Shown here in pieces: positions 1-64,000 of a stretch of 64,000 nt of DNA. The notes below the pieces were generated by a model that had not been told where the DNA came from, did not search any database, and saw only the letters and a list, made by a program, of their open reading frames with translations. Location of the stretch: the IMG/VR virus record IMGVR_UViG_3300036987_000310, positions 1 to 64,000 of that record; one strand, 5' to 3'. How positions within the stretch are numbered: position 1 is the first letter of the stretch; the number at the start of each line of letters is the position of its first letter. The stretch is from a virus (Duplodnaviria > Caudoviricetes). A program made the translations under genes and the position numbers.

Positions 1-1
1 G

Positions 2-130
2 TCCAAGGAGGGAAAGGTCATTGTTATGGGAGTTCATCAAGACCTTTTCCAATTTGTTGCAGACGCGCGAAACTGGGTGAGAAAATTGAAATTCCTGGGT
101 CGATCAGCTCCTGAAAAGAAGTCCTCTTAG
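2..130 (+). CDS. 3' end of a hypothetical protein entering from the left edge (…SKEGKVIVMGVHQDLFQFVADARNWVRKLKFLGRSAPEKKSS*)
   Basis: Frame 2 is open from the window start to TAG at 128-130, just before the RBS of the next gene. Not in the ORF track. Confidence 0.4.
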   Translation, partial: SKEGKVIVMGVHQDLFQFVADARNWVRKLKFLGRSAPEKKSS

Positions 131-157
131 CTCGTACAGTGAGTGCAGGAGGCTAAT

Positions 158-559
158 ATGCCTACATATGAATTCATGTGTGAAGTGTGTGAAGTGGTGT
201 TTGAAGAAGTCTTCATTGACCCTGAGGAAGCAAAGCAGTATCAGCATGCTCACCCATGCTCTCAATGTGACGGCATAGCCAAGCGCATAATGTCGTCCAC
301 AAATTTCCAATTTAAAGGAACATCTGGGAGCTCCGGATCTCACGATTTGGATTATCCAACTTTGGACAAAGCTGTTGGAAGGTCTGCTGCTCAAAAATGG
401 AAAGATTTCCATGAAGGCAAAGAAAAACGCGACAAGGTAAGGCGCGAAGTTGGGCAACATGCTGTCACTCAAATTGGTGACCACGTGTCCCCGACCTCTC
501 CGGAAAAGCTTAAACTTAGAGAGCATGCCATAAACGCATTCAATTCGGCAAAAAGATAA
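158..559 (+). CDS. FmdB-family (CxxC_CxxC_SSSS-like) zinc-ribbon protein
   Basis: MPTYEFMCEVC…HPCSQC…KRIMSS..FQFKG is the typical FmdB-type Zn-ribbon signature. ATG 158 is preceded by AGGAGG (148-153), so it is preferred over the track start at 143. Confidence 0.85.
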   Translation: MPTYEFMCEVCEVVFEEVFIDPEEAKQYQHAHPCSQCDGIAKRIMSSTNFQFKGTSGSSGSHDLDYPTLDKAVGRSAAQKWKDFHEGKEKRDKVRREVGQHAVTQIGDHVSPTSPEKLKLREHAINAFNSAKR

Positions 560-704
560 CCCGAGTCAAATAAATAAGCTCCCTATGGTGGTCGCTCATT
601 GAAGCCCAATATACTGAATATCAATACTGATACATAAATAGCTCCTTTTTGAATACGAAGATACGCAAAGAAATACAGACCACCGCTCGAGAACAGGAGC
701 AATC

Positions 705-3700
705 ATGGGCATTGGACCGTTCACCACATACGCGCCCCCTGGCGTTTACACCCGAACCACTGCAGAACCGGCCGTCGGCCAACTTCTTGGCGGTTTGCGC
801 GTCCCAGTCCTCGTCGGAACCGGGAAAGAGACACTTTCTCAAACCGATTTTGAGATTATCCGCGGATCGAGCAGCGTTGCCGACACCCCGATTTTCGGAG
901 AAGACGCTGCCGGAAGGTGGGTGACGGGCGGGACCAATAGCAATCCAGCCATCGGGCCCCAGGACGGATCATATACCAGGTTTAGGGTTCGCAACTACCC
1001 TGTTGTGGATGGCAATGGCACCGGAAAGGTGACGTACGATCCATCCAAGATTTCAGTGACCGTTAATGGCCAACAAGTCGTTGTTTCTCAGCTTGATGGA
1101 CAAAACGGCATTGTTTCTTTGCTGCTCCCGACCGAGCTGACGGACAATGTGTCCGTCAGCTATTATTTCCATCGAAAAGACACACGCGTTACTGACAATG
1201 TGTCTGGTCAGGTGACGGACGGGTCTGCAGTTCTTATCGCTCCTCAAGCTGAGACATACGACATCACTACGGGAACAAACGATGTTCTCTATCTGATTTT
1301 GGACGATACGACTCCAGTCAGCGTCACCTTGGCTGGTGGAATGCGGACTGCTGCAGAAGTGGCGAACGACATCACTGCGGCGGCTGTCTCTGGCTTGTCT
1401 GCGTCTGTTTACATTGACGCTCAAGGCCTCAGCCACGTTCAGTTGGTTGCTTTGGGCAACATTCTCATTTCGACTGACAGCCCGAACGCTGCTTCTGCTC
1501 TCGGGTTCAACCCCGGGGATTACACGGGGCGCAGCTCTGTGTTTCGCGTTTTTAACGGTCCCATTGTCGACGGGCTTGACGGCGGCATCACCACGACGGA
1601 CACCTCAAAGGTCGTGGTGATGGTGAACGGTGTCCAGGTTATCGCTAGCGCAGTTGATGGAGCCAACCGGTTGGTCACGCTTCCATTTGCTCCGAAAGCC
1701 GGGTCCATCGTCACAATTCAGTACTACTTCAACACGTTCCAGGATACGTTTGACTACCTTCCGAACAGCAACGTTGTCACAGTCGGAAACGTCGGCATCG
1801 CTCCCGGAAGGCGCGACTATGTCAACGGAACTGATTTCATCGTTGTCAATGATCGCGATCAGTCCATTATTCAATGGGGGACGGCGATCCAGGTTGCTAG
1901 TGGTCAAAAGACTGGAAATATCTCATTTGACGGAACGCAGGTGTATGGCCTTCTGGTGGACAATAGGATGTACGGCGCGGAGTGTGAACGGTACACCGAT
2001 TCGGTGACGAACACTGTTTCCACCACCAAGTTTGTCATGCCTTTGACGCCGACGACCGGTAACGGCCGTGACACGCCTCTCGGAACGTCGTTATATCAAA
2101 CCGTCACGAACGGCCGCATTGACTTGCCGACAGACAGGCCTGACCTTGTTACCGTATATATCGGCAAGACTTTCCGGGACGCTTTCTCTCGTCCCGCTGT
2201 TCCTGTCATGGCGGTTGAATCGTCTACTGGAACACTCACTCTCAAGAACCCCGTTCCCGCCGATTATAAGGCGTATGCAACGTTTTGGTATAACACAATC
2301 GTTGACGAGCAGTATACGCTTAAGTGCACTGCTTCCGGCCCTAGCGGAATCGGGAAGTTCACCGTCACGGCTGATTCTAGCGGTCAGCCGATGTTCCAAG
2401 TTCGATTTGGCTCCAAGACGAGTCTGCCTCAGACCGTTCAGTGGCCGTCTGGCGTCGAACGTTTGCCGGATGCGATTCACTATGGCGGAGCTCCAGTTTC
2501 CGAGACCATCACGGTGACGTTTGACAACTCGCTTTTGCCAGCCACCCATGCTTCGTTCTCGAACGCCAGCCCGGGTCCATATGACATATACACGTACTCC
2601 CGCATGTTTGGGAACGTGATTGTCGACGGCACTCCGGTTTCAGTCGATCTTAGCACCGCGTTTGAAGCGCAACTTTTGAGCGATCCGATTGACAACCCCG
2701 CTGCTTTGGTGTTTGCAGCGACCGATTATCTCGCTCTCCGCATCGATGGGGTTGACCTGGATCCAGTTCCGCTGACTGGTTTGACCACCCTCACGGCGGT
2801 GGCTGCGGCAGTCAATGCTTTTGTTGACACCGATGTCCAAACGCACAGCGATGGGTCGGGCACCTTCGCCGATTCAAGCGGTCTTGACACGATCATTGAC
2901 CTTGCCAATGACGTGCGCACGCAATACATCGCGCACTTGGCGGCCGGCACCTGGCACCTTTTGGCTGACTCGACGAACACGATCTTGTCTCCGGCTGCAA
3001 CGAATTGGACTTCTGTTGTAACGTTGCTGAACGAGCTTCGTACCAAGTATACCGGCCACTTGGCAGCCGGTACCTGGCACGGGTCGGGTGACGCAACCAA
3101 TGTTCTGACAGCACTTGCTGTCACGACAGGCAACCCCACAACTGCCAGCATCGCTTTGGCGTTGGCTTTGGTCAACGATCTGCGCACTCAGTATGAAGCA
3201 CATCGCATTGATACCTCGGGTGGACTGGGTACGGAGATCCATAGTGGAGCGGGTGACGCAACCAACGTTGTTACAGTCCTCGCGGCCACCTTCTCGAGCC
3301 TTGGTCTCGCGGTTCCCGTTACTTACGGAACGCAGGCGCTTTTGCTCGTGGCTGGTCGAAACCTGAAGACTCAGACGAACAGCCTGGTGTCGAATGTGAC
3401 TGTTCTCACTCCGACTGGAGTCGGCCAAGTCGACGCTTCTGCAAAGCTTGGCCTGGTTCCCGGAAAAACCGCAAACGGATCGTGGAACGCGATCAACCAG
3501 CCGGCCACTTTGGTTGGAACGATTTCAGAGCCTTTCACTGTTTCTGCAGGCGTTAACGACGGCTTCCTGTTTGGAATCGATGGGGTCAGTTACACGGCAA
3601 CCATCCCCTCCGGGTCGGCCGTGTCGCTTGAGGCTGTCGTCAATTACGTCAATGCATGGTATGCGGGGTCTGCCCCGGCAGTGGACCAAGCAACTTTGTT

Positions 3701-5801
3701 GGCTGACGCCGTCGTGCTGTTGAATAGCCTCAAGACAAAGTACGACACCCACATCCCGAACATTACATATCACCCTGTCGCAGATGCTGCTCACGGCACC
3801 ACTGCTCCGGCAGCAACCAATTTGGCAACGGCCATCACCCTAGCAAACAATATCAAAACACTGTATGCGCTGCACATTGCTAACAGCCCTGGCGCATACC
3901 ACACTGTTGCCGATAGCGTGAATGTAGTCACCGCTCCAGACGCCACGAATCTTCGAAGCCTACTTATCTTGGCGTATGAGCTTAAGACCAAGTACAACAC
4001 GCACATCGTCAGCACTGTTTACCACATCGGCGGCGGAGACGTTGTCAACGGCGAGACGAACTCCATCTCGGAATTGGTCGCCAAGTCTGGGCTCGGCGCA
4101 AACGCTGGGGTGCTCACACTATTCTCCAAGACGAATGACGTCACTTCTTCCGTCACTGTCGGAACTGGAACGGCGAACGCAAAGCTCGGGTTTACAAACA
4201 ACTCGTCGGCTTCGCGACATCAACCGACTCCCGCCGACATCGCTGGGGCTTTGAACGCCAACGCGTCGTTCATCGCCCTTGCTGCGGCGTGGTCGATCAC
4301 GGCTGCTGGTCTTGGATCTTTCTTGCTGATCAATTCCTTGACTGCAGGATTGACATCCACTTTGTCTTTCAGCGGCGCAGCCAATACAGCGTTCGTTGAC
4401 GACACCAACCTTGGGATCTTTCCCGGGACGAGCGGAGACATCGGGGAAGCAGCGAAGAGTGGATACACCGTCACTTCGTCCGCGGGGGCTTCTGGCTCTT
4501 CCGGAACAGGCATTCCCGGACAGACATACACCGACGCTGTCACTGGTTTGCGATTCACCATCCTGCCACTCTCAGTCGGAGACTACTCCAGCGGCGGCAG
4601 TTTCACCATGCTGATTGACTCCACGTTCACTTGCGATGCCAACCTTCCCTGGAAGGCCATCCCGGGTGCGGAAACAACCGTGTTCAACACGACGAACGTG
4701 GGAACTGACAGCACGGCAATCTTGTCGACATATAGCAGAAGCGGCACAGAGCCTCAAATCGGCGATGTGTACTATGTGTCGTATGACTACGCAAAGACGG
4801 ATTTGACTACGGGTCTTTATCGAGACCTCAAGAAGATTCAGTCGAACTTTGGTCTTCCGACTCCAAGTAACCCGCTCTCGCTTGGAGCCCGCTTGGCCAT
4901 GCTCAACGGCTCAGTTCTCGTCGGTTTGAAGCAGGTTGTTCGCGCCACAAACTCTTCACAGGCTTCCGTGGCTGCTTACACTGAGGCCATTGACGAGCAG
5001 CGGAAACCGATTACCGGAAACGTGAAGCCTGACGTCATCACGCCTCTTGTGACTGATCCTCAGGTGTTTGCATTCCTGAACCAGCACTGCGTGTTCATGA
5101 GCGCGCCGCGTCAAGAAGGCGAACGCATCGGCGTCGTTGGTCCTGCCGCAGGAACTTCTTCGCTTGGCGTCCAGTCGATCTCCAAGGCTTTGCTATCAGA
5201 AATGATGGTTGTGGCCTACCCCGACGTTTACGTCATTTCGATTGTGGATGAGCAGGGGAACTCGATCGATCAAGTCGTGGATGGGTCGTTCATGGCAGCC
5301 GCGCTCGCAGGAGCAAGCTGCAATCCGTCTGTTGACGTTGCAACCCCATGGACGCGCCGCAACATCCAGGGCTTCAAGCGGATCGGGCGTGTTCTAGATC
5401 CGACGGAAGCCAACCAGATCGCTGTTGCTGGCGTGACGGTCATGGAACAGGTGGACACCGGGATCCGCGTTCGCCACGGTCTTACGACTCGCATGGACAC
5501 GGTTATCACCAGGACTCCGTCTGTCACTCTCATCATCCACCACGTTCAGCAGTCGATGAGGGAAGTTCTGGATCCGTTCATCGGGCAGAAGTTCTCTTCT
5601 TCTTTGCTCAAGTCTGCTGAAGGCGTCGTGACCGGTTTGTTTGGAAACATGATTTCCCAACAAATTGTCGCCAATGTTGCCGGAATTTCGGCCACAGTTG
5701 ATGAGAACGATCCCACCATCATGAGGACCGAATCAATTTACGTCCCGGTCTTCCCCCTTGAGTATATCCTCTCGAGTCTACAAATTCGTATACGCAGTTG
5801 A
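705..5801 (+). CDS. Contractile tail sheath protein, very large (1698 aa) with inserted accessory domains
   Basis: N-terminal YAPPGVYTRT (sheath PGVY motif). C-terminal sheath-like domain (DGSFMAAALAG…EANQIAVAGVTVMEQ…IRVRHGLTT…LDPFIGQK…VPVFPLEYI). RBS AGGAG at 695-699. Upstream of tube and tape measure. Confidence 0.92.
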   Translation: MGIGPFTTYAPPGVYTRTTAEPAVGQLLGGLRVPVLVGTGKETLSQTDFEIIRGSSSVADTPIFGEDAAGRWVTGGTNSNPAIGPQDGSYTRFRVRNYPVVDGNGTGKVTYDPSKISVTVNGQQVVVSQLDGQNGIVSLLLPTELTDNVSVSYYFHRKDTRVTDNVSGQVTDGSAVLIAPQAETYDITTGTNDVLYLILDDTTPVSVTLAGGMRTAAEVANDITAAAVSGLSASVYIDAQGLSHVQLVALGNILISTDSPNAASALGFNPGDYTGRSSVFRVFNGPIVDGLDGGITTTDTSKVVVMVNGVQVIASAVDGANRLVTLPFAPKAGSIVTIQYYFNTFQDTFDYLPNSNVVTVGNVGIAPGRRDYVNGTDFIVVNDRDQSIIQWGTAIQVASGQKTGNISFDGTQVYGLLVDNRMYGAECERYTDSVTNTVSTTKFVMPLTPTTGNGRDTPLGTSLYQTVTNGRIDLPTDRPDLVTVYIGKTFRDAFSRPAVPVMAVESSTGTLTLKNPVPADYKAYATFWYNTIVDEQYTLKCTASGPSGIGKFTVTADSSGQPMFQVRFGSKTSLPQTVQWPSGVERLPDAIHYGGAPVSETITVTFDNSLLPATHASFSNASPGPYDIYTYSRMFGNVIVDGTPVSVDLSTAFEAQLLSDPIDNPAALVFAATDYLALRIDGVDLDPVPLTGLTTLTAVAAAVNAFVDTDVQTHSDGSGTFADSSGLDTIIDLANDVRTQYIAHLAAGTWHLLADSTNTILSPAATNWTSVVTLLNELRTKYTGHLAAGTWHGSGDATNVLTALAVTTGNPTTASIALALALVNDLRTQYEAHRIDTSGGLGTEIHSGAGDATNVVTVLAATFSSLGLAVPVTYGTQALLLVAGRNLKTQTNSLVSNVTVLTPTGVGQVDASAKLGLVPGKTANGSWNAINQPATLVGTISEPFTVSAGVNDGFLFGIDGVSYTATIPSGSAVSLEAVVNYVNAWYAGSAPAVDQATLLADAVVLLNSLKTKYDTHIPNITYHPVADAAHGTTAPAATNLATAITLANNIKTLYALHIANSPGAYHTVADSVNVVTAPDATNLRSLLILAYELKTKYNTHIVSTVYHIGGGDVVNGETNSISELVAKSGLGANAGVLTLFSKTNDVTSSVTVGTGTANAKLGFTNNSSASRHQPTPADIAGALNANASFIALAAAWSITAAGLGSFLLINSLTAGLTSTLSFSGAANTAFVDDTNLGIFPGTSGDIGEAAKSGYTVTSSAGASGSSGTGIPGQTYTDAVTGLRFTILPLSVGDYSSGGSFTMLIDSTFTCDANLPWKAIPGAETTVFNTTNVGTDSTAILSTYSRSGTEPQIGDVYYVSYDYAKTDLTTGLYRDLKKIQSNFGLPTPSNPLSLGARLAMLNGSVLVGLKQVVRATNSSQASVAAYTEAIDEQRKPITGNVKPDVITPLVTDPQVFAFLNQHCVFMSAPRQEGERIGVVGPAAGTSSLGVQSISKALLSEMMVVAYPDVYVISIVDEQGNSIDQVVDGSFMAAALAGASCNPSVDVATPWTRRNIQGFKRIGRVLDPTEANQIAVAGVTVMEQVDTGIRVRHGLTTRMDTVITRTPSVTLIIHHVQQSMREVLDPFIGQKFSSSLLKSAEGVVTGLFGNMISQQIVANVAGISATVDENDPTIMRTESIYVPVFPLEYILSSLQIRIRS

Positions 5802-5810
5802 TGGAACGAG

Positions 5811-5855
5811 GATTGGTTTGGTAGAGTTGGTTTATGAGCTCTACCAAACCAGTTC
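5811..5855 (+). promoter_or_regulatory. RNA hairpin enclosing the ATG of the GIY-YIG relic
   Basis: Arms TGGTTTGGTAGAGTT (5814-5828) and AGCTCTACCAAACCA (5837-5851) pair over 15 bp with one G-U. ATG 5834 sits in the loop. Confidence 0.7.
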
Positions 5856-5899
5856 GTTACACGGTCTATTCACACTCATATTAAATCTGGACGCCACAG
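5834..5899 (+). pseudogene. Relic of a GIY-YIG homing endonuclease gene (5' ~22 codons, 2-nt deletion)
   Basis: atgagctctaccaaaccagttcgttacacggtctatt..cacactcatattaaatctggacgc aligns codon by codon with the start of 18046 and 58467 (MSSTKPVRYTVY[C]HTHIKSGR). It is frameshifted after Tyr12 and ends where the stop of the opposite-strand ORF 5900..6217 begins. Confidence 0.75.
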
Positions 5900-6217
5900 C
5901 TAATTCAAATACTTGGGCATCAGAGCTCGTACCAAGTTTGCCGCAACTTTTCGTTGATCTTCGGTGCCGAACGGAATTTCTTCTGAAATTCCTGCTTTTG
6001 GCGATTTCACAAACACCAAAAATTGGCCTTCATCATTTCTCGTGATTTGAATGGCAGTTGGGAATTTGACCATCCCTGTGTCAACCTCCCCTGCTCCAGC
6101 ATATATGCAGTGGTCAATCTGCCGTTCAATTACATCGAACGGCAGATTTTCAACAAACTCTCGCACGTCTGAGAGCATCTTCATTCGGTACATTTTTGCT
6201 ACAATTTTAGGGGTCAT
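5900..6217 (-). CDS. Hypothetical protein (105 aa)
   Basis: ATG start, plausible protein composition, third gene of a compact - strand cluster. Confidence 0.7.
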   Translation of the reverse strand: MTPKIVAKMYRMKMLSDVREFVENLPFDVIERQIDHCIYAGAGEVDTGMVKFPTAIQITRNDEGQFLVFVKSPKAGISEEIPFGTEDQRKVAANLVRALMPKYLN

Positions 6218-6254
6218 GTTACCATATACTCTAGAATTTTCCGAATTTGCGTTG

Positions 6255-6476
6255 TCATCTCCACTTGAGCTTCGTCATCGTTTCCGCAAGCTCTGGGTGT
6301 GGGTCGGACCCCCCATTCAAAACCATTGTAACATATCTGGAGCATGCTTTTTCGGCTAGTTCTTTAGAGTCGAACGGACCTAGTGAACTGCTCCACATTT
6401 CGTCAGAGAAATACCACCCATTATTCTCTTCGAAAATTGGGTTTCCAGTTTTCAATGCTTCTTCAAAACTCATCAC
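6255..6476 (-). CDS. Small phage hypothetical protein (GWYFSDEMW…GPFDSKELAEKA type)
   Basis: The GWYF.DE.W....GP(F/Y)D..E.A motif resembles a recurrent small phage ORF type. ATGA overlap with the upstream ORF stop at 6473-6476. Confidence 0.75.
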   Translation of the reverse strand: MMSFEEALKTGNPIFEENNGWYFSDEMWSSSLGPFDSKELAEKACSRYVTMVLNGGSDPHPELAETMTKLKWR

Positions 6477-6763
6477 CCCTCCATGATTTCAGTTATTCTT
6501 AAAAGTTCAATCATCCTGTCTGCGTGTTTTCTTTGTTCCTCATAACCTTTGAGGAGATTCCTTCTGACGTCCTCTGGAAGTATTTCAACAACGTTGTATC
6601 CGTAGTGGTAACGTTCACATTCCGATAGTTTCAGCCACTCCGGAACCATTTCTTGGGCAGTGTCTTTTAGCTCGTCTTCTGACGGAATTGTGTCGTACCA
6701 GACATGGCGCAGATTGTCTTTGTCGGACGATCTTGTCCCGCTATAGAAAGCAATCCATGGCAT
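6473..6763 (-). CDS. Hypothetical protein (96 aa)
   Basis: ATG start, coupled to the next gene by a 4-nt overlap, divergent from the AAA gene. Confidence 0.7.
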   Translation of the reverse strand: MPWIAFYSGTRSSDKDNLRHVWYDTIPSEDELKDTAQEMVPEWLKLSECERYHYGYNVVEILPEDVRRNLLKGYEEQRKHADRMIELLRITEIMEG

Positions 6764-6809
6764 GACGTTGTTTTACACTGGCATAAGCCTCTTTTGTTGA
6801 AAGTTACAT

Positions 6810-8264
6810 ATGGGTTCTATGAACAGAATTTCGGCATATTTGCAATCTCTACCCACTAAAGATTACAGTATACCGAATCAGATTGCTGGAGCCATAAACT
6901 ATTTCCTAGACAGCTTTTTCAGCAAGCAGGCTGAGCTGATGGCTCAAGGCGTGGATGATTCTCCTGCTGACCCGAAGACGCATGTTAAAGAAACGTGGAT
7001 AGGATGTGAAATCCATAAGGCCGTGTCGTTAAACCGAACGTATCCGTTTTTTGCGAAAGCCAAAAATGCGTGGGCTTTCGCAAAAATGTTTGAAGGCGAT
7101 CGGTATGACATTGTTCCGTTTTTGGACACATATAAATGGAAAGATGCCGTAAAAGGCTCGTACGAGTATCGGGTTCAGCAGGAATCCATCCAAGTAAGCC
7201 AAACTTCTTCTGTCACGCTTCCGGTTTACGGAACATTCTTTGTGACCGATGAGGTCGGAACAAGAATGATCGTCCACGTGGATTTCGGGTATGAATCAAA
7301 TGTTTGCGTAGTCACTGTCATGACTTCTCCGGACGCAAAATTGTCAGCTGAAAAGTTTTTGAGCAATCTTGACATGAGCGTCGAGGAAAACGACATATAC
7401 TACAAACAGTGCCTGACATTTTTGCGCGGGTTTCTCGGGTTCACTTCAGTTCGCGATACTGGATGGGACGACATCGTTCTCAAGCAAGACATCATCCAAG
7501 AAATTCGCGACAACTCCATAGGCGTGATTGAAAATATGGACAAACTTTCGGCCATAGGGATGGTCCCCAGCCGAAACATCATTCTAATTTCTCCTCCCGG
7601 GATGGCGAAAACAACGATTTTCAGAGCAGTATCCCATGAGGTCGAACAAGCTACGCGCATTTGGTGCACTGGAAAATCGGTTCAGGATGCATCAGACGTG
7701 ACGTCGCTGTTTGAAGCGGCGCGTTCCCTGGCCCCATGCATAGTTTTCATTGAGGACATGGACCTGTTCGGGAGAAGCCGAGGACAACTCTCTGGGTACG
7801 AAAGTCACGTGCTGAACGAGTTTTTGGCTTGTCTTGATGGCATGCATCAAAATTCCGGAATCATCATCATGGCGTCGACAAACGACATTCAGTCAATGGA
7901 CGAAGCGCTTGTCGACAGACCCGGAAGGTTTGACGTCAAAATTGAAATCCCCCACCCGGACGAGCTTGACCGAAGCAAGATGCTTTCCTTGTTCCTTTTG
8001 CGCGTGAATGCCAGGCCGGACTCGTCGGTGACGAAAGACACGTTGAAAACCGTTGTCGACATGACTGATGGGCTGACTGGGGCTTATATTAAAGAGCTTG
8101 CCAACGCCACCGTGATTCGCGCAGTCGCTCGAGGAAACTTTGTCAAAGACGGAGTTTTGTTCAGTGCTGACGATTTGAATGCTTCTGCTGAACAAGTGGT
8201 TCGAAACTACAAAATCGGAAAAACTGCACGCAAAAAGATGCAGGCTGAGATTGTGGTTTCCTAA
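6810..8264 (+). CDS. AAA+ ATPase (classic AAA clade, FtsH/CDC48-like module) with variant Walker A
   Basis: Walker A SPPGMAKTT, Walker B CIVFIEDMD, second region of homology MASTN…MDEALVDRPGRFD, lid motif TDGLTGAYIKEL. Confidence 0.93.
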   Translation: MGSMNRISAYLQSLPTKDYSIPNQIAGAINYFLDSFFSKQAELMAQGVDDSPADPKTHVKETWIGCEIHKAVSLNRTYPFFAKAKNAWAFAKMFEGDRYDIVPFLDTYKWKDAVKGSYEYRVQQESIQVSQTSSVTLPVYGTFFVTDEVGTRMIVHVDFGYESNVCVVTVMTSPDAKLSAEKFLSNLDMSVEENDIYYKQCLTFLRGFLGFTSVRDTGWDDIVLKQDIIQEIRDNSIGVIENMDKLSAIGMVPSRNIILISPPGMAKTTIFRAVSHEVEQATRIWCTGKSVQDASDVTSLFEAARSLAPCIVFIEDMDLFGRSRGQLSGYESHVLNEFLACLDGMHQNSGIIIMASTNDIQSMDEALVDRPGRFDVKIEIPHPDELDRSKMLSLFLLRVNARPDSSVTKDTLKTVVDMTDGLTGAYIKELANATVIRAVARGNFVKDGVLFSADDLNASAEQVVRNYKIGKTARKKMQAEIVVS

Positions 8265-8304
8265 TTTTCAAAGCCTTATGACTCAATAACTCAGAGGTCT
8301 GTTC

Positions 8305-8835
8305 ATGAACGAAAACCTGATTCAAAAACTCGCAGAATCCGTCAATCGGTTGGCCGCTACCAACCCGACCAACCCCGTCGTTGGCAACCGCGTCAACGAG
8401 GTTTTCGCTTTGGCAAAGCAAATGCGCACTGCGTTGGAGCCGGTTGATGATCGTTCTGTGGCCCCAGCGCAGAGTGAATTTGTTGTTGACAACCCGCCCG
8501 TTGACGCAGTTGTTGAACAAATCGACCAGATGAGAGCTTCGGCAGTTCGCCCAGCAACAAACTACGGTCGCATGGTGGCTATTCTTGACGGGCTCCGTCA
8601 TGCTGCGCTTTTGGCCCAACGACCGCAAAACGCGGCCATGCGTCCTCACATTTCAGCAATCGTAAACAAGGTTGCTGGAGTGTTCAAGGACGTCGACACT
8701 GTGCAAGATCTTGATAAGCCTCTTGAGCAAATTGAGAAGGCAGTTCATTCTTTGTATGGCGACCAGTCCAAAAATTCGACTTATTACTTCGGACGTCGAG
8801 GCAAGGGCGGACACTCGGTCGGCGAATCTGAGTGA
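8305..8835 (+). CDS. Hypothetical protein (176 aa, mostly helical)
   Basis: Clean ORF in the operon, ATG start. Confidence 0.75.
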   Translation: MNENLIQKLAESVNRLAATNPTNPVVGNRVNEVFALAKQMRTALEPVDDRSVAPAQSEFVVDNPPVDAVVEQIDQMRASAVRPATNYGRMVAILDGLRHAALLAQRPQNAAMRPHISAIVNKVAGVFKDVDTVQDLDKPLEQIEKAVHSLYGDQSKNSTYYFGRRGKGGHSVGESE

Positions 8836-8867
8836 GCACGCTCAGCTTTTTCTGCGGCATCTGATGG

Positions 8868-10544
8868 ATGCCTTCTCTTCTTCAAAAATTGGAAGGGCTG
8901 CGCTTTGACCTCGCGCAAGCAGCTCAACTTGTCGTAGACGAATGGTCCCAAAACGAAGAAGGCTTCGATGAAGACCTTGGGAACGGGGGCGTTTGCGATT
9001 TAGTGTCCCAAGCCATGTCCGGCGTCATATACGGCAAAATTGACAATGTGGAAATTTTGGATGGTGGCCATGACGGCGATGATCATGCATGGCTTATTGT
9101 TGTTGACGCAAATGAAGCTGTAGGGGTCGACATTCCTCCTGGCGTCTACGAAACTGGCGGCGGCTATTCTTGGAAGAAGATTAAAAACGTTGAAATTGAG
9201 CCAACAGATGTTGTTTTGTGGGACATCGACAGGAGAGACATCATGGCAGCTTGTCGAAACAATGACGAAGATGACTTGCGTGCAGCACTGAGTCTTTTAG
9301 AGATACACGTTCGACAAGAGGGGGTTGAAGCTGTTGGGCCTGAGGATCAGGTTGACATGATTGCGTTTGACATGGGGTATCAGGGTGATTCCATGCCGGA
9401 TTGGATTAAGTTTCTTGGGAAAAAGTTTAATGTTGACGTTTTTAGCTCGTGGGATGACGGCAGGAGGTCTCGAACCGCCTCTGTGCTTGATGTTCACATT
9501 TCGAGTGTTGCAGCCAGACGTCCAAACGTGGGGTGGCTGGTTAGCAAAAACGGAGAAATGCATATTCCGTTGCTTCCTGTAGAGGAGACAAATTCTGTAT
9601 ATGTGGCTGACTTCGACGGCCGGAAGGTTAGGTTTCCAAAGAAGACGCTGCAAGCGGAAGTGGATGGGGTTTCGTGGACTTTGACGGATACGTTCATTGA
9701 GGGAGTGGTTGACTCGTTGGACCCATCTGCAATCGACAATGCAGTGCTGATCGATAAAGACCCAGATTTCAGAGCTGTTTTGCGCGTGCTGAACAGTCGT
9801 GGGTTTATAACCTATGGATCTTGCTCCGGACATGCAGATAAGCCGGGGGCGCCGTATATCTCTATGACGGCAGACCCGGAAACGATTAGTCTGCTGAGTC
9901 GGTTAAGCTTTGTGAAGAGTGTAAGGCCGGACCCGGCCCGCCCAGGTGCTACTTTTGTGTCATTTGATCGGACTGTCATTGAAAAATGGCATGAAGTGTT
10001 GGACTACGTTCAATCCATCTTGGGGTCAAAAGACTTACATGCCGAAATAGCAGTTAGGGTTGCAGCTGCGTGGGTCTTCCAGGGGAGATTTGTCTTTCAG
10101 GGACGGACCTACGACATGAAGATCAGATCTGACGGTCAGGGAGCGGTCGTTTATCAAAAATCCCCCAAATGCTTGTTTGCGAAAGATGGGGACGAGTGGT
10201 TTTTGCAAGCGGGCAGCAAAACCATATTTGACGCAGCCATGAGTCATATGAAACATCAAAAGGTCGCTTCTGAAGAACACGACAACATGAGGCTGCAACC
10301 AGGACCAGCCTTTCATCTTCAGCCTGATGGGACCTGGGCCGTGGAAGCCGTGCCACCCGACGTTGCTAAAGAAGCACGTTTTTCTGGCTTTCTTGCCATT
10401 GAGGGGTATTGGTGCGTCGTTTTCGAACTCGGTGGCGAGGCATGGGCACAGAAAGCCGCAGGAGATATGCCGGAAGCTGAAGCCAAATTAGCGTCGATTG
10501 CCAGAAGAATTGCGCGAGTTAATGGCTCCTGTTCCAAGTCCTGA
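8868..10544 (+). CDS. Multi-module hypothetical protein (N-terminal Cys-His-Asp transglutaminase/papain-like segment; LNSRGFITYGSCSGH module)
   Basis: 558-aa ORF with motifs GGVCD…DHAW…VDIP and VLRVLNSRGFITYGSCSGH. The fold calls are inference. Confidence 0.75.
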   Translation: MPSLLQKLEGLRFDLAQAAQLVVDEWSQNEEGFDEDLGNGGVCDLVSQAMSGVIYGKIDNVEILDGGHDGDDHAWLIVVDANEAVGVDIPPGVYETGGGYSWKKIKNVEIEPTDVVLWDIDRRDIMAACRNNDEDDLRAALSLLEIHVRQEGVEAVGPEDQVDMIAFDMGYQGDSMPDWIKFLGKKFNVDVFSSWDDGRRSRTASVLDVHISSVAARRPNVGWLVSKNGEMHIPLLPVEETNSVYVADFDGRKVRFPKKTLQAEVDGVSWTLTDTFIEGVVDSLDPSAIDNAVLIDKDPDFRAVLRVLNSRGFITYGSCSGHADKPGAPYISMTADPETISLLSRLSFVKSVRPDPARPGATFVSFDRTVIEKWHEVLDYVQSILGSKDLHAEIAVRVAAAWVFQGRFVFQGRTYDMKIRSDGQGAVVYQKSPKCLFAKDGDEWFLQAGSKTIFDAAMSHMKHQKVASEEHDNMRLQPGPAFHLQPDGTWAVEAVPPDVAKEARFSGFLAIEGYWCVVFELGGEAWAQKAAGDMPEAEAKLASIARRIARVNGSCSKS

Positions 10545-11448
10545 GCCTATGACAGTTTGCGCAGACTAAATCGCATTTCGCGATTTCTTCCAGTATTTTC
10601 TTCTTCGAGTACAAACCGGCTTTCAATTTCGATATCTCGAACAATTTCTTTTCCCCATTTCTGTGATCGAAATCAAGTCTCCAGTATGAATGCGGCAGGT
10701 TGCAATCTGCGCATGGCTTATCATCCTTCATGTTATTGATGAATTCGTTCAACTCCACCAGTCTCCGCTTTCTGTCGGCGGATCTTTTGACTCTGTTATT
10801 CTCGCGCCATTGTCTGGCTGATAGAGCTTTGCACCAATTGCACTCAGATCTTAGTCTTCCATGAGTCTTCCCGAAGGATGTTTCTGGCTTGTTTTCGCCG
10901 CATTTTGTGCAGATCTTAAACGAAGTTCCTTCTGGTGGAACGGGTTCGACATAGCTTGGAAGAAACATCCTTCCGGTCTGTTTGTGGGAAGCTCCGTGTT
11001 TTCTGCTCTCTTCGGCGGACACCAGTTTTAGTTGTTCCTGCGTCCTATCTCTGTGGCAATTGGCGCAGATCACGCGGCATTTAGAAATCTCAGACAAGAG
11101 AGTTGAAGCACTGCATCGGTGCATTCTCGATATAATGTCAACTTTTATACTTTGACTGATATGATCGAAATCAAGTTGAGACCTGTGTAGCGCTTTTTTG
11201 CAAACGGAACACTCCGTCTTTGTCTTCTCCAAAAACCCTGCATGTCTTTGAGACATTTTGCGAGTTTGCTTTAGGCAATTGTTGAGTATACGCTTTCTAA
11301 ATCTCGTATCACTTGCATATTTTTTTCTCTTTTTTTCATTAAAACATTTTTTACATATGTTGTATGCATGTCCGGCAAAATACCTGTTTTCAGTAGTCAG
11401 TTTTTCCCCGCAGTCGCACCTATCCACCATACAACACTTTACACTCAA
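10519..11448 (-). CDS. HNH endonuclease with two HNH-type domains plus Zn-ribbon segments (free-standing homing endonuclease-like)
   Basis: Two copies of CxxC…LDFDH…KC..(I/V)CANCHR.RT (CSVC…LDFDH…KCRVICANCHRDRT and CADC…LDFDH…KCDLVCANCHRLRT). The true start is likely ATG at 11430. Overlaps the 3' end of 8868..10544 by 26 nt. Confidence 0.85.
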   Translation of the reverse strand: MSVKCCMVDRCDCGEKLTTENRYFAGHAYNICKKCFNEKKRKKYASDTRFRKRILNNCLKQTRKMSQRHAGFLEKTKTECSVCKKALHRSQLDFDHISQSIKVDIISRMHRCSASTLLSEISKCRVICANCHRDRTQEQLKLVSAEESRKHGASHKQTGRMFLPSYVEPVPPEGTSFKICTKCGENKPETSFGKTHGRLRSECNWCKALSARQWRENNRVKRSADRKRRLVELNEFINNMKDDKPCADCNLPHSYWRLDFDHRNGEKKLFEISKLKAGLYSKKKILEEIAKCDLVCANCHRLRTWNRSH

Positions 11449-11502
11449 ACACTCGATTGTTTATTCCATCTTGAATAAGACCATTTGTAGGAGCTCTGAC
11501 GC

Positions 11503-12186
11503 ATGAGAACACAAGAGGAAATCAACTCGATCTATTGGAAGGGCGCCGCACCCCAGACTCGGGTTGCGATTTCCCAAAAAAACCGCGTGTTTTCCAAGCC
11601 GTTTGGCGCCAGGACAAAGTGGTTGCAAGTTGGCGTTCTGTCGACTTTTGACTGGTCTGAAGCCAGAACCATCGACCCAGTGCGTGGCGTTGGCTTCGGA
11701 GACCGCGTTCAGGAGCTTGTCCCGAGCGTGACTGAGCCAGCGACGCTGACGTTGAACCGGACTTTGCTCTACACTTCTGGCTTGATGCAGGAGCTCGGGT
11801 ATCGAGGAGGAGTTGACGGTCTTGTCAGATCTCTTCGTCACCACAAGTGGCCGTTTGACATCATGTCTGAACTGGTGTTCTCCGAGTTGGTTACGAAGGG
11901 TGGGCAACTGGCGCCGTTTGCGCAAGGCGTCCCTGCTCAAGCTTCGGCTTTGGACTCTCAGGCGTGCCTGACGACGTTCTTCCAAGGGTGTTGGCTCAAC
12001 AACATTTCCATCAGCTTCCCAGCAGACTCGGCCATTGTTTTGGAGAACTGCTCTGCCACTGCCATGGACATCACTGACGGCGTCAGCAACGTGCCGCAGT
12101 TCTACAACGACTCCATCCAGTCCGGAAACAGCCCGTTCATCGCCGACGAAGGCGGGTCCATTCTGTTTACTGGCGTCAACGGCTGA
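11503..12186 (+). CDS. Tail tube protein
   Basis: 227 aa with tube-like pattern (VGVLSTFDWSEARTIDPVRGVGFGDRVQELVPS…LTLNRTLLY…FQGCWLNNISISF). Positioned between sheath and tape measure. RBS TAGGAG. Confidence 0.82.
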   Translation: MRTQEEINSIYWKGAAPQTRVAISQKNRVFSKPFGARTKWLQVGVLSTFDWSEARTIDPVRGVGFGDRVQELVPSVTEPATLTLNRTLLYTSGLMQELGYRGGVDGLVRSLRHHKWPFDIMSELVFSELVTKGGQLAPFAQGVPAQASALDSQACLTTFFQGCWLNNISISFPADSAIVLENCSATAMDITDGVSNVPQFYNDSIQSGNSPFIADEGGSILFTGVNG

Positions 12187-12199
12187 TCCATCCAGCATT

Positions 12200-12248
12200 T
12201 GTTTTACCGGTAGGGTTGACACGGACACTCAACCTGGCTGGTAAAACA
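12200..12248 (+). promoter_or_regulatory. Long intergenic hairpin abutting the start codon of 12248
   Basis: GTTTTACCGGTAGGGTTGA (12201-12219) pairs with TCAACCTGGCTGGTAAAAC (12229-12247): 19 positions, 1 mismatch, 3 G-U, 9-nt loop. No U-tract follows. Confidence 0.65.
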
Positions 12249-13123
12249 TGGACGAAAATTTTTTCAAACAACTTGATGAGGCGCTTACTAGCGTGGGCGC
12301 TGACAAGTATTGGGAACGAAAGATCGGGGACCATACGGTTTGGCTTTCTCCAGTTCCGTTTGACAGTCAACACAAAATCAATGAGTTGTTGACAAACGAG
12401 AGCCTTGGCTCAAATGTTATCGCCGAAATCAAGCGCACAACTATTTCGTATGCGATCGTCGGGTTTGATGGATTCGATCTGCGTCCATATAGAAACGAAA
12501 CTCCCCAGTTTCCTGTGTTTGACCATCGCGAGAAGAAAAATGTGAAAGTCGCCCTTCACAGATATGTGTACACTAAGATGGGCGAATGGGGCACGGAGTG
12601 GGTCGATTCTGTGTTCTCAGTTTTTTCCGACATTCTCGAGTCTATCAGGAAAGAAAACTTGAAAGAAGTCAAGTTTGAGAACGCGAAAGACCAGAGAGAA
12701 GAGTTGGCTGAACTGGAGGAAAAGGTTCACGATCTTCGCTTGGAACTTGGCATGCCTCCTCTAGTTGAAATGAAAGACGAGGACGAGGAAAAACCTGAAG
12801 AAAAACCAAGTCGGGACGAAGTCAAGGAAGAGGAACCAGCGTTCAATCCGTTCCGAAAGATGCCGACTTCTGCTCCGGAGAATGTTTTGGCGGACGCCAC
12901 TTCACACGTTTCAAACGCTCCGGTGCAAATTCCGAATGTTCCTGTGGCGGAAACTCTTGTCAGACCTATCCTGATTGAGGGGGCCACAAGCAGTCCGGAA
13001 AAGCCATACGTTGCTGGTCAAAACAGCGACGTGCTTGAGCGGCGTCCAGCCAGGGAGGCAGATCCTCCTATTCAGATAGACCCCGTTCGTCAAAGCGTGA
13101 ACCCGAGATTTAAGCCGGGGTGA
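12248..13123 (+). CDS. Probable tail assembly chaperone (acidic, Pro-rich C-terminus)
   Basis: Lies between tube and tape measure. The function call is by synteny only. Confidence 0.55.
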   Translation: MDENFFKQLDEALTSVGADKYWERKIGDHTVWLSPVPFDSQHKINELLTNESLGSNVIAEIKRTTISYAIVGFDGFDLRPYRNETPQFPVFDHREKKNVKVALHRYVYTKMGEWGTEWVDSVFSVFSDILESIRKENLKEVKFENAKDQREELAELEEKVHDLRLELGMPPLVEMKDEDEEKPEEKPSRDEVKEEEPAFNPFRKMPTSAPENVLADATSHVSNAPVQIPNVPVAETLVRPILIEGATSSPEKPYVAGQNSDVLERRPAREADPPIQIDPVRQSVNPRFKPG

Positions 13124-13125
13124 CC

Positions 13126-14283
13126 ATGTCCGGCGCGCAAAATGGGGATCCGACCAAGCGCCGCGTTCAGATAAAAGTTCCTGAACTCTATCGGGATGTC
13201 GATGAAAGAGTTTGGAAAGACTTGGAAGAATACCTTTTCACTGGGTTTCTTTCAAGTCCAGCCAAGCTTCTTAACAGGGACTTTGTGTTCAAGACTCTGA
13301 ACCATCAAGAAATTCGAAACATTTGGCATTTGCGTCGATCCGCGGATCCTGAAAGATCTTTTAAAGCTGCGTTCATCGCGTACAGCTTATTCATAGCGAT
13401 GGGGAGGAACGTGCTGCACAAGCGTCCTGATTATATAGAAAAATTGATTGAGCTGGTTTCCAAGATCCCATCTGCATATCAGGACAAAATTGTCGACAAT
13501 CTAAACTCTCTCAACAAGCGAGCAAACAGATTGTATCCGCTTGTCGAAGTATACGCGCACGAAAATAGATCTCGCTACAGATGGCTGTATCTCAAGAAGC
13601 TTCCTGTGCATTCCACCGAAGCAACTGGAATTCCCGGGACTGTTGAACTGGGGATGAATTATTGTCAACAAACATGGGTGGCGATGAACGAGGTAATAGA
13701 CAGGAAAGAGGAAGTTGAAGTTTCTTGGAACCACGCGAAGTTTATCGGATCGTGTTTTGCTGGGAAGGGGATGATATCCATCGATGAGCAAGACAAAGCT
13801 CGTCGCAGTCGCGAGCAACAAGAGCTTGAGGAGAACAAGATGAAAGTTCTTCGCGAGTACATTGCCGCGTCTGAGGGCAAAAACCTCGTGTCTGACGAAG
13901 GAACTGTTTCTCTTCCGGACGGAAGGCGTGCAGTGGTTGAGGGGCGCTTCAAAGCCGAATCTGTGGAAGAGCTTGCAGATCAGCTTTCGTCTGCTTTGTC
14001 TGGAGAGAAGGACTGGCATGACAAAATTGTTGAAGAGCATTTCCGTCGCGCCAGGGAAGCCCAAGAAAATTACCACAACCAAAGCAGAAAGCTTGCGGCG
14101 TCTTCTCGCGTCGTGGACCCGGGAAGGCCGGCCACCGGGGGCGCTCGAGTCCTGAGCCGAGAGGACGCGGACGCTTACGTTCAAAGAATGCAAGCTTTGA
14201 TGATCCGCCCTGTTTCAGAGCCCGTGTCTCCTCCGGACATGGATGTTGACCGTTCAGACATGAGAAACAAGCAAAATGGCTGA
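13126..14283 (+). CDS. Probable second tail assembly chaperone
   Basis: Immediately before the tape measure gene and overlaps its start. ATG 13126 (the track uses GTG 13120). The function call is by synteny only. Confidence 0.5.
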   Translation: MSGAQNGDPTKRRVQIKVPELYRDVDERVWKDLEEYLFTGFLSSPAKLLNRDFVFKTLNHQEIRNIWHLRRSADPERSFKAAFIAYSLFIAMGRNVLHKRPDYIEKLIELVSKIPSAYQDKIVDNLNSLNKRANRLYPLVEVYAHENRSRYRWLYLKKLPVHSTEATGIPGTVELGMNYCQQTWVAMNEVIDRKEEVEVSWNHAKFIGSCFAGKGMISIDEQDKARRSREQQELEENKMKVLREYIAASEGKNLVSDEGTVSLPDGRRAVVEGRFKAESVEELADQLSSALSGEKDWHDKIVEEHFRRAREAQENYHNQSRKLAASSRVVDPGRPATGGARVLSREDADAYVQRMQALMIRPVSEPVSPPDMDVDRSDMRNKQNG

Positions 14284-17200
14284 TCAAACCACTCTGTCGA
14301 TTGGCGTACAATTTGTAGCTGATTCTGCGTCAATATCGAAGATAAATCGAGAAACCGACAAGCTTCGAATAAGTCTTGAAAAAAGACTTCGCGGGATGGG
14401 TGTGGACTGGGGCAAGGTTGCGAAAAGCGCAATTGCCGCCACCAGCGAAATCAACGCTATATCTGATTCGGCCGCCGTGTTCACTAAAAAGTTAAGTGCG
14501 GCAACAATAAGCAGCGTCAGTCATTTGAAAAAGCTCGGGGATCAGCTTGAACAAGCAAAGCGCGAGGCAGAAGAGCTTGCGGCTGCATTTGACGCAGCTG
14601 ATGCTGGGGCTCAAGAAGGCATCGCTAAGCAGATGGGGGAAGCTGCAATAGCAGTGCGTAATTTGACTCAGTCAATAGACTTGGAGCGCATAGCGCGGCA
14701 CAAGGAAGTCAAGGAGCTGGAGAAAGTCGTAAAAATTCAGAAAAAATATCAAGACAGGGTTAAGGAAGCCATAAAATCCGATTCTGGGGACATATTTGAG
14801 GGTGTGAAAAATAAGATCTCCGGGGGAAGCCTGAAGGGATTGTTGGGGGATCTTGGCGGCGGCATAAAGAAAAGCATCATGGGCGGAATCGCTCGCAGAG
14901 GAGAAGCCAAGGCTGCCTCTGCAAGTCTCGCTGCTGGCGGAGGAGAAGCCGGAATGGCTGCTTCGGCGGCAGAGCTCGCCAAAGCCGGGAAAATGCTCGG
15001 CGCAGCCGGCTTGGCTCTCGGCGCAGCCGTGGCTGGCTTTGCCGCGTTCATAGCGCTTGTGAAAGCGGCAAGCGATCACATGACTGGATTGAACAAGGCT
15101 CTTGTTGATGGCGTCGGGATAGCGAACGACATGGTTGGATCAGCCGGTGACTACAAAAGCGTAATGGACGGTCTCCGAAATTCTGCGATTGACGCTCATT
15201 ATAGCATGCTCAAATTCGGGAAATCTTCTGAAGATGCCCTAAAAATCGTCAATGCTTATGCAAAGACATCCACGGGGTCTTTAGCACAAACAAGCAACAC
15301 CCTGAAGCAACTTGGAGGGGACAAAGGTCTCCAGATGTTTGCTCAGAACGCAATCGTGTATGGAAAAGCTCTTGCCATGGAGGGGACGGAAGTTGCTTCC
15401 ATGATGGGAGATTTTCAAAGTGAAATCGGATACGGTGCAAAAAATATAACTGGTCTTATGGACAACATCGTTACGTCAGCTGCCACCGCAAACATGCCTT
15501 TATCCAAATTCATGAACATATTCCGTCAAGTAACACCTGATGTTGACTTGTTTTCAAACAGAATGGAACAGTTGACTGGCATCATTAAGATGCTTTCCAA
15601 AAACATGAGCCCTGGGATGGTAAAAAAATTCATGGACGAATTTTCCAAGGGTTTAAAAGGAACTTCGTTTAAAGACAGACTTCGCATGATGTTTACAGCT
15701 GGTGGTCCGGGAGTGGTGGGAAATATTTTGAAAAAAGATTTTGCGAAAACTGCCAGAAGCATTGGTGCCCAGTTTGACGAATTTGGCGAGGGGTTTGGAA
15801 CCAAGTTTCAAGATGCTGCAAAGGGCGGCGAGGGGGCTATGACGAAGTTTTTGGCCACAGCTGCGGCTGCAGCCGCAAAACAAGGAAAGCAACTTTCCGG
15901 CGCGCAGCGTGAAGCTGCCATGCGCCTCGCGTTTTCCGAATCTCAACGGCAAAAGGGTGGCCCTACTCACACAGCGACCGCCATGAAAGGAGCCAGCACC
16001 TGGGCTGCGTATCAAATATCAAGAAAACAGTCTTCATTTGGTGGAACGAAACTTGGAGAGGGCATAAACGAACAGGTTCTGGAAAATTTGGGATGGAGTC
16101 AAGCAAAAATCGATTTGATGAAGGTGATAGAACAGTCTGCAGCGCAAAATCAGGAAGAGCTTCGTCGGTTTGGAAAAACATCAAGCAGGTCCACAAATGA
16201 AGAGTTGAGAAAACTCATTGCTATTCAAAAGTATGGAAACGCAAGCGCGGAAAGTCTTGCGAAAGTTACATATGATGACATGAAAAAAGCTGATGAAGAC
16301 TTGATTTTTGAAGCCGCGGAAGCTTCAAATCAGGAAAAAGACTCAGCTACGAAAATGATGGATTTGGCGACGCAGCAAGCAACTGCAACAATGTCTGTCG
16401 GGGATAAACTGGAAAACATCATCGGTTTTTTACTCGAAAAAATTTACAATGTGTTGCAACCGCTTCTTGATATTATTGATGACATATGGTCTTGGCTTAC
16501 CGGAAGCGAAGACCAGAAAAAGATGATAACTGAGATGCAGTCATGGCGGGATGATACAGTCAAGGGGTATGAAGGCACTGCAGCTGCAATCAGAGAAAAA
16601 GCTGAAAAAACAGGGGAAATGGCGGCGGAGTCAAAGGACCCTAAAGAAAAAGAGCGTTTGTTGAAAGAACAGGAAGCTCTTCAACAAAAAGCTGCCGAGC
16701 AATCTGCGCTTGCAGAAGAAATGAAAATGTTCGGAGAAAAGGTCCAAGAAGCTGTTAAAGGCGGGGCCACTGGTGGGGACCTGGTTAGACAAACCATAGA
16801 CTACAAAACTCTAAGTGATAACTGGAGTGATGTTGCTAAAATGATTGAAGGATCCGACACATGGAAAGGTGCACAAGCAAGATTATCTAGTGATGAAAGA
16901 GACGCTTTCAAAAGAGCTAGAAACAGCACAAGTCTTGCCGGAGCTGGCTCGGAAGACGTCAAACTCATTCAGAATATTCTTGGAAGAGATCGAGACATGG
17001 CTAACGTCATGACGCTTGGTCGCATGAAAGTTGCCAAGGGCCCCAGTAAGGAAGCTGCTGCAAAAGCAGGGTACAAGGGGGCAACTAGGAGACCCGGGTC
17101 TAAAGACGCTAAAACATATCTTTCTGAAGAAGAGAGAAAACGCGCTGAAGAAGCAAGCGACGTTGAAAATCTCGTGGACTTAACCCCAGAGCAAATGAAA

Positions 17201-18007
17201 GGGAGTGTCAGGATAGGTGGAGCAGAAAACTTCAAGGATAGATTGAACTCAACGGGAGTTGACACCGTCAAAACCAAAGATCAACTGGGAGCAGCGGGAG
17301 TCAGTGTTGGTGCAACTACTGGTGCGACTGGAGAACAATTCGCAAAGATAGCGGAAGCTTCCAAAACAACTTCCGAAACAAGCGCGTCGAATCTTGAGAA
17401 GTCCGATTCCATGGTCGGGCTTCTCACTGCCATAAAAGCTGCCACGGAGTCAATCAACGTCCAGTCCATGGGGGTGTCCATGCATTTGGGCGACATTAAA
17501 CAGTTCATGAAGGGACCCGGCATTCATCTCGAAAAGAGCAAATGGAAGAACAATTCTGTTGAAGCCATGCGCTCCATGTTTGACGAGGTTCTTGAAGAAG
17601 AACTCACTATGTTCCTGTTTTCTTTGATTCAGTTCATGGACGAAGAAGGAAAAGCAAATAGGCAGCTTGTTCTTGGCGACCCCGGGGCAAGAGCTAAACT
17701 TATCGGAAAAGGCGGCGGGATCAGCACCCTTGCCGGAGGACAATTCACTGATTTGGCCACGCGCCCGGGACTGCTTCCTAATCCTTTGAAGCTTGGTGGC
17801 GGTGCCCCGACCAAAGATTTTGGCGGGGAGATTCCTGTAACTGGGATATACCGGCTTCAGAAGGGGGAAACTGTTACGCGAAGAGGAGAAAGTAGTGGAA
17901 AATCTACTACAGTGTCCGCCACGATCAATGTTAATGGGGCCAACGATCCGCATCTCGTGGCCGCCATTGTTAGAAACGAAATTTACAAACTTTCTGAGAA
18001 ACACTGA
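14276..18007 (+). CDS. Tape measure protein
   Basis: 1243 aa, Ala/Gly/Lys-rich and helical, with a hydrophobic LGAAGLALGAAVAGFAAFIALV segment and a TMP-like C-terminus (GGEIPVTGIYRLQKGETV…TINVNGANDP). Follows tube and chaperones. Confidence 0.85.
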   Translation: MADQTTLSIGVQFVADSASISKINRETDKLRISLEKRLRGMGVDWGKVAKSAIAATSEINAISDSAAVFTKKLSAATISSVSHLKKLGDQLEQAKREAEELAAAFDAADAGAQEGIAKQMGEAAIAVRNLTQSIDLERIARHKEVKELEKVVKIQKKYQDRVKEAIKSDSGDIFEGVKNKISGGSLKGLLGDLGGGIKKSIMGGIARRGEAKAASASLAAGGGEAGMAASAAELAKAGKMLGAAGLALGAAVAGFAAFIALVKAASDHMTGLNKALVDGVGIANDMVGSAGDYKSVMDGLRNSAIDAHYSMLKFGKSSEDALKIVNAYAKTSTGSLAQTSNTLKQLGGDKGLQMFAQNAIVYGKALAMEGTEVASMMGDFQSEIGYGAKNITGLMDNIVTSAATANMPLSKFMNIFRQVTPDVDLFSNRMEQLTGIIKMLSKNMSPGMVKKFMDEFSKGLKGTSFKDRLRMMFTAGGPGVVGNILKKDFAKTARSIGAQFDEFGEGFGTKFQDAAKGGEGAMTKFLATAAAAAAKQGKQLSGAQREAAMRLAFSESQRQKGGPTHTATAMKGASTWAAYQISRKQSSFGGTKLGEGINEQVLENLGWSQAKIDLMKVIEQSAAQNQEELRRFGKTSSRSTNEELRKLIAIQKYGNASAESLAKVTYDDMKKADEDLIFEAAEASNQEKDSATKMMDLATQQATATMSVGDKLENIIGFLLEKIYNVLQPLLDIIDDIWSWLTGSEDQKKMITEMQSWRDDTVKGYEGTAAAIREKAEKTGEMAAESKDPKEKERLLKEQEALQQKAAEQSALAEEMKMFGEKVQEAVKGGATGGDLVRQTIDYKTLSDNWSDVAKMIEGSDTWKGAQARLSSDERDAFKRARNSTSLAGAGSEDVKLIQNILGRDRDMANVMTLGRMKVAKGPSKEAAAKAGYKGATRRPGSKDAKTYLSEEERKRAEEASDVENLVDLTPEQMKGSVRIGGAENFKDRLNSTGVDTVKTKDQLGAAGVSVGATTGATGEQFAKIAEASKTTSETSASNLEKSDSMVGLLTAIKAATESINVQSMGVSMHLGDIKQFMKGPGIHLEKSKWKNNSVEAMRSMFDEVLEEELTMFLFSLIQFMDEEGKANRQLVLGDPGARAKLIGKGGGISTLAGGQFTDLATRPGLLPNPLKLGGGAPTKDFGGEIPVTGIYRLQKGETVTRRGESSGKSTTVSATINVNGANDPHLVAAIVRNEIYKLSEKH

Positions 18008-18029
18008 TCTTGACTAGGACCGTTTTTCC

Positions 18030-18059
18030 TTGGTAGAGTTCATTCATGAGCTCTACCAA
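18030..18059 (+). promoter_or_regulatory. RNA hairpin sequestering the start codon of GIY-YIG 18046
   Basis: TTGGTAGAGTTCA (18030-18042) pairs with TGAGCTCTACCAA (18047-18059): 13 bp, one G-U. The AUG spans the loop and 3' arm. Confidence 0.75.
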
Positions 18060-19089
18060 ACTGGTTCGATACACGATCTATTGCCACATTCACGTTGATT
18101 CTGGACGCCGCTATGTTGGTCTGACTTCTCAGACTGTGGAAAAGCGCTGGAAGAATCATATCCATGCAGCAAAGTCATCCAACGGAAAGAACTGTTTCCA
18201 CTTTGCCAATGCGATTCGCAGATATGGCAAGGATGCTTTCACACACGAGGTGTTGGAAGTTTGCACCGATTTGGACCAAGCGAATTTGGCTGAAGAATGG
18301 TGGATTCGACAGCTTGACACGAGAAATCCTGAATTTGGGTTCAACTTGAAGCAAGGCGGGTCTCACACTCCGCATCCGATCAAGAACCCTTGGGATCGTC
18401 CCGGGTATCGAGAAAAACACAAGGACGATATTTTGTCGTGTTTGACGCCTGAAGCAAAAGCGAAGTCTAAGGCTGCTGCAGGGACTTTTGAAGGGCGCGC
18501 GAAGCGCAGTTCCATGTCCAAAGCCAAATGGAAGGATCCGGAGTTCCGCGAAAAATGCTGCGCGGCATCCAAACAGACATGGTCCGATTTGGAAAGACGG
18601 TCCAAAATGTCTTTGACCCAGTCTGAGATATGGGAGAATTCGGATGTTCATGAAAGGGCGTCGCACGCCATAAAGAAAAAGTGGCAAGACGATGAATATC
18701 GGGCCGTTGTTTCATCAGCTTCAAAAGAGTCAAACAACAGGCCGAGTGTCAAAGAAAAACTTCGTCAAGCAAGAGTTGGAAAGAAAGCTTCTGACGAGAC
18801 AAAAGCCAAACTTTCAAACACAGTTAAACTAAGGTGGCAAGACCCCGCATATAGAGAGCGGCAGTTAGAAACGCATCGGGGAAAGTCCCCTGGTCAGTCT
18901 ACGCGCGACAAACTGCGTTTGACGAGCGGGAAGTTTGAAATGGAGGATGGAAAAATTGTCGCCAAGCTGTGCGACAAGCATGGCCGAGTTTTGCCGGGCG
19001 ATTTTAGCGTTCGCAGATTTGACGGTGGGAAGATCAGTGTTGTGTGTTTGCTTTGTTCTCGAGAAAGAGATACTATGTCGACGGCATAG
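18046..19089 (+). CDS. Free-standing GIY-YIG homing endonuclease with NUMOD3-like repeats
   Basis: YTIYCHIHVDSGRRYVGLT (GIY-YIG motif), RWKNH (conserved Arg), AEEWWI (Glu), GFNL (Asn). The basic helical C-terminus contains ASDETKAKLS-type repeats. Confidence 0.92.
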   Translation: MSSTKLVRYTIYCHIHVDSGRRYVGLTSQTVEKRWKNHIHAAKSSNGKNCFHFANAIRRYGKDAFTHEVLEVCTDLDQANLAEEWWIRQLDTRNPEFGFNLKQGGSHTPHPIKNPWDRPGYREKHKDDILSCLTPEAKAKSKAAAGTFEGRAKRSSMSKAKWKDPEFREKCCAASKQTWSDLERRSKMSLTQSEIWENSDVHERASHAIKKKWQDDEYRAVVSSASKESNNRPSVKEKLRQARVGKKASDETKAKLSNTVKLRWQDPAYRERQLETHRGKSPGQSTRDKLRLTSGKFEMEDGKIVAKLCDKHGRVLPGDFSVRRFDGGKISVVCLLCSRERDTMSTA

Positions 19090-19115
19090 CGGTATTATGA
19101 AGACGGACGTTTAGG

Positions 19116-19955
19116 ATGCCCCTGGCCCACATTCCATATTTCAAGCCGCCTTCATCCAATGAAGCCTCCACCGTGAACAACGGAATTGGGAGGCCGATGA
19201 TTTTTCAGGTCACGCAGGTCGGAACTCTCGAGCCCCTTTGGCCATATGTTCTTGCCTTGCATGTGAACCCGAGCTCTTTGCAAGAGCAGTTCACTAAAAA
19301 CAAGAATGTCGTCATGACGCGCGGCGGCTTTGTCGAATTTGTGTGGCCAGACGACTTGGACTCTCTTTCTGCTGATTCCACGACCGGAGCGTTCATAGGC
19401 CCGGATTCGGGGTTGACGTCGGATGGGGCCAACCCAAACTATGTCATGCGCCGCGGCGCGGATTCCACGAGAAGCTTTCGCGGGAGGCATGGAACGATAG
19501 CTTGGGAGAGACACACAGACCTTCTTGAGCTTTTTAGGTCAAACGGTCAAATTTTCAATGGCGGCGTTCCTGTTTTGCGCAGCCAAATTATGTGCATATA
19601 TGACCGCGGCATTTACTTTGGGTGGTTCACGAATTTTGACATAACAGAGACAGGCGACACGCCGTTTCAGTTCAAAGTTTCCTGGGAGTTCAAGGTTACG
19701 CGCGTCGTGTACAGAATTCCTGGAATTCCGGGAGACGAGCCTGTCTATGAACAAACATCAAACCCGACGACGCCAGGAAACAATCAGGACACGCGAGATC
19801 AAGAAATTAATCAGTTGTTCAGCTCAAACAACGATGTTGAACAGCCAATCGATCCTGATGTTCTCGCGGCAATGAAGCCTGTGGACAGCCCACCGTCGGA
19901 GTCGTCTCAACAGAGCTCGACGACAGACACCAGTTCTAAAACCAACACCCCCTGA
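19116..19955 (+). CDS. Tube-like baseplate protein (T4 gp48/gp54 or CIS tube-initiator-like)
   Basis: LHVNPSSLQEQFTK…TRGGFVEFVW…IYDRGIYFGWFTNFDITETGDTPFQFKVSWEFKV matches the tube-initiator pattern. First structural gene after the tape measure. Confidence 0.68.
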   Translation: MPLAHIPYFKPPSSNEASTVNNGIGRPMIFQVTQVGTLEPLWPYVLALHVNPSSLQEQFTKNKNVVMTRGGFVEFVWPDDLDSLSADSTTGAFIGPDSGLTSDGANPNYVMRRGADSTRSFRGRHGTIAWERHTDLLELFRSNGQIFNGGVPVLRSQIMCIYDRGIYFGWFTNFDITETGDTPFQFKVSWEFKVTRVVYRIPGIPGDEPVYEQTSNPTTPGNNQDTRDQEINQLFSSNNDVEQPIDPDVLAAMKPVDSPPSESSQQSSTTDTSSKTNTP

Positions 19956-19960
19956 GAGCC

Positions 19961-21865
19961 ATGCCGTCTTTTCTACAGCTACAAAACATCGCTTATGATT
20001 TGACGCAGTATCTGGGCTTGATCGGCACACACCCGTCTGTGCAAACGAAAGCGATTAGCGGCGAATCGTTTGCCACTTGCGTTACTTCTCAAAACTGGAA
20101 GCCGTTTGTTGTCGGAATCCTAGCGCCAGACAACCCAATAAACTTCGTTCCTGTTAGAAGAATAATGCAGGAAATCAAAAAAGCTGAAATGCCGCAAGGA
20201 CAGCTTCCCGGACAGGATCGCCCTACGTATGCTGAGGTGGACAAAGTAGCGAAGAGCGGAAAAGACGCTAAAGGAGCAAACGCGGGAAACATCGTGCCCA
20301 TGGAGCACAAAAACGTGCCCATTGACGAAGTAATATCAAGTCTTTCAAACGCGTGGGCGAAACGCTCCGGGTCTCCACCATCTCCAGAGCTATTGGCTCT
20401 TTTGGTTGGAAACCTGTTGAACGAATGCTCCGGCACCAAAATGAAAGATGGGAAAACGACGCTTCCGAGTTCGATCAGTCCGCCCAATTATAACGCGTGG
20501 GGGTACCATGACGTCGGAACGAAGCCTCCGACGTACATGGCCCAGTGGAATGCTGAAACGTCCATGTGGGAGGACGGCAAAGGAAACACTTGGTTCGCCA
20601 ACGGGGCTCAAGGTCAGAACGATGGAACTATCGGCATGCTGCGCGGAAAGCCCCCGAAAGCGCAGCTGTGGTTTGCTCCTCAAGATGGAAAATCGACTCT
20701 TCCTAGAGCTGGCGGGTCGAAACCGTCTAAGAAGGGGTCGTCGGCAGACAGTGACGCAGGCAACGCTCAGAAGTTTTACGCGGCCATAGATCGACCCGGG
20801 TCTAGGTTTCTTGGAACAGACACTGAAGGAGGCGTTGTTTACATAAGCAGCTATAGAGCTTTTCCCACATGGCAAGATGCTGCCGACGAATTCATCAGAT
20901 ACGTGTACACGAGCTTTCCGGACGTTAAAGACGCCACCACTCCTGAAGGTTACAACGATGCCATACAAAATAGGCAAACAAAGGTAGGGACGGGTGAAGT
21001 GGAAGCAGGTAGCGAAGAATGGGGTCGCTTATACAACTTTCACGACACTAGCGACAAAGTTAACGCTGACTATGTCAAGGGTTTGAGGAGAGCTCAAGAA
21101 GCGTTTTTGAACCATCAGGAGTCTCAGGGTCTTTCTGGCGGTAGCAGTGGCGTTGGCGGGGCTGACGCCACTGACGACCCGAGTCAGAGAATCATGGCCT
21201 ATGGCGCCTCCTTTGACCCGGATAACCCGCTGGAGCCTGCGTTTGGAAGAAACATCGCGGTGGACGAGTATAGAACGCTCATGCTCTACAGTCAGATGAA
21301 TGGCATCAAAGCCCAGCTTGAAGCCATGAGGAACATCCCCCAGCTTCTTCTTTTGGTGAACCCTCAAGAATTCAGAAGAAGCCACGAAAACATGGTAGAC
21401 TTTGGAACAAAAACCCGGGTTGGGAACGTTGTTCATACTTGGTTAGAGCAGCCCATAAAGATAAGCGCGAGCGGGCAAACGGCTTCTCAGTTTGCAGTAT
21501 ATGCAGACATGACCGGTGGTTTGACAAATTATAACCGAGTGCACAGCCTTAGTTATCGGAACCTGATGTCTCTGATGATGCTGTATAAGAACAACGGCAT
21601 GCTATACGACTTTCCGTCTGGAACCGACAGTGGAACTGGCGGACAATTCGGATCAGTTGCAGGAGACGGGTCCATAATTTTGACCGGATCCGTTTTCATT
21701 TACTATGACGATCATGTGTACATAGGGTCCTTTGACAATTTCAGCATCACGGACGATGCTAGCAAACCGCACAACTTGGCATACTCGTTTGCTTTCACTG
21801 TTCGATACGACATACACATCGACATCGGGGTTGACGCTCAGTTGTCGTCTGTGTTCCGAGGATAA
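19961..21865 (+). CDS. Second tube-like baseplate protein with an N-terminal GH73/lysozyme-like domain
   Basis: The C-terminus LLVNPQEFRRSH…YYDDHVYIGSFDNFSITDDASKPHNLAYSFAFTV is paralogous to 19116. The insert has LLVGNLLNECS…NYNAWGY…YRAFPTWQDAADEFIRY, resembling glucosaminidase motifs. Confidence 0.68.
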   Translation: MPSFLQLQNIAYDLTQYLGLIGTHPSVQTKAISGESFATCVTSQNWKPFVVGILAPDNPINFVPVRRIMQEIKKAEMPQGQLPGQDRPTYAEVDKVAKSGKDAKGANAGNIVPMEHKNVPIDEVISSLSNAWAKRSGSPPSPELLALLVGNLLNECSGTKMKDGKTTLPSSISPPNYNAWGYHDVGTKPPTYMAQWNAETSMWEDGKGNTWFANGAQGQNDGTIGMLRGKPPKAQLWFAPQDGKSTLPRAGGSKPSKKGSSADSDAGNAQKFYAAIDRPGSRFLGTDTEGGVVYISSYRAFPTWQDAADEFIRYVYTSFPDVKDATTPEGYNDAIQNRQTKVGTGEVEAGSEEWGRLYNFHDTSDKVNADYVKGLRRAQEAFLNHQESQGLSGGSSGVGGADATDDPSQRIMAYGASFDPDNPLEPAFGRNIAVDEYRTLMLYSQMNGIKAQLEAMRNIPQLLLLVNPQEFRRSHENMVDFGTKTRVGNVVHTWLEQPIKISASGQTASQFAVYADMTGGLTNYNRVHSLSYRNLMSLMMLYKNNGMLYDFPSGTDSGTGGQFGSVAGDGSIILTGSVFIYYDDHVYIGSFDNFSITDDASKPHNLAYSFAFTVRYDIHIDIGVDAQLSSVFRG

Positions 21866-21868
21866 AAC

Positions 21869-24800
21869 ATGCCGCGCACCTCTGCATTTAAAGGAACGTG
21901 GGAAGAAAATAAGCGGCCTTACATTACGATCGCTCCTGACGCATACGTTGCCATACAGGGGCAAACGAGTGTTATCACCTGCGGGGAATGCAACCGAAAA
22001 ATTGATGTAAACAAGTATTTGACAGGGATATCGACTGAAGCGTCTGTAGACTCGCCGCCCGGATCTGCAACAATAAACCTGTCGATTCCAGACACGGATG
22101 CCAACGATTTTTATATTGAAGGAAATTTCGTCATTATCCCAATGATGGAGATTGAAATATACGCCAAGGGGTACTACACAGTTGGCGGCCTTCCTCAGTA
22201 TTATAGGATCTTCTGGGGAATGGTCATCAGCATATCGAAGAATTGGTCAAACGGAACGACCACATACACTCTTAGCTGCAAAGACATGCTCCACTGGTGG
22301 GAGAAAACGAATATCATACTGAATCCTGCCTTCGTGGGAGGCGAGGGCGCGAGTTGCGGATACCAGCTGTTTCAAAATCAATTTGCTGGAATGAACCCGT
22401 ACACGATCATAATAGCATTGGCCAAAGAGTCCATGGGGGACTTCTCAATCACTGAAGGGTCGTTCACGTCTTACAAGCCAGAAGCAGGCCCCGAGGGGGC
22501 GGTTGTTGGACAGTATGCTAAAGACGTGATGGCATATTGGCAGTTAAAATTTGGGAACATTTGGAACTCTCTCGTTTTATATGGAACATCCGGGACTGCA
22601 TATACTTTTGAGGGAGTTGGCATGGACATCTCCCCGGTTCGATTTGCCAATTCGATTTTCAAGAACGAGGTTGAAGTTCTGGCAGAAAATGCTCTTACAG
22701 CTGATTTCAAGGTTCAGCCTCATGAAATAGCAGCGTTTAAAGTAGACATGCAGCGGGCGGGGGACGTTCAATTTTTTCAGAACGACACTCAAAGCAAGCT
22801 TTCTGTGGCGCTCACCGCCAGGGATCAAATTCAGTACGAGTTTTACTGCGACACGACTGGCGACATTGTGTTCAAGCCCCCATTTTATAATTTGAACACA
22901 ATTCCAAACAAGCCTGTGTCATGGATAAACGACTTTGAAATAATTGACGACAGCATAAACGACACTGAACAAGAAGTCACGACGCACATGACCTCGAGCG
23001 GAAATGCGTTTGGGGGAGTGACTGATTGGGGGCTGACTGACGAGATAACCGCTCCAAGAACTGGAGTCATCGACTGGCACTTGTTGAAACGGTATGGATG
23101 GAGAAGGCAAGATTTTCAGTGCGAATGGGCGGGAAACCCGAGAAAATTGTTCTGGTTTTTGCTCGACATGATGGACAGGGTGAATGCTAAGCGCCACAAT
23201 GGGACTGTCACTATTCCCATGCGTCCTGAAATTCGCATGGGCTTCCCTGTTTGGATCCCGTACTACGACTCGTTCTACTACGTGAACGGGGTGTCGCACA
23301 CGTACTCGCCTGGTGGCCAGGCTACGACAACGCTTCAGCTTGTGGCCAAAAGGTCGAAATTCATAGCTCCGAAAAATCTCGGGCGAATAAAGCGCATTCC
23401 GGCAAAGCCTGCAAACAAACCTTCGCCGAACGCTCAGTCCGGAAACAAGGCTGACAAAAATCAAAAAGCTGCCACAAAGACGGGGAATGACTCTTCTCCC
23501 AATCGGAAGTATCACACTTACGAAATCAGCTTTGACGGCGCTGTCGGACAAACCGCGGGACTCGGGACTGAAAATCAGCCCAATGAAGATCAGCCCGTGA
23601 TTATAAGAGACCCGACCACTGGCAAGCTTCTGGGGTATCCAAATGTTGTCATGGTGTATAGGACAACTTACGGAGGCCTTCCGCTTGTTGAACAAGCGAA
23701 GCAGCGTGGAAAAGTTGCTTCGCACACTAAGTCCACTAACTCGACTACGGTTTCCCAGTACAGATACGACCAAGTTGTGAGATCTCTTTACACACAACTT
23801 CAAAATGATCAAAGAACGGCAATCATAAACAGAATCCGCATGCACAGGTATGAGGCTGGCATGTCAAACGCTGGTCTCTACGACTATGCCGTAGATGAGA
23901 GCGGAGACTTTAAAGAAATGTCTGTCATTCCGATTGACTCCATCATATGGGGGGCCGGAACAGACGATCCGAAAGCTAAAAGCGGCGCTGTCACCTCCAG
24001 CACTTACGATCAAAGCAAAAACAAGAAAGGCAAGGGAGGCGTTCCTGGAGGAAAGACGCAAGAGCCCCCTGAAAAAGACCGAGGTCAGTCGCAGTATGAG
24101 GAGAGAACTGATCAGCTGAATGCAAAAATCAAAGCCATAAACGTTCAGCTGAATGGTGAAAAGTCAAAAGACAAGAAGTCCGATGGTGGTCTGATCGGAA
24201 AACAAAGAGAACTGGCGAAGAAGATGTCTGCTGCGAAAACAGACTTTCTTCAAACAGTGAAGAAAAATCATAAGGGCAAGGCGTACAATAGCGTAAAGCC
24301 TGAAGAGTATAGCGAAGAGGAAAAGCAGAAAAAAGCAACGGCTGATTCTTTGAAACAAGAATACGACGACGTCACTGCTCAGATAAAAGCGCTTCAAGCA
24401 GAGTCCACAGAGCTGAATAGACAGGTTAAAGACTTCAAGATTGCCAAAAACCTTAACGTTTCAGTTCGTCCCGTTTCTGACGAGTTTGGCTTTGAAGTCA
24501 TAGGGCACAATAGATACGGTCGCGGAGTTTTTGTGGACAGAGGACACTTGAAGTTGAGGATGGCTGGGCAGGAAGCGAACGAGCTTCGGATTCAGTTTTC
24601 TGCTTCTGGGGGCTTTTTGACAAATCCTCCCACAAACCTCAAGTTTGGTCTCCAAGCAGACACGACTCCTGCTGCTTTCGAAAAAATGCAGCCTGAAGAT
24701 TGGATCACTGGCGCATCGACGCATGCCCAAAATGAAGTCACCATGACGAGCGTCAACACATACTCGTCTGCTATAAATCACCAAATTGACGCTAACGCTC

Positions 24801-25912
24801 AAACTGGCGCCATTTTCATAGAAGCAGATGCAACAAGGCGCTCTAAAACGATTTGGGAGCTCCAACCGACGCTCAGCACTTTGGACGCCGTTGGATTTCC
24901 GGAGTGCAACTGTCAGATGAGCCGGTTTCAGTGGTACTCACTTCTTCCAAAATCGGTTTTGAACCAAATTTTGGGTCAGCAGGAATCTTATTATCTTGGT
25001 TCTGTCATATACGTCAGAACTGGATTCGTGTACGTCGATCCAAACACGGGCATGGAGACGCAGAACCCAACTTCAAGCGCCGTCAGGGATCCGGCAACCA
25101 TTTTTGCTGGTCCTGAAGACATTCAGAAGATCAATGACGAGTGGAACAACAAGCTTTTTGCTCTGTATGAAGCCACCGATCCTGTGACCGGAAAAAAACT
25201 TGAGAAGAGGGTGGAAGTTCCTGACAAGGAGTCCGCTTCGGCTCAAATAGAAGAGACGGGAGTCACGTCTGTCGGATGGGAAAACGGGGCAACCGTAAAA
25301 TCGACAAAGCCAGATTTTTTCACTTTGTTGAACGAATATCTTGTGGAAAGGTTCAACGAGAGCTTCAAATATAACGAGGAGCGCGAAATTCAAGACTCCG
25401 GAATAGACCTCGGCGTTGAGATTTTCGAGGCCGGGCAAGACTCATACATCGACCCGGACAGCGTGCTGGGAGCTTCTGGCGGCTCATTGTTTGACAGAGC
25501 TTCTTTGGGGGACCCTGATGCTCTTGAAGCTTTGCAAAATCAAGTGAACTTTGATTGGTCGTCGAGTGAGAAAGCTTTGGATGAGGCGCAAAAAGTTTCA
25601 AACGACGAAGGAGTTTTTGTATTCGGAACCTACGACAAGGAAGAATCCATGGCGCCTGGAACCGGGACTGCTAAGGAGTCTACAGGAGTTTCCCTCGGCG
25701 GTTCGCTCATTACTCCTGTTGGTGGAAACATAACCTCTTCTCAGCCCCAGCCGTTCACTCCGGCTCCGGTTAAGATCAACACCACCCCGACGATCCCGGA
25801 AAACAACGCTTTGCCCACGAAGACGTTCACCCCGAACTACACGTCTCCTTCAAAGTCCAATTCCCACTCTGAGGGACTGCTCGAGAACAATCCCTCTTTG
25901 TCGAAGAAATAA
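21869..25912 (+). CDS. Baseplate hub protein (gp27/gp44-like) with a long C-terminal extension
   Basis: Hub-like signature GTVTIPMRPEIRMGFPVWI…FYYVNGVSHTYSPGGQATTTLQL, plus YEFYCDTTGDIVFKPPFYN. Directly upstream of the spike gene. Confidence 0.78.
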   Translation: MPRTSAFKGTWEENKRPYITIAPDAYVAIQGQTSVITCGECNRKIDVNKYLTGISTEASVDSPPGSATINLSIPDTDANDFYIEGNFVIIPMMEIEIYAKGYYTVGGLPQYYRIFWGMVISISKNWSNGTTTYTLSCKDMLHWWEKTNIILNPAFVGGEGASCGYQLFQNQFAGMNPYTIIIALAKESMGDFSITEGSFTSYKPEAGPEGAVVGQYAKDVMAYWQLKFGNIWNSLVLYGTSGTAYTFEGVGMDISPVRFANSIFKNEVEVLAENALTADFKVQPHEIAAFKVDMQRAGDVQFFQNDTQSKLSVALTARDQIQYEFYCDTTGDIVFKPPFYNLNTIPNKPVSWINDFEIIDDSINDTEQEVTTHMTSSGNAFGGVTDWGLTDEITAPRTGVIDWHLLKRYGWRRQDFQCEWAGNPRKLFWFLLDMMDRVNAKRHNGTVTIPMRPEIRMGFPVWIPYYDSFYYVNGVSHTYSPGGQATTTLQLVAKRSKFIAPKNLGRIKRIPAKPANKPSPNAQSGNKADKNQKAATKTGNDSSPNRKYHTYEISFDGAVGQTAGLGTENQPNEDQPVIIRDPTTGKLLGYPNVVMVYRTTYGGLPLVEQAKQRGKVASHTKSTNSTTVSQYRYDQVVRSLYTQLQNDQRTAIINRIRMHRYEAGMSNAGLYDYAVDESGDFKEMSVIPIDSIIWGAGTDDPKAKSGAVTSSTYDQSKNKKGKGGVPGGKTQEPPEKDRGQSQYEERTDQLNAKIKAINVQLNGEKSKDKKSDGGLIGKQRELAKKMSAAKTDFLQTVKKNHKGKAYNSVKPEEYSEEEKQKKATADSLKQEYDDVTAQIKALQAESTELNRQVKDFKIAKNLNVSVRPVSDEFGFEVIGHNRYGRGVFVDRGHLKLRMAGQEANELRIQFSASGGFLTNPPTNLKFGLQADTTPAAFEKMQPEDWITGASTHAQNEVTMTSVNTYSSAINHQIDANAQTGAIFIEADATRRSKTIWELQPTLSTLDAVGFPECNCQMSRFQWYSLLPKSVLNQILGQQESYYLGSVIYVRTGFVYVDPNTGMETQNPTSSAVRDPATIFAGPEDIQKINDEWNNKLFALYEATDPVTGKKLEKRVEVPDKESASAQIEETGVTSVGWENGATVKSTKPDFFTLLNEYLVERFNESFKYNEEREIQDSGIDLGVEIFEAGQDSYIDPDSVLGASGGSLFDRASLGDPDALEALQNQVNFDWSSSEKALDEAQKVSNDEGVFVFGTYDKEESMAPGTGTAKESTGVSLGGSLITPVGGNITSSQPQPFTPAPVKINTTPTIPENNALPTKTFTPNYTSPSKSNSHSEGLLENNPSLSKK

Positions 25913-26296
25913 CTACCTCTGTCTTATTGCTTCGACAAATTTTGTCTCACACTTGCTTGGCTCCAGGAGATATAAGACGATTTGTTCCACAAATCTGCTT
26001 ATAGGAACAATCACATACATGGACTCAAAGCTTGACCCGTCCGACGACTGGTCGATCATGTGTCGAATGTTATTGACTGTGAACATCGCCACCACGTAGT
26101 TTTTTTCGTTTTCTGCATTAACAGAGCATTCCGTTTTTGCTTGTTTTCTGACGTGGGAAAGCAGATTTTTGTCTTCCGTATATAGACACACAGCCACATC
26201 ATGGCCTACTTGCATGGCGGTGCCTGCTGAGGTTTCCCAACGCCCTTTGTCTATAATAGCACCGCTTATGGTGACTGCTTGGATTTTCGACAGCAT
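25913..26296 (-). CDS. Hypothetical protein (127 aa) inserted antisense between hub and spike
   Basis: Occupies the whole gap with an ATG start. Its stop abuts the hub stop codon. Confidence 0.65.
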   Translation of the reverse strand: MLSKIQAVTISGAIIDKGRWETSAGTAMQVGHDVAVCLYTEDKNLLSHVRKQAKTECSVNAENEKNYVVAMFTVNNIRHMIDQSSDGSSFESMYVIVPISRFVEQIVLYLLEPSKCETKFVEAIRQR

Positions 26297-26322
26297 CTCT
26301 GACTTTACAAGTATGGTGACTC

Positions 26323-28563
26323 ATGGCATATGATAGAAATTTTGCGCCTCCGCCTGTGGGGGACCCGAATCTTGCTGGCGGCATCAGGTCTCAGTCTCTT
26401 CAATCTAGAGAGGCTCATTCGTTTTTGTGGACTGGGCATGTCATACATGTTGACGTGGAGACAATGGTGTGCTCCTTGTCTGTTGACATGGGCGGGGCGA
26501 AAGAATGGCATGACGTTCCAATCCCAGCTCCTGCTGGCACCGGACCGAGGTCTTGGGCTGGGTGTGTGCCTGAGCCAGGTTCAAAGGTTTTGATTGAATG
26601 GAAAAGATTCGACAATCGAAATTTTCAGCCATACATTGTCGAATTTTTAACATCCGGGACGTTCCCCGCTCGTCATTACGAACCTTTTTCCACATGCGAC
26701 CCCGAAATCGCGAAAGAAGCGCTTGAACTGGACCCGGAGCTTGCGCTGGACCCGAGATATAGGCTCGATGTCATTCGCTTGAAGGCCAGGAAAGCTTATG
26801 GAGGAGATTTCCTAGCTTCTTCTTCCGGAGGATCGGATTTTCTCCTCGATAGGGACACAACCCTGCAAAACCGTGCTGGAAATGAGTTTAAGCTTCGAGA
26901 CGCCGATCAAACATCAGTTTTGCAGACGCTGAACGAGTTTGTAAGCAGTTCTGCTGGCCTATATAGGCGCGGCCTTATTCGCAGAAACGCATTTGCTTTC
27001 CTTCCGGATCTCATGTTGTCTGCAGAAGGAAGGGACTTCGGGAAGATTGGCGACGAATCAGTAGAGGATGCTTTGGCGGCCAACACTGTGACGATCACAA
27101 ACTCTGAGGGGGAGTGGGACGCTGTTCTTGTCGATCAGATCGATATGACAAGCCCAGCGTTTGATGTTCTCACCAAGTTTGGTCTTGTTGACGCAACGGG
27201 GAAAATTGTCGTTCCGGACCAGTCTGACCCGGTGTATCCGTTTGTCGTCATGCAGGATGGGAGGCGGCAAAGCTACATAGTTGAAAAGAATCACGATCTT
27301 CGTTGGGACCAGCACGACGAATGTTATGTGGAAGATAGAGCGGAAATATATCACACGCACGATGGGATTATGTCCGTCACCGAGGAGGGTGACGGAATTC
27401 AGGTCGACAACCCGTTGGATCGCATCTTCATAGAAGATGTTAAAGGGACTGTGGTCGGAAATGACCCGTACTCCGACCCCGGAAGAACCTTATACAAACG
27501 TGTTTTGTCCATGCGAATGTTCAGCGATTTGGACGACATGGAGTCCCCGCAAACAGAGTTGTTTGCTGTGGACACTGCTCAAAGTCCGTCCTTGGCTGAC
27601 ACTATAGCTCTTGCTCGTTTGTTCACGATAAAATGCCCCTCTGACGATGCCAAGAAGTATACGTTTGGAATAACAAAAGAAGGGCGCGTTTTCCTGAATG
27701 TTCCATGTAGCAGAGAGGAAAGACAATCGATCGACATGGTTACGTCTGGCGGGGTTAAAGCATTTCTCGGCCCCAATGCCGACAGGGTCAGCCTGAATCT
27801 AAAGACTCTTGGCGGCATAAAGCTGGACATAGGGTCTTTCAAAGACGACACGTCTGACGAGAATGATTCCGTGTCTGTCGACGTCACCCTTCACGGAAAA
27901 ATCAAAACAAACTATGTTGGCCTTCAAGGCAGAGAAACCACAGTCAACGGAACTGATTACACGTCTGTTGGAGGCTCGCACGTCGTTGCTGCCGGCGGCG
28001 GATCTGTCGTGGCATGCGGTGGCGTGTCCGCGCTTGAAGCTGAAGGAAGGCGTGTGAACGTAGGTACCGGCGGATACGTTTTGCGCAGCCTTGGGTCTTA
28101 TGACGTCACATGCCTCGACAAAGCTTCCGAGTCTTTTGCGAAACTAAGAACTGTAACAAACTATCTTGGGTCAATGAAGCTCATCGTTGCTGGAGTGGAC
28201 AGCACGCTCATGATAAGCGGGGTTCACAGCACAACTGTTGCTTCCGGATCTTATTCTGTGACTGTTGGCGCCGGAAGTTTAGCTTTGACGTCTGGCGTAG
28301 CAGCTTCTGTGGTTACCGGGGGCCTTTTGACTATGGCAGCTGGGTCCACGTTTTCCAATGCTGCTGGCGCGCACACTACAGTTGCCGGGGGAACCAACAT
28401 GATGATTGGGTCTGTTGCCATGATTCAAGCTCCTGTGGTCAAAATAGGCATGACCGTTGTTGGAAACATAGTTGCCGGGATACCTGGTCCTCCAGTTCCT
28501 CATCGCGATTACATCACTGGCTTCCCTTTGCTTAGTGTTCCCACAGCATTCATAGGTCCGTGA
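26323..28563 (+). CDS. Central baseplate spike (gp5/VgrG-like: N-terminal OB fold, C-terminal beta-helix)
   Basis: OB-like GHVIHVDVETMVC…DVPIP…WAGCVPEPGSKVLIEW. The C-terminal Gly/Ser/Thr/Val beta-strand repeats (TTVNGTDYTSVGGSHVVAAGGG…) end in PHRDYITGFP. Confidence 0.8.
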   Translation: MAYDRNFAPPPVGDPNLAGGIRSQSLQSREAHSFLWTGHVIHVDVETMVCSLSVDMGGAKEWHDVPIPAPAGTGPRSWAGCVPEPGSKVLIEWKRFDNRNFQPYIVEFLTSGTFPARHYEPFSTCDPEIAKEALELDPELALDPRYRLDVIRLKARKAYGGDFLASSSGGSDFLLDRDTTLQNRAGNEFKLRDADQTSVLQTLNEFVSSSAGLYRRGLIRRNAFAFLPDLMLSAEGRDFGKIGDESVEDALAANTVTITNSEGEWDAVLVDQIDMTSPAFDVLTKFGLVDATGKIVVPDQSDPVYPFVVMQDGRRQSYIVEKNHDLRWDQHDECYVEDRAEIYHTHDGIMSVTEEGDGIQVDNPLDRIFIEDVKGTVVGNDPYSDPGRTLYKRVLSMRMFSDLDDMESPQTELFAVDTAQSPSLADTIALARLFTIKCPSDDAKKYTFGITKEGRVFLNVPCSREERQSIDMVTSGGVKAFLGPNADRVSLNLKTLGGIKLDIGSFKDDTSDENDSVSVDVTLHGKIKTNYVGLQGRETTVNGTDYTSVGGSHVVAAGGGSVVACGGVSALEAEGRRVNVGTGGYVLRSLGSYDVTCLDKASESFAKLRTVTNYLGSMKLIVAGVDSTLMISGVHSTTVASGSYSVTVGAGSLALTSGVAASVVTGGLLTMAAGSTFSNAAGAHTTVAGGTNMMIGSVAMIQAPVVKIGMTVVGNIVAGIPGPPVPHRDYITGFPLLSVPTAFIGP

Positions 28564-28564
28564 C

Positions 28565-29146
28565 ATGCCTCTTGACCCTCTAACCGTTGGCGGCATAATG
28601 CGAGTCAGTCTGCTCAGCGCAGGCCTTGTTGGCTCTGGAAGCAGTCAGCTGGCTGCCGCGTTGACTGGAGCTCTTTGCACATATGGGACAACGACAATGT
28701 CTGTTGGAACTATAGATGTTGGCACAGCTGGTGCTGGAAAAGGGACGGGAATTGGCGTCATCGTTCCTCAGCCCTTTCTCTCGGCCTCTCTTGCCACTTC
28801 TTTGCCATCGAACGGCGTTGCAGGGCTTTCCATGCCCCAGCTGGCACTCGGCATTTCTACTGGGTACTCGGTGGCTCTTTCCGGGGCTATCGTAAACACG
28901 TTCCACCCGTCAGTCGGAGTCGGAACTGGGAAACTTCAGATAGCTCCAAACACAGTGGCTTCCATAGGGGTGTTCATTCAGGCTTTCTTTGCTGCAGGGT
29001 TGACTGGCAGCATGGCTGTTCCTCTTGCAACCGCGGTGGCCAAAGGTCTTGACGCTGTTCTTCCTGCTGCCACGGGCGTCGTTGCCATAGTCGGCTCTCC
29101 AAGCGTCGTATCATCTTCTGGAGTGGGAAGTGGGAAGCTTAGTTGA
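28565..29146 (+). CDS. Gly/Ala-rich protein with three internal ~63-aa repeats; candidate spike-tip protein
   Basis: Repeats GLVGSGSSQLAAAL / GVAGLSMPQLALGI / GLTGSMAVPLATAV, each followed by a GxGxG strand. Immediately downstream of the spike gene. Confidence 0.7.
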   Translation: MPLDPLTVGGIMRVSLLSAGLVGSGSSQLAAALTGALCTYGTTTMSVGTIDVGTAGAGKGTGIGVIVPQPFLSASLATSLPSNGVAGLSMPQLALGISTGYSVALSGAIVNTFHPSVGVGTGKLQIAPNTVASIGVFIQAFFAAGLTGSMAVPLATAVAKGLDAVLPAATGVVAIVGSPSVVSSSGVGSGKLS

Positions 29147-29186
29147 CGGAATGAGTATTGGTTTCGCTCGGTAGGTACTGTCGAAC

Positions 29187-32100
29187 ATGACTTTGAACAC
29201 AAGTGGAGCATTGCTCGAAGGGATGCGTTTCAGCACCGGAAACAACGTGTATACGTTTCCTCCGGACAACCTGGTTCTTGCTTCAAATCAAAACATTTTT
29301 TCATCCATATCGGAACGTGCTGAATATGTGATCGTTTCCGGAACGCTTAACCCTTCCAAAAAGCAGTTGGAAATTGCCGATCCGGACTTGGTGTTTTATT
29401 GGTCTCGAAACGAGCCCGGGGTGACTAGGTTTGATTACGACAGCTACTCTGGCAGATGGATGCCAATGCCAGGGTCTTGTCCGAGAAGCGCAGGAGGACT
29501 GTCCAACACATCAAGATTGTCTGTTCCTGTTCCAGACCCTGCCAAAGCTTCCGGCGCCCCATTTTCTTTATACCTGGACGACAATCCCCGTGTTGAGTTT
29601 TTGCTTAGCTTCATAGGATCTAATGATTTCACAAATCCGATTTTGCTTCCGGGGCTGACAGTTGAAATAAACGATAGCGGCTTTTTGAATTTTAGCTCAA
29701 TAGACATCGCATCAAACGAAGATAAACCGGTAAGCTATACTGGTCAAAATTTTACGCCAAGAACGCATGGCAGAGGAGACGTCGGGGTCCTTCCAGACTT
29801 TGCCTCTACAGACTACCGGTTGTTCATGAATCCGAGACCGGCTTCCGGCCAAATCCCTCGCATAAGGATTGGATACGGCCCACACCTCGTTTCAGAAGAA
29901 GTTAGCTCCGAGTCTTTGCTCACTCCCCCTCCGGCAGGAACAGTCAGGTGGTCTGCCGACACTGGCCGTCTAAAATTTTCTGTTGAAGATGTGTCCGCAA
30001 ATTCAGGCGAAACTATTTACTATGACGGCGTGTTTCTTGGGTCAGAACAATTTGACAGACACACGACCGCCATAGCCGGATCGTGGCCTAGTGTCTCTTT
30101 CAATATTCTTTCTGCTGTAGGCGCGATGGACATAAAGCGATTTATCGTGTTTGCAGAAAAAGACGGCGAGACCAGAAGGTACTTCTCCACCACGACATAC
30201 TCCTCTTCTAGCGCCCCAACGTCGGGGTGGTGCTATGTGGACCTAGACACCGGGAACTTTTACCTGTCGTCCACGGACGTTTCAAACTTTTCCGGCTGGA
30301 CGTTTTGGTATCTTGACGCTCTTCTCAACATAGGAGCCGTTGGTGTTAGCGTGCAGATGCGAAGATCTGCGGTGAACAGGTCTGGAGAGGCGTCTGTCCC
30401 AGACTTTTCAGTTGTGTACGAAGTTGTTCAAACGCTGTCTGACAATCTCAATCCGTATCCGTTCGCGATGCTTCCGACTGTTCCGACGGTGGATGAAGAC
30501 CTGAGGTTTCAAATAGATGTTGGGACTGGGTCGTTTGTTGGCGATCTCGTGGACTCTTCCGACGCAACGAAAAGAGGGTACGGATACCTGTTGGATCTCA
30601 GCCAAAAGCAGCTGAAGTTTACGGCAAGGGCAACGCCGAGGGCATACAGTCTTCCAAAAGACCAATCTTCCATCAAGCTTGACGGGGCGGCGCTAGTAAA
30701 CCGCGGCGTCGAAGTTAAAAGAGACGGAGTTTTGCTTTCGGCGTCTGAATTTGATCTCGATTCTTCCTCCGGTTTAATCGAATTCGTTGAACCGATCGGG
30801 GAAGGAGAAGTAGGCGCAGTTGAAGTGTCCGGTAATTGTTCCGGGTCAGTGTTTACAACCACTTCCCCTATTTTTTCGAGCAGCGATTCTGGCAAGCGAT
30901 TGCTGGTTTACTCTGGTGAAAACTCTGGAATTTACGACATTCTTTCTGTGGAATCTAGCACAAAGGTATCTGTATCTCCTGCGTTTGTTCACTCTGTGGA
31001 CGCAAGTGCTTCTGTCAGATCTACTGACGAAATCATAGCAGATCGCTTGTGGACCCCAGTTGTTTCAACGCCGAAAAAATTTTCAATCTACAGAAGTCCT
31101 AATGGGCCATCGGGGGCGTTTACGAAGCTTGATGTTGGGAGTTACTCTGTCAAGCAGTATGTTGGTCAAGTCAGTGTTTCCACGGCTGCTCTTCCCGGGG
31201 AGTCTTTCAGGATCGAGTACGTTTCTTTAGACTCGGAAGACGGCGGGGTCACCGTCACTTCGACTCAGCGTGTCGAAACAGCCTTGTTCAAAATAAGTCA
31301 AGAGGACGCGACATTTTCTGTGGGGTCCAAGGTTTTGACGTTCAACGCTAACGGCAAAACCGTGAACACTGAACACCCCATTGTTTTATACGTAGAAGGC
31401 GTCACTCAGGACCCGAATTTTTTCGTCTTCACGGCGCCCGGAACCATAACTGTAAGCGACGCCATACCCTCTGGGCCTGTCACTGTTGACTACTGGGTTG
31501 AAGAGGCAATAGGCGGAGAAACTATAATAAATTTGCAGCATTATCCTGTGGATTATGACAGTTTGAAAGTGTTGGGACCAATTCCCGGTCAAACGATCGT
31601 TGGGGATCAAAGCATGCAAGTAAGCGGTGACCAAACCGCAACGCTGAAAGCACGATGTGCTTTGCTTCTTGAAGATCAAGACATGTTGTACATATCCGAG
31701 TCGTCTTACGACCCCGGGGCCGATGTCACAAAAGTTTTGTTCAGTCAGGGTGTTTTATCAGATAGTGAGAACGTTAAAGTAACCGGAACGATAAACACGT
31801 CCCGTTCCGGTAATTCTTTGTTTTTTGCTGCATTATCAAACCCTCCATACTTGGTTGCTGAAACCAACGCGGTGGAAATATTCGTCAGCGGAACAAACTC
31901 TGTGCGCGTGCACGGGGACGTTTCGGCTTTGTACAAGGCTGGAACAGTCATGGATTTTGACGGGGATCCGTACTGGATTCGAGGTTCCAAGTATGACACT
32001 GCGTCTGACATAACGACGATAGGAACCGCCGGTTCTGCAAGAAGAAACTACATAACGCCCGTAGTAAAACGGTCTGTGCGCCCAGTTTTAAACCCGTCTT

Positions 32101-34499
32101 CTGAATTTTCCACATTGCGTCCGGCACACATATCCAGGGGGTTTACTCTCGCAAAGATGGGTTCGTCTTCATCTGTTCTGCAACAAGGCGTTGACTACGA
32201 CCTTGGCGACGACGGCGTGATAAAATTGAAGTTGGACATTGCGTATGGAGATGTTCTTCGCGCAATGTATGTAGCTCGCGTCATGCAGCCATCCGGAACT
32301 GTTTTCGAGTTCAACTTTGCTCGAGAAATAGCCCCGGACGGTTCAAACGGGCTGGCTGGGCAGAAATTGGTGGCGCATTACAACCTCCTGGCGCCTGATA
32401 CGTTTTTTTACCGAGTTGAAACAGTTGTTTCCATGCTTCCGGAAGCCAAGGAGACTGTTGTTGGTGGGGACGTTGCCACTTCTTCTGGACCCAACATAGT
32501 CAGCACTCCTTCTCAGCAAACAAAGGACTCCGGCCTTCCAAGCCCGTGGTATTATAGCGCCCATTACCGGAACGTGGACGTTGTCGTGCAAAGGTTTTTG
32601 CTATACTATAACGATCTAATAAACATGTACGAAGATTTGTTCGAGTATGTTGATGGAAGACATGTTGGAGGGACGTCTGGAAGATTCAGATACGACGGCG
32701 TTTTAGGGAGAGTTGTTTCAACTTATGACGAAATCAAAAACGACATAGACGACAGCGTTGTGTTGTACAACTCATTCTCCATGAGCAGTGCATTTCCGCC
32801 CACCCAGGTTTCTGTACCGGTCTATGGAAAAATGTCTGACACAAACAACTTGTCCAGAATTTTTCCAACAACTAAGACCGGTGCTGCGTTCATTGGAAAC
32901 GTCAGCACAGCAACCACTGGACAGCAAGTTGGAAGCTATGACATAGAAAACATCGTTTCCACGGGCACAACTGTTACATCCAGAGCTTCTGCATTTTTCA
33001 CTTCATCCCTTCCAATCACTGGAGGGACACAGTTCACCTTGGACTCGTCCTCGTCAGCTACGGAGTTAACAAATGTTTTGACTGGCGGGTCAGTTCATTA
33101 CGGAACGAATGGGGACTCAAGCTCGCTGACGCCTCCATTCACGATTGGTCAAAAAATTCAGGCATTCGATTTGGACGAGATAGTCATCGGGGAAGGTGAA
33201 ATCACGGACGTAGATCCCGTGGACGCATATGTCGTGTTTACGACGATTAAGACCAGTGTTCAAATCGGAAGTCTTGCCCAAACGGCGGCAGACTTTGAAG
33301 GCGACGCGAACATGCAGCATATGTACACGCCGGGGGTCGACTACCTCGTGTCCTCCGATTCTGGGCAGATTGTGTATTTTAAAACGCCAACAGGATCTCT
33401 TTTTCAGAACAACCCACTTCAGGGAAATGAGATCATCCATGCTAACATAACTTTCGGTAATACAGACCTGGCGCCGTTCAGATTTCCTGCCCTTGACGGT
33501 TTGGAACTGGACGATTCCGGACATCAAAGCGTTCCGAGAACGAGAAGCAAATGTGAGCTCAGGTGTTTGATTCAGGAACTTTCGTCAGTTAAAGTTGGAT
33601 CTGCAAAGTATCCGATTTTTAGCGGACCACTGACTGATGTTGAATCCAATGTTCCGCTAAAAATCGGGGATGAAATTCAGTTTGTCAACGGTCCGAACAA
33701 TGGATTTTCTACGACAGTCACGAACATCTCGTCCGGAAATGTGCACACTAGCCCCCCATTACCCTATTTAACCCCCTCCGAAAGCGACTTTGTGGTTGGG
33801 GTCCATGAGTTCGAGTCATTTCTTGGCGACGAGGTAATGATTCTAAACAAGGAATTGGAAAAGCTGGGTTCTGTCATGGGGATGTTTGGGACGACTGTTA
33901 CTGGCGGGTCCGGGATCGCCACGTCAACCTCTACGTGGCAAGACGCTTCTGCCAACTTTTCTGAAACGGAGGGCATGTTGCTCAGGGTTATGGACGGTCC
34001 GAGCATGGGTCTTTACAGAATAGATTCAGCTTCTGGAGACACAATAACGATAAGCCCGTCTCCTTATTCCCAGTTCATATTGGGAATAGGGCAATACCTG
34101 ATTGTGGAACCGTGGCCGTTTTTGAACGAGTCTGAGTTCCAATTCGTGTCATGGTTCCACAGAAGCACTCTCGAGTTTCTTCAGTCCACGACGTCTTGGC
34201 TCGCGTCCCCGACGCTTTCCGGCTTTGTAGGAAGAATGAACGACGTGGAACGGAGAAGAAGAGATTTGAACGATGCGGTAAGCGACTCCGGGTCTCTCAC
34301 AAGTTTGCTTCGAAACGGCGACAATCTTTATGACACGAGGTACCTGTGGATAAATCAAAGAACGAACAGGGAGACCGGACTGGTTCAGCTTCAAGCTCGG
34401 GCATACCTTCAGGGTGTGATCACGATAGCAAAAGTGACGGAGAACCAACGCAAAAGGTTTCTGATGGAGTCGGTTGCGTCGGTTGCGGGTCTGGTGTGA
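29187..34499 (+). CDS. Very large beta-rich baseplate or tail structural protein (1770 aa)
   Basis: Long ORF rich in Ser/Thr/Val/Gly within the baseplate cluster, with repeated …G.I.L…V.V.Y modules. The exact role is unknown. Confidence 0.8.
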   Translation: MTLNTSGALLEGMRFSTGNNVYTFPPDNLVLASNQNIFSSISERAEYVIVSGTLNPSKKQLEIADPDLVFYWSRNEPGVTRFDYDSYSGRWMPMPGSCPRSAGGLSNTSRLSVPVPDPAKASGAPFSLYLDDNPRVEFLLSFIGSNDFTNPILLPGLTVEINDSGFLNFSSIDIASNEDKPVSYTGQNFTPRTHGRGDVGVLPDFASTDYRLFMNPRPASGQIPRIRIGYGPHLVSEEVSSESLLTPPPAGTVRWSADTGRLKFSVEDVSANSGETIYYDGVFLGSEQFDRHTTAIAGSWPSVSFNILSAVGAMDIKRFIVFAEKDGETRRYFSTTTYSSSSAPTSGWCYVDLDTGNFYLSSTDVSNFSGWTFWYLDALLNIGAVGVSVQMRRSAVNRSGEASVPDFSVVYEVVQTLSDNLNPYPFAMLPTVPTVDEDLRFQIDVGTGSFVGDLVDSSDATKRGYGYLLDLSQKQLKFTARATPRAYSLPKDQSSIKLDGAALVNRGVEVKRDGVLLSASEFDLDSSSGLIEFVEPIGEGEVGAVEVSGNCSGSVFTTTSPIFSSSDSGKRLLVYSGENSGIYDILSVESSTKVSVSPAFVHSVDASASVRSTDEIIADRLWTPVVSTPKKFSIYRSPNGPSGAFTKLDVGSYSVKQYVGQVSVSTAALPGESFRIEYVSLDSEDGGVTVTSTQRVETALFKISQEDATFSVGSKVLTFNANGKTVNTEHPIVLYVEGVTQDPNFFVFTAPGTITVSDAIPSGPVTVDYWVEEAIGGETIINLQHYPVDYDSLKVLGPIPGQTIVGDQSMQVSGDQTATLKARCALLLEDQDMLYISESSYDPGADVTKVLFSQGVLSDSENVKVTGTINTSRSGNSLFFAALSNPPYLVAETNAVEIFVSGTNSVRVHGDVSALYKAGTVMDFDGDPYWIRGSKYDTASDITTIGTAGSARRNYITPVVKRSVRPVLNPSSEFSTLRPAHISRGFTLAKMGSSSSVLQQGVDYDLGDDGVIKLKLDIAYGDVLRAMYVARVMQPSGTVFEFNFAREIAPDGSNGLAGQKLVAHYNLLAPDTFFYRVETVVSMLPEAKETVVGGDVATSSGPNIVSTPSQQTKDSGLPSPWYYSAHYRNVDVVVQRFLLYYNDLINMYEDLFEYVDGRHVGGTSGRFRYDGVLGRVVSTYDEIKNDIDDSVVLYNSFSMSSAFPPTQVSVPVYGKMSDTNNLSRIFPTTKTGAAFIGNVSTATTGQQVGSYDIENIVSTGTTVTSRASAFFTSSLPITGGTQFTLDSSSSATELTNVLTGGSVHYGTNGDSSSLTPPFTIGQKIQAFDLDEIVIGEGEITDVDPVDAYVVFTTIKTSVQIGSLAQTAADFEGDANMQHMYTPGVDYLVSSDSGQIVYFKTPTGSLFQNNPLQGNEIIHANITFGNTDLAPFRFPALDGLELDDSGHQSVPRTRSKCELRCLIQELSSVKVGSAKYPIFSGPLTDVESNVPLKIGDEIQFVNGPNNGFSTTVTNISSGNVHTSPPLPYLTPSESDFVVGVHEFESFLGDEVMILNKELEKLGSVMGMFGTTVTGGSGIATSTSTWQDASANFSETEGMLLRVMDGPSMGLYRIDSASGDTITISPSPYSQFILGIGQYLIVEPWPFLNESEFQFVSWFHRSTLEFLQSTTSWLASPTLSGFVGRMNDVERRRRDLNDAVSDSGSLTSLLRNGDNLYDTRYLWINQRTNRETGLVQLQARAYLQGVITIAKVTENQRKRFLMESVASVAGLV

Positions 34500-34645
34500 A
34501 ATGGTCGCATTCGCACAAGCTAGCCACAAACCCGGCTTTCAAGAATCTTCTTTTGGCTTTGCGTGACGGGTTGGAAAAAACGATAGACGCTGAAAAAGCC
34601 AAACTTGAAGAATACGTTCAGGCGAGGAAGCGAATGGGTGGCTGA
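34496..34645 (+). CDS. Small helical hypothetical protein (49 aa, MKWSHSHKLATNPAFKNLLLALRDG…)
   Basis: GTG at 34496 overlaps the TGA of the upstream gene (GTGA coupling). The track's longer start at 34346 would overlap the upstream gene by 150 nt. Confidence 0.55.
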   Translation: MKWSHSHKLATNPAFKNLLLALRDGLEKTIDAEKAKLEEYVQARKRMGG

Positions 34646-34647
34646 TC

Positions 34648-36858
34648 ATGGCCGAGTCTTGGATCAACCTAAAGTTAAAAGTAGACCCGCTTGCCTCGCT
34701 GCGGCCACCGCTGAAGTCTGCGCTCGTTGTTCTTGAAGCTATTGAAAAAATCCTGGAAGCTTTGCTCGCCTTGATAAAAGCTTTCATGCTGGACCTATTA
34801 AACCCGCTTCGAGCGCTCATTGCTCTTCTTCTCGCAGCGATTCGCGCAATTTTGAATCAGATAAGGTCTACAGGATTTGCTGTTTTGCTGGTTAGGCCGG
34901 ATTTTCGTAGATCCGATCTCCGCGGCGTTTTTAACTCTGTGTCTGGAGGGTACAGAGCATTCGAGTCAAAAGTAATAGGAAAATTTTACGATGATTCTGA
35001 CCCATTTCGCCCTCAGTATACTCCCGGCATGTATGCTGCGATGGCAGTTTTTTACATAGGAGTTGAGTCTCCCGGAGACTTGATGGGAGAAATACTGGCG
35101 CTGCTTGACTTGATAAAGCATCCCATGGACGACATAGGAGTCGCCGCTCCCGTTGGACTAACAGTCAGCACTCCATCGCAAAGTGGAGACCCGGCTTCTC
35201 AATTTTGGCGCCTCTTTGAACCGTCTGCTGCAAACAAATCTCTTGTGCTCGAGTGGAAAATGCCTACGTCTGTTTCAGGCATTGGGTCCCCAACTCTTGT
35301 AGGACAAATTGCGTCTTCTCTTCCAAGTTACAATCTTGGGCAGAAATTCATAGTGGAAAGAACTGACGACGACAAGCCGTCTGGCGAGGTTGTGCTCGTA
35401 AAGCTCGACACTAAAACGCAGGGCAGCAGAGTTGAAAACACCATTCGTCGATACAATGTTCCGTCTGTTTCCACAAAGGTAGCTGTCAAAGAAAGAAATG
35501 GCGGAAAGTATAGGTTTTTCAAAGTTCGAAGAAAAGCAGATGACTCCACGTATTTGGGGGGTTTGACTGGAACATATAGATACATAGACACTGGTCTTGT
35601 TCCAGGCAGGGCGTACCGGTACAGGGTTCGAGCGTACATGGGGACCTTGAACGAAACTTATGTCGACAATGATCACATTAAAACAGCAGACGACGCCGCA
35701 AAGTATTTGACAAAACAGGATGCGAATAGCGGAGTGATCATAAACTATGGCAAAAAAGTTGTCATGGGGAAGCCAAGCTCAGTTGTTCGCGGATATGTTC
35801 CTGAAGAGACGTCCGACAACGACATATTCAACATGTACACGGACATCATGAATGCCGTCATGGCAGCTTTGTTGTTGAACTTTGAGCTTCCTCCCGCGTC
35901 CTTGGGCGACAATGCCACTGTTGTTGAACAAAAAACCGGGTGGGGAAGTCTGGCGGTTTTGGCTGGCCCAGTTGGGTGGATGAAGGTTGAGAAAAAGTAC
36001 AAGGCCTCGTCATTTTCAGGACACCCGTTCTTGAAGCCCGCGATGCGGAGGGTTGTAAACCCAGTGCTGGAGAAGCTCAGGAAACAACCACAACTCGTAA
36101 AAAGACTTTCTAAGTCATGGTCGGCTGGCGTTAAAGAAACTGTTGAAAGAATTTTGCTTCAGGTCGGGTATGAATTTGAGACGAGCGGGCTCGGTCCACC
36201 TCCTCAATATGACTGGGGCGTATTTGGTCTCAGAGGAGATGTGACAGACGCCATGAATGCTAATATTAGAACATATTTGGCGTTGGAAGATCCGAGTTAT
36301 GCCACATCGGCTGTTGGTACATATTACGGTCCGCTTCCACGCGAAGCCGGCGCTCAAGGCGCGCATGCTACCGTTCAAGAGCGCACCGACCTTGCCGACT
36401 TTTTGAGGCTAGCCCTTGCCATAAACGATCAGTCAGCAAACTACTTGCAGTGGTATTCGGTGACGGTCGGAGACTTGTTCCCTGCTCTTGTCCCTTATTT
36501 GTACGACTTCGAGCAGTGGATTCTGGCTCTCTTGAAAGCTTTAAACAGTGCCTTGCAAGAAATTGCTGACATAATCGAAACCCTGCTTCAGCGCGTTAGA
36601 GACTTGGAACAGCTTCTCAGAGCGATCATGGCGCTTCTTGAAATGTTGAACATCGATTTGACTGTAAGCGCCATGTCGGTTACTGGAAATAACGGCGTAG
36701 AAGACTTGGTTCAGGGGCTATTGGCATCTGAAGACAAGCCTGGAGACCTGCCGTTCGGTTTGCATGCAGGATACGTCTTCACGGCTGGCGGTCCCGGACC
36801 AGGGTTCACTAAGGCTCTTGAAGCGCTGACATTTCTAGTCTCTGGTGGAAAACTGTGA
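34648..36858 (+). CDS. Structural protein with an FN3-like domain flanked by long amphipathic/hydrophobic helices
   Basis: LVLEWKMP…FIVERT…YRYIDTGLVPGRAYRYRVRAY is FN3-like. Leu/Ile/Ala-rich helices occur at both termini. Confidence 0.75.
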   Translation: MAESWINLKLKVDPLASLRPPLKSALVVLEAIEKILEALLALIKAFMLDLLNPLRALIALLLAAIRAILNQIRSTGFAVLLVRPDFRRSDLRGVFNSVSGGYRAFESKVIGKFYDDSDPFRPQYTPGMYAAMAVFYIGVESPGDLMGEILALLDLIKHPMDDIGVAAPVGLTVSTPSQSGDPASQFWRLFEPSAANKSLVLEWKMPTSVSGIGSPTLVGQIASSLPSYNLGQKFIVERTDDDKPSGEVVLVKLDTKTQGSRVENTIRRYNVPSVSTKVAVKERNGGKYRFFKVRRKADDSTYLGGLTGTYRYIDTGLVPGRAYRYRVRAYMGTLNETYVDNDHIKTADDAAKYLTKQDANSGVIINYGKKVVMGKPSSVVRGYVPEETSDNDIFNMYTDIMNAVMAALLLNFELPPASLGDNATVVEQKTGWGSLAVLAGPVGWMKVEKKYKASSFSGHPFLKPAMRRVVNPVLEKLRKQPQLVKRLSKSWSAGVKETVERILLQVGYEFETSGLGPPPQYDWGVFGLRGDVTDAMNANIRTYLALEDPSYATSAVGTYYGPLPREAGAQGAHATVQERTDLADFLRLALAINDQSANYLQWYSVTVGDLFPALVPYLYDFEQWILALLKALNSALQEIADIIETLLQRVRDLEQLLRAIMALLEMLNIDLTVSAMSVTGNNGVEDLVQGLLASEDKPGDLPFGLHAGYVFTAGGPGPGFTKALEALTFLVSGGKL

Positions 36859-36865
36859 GGACTCG

Positions 36866-37564
36866 ATGGCGTTCAATTTTTTCGGAACTTTCACCAGAGC
36901 CCAATGGTACGATTTCAAAGACTTCGCCACAGTTCAACGAACCGAACTTGAGGCTAGAAAGCGCTGGGTTGACATGGAGCTTGTTAGAACTGGACAAGTT
37001 TCATGTACCTACGACGAAGATGGAGCCAACCCGATAAGCTTCGAGGCTTCTCCGAAGAGCTACATGGGGAAGCTTCTTCTTGCTTACAGAATGCTCGGGG
37101 GAGTTCCTGAAAACGATATGCTTTTGCGAACTCGAAACCAAGCTGTTTTTCTGAAGCAGGGCATAGACATGTATGACACCCCAGCTTATTCCAATGGAAG
37201 AAGGCAAAGGGGGTCCCAAAGGTTTGACCGCACGCTTGGTTTAGCAGTTGAAGCCATGAAGAAATGGCAATTAGAGGCTGTGAAAGCGAAAAGAGAACAT
37301 TTGGAGTATAAAATAAAGCGCGCCATGGACTATGCCGATCAGCTTGAGCAAGAATCGGAGATGCTTAAAGAGCTGATCGATGGCTTCCTTGTGGACGATC
37401 AAATGGTTAGAGTGGAAACCACGATCGCTCAACCGGACAGATATAACGTGCCAGAAGGTCTTGGAGACAGATTCGGAAACGAAATCGGTTCTCCGGGAGA
37501 CGGAGCCTTTGACGACGCCGGCCTTGTGGCAGCCACGGATAATCAGCGCGTTCCCCAAGGATGA
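36866..37564 (+). CDS. Hypothetical baseplate-region protein (coiled-coil)
   Basis: ATG 36866 with GAGGA RBS, preferred over the track start at 36845. Operonic. Confidence 0.75.
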   Translation: MAFNFFGTFTRAQWYDFKDFATVQRTELEARKRWVDMELVRTGQVSCTYDEDGANPISFEASPKSYMGKLLLAYRMLGGVPENDMLLRTRNQAVFLKQGIDMYDTPAYSNGRRQRGSQRFDRTLGLAVEAMKKWQLEAVKAKREHLEYKIKRAMDYADQLEQESEMLKELIDGFLVDDQMVRVETTIAQPDRYNVPEGLGDRFGNEIGSPGDGAFDDAGLVAATDNQRVPQG

Positions 37565-37567
37565 CCC

Positions 37568-38728
37568 ATGAGCTACGATTTCGCTCTGCAAAAGCTGTGC
37601 AGTCATGAGATCCGAATGGAGAACGGTCTATACGATAGGGATACAAGCACAATTAGATTTAGGACGCCACCGTCAAATCAGAACGTGACCGTTTGGGTCG
37701 ATGGCGTGAAAGTTCCGCAGGCCGGATTGTGGTCGTACGCCACGCTAATTTTCACAAATGCAGGTCCTTACAGGATAAAGCGTGGCGAAAATGACTTGCT
37801 CTACATGCAGGTTGGAAATGAGCCGCCCACGTTCGTTCAGCTTTTGACCGGGAACGTGCGGGCTAAGGATATGGTCAAGGATTTGGCTTTGAAGGTGCCG
37901 TCTCTGGTTTTTTCGGTGGAGCGAGAAAGGGTCGTAATCAAGTCAAAAACTCCTTTCCATGGGGCGGCTTTTACTTTTTCAGACCCTAGGTGGACCGATC
38001 GAGCGCAGTCTCTTCCCACCACTGCAAGAGTTTTAGCTGCTTATTCCAGGCTCGGAATTGTTCCGGGGAGAGTTGTGACTGGAAAAATGCTGTTCCCATC
38101 ATGGTCGATAGAAGGAGATGTTTTGTCGACATGGGATAAAGACAGGGTTGTGAAATTTCATAAAAGGATACCGAATCAGGCCCCGGTGACGCATGTGAGC
38201 TATGTCACATACCCTACATATTGTAGACGTTGTGGCGGGACGAAGGTTGAGTTTGACTACAATATAGTTGGAACGACGTACGAGAGAGTCACAGACGCTG
38301 ATCTTTTGTCTCAGGAATTCGACAAGTTTTTGTTCACCAGGCTCGGATCCCATTGGAAATGGACATGGCTCGGGTCCAGACTCATTGATCGCATAGGCGG
38401 GAAGGGGTCAACTGGACAAACGACTGTCAACTCCATGCTGTCAATGGACATTAGCCAAGCTTTCTCCGTATATCAAAACATCAAGATGCAGCAAAGCCAA
38501 AACTCTCCGGAGCAACAGGTTACGGATGCCGAATACCCGTTTTCCGTACGCAACGTCAATGTCAATTTGCTTCCAGACGACCCGACTGTGGCTCTTGTTG
38601 GGATAACGGTTGTGTGTAGGAGCTTGGAGCCCGTGTACCTCAAGAGGGTTGTCGGCAACCCGAATCCTTACACAATAGGTTCCAACCTAAGTTTGGCCAC
38701 CACTCCAGATTTTCTCCTTAGAGGGTGA
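37568..38728 (+). CDS. Baseplate wedge protein with a gp25-like C-terminal domain
   Basis: Directly upstream of baseplate-J. C-terminal FDKFLFTRLGSH…GSRLIDRIG…VRNVNVNLLPDDPTVALVGITV fits the gp25/W pattern. Contains CRRC. Confidence 0.6.
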   Translation: MSYDFALQKLCSHEIRMENGLYDRDTSTIRFRTPPSNQNVTVWVDGVKVPQAGLWSYATLIFTNAGPYRIKRGENDLLYMQVGNEPPTFVQLLTGNVRAKDMVKDLALKVPSLVFSVERERVVIKSKTPFHGAAFTFSDPRWTDRAQSLPTTARVLAAYSRLGIVPGRVVTGKMLFPSWSIEGDVLSTWDKDRVVKFHKRIPNQAPVTHVSYVTYPTYCRRCGGTKVEFDYNIVGTTYERVTDADLLSQEFDKFLFTRLGSHWKWTWLGSRLIDRIGGKGSTGQTTVNSMLSMDISQAFSVYQNIKMQQSQNSPEQQVTDAEYPFSVRNVNVNLLPDDPTVALVGITVVCRSLEPVYLKRVVGNPNPYTIGSNLSLATTPDFLLRG

Positions 38729-38760
38729 CGGCCAATTTTTTATTGCGTACCGTATGGTAC

Positions 38761-41700
38761 ATGGCCACTATCCCTAAGCTGAACTATCCGGACGGTTCCG
38801 GAACGACCACCGGTCTCACTATCACTACGAATGTGAGTGAGATGTCGTTTTCTGGAACCGTTGATGCGAACACAGTCGACATTCAAATCGACGTGAACGG
38901 ATCGGGCTTTGTTTCAGACCCGACTCTCGTCGAGATTTCGGCCGGCGTCTTTCGCGTTCCCAATTCATCAAGTTTTCCCGACGGATTTCAGTTTGAACAT
39001 GGAGAAAACTCCATTCGACTGAGGGCTGTCGATCTTAGCGGCGGCGTAAGCCCTCCGGCAGTCATCTCGGTGTCAGTGTTTACCGACGACGAGCTTGGAG
39101 TCACGACGCAGTCTCCTACGGGCGTTGTGGTGAACAGGAGGGCAAAATCCGTCGACATATGCTGGTCTGACGTCATGACTGAAGGGGCCAGCGGATACAA
39201 CATATATGCTGCCACGGGGTCTGGGGGGACGGGGTCCGGGTACCTAAAAGTCAATAAAGACATGATATCCGTCGATTCCCCGACTGTGTCCGAAATATAC
39301 GAAAACCCAGTTGGAAACTTTCAGTATGAACTTCCGGAAGCTGATGGGAGCAGCGATCTTCAAATCGTAACGGACACGACAGACCCCGCGAACGGGGAAG
39401 TCATCGAACGAAAGTCGGTAAACTGGATATCCCTTGTTGGACAGTCTAGATATAAACTGTCTGTGGATGTTGTGGCCACGATTCCCGTGAAACGGTTCGT
39501 TTTCAATCACGACAGAGCCAGAGGCGTAGGCAGCGGGATTATGAACTCCGACGTGTTTGGGACCGTTGGAAATGACGATCCGCTTTTTTACGTTGTAACA
39601 GCTCTGTACTTTGACGTGTCCACAGGGGGTTACCTAGAGAGCAGGTTTTCCCAAGAGCTTTCCGCGGCCCCGCTACCTCTTGATAAAACTGTTCGCGGCA
39701 TCAACATTAGGAACCAGTCAACTGTTGCTCGAGACTATATTGAAGAAGTTCAAAAGGCTGAGCCGGTCTTGTCTTTGATTCCGGGGTCCACTGTCCGAGA
39801 AGTTCACATAGAACCGTTTGCAAACGAAGCTCAAAGGGTGTACTTCCTTCTTGACTTCGTGCACAGAGCGAAATCTTTTACTGCTTTGTTGGCAGTCGAC
39901 GACCCAAACTCCACCGGGACGAGCATTCCGGTGGACAATTCGCAGTATAAGTCAAATCTGAGATCGGCGCTGAACCTTGCTGACAACACAACAACCCAAA
40001 GCTTAATAGATGGAGCTTTCGATTCTCTTGCTCAGAATTTCGGAGTTCCTCGTCAGGGGGCTCGAGCAGCGACGGTGGTGCAAACTTTCTATACGACCAT
40101 TCTCCCCACGCGCGATCTTCTAGTGTCTCAAAATGCGTCCGTTTCGTCATCTATAGACAGCACAGCGCCCAGGTTTGTGTCTCGCGGCGCGGTGTTCATG
40201 TATGCCAATAGAGCTTCTCAGTATTGGAACGTTGAAAAAAGCCGATATGAGGTCAAAGTTGAGATGATTGCAGAGTCCCCGGGGTCTGCTGGGAACGTGT
40301 CAGCAAATGTTTTGGACACTGTTGTCTCAGGCGCCACTGGGCTCAAGACCTTGAACGAACAAGCAGCAAACTTCGGCAGGGACGCTCAAAGTAATCTTGA
40401 GCTTGCTGAGTCTGCCATGCTTGCTTTGACATCTTTGGACACTGGAACTGAAGGAGGATATTATAAGTCTGCGGTGTCCATACCCGGCGTTCTGGAAGTA
40501 AAAATTGTCAAGTCTGGCGACCCGTTTATGATGCGCGACTGGGACCCGGTTCGAGGCAAGCATGTGGGGGGAAAAGTAGACGTTTACGTGAAGGGAACAA
40601 TTGAGAGAACAATTGTTGAAAGCTTCGCGTTCCAGTTCACAATCGCTAAAAATGTTAGGTTTGAGGTTGTTGACGCGACAGCCTTGACGTTCAGAGCCTT
40701 GGACTCGCGATTGACTCCGTCCAATCCGATTCAAGAAATCATGAATAACCCTTCGCAAGATTTGGGGGTCAGGAATCACTCGACAACTCCGACTCAGTCT
40801 TACGATTTGACCGGTGCGATCATCGTCAATTACAACACAATTCAGTTGAACTCCGCCATTCCTCAGCCTGTGACAATGTTTGATGATTTCGTCGAAGGCG
40901 ATTACAGATACCGGAGCAACAACCAGTTCATAGCTAGCGTGCAACCGATTCGGAGGGTTTCTTCTGTCGTTGGGGAGGTGTCGGGAACTCTGGATTCGAC
41001 GCTTGGGTACGACTTGTACAAGACGCAAGATCCGCTTCTCGAGGGAGAAAGCTCGCTGGCCAAGGACTATGTGTCCATAAATCAAGTAGATGGAATTCCT
41101 GCTGGAAACATGGTCCAGGTCAATGATGAGCAGCACGTTTTGATAGGGCAATTTGAAGAGCCGATGGGATCTGTCGGAATAAACTCTCTCACTCTATCCG
41201 TATACAGCCGAGATAGGCTCATCGAGTACCAGGGGCCAAATTCTGCAAATCCAGATTATCTTATTGTCGAAGGAACGCAAACGACGGCTTCGAGGATAGT
41301 TAGGACAGCGCTTTCCAACATAGACAGTGGAGACACTGTTTCCATTGATTACCAGCACGATGAAAACTTTTACGTGACTTATGTTGTGAACGACGTCGTT
41401 CAGCGCGTGGCGTCGGTTGTGTCGAACATGCGTCACGTCACTGCAGATGTTGCTGTTAAACAGTCCTTGGACAACCCTGTGTCTATGGAGACGATAATTC
41501 AACTACTTCCGAATTCAAACCAGTCCACCGTCGATTCAAACGTGAGGACTTCGCTCACGAGGCTCACGGATTTGCGCGGCCTAGGCAATCCGATACATCA
41601 ATCGGACGCCACGGGCGCCATCGAAGCTATTTTTGGCGTCGACTATCTAGTGCAACCTCTTTCCAGGTTCACTCTTCAAACAGGGGCATATCGCATTAGA

Positions 41701-42189
41701 GAAAAGGTGTACTCCGACTATGAGTTTATGCCTGGTTTGAGCTATGGAGCGAATGCCGTATATATTTTGACGCAGCCTCTGCCTTTCAACACCACTGATG
41801 GAGGAGGCCCCAACACTTTGCATGTCGGCGTCTACCTTGACGAACAAGTCATGACGAAAGCTCCGTCTTTATATGACGTCGGGAGGGGCTACCAGCAATG
41901 GTGGGTAATCGGGAGGCTAGGGGCTGTCATAATTGGATATTCTGACGACGACACGCTATACCCGGATTTTTTGACCGCCGAAGCTGTTGAAGCAGAACGT
42001 GTTCGAAGAACGGCTAACAAGGTTGTCGTATCTCTTGACGCTAGCGTTACGCCTTTTGACACGCCCGACAATCATTCTTTTGCAGCCACATACATTGTCG
42101 AGAACGACAAGGGCGTCAAAGACATATCTGTGTCTCCAATAGAATACCTCACGATCGGCGATGTTACACTGACATACAAGTCCGCGTAG
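38761..42189 (+). CDS. Baseplate J / gp6-like wedge protein, large
   Basis: AESPGSAGNVSAN…LNEQAANFGRDAQSNLELAES is the baseplate-J core motif, followed by AVSIPGVLEVKIV. ATG 38761 (the track uses GTG 38725). Confidence 0.85.
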   Translation: MATIPKLNYPDGSGTTTGLTITTNVSEMSFSGTVDANTVDIQIDVNGSGFVSDPTLVEISAGVFRVPNSSSFPDGFQFEHGENSIRLRAVDLSGGVSPPAVISVSVFTDDELGVTTQSPTGVVVNRRAKSVDICWSDVMTEGASGYNIYAATGSGGTGSGYLKVNKDMISVDSPTVSEIYENPVGNFQYELPEADGSSDLQIVTDTTDPANGEVIERKSVNWISLVGQSRYKLSVDVVATIPVKRFVFNHDRARGVGSGIMNSDVFGTVGNDDPLFYVVTALYFDVSTGGYLESRFSQELSAAPLPLDKTVRGINIRNQSTVARDYIEEVQKAEPVLSLIPGSTVREVHIEPFANEAQRVYFLLDFVHRAKSFTALLAVDDPNSTGTSIPVDNSQYKSNLRSALNLADNTTTQSLIDGAFDSLAQNFGVPRQGARAATVVQTFYTTILPTRDLLVSQNASVSSSIDSTAPRFVSRGAVFMYANRASQYWNVEKSRYEVKVEMIAESPGSAGNVSANVLDTVVSGATGLKTLNEQAANFGRDAQSNLELAESAMLALTSLDTGTEGGYYKSAVSIPGVLEVKIVKSGDPFMMRDWDPVRGKHVGGKVDVYVKGTIERTIVESFAFQFTIAKNVRFEVVDATALTFRALDSRLTPSNPIQEIMNNPSQDLGVRNHSTTPTQSYDLTGAIIVNYNTIQLNSAIPQPVTMFDDFVEGDYRYRSNNQFIASVQPIRRVSSVVGEVSGTLDSTLGYDLYKTQDPLLEGESSLAKDYVSINQVDGIPAGNMVQVNDEQHVLIGQFEEPMGSVGINSLTLSVYSRDRLIEYQGPNSANPDYLIVEGTQTTASRIVRTALSNIDSGDTVSIDYQHDENFYVTYVVNDVVQRVASVVSNMRHVTADVAVKQSLDNPVSMETIIQLLPNSNQSTVDSNVRTSLTRLTDLRGLGNPIHQSDATGAIEAIFGVDYLVQPLSRFTLQTGAYRIREKVYSDYEFMPGLSYGANAVYILTQPLPFNTTDGGGPNTLHVGVYLDEQVMTKAPSLYDVGRGYQQWWVIGRLGAVIIGYSDDDTLYPDFLTAEAVEAERVRRTANKVVVSLDASVTPFDTPDNHSFAATYIVENDKGVKDISVSPIEYLTIGDVTLTYKSA

Positions 42190-42197
42190 GAGTTTCC

Positions 42198-43001
42198 ATG
42201 CCGATCGTTCGAGTAAATCTCAATAGTTACGAAGACGGTGAAGAGTACCTGGGAAGACTCAGTCAAGAAGCTGATACTAACTTCCGGGTGTTTCTTGCGC
42301 TTCTGTCTTCTTACTGGAGGTCAACTGTTGACGGGCCAAACTATGCCAGAGAGCTTAAAGCCATGGCAGTCTCCATGGCTCGCATAAGAATCGCTTTGGA
42401 CGACGTGAGAGCAGACGCTGATTATCGCTCGACTAGAGCTGAATTCTTGTATCAAGTTTTAACATCTATGTTATTTCCTAAGGAAGCTGCCAATCCAGAT
42501 TTTGGAGATTTGGATTTTGCTGAGTTTTTGCGGGAGTTGGTTAAAGTATACTTCGCCGGAAGCACCCCGCCAAGCATGGGAAAGGCTGTTGAACTTGTCA
42601 CTGGCGGCATGACTGTTTTGATTACGGAAAACTTTCAAGAAGCCAGGAAGCCAGGGTCTGGGTTCGACATATCGGACGAGCATACTTTCAATGTTGATGT
42701 TTTTCTTCCTTCTCCCGGTTCCATAGACGTTTTTCTCGCAGAAAAGAACATAAGAATTCTTCTGGGGATAATTCGCCCGGCGCACACCCTTTACAGGTTG
42801 AAATTTGTTTTGCAAGACGAATATGTTGGAAACAAAACAGATCTTCAGCCTGCAAAGGTTTTGGACTCTTTTGTCTTTGAATTGTCAAACTATGGGTATG
42901 AAGACTTTCGGAAATTTGTCGAGGGCGTAAAAGGGATTGACCCGCTCGGGGTCAAAAAACCTGTTCATGTGATTGATGAAGACCACAGCGGGAACTGGTA
43001 G
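42198..43001 (+). CDS. Baseplate wedge protein (P2 gpI / gp7-like)
   Basis: Follows baseplate-J and has the LLGIIRPAHTLY motif (the [KR]PAH hallmark). RBS TAGGAG. Confidence 0.75.
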   Translation: MPIVRVNLNSYEDGEEYLGRLSQEADTNFRVFLALLSSYWRSTVDGPNYARELKAMAVSMARIRIALDDVRADADYRSTRAEFLYQVLTSMLFPKEAANPDFGDLDFAEFLRELVKVYFAGSTPPSMGKAVELVTGGMTVLITENFQEARKPGSGFDISDEHTFNVDVFLPSPGSIDVFLAEKNIRILLGIIRPAHTLYRLKFVLQDEYVGNKTDLQPAKVLDSFVFELSNYGYEDFRKFVEGVKGIDPLGVKKPVHVIDEDHSGNW

Positions 43002-43024
43002 ACTTTAATGAGCAGGGAAACGCA

Positions 43025-45382
43025 ATGACGACGGTTGGAATTTTCGTTCACGATCTTGGGTCTAGGGAGGTAAGGGTTCGTTTCGACCTTCCCGTTCCAG
43101 ACGCCGAGACTCCGTCGGATTATGTGTTTTCGTCGACGTCAGGTTATGTTCCGTCAATTGTTAGCGTGTCTTACTACGACGCCAACATGACGTCGGTGAG
43201 AGTTTTGTTTAATGCGGCGCTCACAAATGGAGAAACATATTCTTGTCAGATTTCGAATCTTCAGTCCTCTGACGGGTCTTTGGTGACTACGGCCCCGTTT
43301 GACTTTGTTGCTGCTGACGAAGATCTTCCGCAAATTCTGGGGGCTTATCAGTCTACTCGAAGATGCGTTGACATAGTTTGCGACAGACCTGTAGCAACAA
43401 CTTCCACAAGCGCTTCCGCACGCATAAAAGAGCCTGGGGGCGCATCTGTTGCAATGTCCTTGGTTCCTTGGACTGCCGACCAACACGAAAACTCTGTCAG
43501 GTTCTCATACGGCTCTGCTCCTACAGCAACAGAATATGCCATACAATTTTCCGACATAGTGGACATGTCCGGAAACACGTGCAGGAGCGGGGAAATTCCT
43601 TTGGATTTAGCCTATGGGCCGACGGGGTACGCGGATTTGGTTCAGGCAAGAGCTACACTGGCCACGGTTGCTGACATCAGCAACGCTGAAGGATTTGCTG
43701 CGACTGTTTTGCGTGTGTTTTTTAACTGCCCGATGTTTGCAAGCGACGTGTTGAACGAGTCGAAATGGGTAGTAAGCCAAAACGGATCTCATGTCGCTGC
43801 GGATTTGACGAATGCAATCACGGCTCCCAACGCGATCGACACATCATCGTTTGTGAACCTGGCAAATGATGGGAAAGCGATGGCGAACGCTCATTTGGCT
43901 TCCCATGCTCATCTTGTCACGGATTTTGTCAATCAAATCTTTACTGCTGACGCCATCGATTATGCAACAGCGTCAAATTTGGCTGATGAAGTGTTTAGCG
44001 TGTTGTCTGCACATTACGAGCGGACAGACATGCACCTATATGCCGATCACGTTCATGTTTTGGACTCTTCCATATCGGATCCAATGGATAGACTGAACTC
44101 TTTGAAAGAAAAGTTCAATGAACACCTTGAGGAGTCTTATGGCCTTGAGTTCTCTGATGCTTATGATCCAATCGGCCCGATTGTGAATTTTGCGTCGTCC
44201 GGAAACGCTTCGTTTGTGTTGGACAGGTATACATGGTTTGCAGATTTGCACATTGCATCGGATGCTGACCGAGCTATTTTTTCAATAAGCATGACGTCTA
44301 TCCGTAGCGAAGACCTTGCAAGCTCTGTTACGAGCACGATTTTGGCTGGCCCGTTGAATGGACCGCCAGCGGTCATGTCCGTTTCTAGATCCTTCCGCGG
44401 AGCGATTGTGAGGATGAACTGTGACACTGATGTTGAGGGCGCTGACCTTTGCTCGTTGACGGATGTGGACTGTGGCGTTTCTGTGAAGTTTTCTGTTCGC
44501 GCGTCGTCTTCCGTGCCTGTTTTGCTATGGGCGCTAAACAACGTTCTTCAAGCATACAGAATGCACATAAGCTACTCCACTCATCCGCTTCTTGGAGCAT
44601 TGCACAAAAATCCGGATGTAACGAACACCGTTTCTTTTTCCAACTATGTCACAGACATGGATTTGGACGTTTTGATTCAAAAAACCAATTGGTTGAAGTG
44701 GAAAATCGACGCCCATATGACGTCTGAGCTTTACCACTATGGAGCCGATGTTCCGATTGAAGTTCCGGACGCGGTTGATTTCAACTCTTTAGAAAAGCTG
44801 ATACTCAGTCTCCGCAACCGTTTGTCTCGTCACAACTCGTCTGGTTTTTCTCAGATTCGCGACATCATTCCGGCAACGAGAAGTCTCCATGCCCATCCTG
44901 GAGCTGGCATCGTTTCGGCAAACATCGGAAACCTTGTTGTCGTATCTTTTGACGGCGCCATAGACGGAAACTCTTTGGTTTTCAAGGCTCCTGTTTTGAA
45001 AACGTGGAAAGACAACCGTCCAAACGTGGTGGAACGCGTGATTCCTGGTTTCGTAAACATTGAGTTCATAGCGTCTGACAACCTTCCGACTCTCACTTCG
45101 GCAGTTGCTCGCCCGGGTTTTTCTGCGTCAAGTCCGAGTCCATACCTCATGTCGGACACGATTGAATTGTACTTGTCGAAGCCTATGAGGAATCAAACCA
45201 TTTCCATGGGAACAAACATTGTCATTACTGGAGCTTCCATAGTGGCATCGGACGCTTGGTGGACGAACGATCGAACGATTTCTGTTCAAGTGTTGAGCAT
45301 GCTTGCCGCAACGTATTCCATTGAAGCGTTCGACATGTGCGATTTTGCCGGAAACCTTGTACCAACTCTGATTGTGTCTTGA
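43025..45382 (+). CDS. Structural protein with Ig-like domains and two His-repeat triplets
   Basis: Ig-like (Big_5-type) termini (VRVLFNAALTNGETYSCQISNL; IELYLSKPM…YSIEAFDMCDFAGN) and six His-containing helical repeats. Confidence 0.8.
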   Translation: MTTVGIFVHDLGSREVRVRFDLPVPDAETPSDYVFSSTSGYVPSIVSVSYYDANMTSVRVLFNAALTNGETYSCQISNLQSSDGSLVTTAPFDFVAADEDLPQILGAYQSTRRCVDIVCDRPVATTSTSASARIKEPGGASVAMSLVPWTADQHENSVRFSYGSAPTATEYAIQFSDIVDMSGNTCRSGEIPLDLAYGPTGYADLVQARATLATVADISNAEGFAATVLRVFFNCPMFASDVLNESKWVVSQNGSHVAADLTNAITAPNAIDTSSFVNLANDGKAMANAHLASHAHLVTDFVNQIFTADAIDYATASNLADEVFSVLSAHYERTDMHLYADHVHVLDSSISDPMDRLNSLKEKFNEHLEESYGLEFSDAYDPIGPIVNFASSGNASFVLDRYTWFADLHIASDADRAIFSISMTSIRSEDLASSVTSTILAGPLNGPPAVMSVSRSFRGAIVRMNCDTDVEGADLCSLTDVDCGVSVKFSVRASSSVPVLLWALNNVLQAYRMHISYSTHPLLGALHKNPDVTNTVSFSNYVTDMDLDVLIQKTNWLKWKIDAHMTSELYHYGADVPIEVPDAVDFNSLEKLILSLRNRLSRHNSSGFSQIRDIIPATRSLHAHPGAGIVSANIGNLVVVSFDGAIDGNSLVFKAPVLKTWKDNRPNVVERVIPGFVNIEFIASDNLPTLTSAVARPGFSASSPSPYLMSDTIELYLSKPMRNQTISMGTNIVITGASIVASDAWWTNDRTISVQVLSMLAATYSIEAFDMCDFAGNLVPTLIVS

Positions 45383-45391
45383 GGAGGAAAA

Positions 45392-48300
45392 GTGGCGCCT
45401 GTTTCACTGTCAGGGTTGAGCTCGATTGCGGATAGAATACTGTTCACGCGTCGTGCTCCCATTGTGAAACAACCTTTGTCGCTTTTGACTGGAGGGGACC
45501 TAGTAATACTTTCTGAAACGTCAGTCAGAATCGTGTCCGCGAATTTCACTTCTGACGACATTGGAAAAACTCTTGAGATTTCCGGAAGCTATGGAGCCAG
45601 AAACGATGGACTGTTTTCCATAGTCGAGGTTCTAAACTCGGTCACAGTTGAATTGGGCGGGGCGAACTTTGACATGGTTGATGAAACCGCCATGACTGAG
45701 GCGCTTGTCGCTTTGTCAAACAACTTGAAGGCTGTTTACAACAGGCACAGAATCCACATAGACTTGAGGCTCGACGGACCTCCGTACACAACACACTTGG
45801 TGAACGACACCACAAACGATGTTGTGTCCCCAGACGCCTCCACGCTTCCGATGTGCATAACATTGTTGAATGAGCTCAGAAGCAAATTCTCCAACCATAT
45901 TTCAAACTCTGGAGACGACTTTCACATAAACATTGACCAGTGGAACGGGGTTGTGTTTGGAGAAGCTGACGGCCTAGCGAGCGCTGTCATGCTTGCCAAC
46001 GAGTTGAGGATAAGATACGAATCGCATAGAATAGAGCGCAGGTCTCACTCTCTTGGCGACGCAGACAGTCGTGTTACTGCTCCGCGCGTGAATGTTGTTA
46101 GACAGTCTTCGCCAGGATCTCTTGTTGGTCCGTTTTTCTGGACTTTGTACGATCCAAGGCTCGGAATGGTTGCAGACTCTCCAAGCGATGTCGTGGTTCG
46201 TGTGAACGGAACCCCGGTTGACGCTGAGGCAGTTTTTGGGATGCTTGGGGCCGTCGTTCTTCCGTTGAAGCCAACCCCAACGGACACTGTGGCAATTGAT
46301 TATGACTTTTTAAACAACCCTCCTGCAAGATTTTTGCGCCTCAATTCCCCGGAGTTTGTCCTTAACCAGGATAAGAATAATGGCATGATGGGGTTTCCAT
46401 CGCACAGGTATCGCGCTAGGTCTTACCTGATTGACCCTGGAAACACGCCAGACTTCACATCCGCTGTATCTCCATATAAGGCTGGGTGGAAGTATAAAGC
46501 ATGTGAGAGGCAGTATACGGCCGCTTCAAACGACCCAGCTACGCTATTGCTAAACTCGCCTTTCAAGAGAATAAAATACCCTGTACTGCGCACATTTGTA
46601 AAAGAGACCACGATATCGTACGATCCTGTTGCTCTTCCCCAGGACGCGTCGGACCCATGGAACTTGGAAGGAGAGGGGCAGTTTTATCTTTCTAGTGGTC
46701 TTCTCACGATAACGGACAACGACGTTCAAAATACGCTAGACAGCAAGCCTCCGTTTTTCACGCACACGTCTGACATAATCACCGACAGCATAGTGTCTGC
46801 TGCTTTCAGAGCTCGCGTTGACGAGTCTCAGCTAGATGGCGTTTTTACTGGCGTCGGGTTTGGCGTGTCTGACGGGTTTGATGTCATACTTGTCGGCTTC
46901 GTAAAAACAGAAGCCACGAACCTGTCGTCTTCCATAGCTATCGCAAACGACATAAAAGCAAAGTTCAACCTTCACCTTGTTGAACCCACGGTGCATGGGA
47001 CAGACGATTTGTCTGATGTGATTGGAATTGTTGACGCTAGAGACTTGAGTTCTTTGATCATTTTGTTGAACGCGCTAAAGCTGAAGTTCAACACCCATGT
47101 TTTGAAAGCCGACCCTACTTTTGTCAGCGTCGACGTTCACAAAGACTTTGACACAAACGAGATTTTGTCTGATGACGCCGAAAACTTGGACACATCTCTG
47201 ACTCTTGCAAACGAATTGCGATCGAAAATTGACGCCCACAGAACATCCACGGGCATTCACTTCGTTGACGACACTTTCAACGAAATTCCTCTCACCATGC
47301 AGGTTGGCATCCTAACCAACTCTGGGGCGTATGAATTCCAAGACAGCTGGGAATCCGGAGCTGTCAACTGGACTGTGTTGAGAACATACAGAGTGCACAG
47401 AGATTCTGACGGCAACGCCAGTTTATATATGAGCGGGGACGTGGACCCTCTGGCAACGGTTTCAAAAGCAGACCTTCCTTCCATTTCTGACTTTGGAGGG
47501 AAATTCGACCCTGTGCAGCAGGTGTTTTTTGGGTCAATTAGTAGAGAAGCCACATCTGTCAGCACATGGAATTTGATTCGTGCGAATATAAGCCCAGTGA
47601 ATTCAAACTTGTTGGAAGATAACAAATCTGTGGCTTTTGACGGGTCTACGACACCTGAACTTGACCTCATTAGTCCGTGGGTCACGCTAGGACACGGCGG
47701 CACAGAGCGCACGTATCCAGGGTCTCCCGGGGGCGTCCAAGTTGACTCGACTTGTTCCGCATACCCGTCTGAGATTGTAGCAATGGGGGCCAGTTCTGGG
47801 GCGTTTCGCGGGTATATGCGGTTTGAACCCATGCTTGCCCCGTCAACGTCCTGCGCTATTGAGTTTGAATCCTCCGTTGATTACTACACGTTTGGCCTCG
47901 GAAATCGGTCCAACGGATTGTTTATGGACGACGGGCAGCTTTCGGTTCATTTTGCATTCTTATACTTCTCCCCGAGCCCTGCCCATGTTGTCGGATCGGC
48001 AAGCACTTTTTCAGTTAACTCATCTGATAAGATGTACATCAGTTTTGACGGAAGCGCGTCAAAAACTGTGAGTTTCACATCAACTTTAACGTCGGCAGCT
48101 GACGTGGCTTCTGTGATAAACGCAACAGTCGGATCCTCCATTGCTGGAGACGACGGGTTGAATCACGTTGAAATAACATATGGAACGGGGGCTTCTTCAT
48201 ACATTTCGATAGACGGTGGCTCCGCGTCTCAAAAACTCGGGCTAACTGTCGGAAAATATTTTGGCCGAGATTCAAATCCGGAGCCTCGAGTCTCGTGGTT

Positions 48301-51300
48301 TAGCGAAGCTCCGCCAGATTCTGTCGACATACCATGGACAAAGTACGGATCCGCCAGCGTTCAAATGATTGGAGCTGTTCATTCTCCTGTCATGCGCTTG
48401 ACTGATTCGATTGCTACAGAATATGTCACGTTTTCCATGTTGAACCCTATTGTCGTCACTGACGTCATGGAGCCAGCGAACGATTGGAAGCTGGACATCC
48501 GTTTGACAGTTGACAGTTTCACCGCTGGCGACGCCGTTCCCGCCACGATTCCGCTTGTCAATTTGCATTTTGCCGGCGTTTTGGTGAACGTGGACGAAGG
48601 GTACGGGGGAAAAAACATTGAGCTCCATTGTTCAGTGGACGCTTCTGGAAATCCATATTTGAACCTTGTCACTTACAATGCAGGAACAGACACAATAGAC
48701 CCTATCGCTCAGTATTTGTTTTCTTGGAACGATGGGGAAGCTCACAGTTTTAACATATTCACAAACAAGGGAGCTGACCAGCTTTTTGTGTATGCCGATG
48801 GCGCGCAGCTCATCCCAACCGCCGGCATTCCGGCATATTCGTCGTTCGGGACGGCAACTGGGGCGACCCCGTCTGTTTCCTTTGGATCTGGAGCGGAAGC
48901 AGTGTCGAATGTCGACTTGAAGACGGCAGTGTCCACAGTCGACTGGGAATCCGTGGCCGTGTTTAAAGACAGCAAACTGTCTGATCTGACGGCTTCTTCC
49001 AAAAGATATATCGGGATTCACCGTGGCGGAAATCCCGCCTTACTCAGTTCTTGGTATGTCGCGAATGTGGACTGGGCATCATTCCACACATACAGGATAG
49101 TAAGAGACCCAGGAAGTTTCATAGCTGTCTACTTGGATGGAGGAAACACCCCCGTCTTGTCCGTTAGCTATGACCCAATAAGGCTTCCTCCTTGCTCTTC
49201 CAGCTTTTTCAACGAAATAACCAACGATCGGTCCATCGTTGCTTGGGGAACGTTTGACCCCCAGGAAATTAGCAGAACTAGATGGAAATTCGTCAATTAT
49301 TCGATGGGCAAGCTTACTCTGACAGATAGGCTTGTCCCCCCACATCAGGTTTTGAACCAGTCAAACGTGATGGCATCTCCGGATCACGCGAACACTGGGG
49401 TTAAACACAGTCACTTTGGATTCTCCGTGTATTCGGGAGGAACTCCAAACGACGATTTCATGGCTGACTTAAACGTTCCAGCATACACGATTCTTGGCGA
49501 AAGAGTTCCTCCTGTTCCAAAGACTCAAGACTTGGAGTCCAGGGGAGGCCTAGTCAGAAGCGCTGTTCCTGCAATGGACGTTTCCGCAGTGGATTTCATA
49601 AACCAAAAGGGGCTTCTTGGACAATTTGAAAACGACGATGAAAATCTTGTTTCGGTTGAGGACTCCATAAGTCCTACATATGCCGTTTCCGTCGTAGTCG
49701 ACGTGGCGAACGATGCTTCAACAGCGTATGAAAGTCATCGTGTTCGCCATGATGTTGCCGCAAACGTCCACTCCGTGGACGATGTTCTGAATATCATAAC
49801 AACATCAGCTGCTTCCGATCTGCCGACGTCCATTGTCAGACTGATAGATTATAAAGCAGTTTTCAATGCCCACATTGTCGATGCCGTTTCGCACCTTCCA
49901 TCTGACGCGGCGAACATGATTTCGTCTCCAGATCCGACAGACCTAGATTCTTCAATCGTTCTTTCGAACGAGATATCGAGTCGATATGGAAACCACCTTC
50001 TAAAAGGATTTTTTCACTTCATACCGCCTGGCGCTCCATACTTTGACAACTTAGTAACGGTTGCTGACGCCACGGACGCCGCTACATGTTCGACGTTGTT
50101 GAACGACGCCACGGCTGGCATAAAGCAAAGATTTTTGGAACATGTAGCGTCTCTGAACTGGCATGGAAAGACGGCAAACTATTCTGTGACGCTAAACTAT
50201 GGATCCACATCGGTTCCAATTTCTTTCATCATAACTCTGGCAAACCATCTGAAGCGCTTGTTTAATCAACACATGACCACGGATGGCGTTCATGTGTTGA
50301 ACGACTCCGTCAATGTGATCTTGACTAGCGACGCGCACGATGTTGACACAGCGATTGCCCTGACCAATGAGGTTAAAGCTGCGTATAACGCGCACGTTGT
50401 TGGACAGCTTGTGCATTCGATCATTGGAACACAAGACGCATATTATCACGCGCCAATTGCAAACCCGTTACAATCCGTCGTTGAGCTGGCAAACGACATT
50501 TTGACCACATTCAATGCGCACGCAGTGTTTCTTAAGTCCCATGTTGAAAAAGACATAGACAGCCTTGTGAAAGCTCAACCCGCGTATGACACTACGTCCG
50601 CAATTGAACTGGCAAACGTTCTCAAATCTTCGTTCAACGCGCATAGAACTGCAGAACATAGGGGGAGCAAAGTGCACGTTCGCGATGACGTAGTAAACAT
50701 CGTGTCTACTGCCGATGCCACGGACTTGGACACCGCTTCAAGTTTGTTGAATGCTGTGAAGTCAGCGTACGAAAGCCATCGAGAAGAAGTTGGAGTTCAT
50801 GGGTCCGCCGCTTTCATACGCTTGGAAGCGCCTTCCCGAGTTCTATACGAAGGAATGAAATTTTGGACGTCTGAGGACGGTGTCGAAGGCCTTGTGTCTT
50901 CTTTTTCAGACGATGAGACATGGCATATTGACGCAGTCAAAAATCAGTCGGACAAATCGTTGACGTACACCGGGGAAGCTTTGCCAGAACAAGCTGTTCT
51001 TGTTAGCATTTTTGCAGATCCGACAAAAATCGTGGATGGTGACACGCTTGTTCTTGAGATTGATCGAAATCATCCTTCGACAATAACTTTTCAGGCCTCC
51101 GACACGACTCTTTTAGATGTCGTTGACAGAATAAACGCGACAGTGCCATCGTGCGCTTCTGTCGAGGGTTCTGAAATAAGGCTTGAAAGTCCGGCCCCGG
51201 GTCCGACTTCGTCTGTTATTGTGAACAGTGGGACAGCGCTTGAAAAACTAGGTTTTTCAATCCCCCATCACTCTCCTTGGTATATAATTTCAAACAATCC

Positions 51301-51700
51301 ATCCAACGTTTCAGTTTCTCTTATGTCCATGGGAGGAGAAAACTTTTTAAGATATGGTGTGACTGATGCGTCAAAAACAGTATACGCAAACTTTGTTGGA
51401 TATCCAGCAATGGCCTCAGCCAGCTTCAGTCTAAACTTTCGCGTTAGAATCAATCGCGATTTTGGAGTGGAAGACTCAGGCGTATATGTTGGTCTTTCCG
51501 GGTCTGCCAATGTTTTTGGGTATGCTGTCGCCATAGGGTGGGGAGGAACTTTGTCAAACAGATACGTCAAGATTCAAGACATGAATTCGAACGAGATTTT
51601 GAACAAGATTCCATTCGATTGGTATGACGGCGATTTTCACACATATTTGTTCTCATACGATGGAAGAAGTCAAACTTTCAAATTGTCTATTGATCCATGA
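45392..51700 (+). CDS. Giant structural protein (2102 aa) with 15 His-His-Asp helical repeats and beta-sandwich domains
   Basis: GTG start with GAGGAGG RBS. The repeats are visible in the translation, and lectin-like beta segments occur (WNDGEAHSFNI; WYDGDFHTYLF). Confidence 0.85.
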   Translation: MAPVSLSGLSSIADRILFTRRAPIVKQPLSLLTGGDLVILSETSVRIVSANFTSDDIGKTLEISGSYGARNDGLFSIVEVLNSVTVELGGANFDMVDETAMTEALVALSNNLKAVYNRHRIHIDLRLDGPPYTTHLVNDTTNDVVSPDASTLPMCITLLNELRSKFSNHISNSGDDFHINIDQWNGVVFGEADGLASAVMLANELRIRYESHRIERRSHSLGDADSRVTAPRVNVVRQSSPGSLVGPFFWTLYDPRLGMVADSPSDVVVRVNGTPVDAEAVFGMLGAVVLPLKPTPTDTVAIDYDFLNNPPARFLRLNSPEFVLNQDKNNGMMGFPSHRYRARSYLIDPGNTPDFTSAVSPYKAGWKYKACERQYTAASNDPATLLLNSPFKRIKYPVLRTFVKETTISYDPVALPQDASDPWNLEGEGQFYLSSGLLTITDNDVQNTLDSKPPFFTHTSDIITDSIVSAAFRARVDESQLDGVFTGVGFGVSDGFDVILVGFVKTEATNLSSSIAIANDIKAKFNLHLVEPTVHGTDDLSDVIGIVDARDLSSLIILLNALKLKFNTHVLKADPTFVSVDVHKDFDTNEILSDDAENLDTSLTLANELRSKIDAHRTSTGIHFVDDTFNEIPLTMQVGILTNSGAYEFQDSWESGAVNWTVLRTYRVHRDSDGNASLYMSGDVDPLATVSKADLPSISDFGGKFDPVQQVFFGSISREATSVSTWNLIRANISPVNSNLLEDNKSVAFDGSTTPELDLISPWVTLGHGGTERTYPGSPGGVQVDSTCSAYPSEIVAMGASSGAFRGYMRFEPMLAPSTSCAIEFESSVDYYTFGLGNRSNGLFMDDGQLSVHFAFLYFSPSPAHVVGSASTFSVNSSDKMYISFDGSASKTVSFTSTLTSAADVASVINATVGSSIAGDDGLNHVEITYGTGASSYISIDGGSASQKLGLTVGKYFGRDSNPEPRVSWFSEAPPDSVDIPWTKYGSASVQMIGAVHSPVMRLTDSIATEYVTFSMLNPIVVTDVMEPANDWKLDIRLTVDSFTAGDAVPATIPLVNLHFAGVLVNVDEGYGGKNIELHCSVDASGNPYLNLVTYNAGTDTIDPIAQYLFSWNDGEAHSFNIFTNKGADQLFVYADGAQLIPTAGIPAYSSFGTATGATPSVSFGSGAEAVSNVDLKTAVSTVDWESVAVFKDSKLSDLTASSKRYIGIHRGGNPALLSSWYVANVDWASFHTYRIVRDPGSFIAVYLDGGNTPVLSVSYDPIRLPPCSSSFFNEITNDRSIVAWGTFDPQEISRTRWKFVNYSMGKLTLTDRLVPPHQVLNQSNVMASPDHANTGVKHSHFGFSVYSGGTPNDDFMADLNVPAYTILGERVPPVPKTQDLESRGGLVRSAVPAMDVSAVDFINQKGLLGQFENDDENLVSVEDSISPTYAVSVVVDVANDASTAYESHRVRHDVAANVHSVDDVLNIITTSAASDLPTSIVRLIDYKAVFNAHIVDAVSHLPSDAANMISSPDPTDLDSSIVLSNEISSRYGNHLLKGFFHFIPPGAPYFDNLVTVADATDAATCSTLLNDATAGIKQRFLEHVASLNWHGKTANYSVTLNYGSTSVPISFIITLANHLKRLFNQHMTTDGVHVLNDSVNVILTSDAHDVDTAIALTNEVKAAYNAHVVGQLVHSIIGTQDAYYHAPIANPLQSVVELANDILTTFNAHAVFLKSHVEKDIDSLVKAQPAYDTTSAIELANVLKSSFNAHRTAEHRGSKVHVRDDVVNIVSTADATDLDTASSLLNAVKSAYESHREEVGVHGSAAFIRLEAPSRVLYEGMKFWTSEDGVEGLVSSFSDDETWHIDAVKNQSDKSLTYTGEALPEQAVLVSIFADPTKIVDGDTLVLEIDRNHPSTITFQASDTTLLDVVDRINATVPSCASVEGSEIRLESPAPGPTSSVIVNSGTALEKLGFSIPHHSPWYIISNNPSNVSVSLMSMGGENFLRYGVTDASKTVYANFVGYPAMASASFSLNFRVRINRDFGVEDSGVYVGLSGSANVFGYAVAIGWGGTLSNRYVKIQDMNSNEILNKIPFDWYDGDFHTYLFSYDGRSQTFKLSIDP

Positions 51701-51757
51701 AAGTTTGATAAGCCGTGGTAGCGACCGGAGCAGCAACCGGGAATAACGGAGAAAAAG

Positions 51758-52180
51758 ATGGCGGCCAACAAGTCAGAAACTCTTGCAAACAATGTTATCA
51801 ACTTCTTTCTCAGGGCAAATGCTGGATCGGTAACTGCCCCGGCGACGGTATATGCCGCTCTTTTCACTGTGTCTCCAACTTCTACGACGTTTGGAACAGA
51901 AGTGTCTGGTGGCAACTATGCCCGAGTAAACTGTGGAGAAACTTCTGCTATCACTTTCTCTGCAGCGTCCGGCGGTGCTTCTGCAAATGCTGCGGCCATT
52001 CAGTTTCCAACTGCCAATGCGTCATGGGGAGAAATCAAAGCCGTTGCTATTTTGAATCATGTTTCTGATTCAAACCCGTCGAACATCATATACTGGGGTG
52101 CATTGTCAGCTTTCAAAACAGTTGACAGCGGCGACACAGTCACTTTCAACACGTCTGCTTTGGCGATCGCTGAAACCTGA
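51758..52180 (+). CDS. Minor tail / fibre-associated protein of a widespread ~140-aa phage family
   Basis: VYAALFTVSP…GTEVSGGNYARV…NAAAIQFPTANASWG.I.AVAI…WGAL…KTVDSGDTVTF is a familiar phage minor-tail pattern. RBS GGAG. Confidence 0.8.
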   Translation: MAANKSETLANNVINFFLRANAGSVTAPATVYAALFTVSPTSTTFGTEVSGGNYARVNCGETSAITFSAASGGASANAAAIQFPTANASWGEIKAVAILNHVSDSNPSNIIYWGALSAFKTVDSGDTVTFNTSALAIAET

Positions 52181-52231
52181 TTTTCAACGAAGTTCTGCAG
52201 ACATCTGTGGACCGTATCGTTTAGTTTGGCG

Positions 52232-52264
52232 CCTCTTTAAGCTCTTTTGAAAGCTTAGCAGAGG
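52232..52264 (+). promoter_or_regulatory. Hairpin pairing with the Shine-Dalgarno of the LamG gene
   Basis: CCTCT-TTAAGCT pairs with AGCTTAG-(C)-AGAGG (~12 bp, one bulge, one G-U). The 3' arm contains part of AGAGGAG, which lies 4 nt before ATG 52271. Confidence 0.45.
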
Positions 52265-52270
52265 AGTATC

Positions 52271-55200
52271 ATGGCTGATCATCAAGTATCCGCAGATTTG
52301 TCTGGAGACGCCTCTTTAAACGGCGCTCTAAATCAAGATTTCGTTGTCGCTTCAAGTTTGTCTGGTGATGCTGCTCTGAGCGCTGCAGATTCCACGACAG
52401 TTCCTGTTGCTTCTTCTTTGTCTGGCGACGCCGCTTTAAGCGCCATGCTGTCTGGCGAATTGCCTGTCGCTTCTTCTTTGTCTGGCGACGCCGCTTTAAG
52501 CGCCATACTGAACCAAGATTTCATTGTCGCTTCAAGCTTGTCTGGAGACACCGTTTTAAGCGCCATACTGTTTGGCGAATTGCCTGTGGCGTCCTCTTTG
52601 TCTGGTGATGTCGCCCTGAGCGCCATACTGTCTGGCGGGTTGCCCGTCGCTTCAAGCTTGTCTGGCGACGCTGCTCTGAGTGCTGCTTTAAACCAAGATT
52701 TCGTTGTTTCGTCTTCTTTGTCTGGCGACGCCGCTTTAAGCGCCATGCTGTCTGGCGAATTGCCTGTCGCTTCTTCTTTGTCTGGAGACGCCTCTTTAAG
52801 CGGGTTTGCCATTTCTCCAAGATACTCGATCGAATCGATCTCTTTTGATGGAGTTGACGATCATGTAGCCATGGGGGACGTGCTCGGGTTTGAGCGGACT
52901 GATGCTTTTAGCGTATCTCTATGGACCAAGTCTGTGCAAACCGGGGTGGAGGCCAATTTCTTTTCCAAGTGTGGTGACGGCCCTAACTATCGTGGCTATT
53001 TGCTCAACCAGGATGACATCGATGATTCGCTGGTCTTTTACCTGATTAACGTATGGCCCACCAACTGCATTGAGGTTCGACCGACTCAGACTGTCAACGA
53101 CGGACAATGGCACCATGCTGTGGTCACTTACAACGGGTCTAGCCAAGCTTCAGGCATCACTTTCTACATTGATGGCGTGGCTGTTCCATTCACCACTCTG
53201 AAGAATACGCTCAGCGCCACCATTCTGACCCCCACTCCGTTACAACTGGGGCGTCGAACATCTTCGGGGCTTCTCCAGCCCTACACCGGGAACCTGGACG
53301 AGGTCTCGTTCTGGGATAAGGCTCTTTCGGAGTCGGACATTGCTGGCATCTACAACGACGGGTGCCCGACCGATCTTGCCCAGCATAGTTCGGTCACCAA
53401 CCTGGTTGGCTGGTGGCGGATGGGAGAGGGCTCAGCTTTCCCTGTCATCCCGGACCTTGGCACCGGAGGCGTCCCTTATCCTCTCGTGCAGGATCTCTCA
53501 GGTAATGGGTATGACGGCACCATGATGAACATGGAGGTGACCGATGTCACCTCTGATGCTCCTTATGGTAAGTGCGTGGCGTTCGATGGTGTGGACGAGT
53601 ATGTCGGGCTTCTGTCCGCTCGACCAATTCTTGATACACCTCAGCCGTTTTCCCTGTCGGCTTGGGTGTACATCACTTCGACGTCAACAATCTATCGTAC
53701 CATAATGGGAACATGCGGCAGTGGGGCCCCGTATGGAATAACGTTTGGTTACACGGTAATTGATACCACTAGTGACTTCACCATCTGGGCGCATTTCATA
53801 TACGACAATGCAACTAACGCCATAAAGGTCGGTAGCACAACTCCAAGACTGCCAGCGAACTCCTGGGTGTTCGTGACTCTTACCTGGGATGGGAACGCAT
53901 CACCGGGTGCCACTGGTTTGAAGCTTTACGGTAACGGGAGCCCGCTTGCGACCGCAACGTCTCAAGACAATCTTGGAACTAATTCACTTGTAAACTCAGC
54001 CTATCCATTTTCAATAGGCAGTCGTAGCCCGGCTTCTGACCCGCTTTATTTCCGTGGAAAGATCGACAACGCGGCGGTCTGGAACAAGGAGCTTTCCGCC
54101 GCTGAAGTAGCCGAATTGTACAACGACGGGCATCTCCACCCCGCTACAGAAGTGAGTTTTGTCGGGAACCTTATCGCCTACTGGCCGATGGGCGAAGGCG
54201 ACACCTTCCCTACGCTCCAGGACCGACGGTTTGGTTCGGAGGTATCGGCGACCTACCCGACCATCCTCGACGCCAAGTCGTCGGAAACGCTTGCTGCCTA
54301 CCCGACCATCCTGGACGCGAGCGGATCGGGGTTCAACGGCACGATGACGAACATGGCGATAAACGACATCGTCCTCGACTCTCCGGGTGGGACCTTCTCT
54401 AAGTTTGCCTTGGACTTCGACGGCAGCGATGACTATGTCGCCTGCGGAAACGTTTTGGGGTTCGAGAGGACGGATGCATTTTCCGTAGAGTTTACGTTTA
54501 AAGCCGGGGCGTCTGTCGACAATGAATTCGTTATCGCCAAGGCAATAGCTGGGACACCTGAAGGGTGGCATATTATCCTGTCTAGCACGGGGCAGATAAT
54601 ACTTGGCATGGTTCGTACATGGCTCACTAACGCCATTGTTGTAGAAACCGTACTGGGGTATCGGGATAATGTTTGGCATCAGGCAGTGATGACCTACGAT
54701 GGGTCTAGCTCGGCCACTGGTGTTGCGTTTTATATAGATGGAGCCGCAGTTGTTTCATCTACTTTCACAGACACCCTAAGCGCTAGCATTGTTTCGGCGG
54801 CTGAACTTAGGATAGGTACTCGGCAACTAGGCTACCCGAACGAGTGCTATTCTGGTCGGCTTGAAGAAGTGGCGGTTTGGGACAAGAAGCTTTTCGCCGC
54901 AGAGGTGCTTGAAGTCTATAACGGCGGTGTCCCAACCGACAACCGCCTTCTGTCCAGCGCAGACAATCTTGTCGGCTATTGGCGCATGGGTGACCAGGTA
55001 CGATTCGACGGCACCATGACGAACATGGCTGTCAACGACATCGTGCTTAACAGTCCTGGGGGGACCTTCTCGAAGTTCAGCACGGACTTCGATGGTAGCG
55101 ATGACTACGTGACGATGGGCACTGTCCTCCAATTTGAGCGGACAGATACCTATTCATTGTCGATATGGTGTAAAACTAGGTCTATCGGATCAGAACAGAA

Positions 55201-57427
55201 ACTCATAAGCGCACAGAATTCAGGCGGATGGAGGGGGTATTCCCTAGCTGTGTTCCCCGACGGTCGTATTCACACTGGAATCTGTAACACTTGGAATAGC
55301 AACGTAATTTATTTATACACGACAAACGCCACTCTTGTCAACGATGGCAACTGGCATCACATCTCAATAACCTATGATGGATCATCTGTTGCTGCTGGTT
55401 TCAAAATATACTTAGACGGGACATCCCTTCCTACAACTGTTCAATATAACAGTCTCAGTGCAACAACGGTTGATTTAACTGCACCGTTTGCCTTGGGCTA
55501 TGCTATTGGATATGGTCAGGCTTATAACGGCAATATAGGAGACTGTGGAGTCTACAACAAAGAGCTTTCTGCCGCAGATGTAACGACAATTCATAACGGC
55601 GGTGTCCCTACCGACAATCGCCTGCTCTCCAGCGCAACGAACCTAGTCGGTTATTGGCGAATGGGTGATCAGGTCCGCTTTGACGGCACCCTGACCAACA
55701 TGGAAGCCGAGGACATTGAGGATCGTGCGGTCAACTCGGCCCTAGCCTTCTCAAAGAAAAGTCTCGCATTCGGGGGTACAAACGAATATGTCACGATGGG
55801 CAACGTGCTCGGATACGAGTATACTGATGCCTTTTCGTATTCATTTTGGGTTAAAACTTCGGGTTCAACCGGCGGCTACCTTGTTTCCAAGATGGAAGAC
55901 GCCCCGAACTATCGAGGTTACGGCGCTAACCGATTGGCGGGCGGAACGCTGCGTCTGCACTTTATCAGTATCGACGCTTCAAACAAGCTCACTGTGGACA
56001 CGACAACAACCATTCATGACGGCAAATGGCACCATGTCGTCGTAACCTATGACGGTAGTGCCACCCCGTCGGGCGTGGTTTGCTACATCGACACGGTTCC
56101 AAGTGGACTGACCATAGTTCAGGATAACCTAAGCGGCACCATGCTCACTTCAGCTTCGTTCAACATCGTTGGACGTGGTGACGGCACTTGGGGTCTGACC
56201 ATAGCCACAGTTGACGAGGTGTCTGTTTGGGGCAAAGAGTTGTCGGTTGTGGAGGTTGTTGACATTTACAACACGGGAGTTCCGAAGGATCTGTCGAGTT
56301 ATGCGGACCTCGACGGGTACTGGCGTCTTGGGGACAGTGTCCCAAACGATGGCCTCATGGTCAACATGGAGGCTGAAGACATCGTTTTAGACGCTTCTTG
56401 GTCTTGGTTAATAGATGCAAGTTTGTCTGGCGACGCCGTTTTAAGCGCCACGCTGTCTGGTGAGTTGCCTGTGGCGTCCTCTTTGTCTGGCAACGCTGCT
56501 CTAAACGCCATACTGAACCAGGATTTCATTGTCGCTTCAAACTTGTCTGGCGATGCTAGCCTCGTTCCTGATCTGACTTGTTCCATGCTGGTGGAATCCG
56601 ACTTGTCTGGAGATGCAGAGATTGGTGCCGGTTTATCTGTTGAATTGTTTGCACAATCCGACTTGTCTGGCGACGCTGCTCTGAATTCTGCTCTGAATCA
56701 AGATTTCGTCGTCTCGTCAAGCTTGTCTGGCGACGCAGTTTTAAGCGCCATACTGAACCAAGACTTCGTTGTTGCTTCAAGCTTGTCTGGCGACGCTGCA
56801 GTCAATGCCACCTTGTCTTGGGTGTTGTATGTGGCGTCTTCTTTGTCAGGCGACGCCGTTTTAAGCGCCGAAGTTGACACCAATGTATCAGTGGCGTCTT
56901 CTTTGTCTGGAGACGCTTATTTAAGCGGTGCTCTGAATCAAGATTTCGTTGTTGCTTCAAGTTTGTCTGGAGACTCTGCTCTGAATGCTGCAGACTCCAC
57001 GACAGTTCCCATCAACTCTTCTTTGTCTGGAGATGCCGCTCTAAACGCCGAATTGTCTGGCGAATTGCTTGTGGCATCCTCTTTGTCTGGCGACGCTGCT
57101 CTAAACGCCATACTGATCGCTATATACGGCACGTCATCTTCTTTGTCCGGCGACGCATCTCTTGTTGCGACTTCCACAGCGACGTGTCCAGTTTCTTCCA
57201 ACTTGAGCGGACACTCGTCTCTATCGGCAATGGTTGTTGAAGACATTTCTCAACAAGCTAGCCTGTCTGGATCAGCATCTTTGCAAGCCTTCTTGTCGTC
57301 TGACGTCAATGTTCACGCCAACATGTCTGGTCAGGCAGACATGTTGGCAACTTTGTCTTTCTTCGTAATGAGAGAAAAAAGAAGTCACGCCATACACTTG
57401 AGCAGGTTGTCTCATTTAAAGCCATGA
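52271..57427 (+). CDS. LamG/concanavalin-A-like (5 domains) protein with N- and C-terminal 20-aa SSLSGDA repeats; candidate adhesin/receptor-binding tail protein
   Basis: Five FDGxDDYV…FS(V/L)S.W…WH(H/Q)…TYDG…(I/L)DEV..W(N/D)K.LS…YWRMG domains. Confidence 0.88.
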   Translation: MADHQVSADLSGDASLNGALNQDFVVASSLSGDAALSAADSTTVPVASSLSGDAALSAMLSGELPVASSLSGDAALSAILNQDFIVASSLSGDTVLSAILFGELPVASSLSGDVALSAILSGGLPVASSLSGDAALSAALNQDFVVSSSLSGDAALSAMLSGELPVASSLSGDASLSGFAISPRYSIESISFDGVDDHVAMGDVLGFERTDAFSVSLWTKSVQTGVEANFFSKCGDGPNYRGYLLNQDDIDDSLVFYLINVWPTNCIEVRPTQTVNDGQWHHAVVTYNGSSQASGITFYIDGVAVPFTTLKNTLSATILTPTPLQLGRRTSSGLLQPYTGNLDEVSFWDKALSESDIAGIYNDGCPTDLAQHSSVTNLVGWWRMGEGSAFPVIPDLGTGGVPYPLVQDLSGNGYDGTMMNMEVTDVTSDAPYGKCVAFDGVDEYVGLLSARPILDTPQPFSLSAWVYITSTSTIYRTIMGTCGSGAPYGITFGYTVIDTTSDFTIWAHFIYDNATNAIKVGSTTPRLPANSWVFVTLTWDGNASPGATGLKLYGNGSPLATATSQDNLGTNSLVNSAYPFSIGSRSPASDPLYFRGKIDNAAVWNKELSAAEVAELYNDGHLHPATEVSFVGNLIAYWPMGEGDTFPTLQDRRFGSEVSATYPTILDAKSSETLAAYPTILDASGSGFNGTMTNMAINDIVLDSPGGTFSKFALDFDGSDDYVACGNVLGFERTDAFSVEFTFKAGASVDNEFVIAKAIAGTPEGWHIILSSTGQIILGMVRTWLTNAIVVETVLGYRDNVWHQAVMTYDGSSSATGVAFYIDGAAVVSSTFTDTLSASIVSAAELRIGTRQLGYPNECYSGRLEEVAVWDKKLFAAEVLEVYNGGVPTDNRLLSSADNLVGYWRMGDQVRFDGTMTNMAVNDIVLNSPGGTFSKFSTDFDGSDDYVTMGTVLQFERTDTYSLSIWCKTRSIGSEQKLISAQNSGGWRGYSLAVFPDGRIHTGICNTWNSNVIYLYTTNATLVNDGNWHHISITYDGSSVAAGFKIYLDGTSLPTTVQYNSLSATTVDLTAPFALGYAIGYGQAYNGNIGDCGVYNKELSAADVTTIHNGGVPTDNRLLSSATNLVGYWRMGDQVRFDGTLTNMEAEDIEDRAVNSALAFSKKSLAFGGTNEYVTMGNVLGYEYTDAFSYSFWVKTSGSTGGYLVSKMEDAPNYRGYGANRLAGGTLRLHFISIDASNKLTVDTTTTIHDGKWHHVVVTYDGSATPSGVVCYIDTVPSGLTIVQDNLSGTMLTSASFNIVGRGDGTWGLTIATVDEVSVWGKELSVVEVVDIYNTGVPKDLSSYADLDGYWRLGDSVPNDGLMVNMEAEDIVLDASWSWLIDASLSGDAVLSATLSGELPVASSLSGNAALNAILNQDFIVASNLSGDASLVPDLTCSMLVESDLSGDAEIGAGLSVELFAQSDLSGDAALNSALNQDFVVSSSLSGDAVLSAILNQDFVVASSLSGDAAVNATLSWVLYVASSLSGDAVLSAEVDTNVSVASSLSGDAYLSGALNQDFVVASSLSGDSALNAADSTTVPINSSLSGDAALNAELSGELLVASSLSGDAALNAILIAIYGTSSSLSGDASLVATSTATCPVSSNLSGHSSLSAMVVEDISQQASLSGSASLQAFLSSDVNVHANMSGQADMLATLSFFVMREKRSHAIHLSRLSHLKP
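52286..52825 (+). repeat. 9 x 60-bp coding tandem repeat (VASSLSGDAALSAxLxxxxx)
   Basis: Units are readable directly in both protein and DNA (tctttgtctggcgacgccgctttaagcgcc). Confidence 0.92.
56411..57370 (+). repeat. 16 x 60-bp coding tandem repeat (same 20-aa unit, degenerating toward the C-terminus)
   Basis: Counted from IDASLSGDAV… to VHANMSGQADMLATLSFFVM. Confidence 0.9.
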
Positions 57428-57759
57428 CACCGCCAGAAAAAACTCCAGGGTATATCTATTTTTCTCCTGCAATGTTTCCAGTTGCGGGGTCTGAAATAGA
57501 TGTGGCTCGAATTGTGTTTACAGCTCAAGTTGCAGACACATATTTGAGCCAACAGCCTGCCGACGCTTTGCGGCCTTTTTTGCTGGGCCCCGCACCGCTG
57601 GCTCCATCTGGAAGAGCATGGCCTCCAGATTTTTCTGCTTCATATGAACCAATGTTGAACAACACGCAGTATGGTTTCATGAGCAACAAGCCTGGAGTTG
57701 CAGTGCGTGGCGAATTGTTCAACACTTCGACGCTGGAACTGACCGTGGTGTTGGTTTAG
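57424..57759 (+). CDS. Hypothetical protein (111 aa)
   Basis: 4-nt overlap with the LamG gene stop; operonic. Confidence 0.65.
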   Translation: MTPPEKTPGYIYFSPAMFPVAGSEIDVARIVFTAQVADTYLSQQPADALRPFLLGPAPLAPSGRAWPPDFSASYEPMLNNTQYGFMSNKPGVAVRGELFNTSTLELTVVLV

Positions 57760-57768
57760 GAGCTGAAA

Positions 57769-58437
57769 ATGCCAATTCTTCGTGAAATTTTTAGACACGC
57801 AAAAGACCGAGGGGTCCAGTTTGCTCTTAAAAGCCTCGGGTATGATGAATACTCTCGAGAGAGAATGAGCGGGGAAGTTTTCTGGACTTTGCGCGATTCT
57901 GCGACGGGGAAAGAGACCCGCGGGCATCACAAAAACATTGTGACCCTTGACGCCGGGATTTTGTTGGCGACGTTCATGAAGGGAACGGGAACAGCTGTTG
58001 CGAATCAATGCGTTCCGAGCTTTGGCATATACGCTCTCGGAGTTGGAACTGGCGACGTTTCATGGGACCCCATGAGCCCTCCTCCCGCCACGGTTACGCA
58101 AAGGTCTTTGTATAATGAGTTGGCGAGAAAAGCCGTCGCCATAACCAGCTTCATTGATGAGAACGGGTCCATTTCTGGCGTTAGAACGCACATAGTGGAC
58201 TTCACTACAACTTTTACAGAGTCCGAAGCTGTGGGGGCTCTGACCGAGATGGGCCTTTTGGGTGGCGACATCGACACCAGCATGGCTGTTAGAAACCCAG
58301 TGCTTCCGCCAAATGGATCGTACGATCCAACGGTGGACACGTCTGCAAAGGACATCTTGGTTAACTATGTCACGTTTCCAGCGATAAACAAGCCACCGAC
58401 CAGCACTCTTAGTTGGACATGGAGGATCATTACATGA
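57769..58437 (+). CDS. Baseplate/tail-fibre attachment-type structural protein
   Basis: HKNIVTLDAG…ALGVGTG…QRSLYNELARK…FTTTFTESEAVGALTEMGL…NYVTFPAINK…LSWTWRI is a pattern typical of proteins preceding tail fibres. RBS TAGGAG. Confidence 0.72.
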   Translation: MPILREIFRHAKDRGVQFALKSLGYDEYSRERMSGEVFWTLRDSATGKETRGHHKNIVTLDAGILLATFMKGTGTAVANQCVPSFGIYALGVGTGDVSWDPMSPPPATVTQRSLYNELARKAVAITSFIDENGSISGVRTHIVDFTTTFTESEAVGALTEMGLLGGDIDTSMAVRNPVLPPNGSYDPTVDTSAKDILVNYVTFPAINKPPTSTLSWTWRIIT

Positions 58438-58451
58438 TCTGGATTTGAGTC

Positions 58452-58479
58452 TGGTAGAGTTCTTTCATGGACTCTTCCA
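58452..58479 (+). promoter_or_regulatory. RNA hairpin sequestering the start codon of GIY-YIG 58467
   Basis: TGGTAGAGTTC (58452-58462) pairs with GGACTCTTCCA (58469-58479): 11 positions, 1 mismatch, 1 G-U. Same 5' arm as at 5820 and 18031. Confidence 0.65.
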
Positions 58480-59441
58480 AACCAATCCGCTACACGATCT
58501 ACTGTCACATCCACATTGAGTCTGGACGCCGCTACGTTGGTTTGACCAAAAAGACCATGATGCAGCGTTGGAATCGGCACATTCAAGCCGCTAACCGCCA
58601 ATTAGGTGGATGGTCCCACTTCGCCAATGCTATTCGTCTTTATGGCAAGGACGCTTTTTCGCACGAAGTGCTTGAAGTGTGCAATTCGGTCGAAGCAGCC
58701 AACGTCGCGGAGCAGAAGTGGATCGAGCACTTCAAGACTCGGGACCCGGAATTTGGCTTCAACTTGACTCCGGGCGGCGCTCACACGCCGCATCTGATCA
58801 AGAACCCGTGGGACCGTCCGGAATTTCGCGAAAAGGCGATGGCAACACTGCCGAAGCTCATCTCGGCTGGCCTGTCTCCCGAAGCTCGAGCCAAGACCGT
58901 TGCGACTCTTCGGACTCCAGAATTCCGTCAAAAGGCGGCCGAGCTGACGAGGAAGCAATTTTCTTCCCCCGAGTCTCGTCAGAAGATGTCCGAGACTGTT
59001 AAAGCTCTCCATCAGATTCCGGAGATTGCGGAAAAATTCGCGTCGGGGTTCCGCAAGACCAATGCCGAACGCGCGTCCAAGACCCGTTGCAAGCACGGTC
59101 ACGAGTTCACCCCGGAGAACACGCGAACGGACGAGAACGGATGGCGTTATTGCAAGCGGTGCGCGGCCGACCGCGCCGCCAAGAAAGCTCGCGAAGAGCG
59201 CACGCGCTGCGCAGGCGGCCATGAGTTCGTCGAGGGTAGCTTCAAGCTCAGCTGCAGCGGCGAGCGTGTCTGTCTGCTGTGTGTCCAAACGCATTGTAAG
59301 CGCGGCCACGAGCTGTCGCCAGAGAACACCTACCTGAACAACCGCGGCAGCCGCGTGTGCAAGCTCTGCGAGCGCATTCGCGGCCGGCAGTCCGACGCCC
59401 GCAGGAGAAATCGGCGGAAGGCGAGCCAAGCAAAAGGCTAG
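58467..59441 (+). CDS. Free-standing GIY-YIG homing endonuclease with three CxxGH(E/F)…CxxC Zn-finger-like repeats
   Basis: YTIYCHIHIESGRRYVGLT, RWNRH, AEQKWI, GFNL. The C-terminus has CKHGHEFTPENT…CKRC, CAGGHEF…CLLC and CKRGHELSPENT…CKLC. Confidence 0.92.
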   Translation: MDSSKPIRYTIYCHIHIESGRRYVGLTKKTMMQRWNRHIQAANRQLGGWSHFANAIRLYGKDAFSHEVLEVCNSVEAANVAEQKWIEHFKTRDPEFGFNLTPGGAHTPHLIKNPWDRPEFREKAMATLPKLISAGLSPEARAKTVATLRTPEFRQKAAELTRKQFSSPESRQKMSETVKALHQIPEIAEKFASGFRKTNAERASKTRCKHGHEFTPENTRTDENGWRYCKRCAADRAAKKAREERTRCAGGHEFVEGSFKLSCSGERVCLLCVQTHCKRGHELSPENTYLNNRGSRVCKLCERIRGRQSDARRRNRRKASQAKG

Positions 59442-59593
59442 CTCTCTGAGCGATAGCCCATGAACTCGTACACCTTGAACCACCCGTAAGGACAGCCTTT
59501 GTGGAAGTCATTTCGCGAGATTCTCACCTTGAAGGATCTCGCAAGTTGAAAGTGATATAGCCCGATTCGTATGTTGACCAGTAGGTCGCTCAT
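59438..59593 (-). CDS. Small hypothetical protein (51 aa, MSDLLVNIRIGLYHFQLARSFKVRISRNDFHKGCPYGWFKVYEFMGYRSES), missed by the track
   Basis: ATG at 59593-59591 and TAG at 59440-59438, overlapping the GIY-YIG stop in the palindrome CTAG. It fills the gap exactly, has protein-like composition and is below the track's length cut-off. Confidence 0.65.
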   Translation of the reverse strand: MSDLLVNIRIGLYHFQLARSFKVRISRNDFHKGCPYGWFKVYEFMGYRSES

Positions 59594-59691
59594 TGCTTAT
59601 ACGCCATTTCTCTTGTCAAGTTACACCTGGTATTGTTCATTGCTCCTTCCAGCCTCTTATTGAAATGGCATGAGAAATGGCGTATAAGCAA
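59593..59691. repeat. Perfect 20-bp inverted repeat with a 59-bp spacer between divergent genes
   Basis: TTGCTTATACGCCATTTCTC (59593-59612) and GAGAAATGGCGTATAAGCAA (59672-59691). The right arm contains ATG 59677. Confidence 0.9.
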
Positions 59692-62241
59692 CTCGGCCCA
59701 AACGTAAGCCAACTTCCACAAACCGTTTCGCCGGGCGGCGGTTCTTTCACAGCCGAGGATCATTCCTGGGAGTGTCTTGTTTTTCAGCACAACAGGCCAG
59801 TCATGGACTGGGAAATGAACCTGAAAAATGAGATTGACGGGGCGTATGGCTTAGGACAACATGTTCGAAAAACGTTGTCTTCCGGTTTTCTCAATGGAGA
59901 TTTTTACGAGTCTGGAAGCGTCGGGAACTCCTTCTCGTTCTTGACTCCGACCGCAGGCAATGAGAACAGTTTTTTGATTGCGGCGTCTGACATTGTCGTC
60001 AATGGTTGGAGCATTCGATTCGAGTATTCGGACACGTCGACTGACGGTTGGAATCAGATACTCCTTCCTGTTCCGCCGGCATCTGGAACGGACACGAATG
60101 TGGTGATTCTAGAAGTTTGGCGGGCCCTCGTGGTGGCCGGAACCACTGACAACAAGAGCCTTTCCGGACAAATTTTGCGCTTCGGAAACGCCAAAGCTCC
60201 GGACTCCGGAACAAACAGAAACCTGGCCGACGATCTCACAGACGTCACATACTTGCAAGAGACACAGGCCAGAATTCAAATTCAGTACAGGTATAGAGTT
60301 GTTCCTGCGTGGGATCTGAGCACGTACCCGGAAGCTCCAGACCAAATCGTTGCCAACACGGTTCCATATCTCAGCGCTTCGGACGTTGACGGCGCTGCTT
60401 CAGCATATTCCTACGATCGGGTTGACGGGGACTCGGGGCTGTGGCGTGCAGGAAATGGGGACCTTGCCTCTACAATAGCTTTGGGGACCGTGGACGGGTA
60501 CATTTATGCCGTGCCTTTGTGTGCTGTTTTTAGGCGAAATTCCACGGCTTTCGATCGTGCCACCAACTTGAACGGCGCTGCTTTGATTGCCGCGGGAGTT
60601 TCAGACAGGCCAGACGGCTTTTTCTCCGACCAGATTGTTGCCGCTGATGTGCAAGATATGAGAAAAGGAATGTCCGCGGATTTCCAAGAAGTTCTTGCTA
60701 GAAATTTCCAGTATCTGATGCAGAACGAGCTCGGAACTGAGCATGAGACAACCGCAGACGATTGCTCCGGAACAACAATTTTCGCACGAGATTCCCTTGG
60801 AAGCGGGGATAGGCAGCCAGATGCAGTCAGGGTGTACTTTAGCGACCGCGCTGTCACGGAAACTGTTGTTTGCAGCGTAGACCTCACTGTCGCTCCATTT
60901 ACGCAATGTGACATAGACGCCACAGCCGTTCCAGTGATTTGGTATGGAGACGTTGACATAACGTCCCTGGCCCCTGTTGGAACCTCCATCCTGGAAGTCA
61001 GAAAAGTTCGCATTCGCATCAGCGACATCAGCGAAGAAGTGGACGGGCTCGATAACACAAATGGAAAAATCTATGTGGACAACATAGACCTGACGGCCAG
61101 CCACGTCACTTTGTATTTGCAAGAAGACGTGTCATATGCTGGTCCTCTTGAAGTCTTGGTGGAGCTTGCGATCGGATACCCCAGCGGATGCGGTCTAGAT
61201 CGGACTCCAAACGGATCTGTGGCTTTGTGGATGCCGACGGGGGCGTCGGCGTGGATAGACCCGGCTTTGGCTTCGGGTACTTCGGACGCCACAAGAAACA
61301 GTGTCGATTCGACTTTGTGGTCAATTGACAACGCCCATAGGGAAATTCGCGCGACGTTGAAGCAAACGTCCGACACTGTTTCCCTGTATGCTTCGCCAAC
61401 TGGCGACTATGTCATGCTCCCCCAAAGGCTTGATGGGTCCCAAGTTGACATAGACGATGGAATCAATCCTCCGTACTCCACCACGAACTACATGGTGGAC
61501 ACCGCATATACTCGCATTGAACTAAGCTTTGTTGTTGCCGCCAACACTTCCGTTGACGTCACTTATAATGCCACAATTCCGATTCCGCCAATTCCGGTCG
61601 CCCCGGACTCCACGTACGAAGTTTTTTACCAGTCCAAGGCTGTTCAATCCATCGCTGTTCCCGCTGGGTCCAATTACATAAAGCTTCGATTGCGCGCGAT
61701 GCCTTCTTTTTTGACGGTTTCAACCGCTGGTTCCGCCAGCCCGGACGATTTGACCTGGCCTTCCATGACCGGATTTAGTCAAATTCCAATGTCTGACTTG
61801 AGTTCAGATAGCGCCGTTAACTCGTCTCTAGAGGTGCAGCTTCCATCTTCGAGCCCCATAGCCAGTGGAGTTGCTGATCTTTCGTTGAAATTTTCGTATC
61901 TTCAAAATGGCGAAGTGATCCTGGTAAATCTTGGAGACGCGACGCAGGACGCTGACGGGAGACACTTTTGGCCACGCACAAATTATGACGGGGTGTCGTT
62001 TTACGGATACCCAGATTTGACGTCCGATGTTCTTCGTCGCACTTTGTTTCCTGTTCTCATGGAAGTTGTTTCGACGGATACAAACATGGTCAGACCCGGA
62101 ACCCTTGTTCTGGCAGTGTTCACATCGTTCGATTTTGGGTCTCAGCCCGTCGTGTCGTTGTCCACGTCCACGGGGTCTGGATGCGCTGCTCTATATAGGG
62201 TTCGAGGCAATCTGACGAACCCTAGGAGACTCACTCCATGA
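59677..62241 (+). CDS. Tail/baseplate-associated structural protein (854 aa), paralog A
   Basis: Long ORF in the fibre region; shares several motifs with the ORF starting at 62957. Confidence 0.82.
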   Translation: MAYKQLGPNVSQLPQTVSPGGGSFTAEDHSWECLVFQHNRPVMDWEMNLKNEIDGAYGLGQHVRKTLSSGFLNGDFYESGSVGNSFSFLTPTAGNENSFLIAASDIVVNGWSIRFEYSDTSTDGWNQILLPVPPASGTDTNVVILEVWRALVVAGTTDNKSLSGQILRFGNAKAPDSGTNRNLADDLTDVTYLQETQARIQIQYRYRVVPAWDLSTYPEAPDQIVANTVPYLSASDVDGAASAYSYDRVDGDSGLWRAGNGDLASTIALGTVDGYIYAVPLCAVFRRNSTAFDRATNLNGAALIAAGVSDRPDGFFSDQIVAADVQDMRKGMSADFQEVLARNFQYLMQNELGTEHETTADDCSGTTIFARDSLGSGDRQPDAVRVYFSDRAVTETVVCSVDLTVAPFTQCDIDATAVPVIWYGDVDITSLAPVGTSILEVRKVRIRISDISEEVDGLDNTNGKIYVDNIDLTASHVTLYLQEDVSYAGPLEVLVELAIGYPSGCGLDRTPNGSVALWMPTGASAWIDPALASGTSDATRNSVDSTLWSIDNAHREIRATLKQTSDTVSLYASPTGDYVMLPQRLDGSQVDIDDGINPPYSTTNYMVDTAYTRIELSFVVAANTSVDVTYNATIPIPPIPVAPDSTYEVFYQSKAVQSIAVPAGSNYIKLRLRAMPSFLTVSTAGSASPDDLTWPSMTGFSQIPMSDLSSDSAVNSSLEVQLPSSSPIASGVADLSLKFSYLQNGEVILVNLGDATQDADGRHFWPRTNYDGVSFYGYPDLTSDVLRRTLFPVLMEVVSTDTNMVRPGTLVLAVFTSFDFGSQPVVSLSTSTGSGCAALYRVRGNLTNPRRLTP

Positions 62242-62879
62242 AGTTTTTAGCTCGAAGAAGCAACGGCCAAATTGTTGGTCGTTTTGCGGATTCAGACATC
62301 AGGTTTCCTTTGCCGAGCGACATCATTGTTATGGACTCGGCTACCGACATTTTAGAGAGAGACCTCCCAAGCGGATCCAACTTGGAAACATTTTCGGATG
62401 CCAAGTTGGCGTCGTTCAAAAGTTTGCACCCTCTTTTCACGCACTCCCTTTCGATGTGCGAAGAGATGATAGTCCCGAATTGTGACCTGAACCACTCGAA
62501 CCTTGTGACCAGAGGTCCAGGAAAAACTACAATTGTTCGCCCCGGCGGGAAGATGGTCAGCGAAACAATCGCATGCGATAACACCGTTGCGTTTTGTTTT
62601 CGCTACCATGCTTTCATCATGGGGTCCCCGACCGGGAAGCCTAACTTGCGATACTATAATTTTGACGAAACACTGCAGGAGTTCGTGACGCCAAACATCA
62701 CAGTGTCCATGGTTGACGCCGTGGACCCAAACAGCATTTTGGACTTTGTCACATTCGATGCTGAGGGAGCGTTCGGCTATTTTCCTGATTTTCGGATGGC
62801 GTTTGAGAACAGTGGGTCTGTGCCGCTATTCGTGTCTGGGTGGTCGTTCATCACTTACAAAACAAGGTTGGAAGTCTAA
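62238..62879 (+). CDS. Hypothetical protein (213 aa)
   Basis: ATGA overlap with the upstream stop; operonic. Confidence 0.75.
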   Translation: MKFLARRSNGQIVGRFADSDIRFPLPSDIIVMDSATDILERDLPSGSNLETFSDAKLASFKSLHPLFTHSLSMCEEMIVPNCDLNHSNLVTRGPGKTTIVRPGGKMVSETIACDNTVAFCFRYHAFIMGSPTGKPNLRYYNFDETLQEFVTPNITVSMVDAVDPNSILDFVTFDAEGAFGYFPDFRMAFENSGSVPLFVSGWSFITYKTRLEV

Positions 62880-62956
62880 TCAATACTGTTTAAGTCTAAG
62901 CCACTTATGCGGTTTTTTGATGGCCACAATAATGACTACGACGGAGCTGTGCGAAT

Positions 62957-64000
62957 ATGCCGACTAATCCTCTCGGACCAGGCGTGTCACGCTACATTGA
63001 CGATAGAGACCGGCAATACGCGGCTGTTGTGTTTCAAAAGGTTAAGCCACCGTGTGACGCTGAGCTGAACCTCATTTCTTTGATTGATCTGGAGACGCGT
63101 GCCGACATCGTTAGGTCTACACATCCTTCCGGATGGCTCACTGACCCGTCAAATCCATACGGGGATTATAGCACGCATCCGTCAAACTCGAATCAGTTTT
63201 ACTTCGGCAGAAACTCGTCTACTGAAGTCAGAAATTTGACATGGGCTGTCGTAAATGGGTGGCTTGTTCCTGTCGCTGGAACTAGAACCGGCAGTCCCCC
63301 ATTGGCTCCTGATGATGTCAACACATGGAACCGCATAGCTCTAAACCCACCCAGCACGTCAACTGGCGGCAATCGCGCAGAGTTTGTGTTTCTTGAGGTG
63401 TGGCTCGCAAGAATAGACCCGGACCCAGCTCCTCCCACGATTGCTCCAGGAAAACCGCAGCGCGGGTCGGTTTGGCGATTCGGGAACGTTGAAGGTGGTT
63501 TCTCGTTCTTGCCGGACGGAATCATTGACCCAGATTTAAACATTGAAACGACAAAGCGCGTGCAGATCCAGTATAGGATTCGCGTTGTGGCAGATGCCAA
63601 CATGACGCAAAATCCTGAAGGGTTTGACCAAACGATGGTTTTTGCTCAGGGGCTTTTGTCATCCCAGAGCGCAATTCCGTTTCAAAACATGCGGCAGGAG
63701 CTTGGGGACCCGGGTTTGTGGCGCGCCGGGACGGGGGACCCCGCAACTTTTGGAACGGTCGATGGATACGTGTACGCGATTCCTTTGTGTGCCGTGTTCA
63801 GACGAAACTCTGCTGGATTTTCGGACATTGGGAACCTTGCTGGAGGCTTCAACAGAAACAGCGTCGCGACAAATCGCAACGGAGCAACAGCGTATGCGAA
63901 CGATGTTTTCTTGCCGTTTGACCTGCTCAGCACTGATTCGTCGTTCACTTTGACAAGCATAGCTGGGACGTTTCTGTCCACCATGACTTCGTTCGGGGAG
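62957..64000 (+). CDS. Structural protein, paralog B of 59677 (5' part; runs off the window edge; missing from the track)
   Basis: ATG 62957 with GGAG upstream, open for 348 codons by manual translation: MPTNPLGPGVSRYID…FLEVW…WRFGN…KRVQIQYRIRVV…GLWRAGTGD…GTVDGYVYAIPLCAVFRRNS. Confidence 0.88.
   Translation, partial: MPTNPLGPGVSRYIDDRDRQYAAVVFQKVKPPCDAELNLISLIDLETRADIVRSTHPSGWLTDPSNPYGDYSTHPSNSNQFYFGRNSSTEVRNLTWAVVNGWLVPVAGTRTGSPPLAPDDVNTWNRIALNPPSTSTGGNRAEFVFLEVWLARIDPDPAPPTIAPGKPQRGSVWRFGNVEGGFSFLPDGIIDPDLNIETTKRVQIQYRIRVVADANMTQNPEGFDQTMVFAQGLLSSQSAIPFQNMRQELGDPGLWRAGTGDPATFGTVDGYVYAIPLCAVFRRNSAGFSDIGNLAGGFNRNSVATNRNGATAYANDVFLPFDLLSTDSSFTLTSIAGTFLSTMTSFGE

Follow-up and report, generated by a model that had tools for sequence, protein, structure and literature searches.

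A conserved His-containing repeat in three proteins of a large phage genome

The 64,000-nucleotide stretch of phage DNA analysed here (the window) contains three genes that share a repeated element; all features described below are on its plus strand. The first, P0001 (positions 705-5801), encodes a protein of 1698 residues that the original prediction had called a sheath. This label was borne out by tblastn searches against annotated sheaths, in which residues 1302-1698 matched the tail sheaths of Bacillus phage G (gp178, E 1e-26), Tunturiibacter phage Tunturi_5 and Myrna-like mycobacteriophages; Pfam sheath models gave no match to P0001. Sequence similarity thus confirms P0001 as a phage tail sheath whose C-terminal sheath domain is homologous to annotated sheaths. 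The sheath core is made up of the N-terminus and residues ~1302-1698, with approximately 1200 residues of inserted modules between them. The other two genes lie downstream of a gene for a baseplate J-like wedge protein (38725-42189; Pfam Baseplate_J, E 3.2e-10). P0002 (43025-45382) is a 785-residue virion protein in which two degenerate triplets of the repeat follow an N-terminal Ig-like domain (Pfam Big_5, E 7.6e-7), which lies outside the repeats and is the sole significant Pfam match in the repeat proteins. P0003 (45392-51700) is a giant virion protein of 2102 residues, in which translation and both profiles described below place five triplets (3+3+9 units) between unannotated domains. PHROGs searches of the neighbouring baseplate genes and of the non-repeat parts of P0002 and P0003 returned no match. 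Their position suggests that P0002 and P0003 belong to the baseplate/fibre module, and the earlier description of the two as baseplate proteins is thus a label of location downstream of the Baseplate_J gene only.

In the window translations the repeat is a unit of ~41 residues consisting of a helix that ends in His, followed by H-x3-D-x2-N and then a DATDL helix cap. An HMM was built from 15 seed units and searched against all six-frame ORFs of the window; matches were confined to P0001, P0002 and P0003, with per-unit E-values down to 1e-16. Together, the translations and the HMM confirmed the predicted His / His-x3-Asp unit of ~40-45 residues and placed its ~27 copies exclusively within the ORFs at 705-5801, 43025-45382 and 45392-51700. 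A triplet profile, A2, was compiled from 127 triplets, mostly from other genomes. Searched against the complete 376,674-bp genome, it produced exactly nine matches (E-values of 6e-40 to 5e-21), all of them in the same three proteins and split 2+2+5, in agreement with the approximately nine domains originally proposed.

The six units of P0001 are arranged 3+3, and both groups retain all six His residues. Sheath triplet A spans residues 722-868 (positions 2868-3308), with units detected by the HMM at residues 729, 770 and 819 and an A2 match at 2865-3284 (E 8.5e-35). Sheath triplet B, the domain modelled below with AF2, spans residues 991-1132 (3675-4100), with units starting at residues 1002, 1042 and 1085 and an A2 match at 3678-4064 (E 6.1e-40). 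Its helix-terminal His are residues 1016, 1057 and 1100 (A2 positions 26, 67 and 110), its loop His residues 1023, 1066 and 1107, and its Asp residues 1027, 1070 and 1112. In P0002, triplet 1 (residues 265-401; 43817-44227) was matched by A2 at 43847-44170 (E 4.9e-21) and by the unit HMM at residues 247-272, 275 and 357; it is degenerate, with an H-x3-D linker element ahead of helix 1 and a third unit that lacks the second His. Triplet 2 occupies residues 496-640 (44510-44944; A2 match 44492-44866, E 3.6e-24). The P0002 triplets are degenerate yet have been kept. In P0003, triplet 1 covers residues 94-248 (45671-46135; A2 match 45674-46096, E 4.6e-37) and triplet 2 residues 506-645 (46907-47326; A2 match 46907-47317, E 7.4e-38). 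The nine-unit array at 49673-50836 resolves into three consecutive triplets at residues 1428-1562, 1563-1690 and 1688-1815 (A2 matches 49667-50065, 50054-50440 and 50447-50812). The unit HMM found 14 units in P0003, and the fifteenth, near residue 1567, was recognised on visual inspection and falls within a match to the triplet profile.

Protein identity between triplets is 22-34%, and the only DNA-level repeat in the sheath region is a single 40-nt, 80% identical one. The unit repeats are old at the DNA level, and the near absence of DNA-level repetition rules out an artefact of recent duplication. Similarly, the E-values and the matches to a profile derived from foreign genomes rule out a chance or low-complexity artefact. 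The nearest sheaths among 50,697 GenBank phage records (LR745208 and Tunturi_5) do not contain the repeat.

The triplet is the module of a widespread, unnamed family

Orthologous sheaths carry 0, 3, 6 (including 3+3), 9 or 12 units, and therefore the triplet is the module. Across the family, 76-80% of arrays with at least three units are multiples of three. These counts support the multiples of three in the original prediction. The family also includes rods of up to 18 units (six triplets) and stand-alone proteins with exactly one triplet each, and the top matches of the profile search were P0003 orthologues that share its layout and measure 1.9-2.6 kaa. Comparison of units 1, 2 and 3 across triplets revealed no position-specific identity (0.305 between first units vs 0.302 between first and second units).

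The profile search returned 1768 cluster representatives at E<=1e-3, and 173 at E<=1e-30, after clustering at 50%; most if not all of these are metagenomic. The family was originally thought to be unnamed, and this stands. Pfam-A and NCBIfam contained no relevant match over the repeats, whether whole proteins, isolated triplets or small homologues were searched, and sequence searches of the PDB with two profiles gave chance matches only (e.g. triosephosphate isomerase, E 0.06) and no phage protein. Foldseek comparison of the triplet model against PDB and BFVD yielded nothing at E<1, AFDB clusters yielded only two uncharacterised family members, and an ESM Atlas shape search yielded one unnamed, mostly viral cluster (TM 0.73), whereas a feature search of this atlas gave nothing informative. 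When the nine-unit array and small homologues were searched by tblastn against the 50,697 GenBank phage records, the sole match was an environmental record, MW202476. A word-indexed homologue search with A2 recovered 2 proteins only, neither of them named; a cluster look-up of the family gave no informative names, and literature searches found no description of the repeat.

A single PHROG, phrog_6994 ('head fiber protein'), gave sub-threshold similarity to the window triplets (E 0.03, 0.74, 0.96 or no match), over profile positions ~29-57 of 67. With membership taken as E < 1e-3 over most of the 67-position profile, the window proteins fall outside this group, and the overlap points to one repeat unit in common. 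Small stand-alone relatives matched the same PHROG with E-values of 2e-8 to 2e-3. In three of the four small relatives examined (L003, L004 and L052) the upstream gene matches phrog_9953, 'major head protein' (E 1e-13 to 5e-23), with a small HNH gene between the capsid gene and the relative in L004; the fourth (L005) instead follows a portal gene. Based on gene position after the major capsid gene, the small single-triplet relatives are probable head decoration proteins. Insertions of the domain in sheath and baseplate-side proteins are found in a clade of 240-436 kb phages.

Each triplet is predicted to form a single-chain three-helix domain

The AF2 model of the sheath triplet at residues 991-1132 (pLDDT 92.5, pTM 0.88) comprises three helices of ~20 residues (5-26, 50-69 and 93-111) with 23-residue return linkers between them. 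Its topology best matches that of an engineered single-chain gp41 five-helix bundle (gp41-5, PDB 3o3x), and because of this match we infer that the triplet domain has a parallel, pseudo-three-fold core. The model confidence and the topology match support the original proposal that three repeats fold together, within one chain, into a pseudo-three-fold helical domain. For P0003 residues 1420-1830, AF2 predicted nine long helices, and both triplet boundaries are among the places where pLDDT dips; these low-confidence breaks are consistent with a nine-unit array composed of triplet domains. The hydrophobic moment peaks at the heptad period. In all three helices the helix-terminal His lies 8-11 degrees off the centre of the core face, and the helix Asn lies ~144 degrees away. 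An ion site formed by Asn in the core (N@d, Asn at heptad core position d) was therefore ruled out, given that the helix Asn faces outward.

Two His residues per unit are nearly invariant

In the 127 aligned triplets, the helix-terminal His is present in 100% of first, second and third units alike. The second His is conserved in 98, 99 and 65%, and the Asp in 92, 86 and 58%, of units 1, 2 and 3, respectively. Indeed, the third unit is short and without the second His in many relatives, and the original prediction of constant triplets with six His must be qualified to this extent. Across 1410 units, both His are conserved at ~100%, the Asp at 91% and the linker Asn at 73%. In ~1300 units neither Gln nor Asn ever takes the place of the His, whereas every other position varies.

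A candidate metal-stapled surface module

The explanation towards which we lean, on balance, is that the triplet is a portable, metal-stapled, single-chain three-helix module of the virion surface. Each three-unit run would be an autonomous domain of ~125-145 residues, a single-chain, pseudo-three-fold, parallel three-helix coiled coil. After every ~20-residue helix, a non-regular linker of ~23 residues would return along the bundle and bring the start of the following helix back to the same end. Each helix would have the helix-terminal His as its final core ('d') residue, with the consequence that three His face the axis at one bundle end, and the loop His, seven residues on (H-x6-H), would place two or three further His there. 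By analogy with trimeric phage fibres, this cluster of five to six His most likely holds one metal ion of the Zn, Fe or Ni class, stapling the open end of the bundle. For the linker Asp and Asn and the outward helix Asn, the likeliest role is to fasten the linker to the helices, not to coordinate metal. Of the two arrangements first put forward, one axial His cluster is likelier than three His-His-Asp sites, since the first His faces the bundle axis. As a portable module, the domain occurs by itself behind a short N-terminal anchor, probably decorating the head, in smaller phages; it is inserted in sheath and baseplate-side proteins of 240-436 kb phages, and as many as six triplets can follow one another in a rod. 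The convergence of His at the bundle end and a decoration or spacer role are both suggested by these data. Metal binding by the cluster is plausible on indirect grounds: the His are invariant, the helix-terminal His is in phase with the heptad core, and both His and the Asp fall at unit-unit interfaces in the predicted trimer of one unit described below. Several points count against this explanation: the second His of third units is conserved at only 65%, so that a strict six-His site is not universal; the P0002 triplets have been kept although degenerate; and folding specificity by itself can be enough to conserve a polar layer of His that is buried. The stronger proposal, that this is a new natural metal-binding fold whose five to six invariant His bind one Fe, Zn or Ni and which is displayed many hundreds of times per virion, on the sheath, the baseplate and, in other phages, the head, is tentative, and we put it at somewhat short of an even chance.

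The most serious alternative, which we consider possible yet rather unlikely, retains the fold and the decoration or spacer role and dispenses with the metal. Here the His layer and the loop His would form a buried polar hydrogen-bond network (His-His, His-Asp and His-backbone) that holds the parallel helices in register, closes off the end of the bundle and may serve as a pH-sensitive latch. It is well established that polar layers in the core of a coiled coil can determine register. The second His goes with the presence of the return linker (it drops to 65% in unit 3, which often has no linker), and the conservation of the linker Asp and Asn is as expected of a helix-linker zipper. However, the complete lack of Gln or Asn substitutions of the His, when all other positions vary, is a pattern seen more typically with ligands than with hydrogen-bond partners, and five to six imidazoles without a cation would repel one another when protonated.

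We also considered whether neighbouring sheath or baseplate subunits exchange helices, with the resulting inter-subunit bundles locking the extended tail. In ESMFold2, run without an alignment and with Zn included and unscored, a trimer of a single 46-residue unit reached an ipSAE of 0.47 vs 0.13 for the best control; in calibration, 21 of 30 proteins solved as one-chain pairs attained this mark, as did none of 23 solved as single chains. The predicted interface of this unit trimer includes core positions 1040, 1043, 1047, 1050 and 1054 together with His1057, His1066 and Asp1070. Such self-association is what helix exchange would call for; however, the intrachain AF2 model is highly confident, copy number moves in steps of three where swapping would not need multiples of three, and stand-alone proteins carry exactly one triplet, all of which makes this reading improbable. 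Least credible of all is a catalytic His-His-Asp site, that is, a metal-dependent or His/Asp hydrolase acting on host surface polymers and repeated along the virion, for which the conserved H...H-x3-D pattern and the tail/baseplate location are the only arguments, against which stand the lack of enzyme-family similarity in Pfam, NCBIfam and PDB, a small helical bundle without a pocket-forming scaffold, and a use, as decoration of heads and in arrays as long as 18 units, that suits a structural module.

Significance and relation to known systems

The triplet domain accounts for part of the ~1000-residue 'dark' inserts in giant sheaths, and of the 2000-residue baseplate-side proteins, of huge phages, and gives annotators a domain that they can name. 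Its predicted topology is unusual in that a parallel three-helix bundle would be built from one chain, where trimeric fibres need three. If the domain binds metal, it would constitute a new natural metal site relevant to designers who build His3 coiled coils by hand, and a helical, one-chain counterpart of the fibre HxH sites; widespread environmental phage virions would then be substantial trace-metal carriers, with a bearing on estimates of environmental phage-bound iron and zinc. If it does not, the triplet would still be a clean case of a trimeric fibre motif turned into a monomeric, insertable module.

Axial His-metal sites are found in several trimeric phage fibres and spikes, namely the T4 gp37 tip (HxH-Fe), T4 gp12 (Zn) and the P2 gpV and phi92 gp138 spike apices (Fe). 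The triplet as proposed would resemble these in that pairs of His related by three-fold symmetry cluster on the axis of an elongated structure at the virion surface, where each repeat or chain supplies two His for up to six ligands. These fibres, however, are true beta-structured homotrimers with an HxH motif, whereas the triplet is modelled as one alpha-helical chain with H-x6-H after the helix; it has neither the HxH motif nor the intertwined beta homotrimer of this class, and PDB searches by sequence and fold matched no member of it. Among the closest known systems are also gp41-5, the engineered five-helix bundle noted above, and the six-helix bundles of class I fusion proteins. Among phage head proteins, the phi29 head fibre gp8.5 is a homotrimer forming a three-stranded helix-turn-helix supercoil. 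Like gp8.5 and the phrog_6994 proteins, the small relatives appear to be helical repeat modules on phage heads, with genes that in three of the four cases lie after the capsid gene; gp8.5 assembles from three chains and the triplet is predicted to fold from one. Finally, in designed three-stranded coiled coils of the TRI and CoilSer type a His3 core layer binds Zn or Cu. These peptides are de novo, consist of three separate chains and lack both the second-shell loop His and a natural or virion context; nevertheless, they place His in an a/d layer within the core of three parallel coiled helices, which is the geometry that we propose for the triplet.

A repeat of about 41 residues in three proteins

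The complete virus record spans 376,674 bp with direct terminal repeats, and the window, its first 64 kb, carries giant virion genes in a row, all co-oriented. A repeat unit is visible in their translations, typically reading ...DATDL-xTAIxLANxLKxxYNxH-x6-H-x3-D-x2-N-x-V-x3-DATDL... Searching all six-frame ORFs in the window with an HMM of 15 seed units gave matches confined to three proteins. The first, P0001 (705-5801, + strand, 1698 aa), is the tail sheath; its final ~400 residues match proteins annotated as sheaths in Bacillus phage G (E 1e-26), in Tunturiibacter phage Tunturi_5 and in several mycobacteriophages, and Pfam sheath models gave no match to it. It holds six units, arranged 3+3. 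The others lie downstream of a Baseplate_J gene (38725-42189): P0002 (43025-45382, + strand, 785 aa), which has a Big_5 Ig-like domain at its N-terminus followed by weaker units, and then P0003 (45392-51700, + strand, 2102 aa), in which 14 units found by the HMM and a fifteenth recognized by eye near residue 1567 give 3+3+9. PHROGs returned nothing for P0002, P0003 or neighbouring genes, and because both follow the Baseplate_J gene they are putative baseplate proteins by position.

Other features of this region are also of note. Close downstream of the sheath gene is an AAA+ ATPase gene (6810-8264, + strand; Pfam AAA, E 1.5e-22), an order better known in extracellular contractile injection systems than in phage tails. 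A GIY-YIG domain protein (18046-19089, + strand; E 1e-8), probably a homing endonuclease, lies amid the giant virion genes. Directly 3′ of P0003, a 1718-aa protein (52271-57427, + strand) with five Laminin_G_3 domains (E 2.6e-97) and a weak match resembling the clostridial neurotoxin receptor-binding N domain is probably a distal adhesin.

The original prediction of 27 units forming nine domains in three proteins was right, and far beyond chance: a profile of 127 three-unit groups (triplets), mostly from other genomes, matched the whole phage genome in exactly nine places (E 6e-40 to 5e-21), of which the sheath and P0002 hold two each and P0003 holds five. The triplets are 22-34% identical to one another in protein sequence, and the DNA of the sheath region contains a single 40-nt, 80% identical repeat. 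Judged from sequence, the repeat copies are old.

Three units form the module

It had been proposed that three repeats fold into a single-chain, pseudo-three-fold helical bundle, and this is well supported by an AlphaFold2 model of the second sheath triplet (P0001 residues 991-1132) built with the 127-triplet alignment (pLDDT 92.5, pTM 0.88). Its helices (5-26, 50-69 and 93-111) are connected through 23-residue stretches that lack regular secondary structure. Foldseek searches with this model found no match in PDB or BFVD, and the only matches among AFDB clusters and in the ESM Atlas were unnamed family members. The nine-unit array of P0003 was modelled as nine long helices (pLDDT 79.6, pTM 0.57) with confidence dropping at several linkers, both triplet boundaries among them, which fits a prediction of three bundles on flexible joints.

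Among 36 orthologous sheath loci from IMG/VR (contigs up to 436 kb), unit counts were 0, 3, 6, 3+3 or 9, and counts of 2, 3+2, 11 and a few more irregular values also occurred. On inspection the count of 11 proved to be 12, in four clear period-three copies, and both counts of 2 were 3 with a divergent third unit; in the 3+2 case the sixth helix appears degenerate and lacks its His. Across 155 representative proteins, arrays were mostly of 3 (143), 6 (24), 9 (14), 12, 15 or 18 units. Multiples of three made up 76-80% of called arrays with at least three units, against a chance expectation of ~33%. The non-multiples that were inspected, at four sheath loci and in a number of long arrays, traced to missed units.

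Two forms of triplet were found. In closed triplets all three units carry a return linker, so that the N and C termini lie together, which suits insertion as in the window sheath. Serial triplets end in a third unit of just ~24 aa that has no linker and leads directly into the triplet that follows; the period is ~105 aa, in rods of up to six triplets. One orthologous sheath (IMGVR_UViG_3300029288_000185, residues ~860-1330) has four tandem triplets, 12 units in a clear period-three pattern, in which no return linker separates the third unit from the triplet after it; the sequence suggests continuous helices in a coaxial rod. Three others (L043-L045) place an unrelated ~85-aa module between two triplets (residues ~957-1041), and the third helix of the second triplet lacks His. 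No repeat unit was detectable in the sheath of IMGVR_UViG_3300032401_000040 (a 1585-aa open frame, with ~67 N-terminal residues off the contig end), so the sheath itself can do without the triplets.

A family with several genomic settings

A profile of the nine window triplets, scored against 1.84 billion representatives, found 1768 proteins at E<=1e-3, of which 173 reached E<=1e-30. The best matches were P0003 orthologues of 1.9-2.6 kaa with an identical 3+3+many layout. Small relatives of 168-199 aa consist of a ~50-aa N-terminal part and one triplet. Three of the four examined follow a gene matching phrog_9953 'major head protein' and precede head-tail connector, sheath and tube genes; head decoration genes classically occupy the slot directly after the major head protein gene. 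In one of these three, from a metagenomic phage, a small HNH endonuclease gene (L004:7752-7997) separates the single-triplet, decoration-like gene from the major capsid gene. The fourth follows a portal gene. Matches of these small relatives to phrog_6994 'head fiber protein' are weak (E 2e-8 to 2e-3), and those of the window triplets reach only E 0.03-0.96. Almost no GenBank phages carry the repeat (one environmental record, MW202476, does), and the nearest catalogued sheaths lack it. As first suggested, this is not a named family: profile searches of Pfam, NCBIfam and PDB sequences gave no match, and our literature search found no paper describing the repeat.

Conserved histidines and a candidate metal site

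Mean column identity in the 127-triplet alignment is 15%. Nevertheless, the helix-terminal His is present in 100/100/100% of units 1/2/3, the second His in 98/99/65%, the Asp in 92/86/58% and the helix Asn in 91/81/61%; the third-unit value for the second His is just 65% because serial triplets have a linker-less unit 3. Over 1410 unit matches in the 155 proteins, both His are ~100% conserved wherever the position aligned, Asp 91% and Asn 78%. In the window phage, all six His are present in seven of nine triplets, and the P0002 triplets are degenerate: in its first, unit 3 lacks the trailing His, and an H-x3-D-x2-N linker element (residues 247-272; 43766-43843) lies ahead of helix 1.

The column-averaged hydrophobic moment is strongest at heptad periodicity. 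The terminal His lies 8-11 degrees off the hydrophobic-face centre in all three helices, in register with Leu/Ile 7 and 14 positions upstream, and the helix Asn lies ~144 degrees away, on the outer face. The terminal His thus forms the last core layer, and the three should face the bundle axis. Three copies of one 46-aa unit (P0001 residues 1038-1083) were also folded with Zn present, the Zn standing outside the score. The trimer reached an ipSAE of 0.47, compared to 0.13 for the best control; in calibration, 21 of 30 proteins whose solved structure is a pair of one chain reached the same ipSAE mark, as did 0 of 23 whose solved structure is a single chain. Residues in the confident interface were His1057 and, from the loop, His1066, together with Asp1070, the a/d positions 1040, 1043, 1047, 1050 and 1054, and residues of the linker. 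This model supports a location of His and Asp between units, its score not being itself evidence of a metal site.

Metal binding by the triplet His cluster is a reasonable candidate function on these sequence patterns, to which we give somewhat less than an even chance. The His could instead be a buried polar layer conserved for register alone, without metal. The dispensability of the sixth His also counts against metal binding. In favour of metal are the His, never substituted in ~1300 units in which every other position drifts, the core-facing first His, the presence of a second His at the same end after a further seven residues, and two precedents, one in the His-metal staples on the axes of trimeric phage fibres and the other in His3 coiled coils made by design. 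For a metal-binding triplet, a single axial His cluster seems likelier than a set of three separate His-His-Asp triads, given a first His directed at the axis and an Asp placed four residues further on in a non-helical segment. In function the domain seems to be a rigid surface module suited to insertion, comparable to a trimeric fibre segment in monomeric form, and it would serve in decoration, spacing or adhesion.
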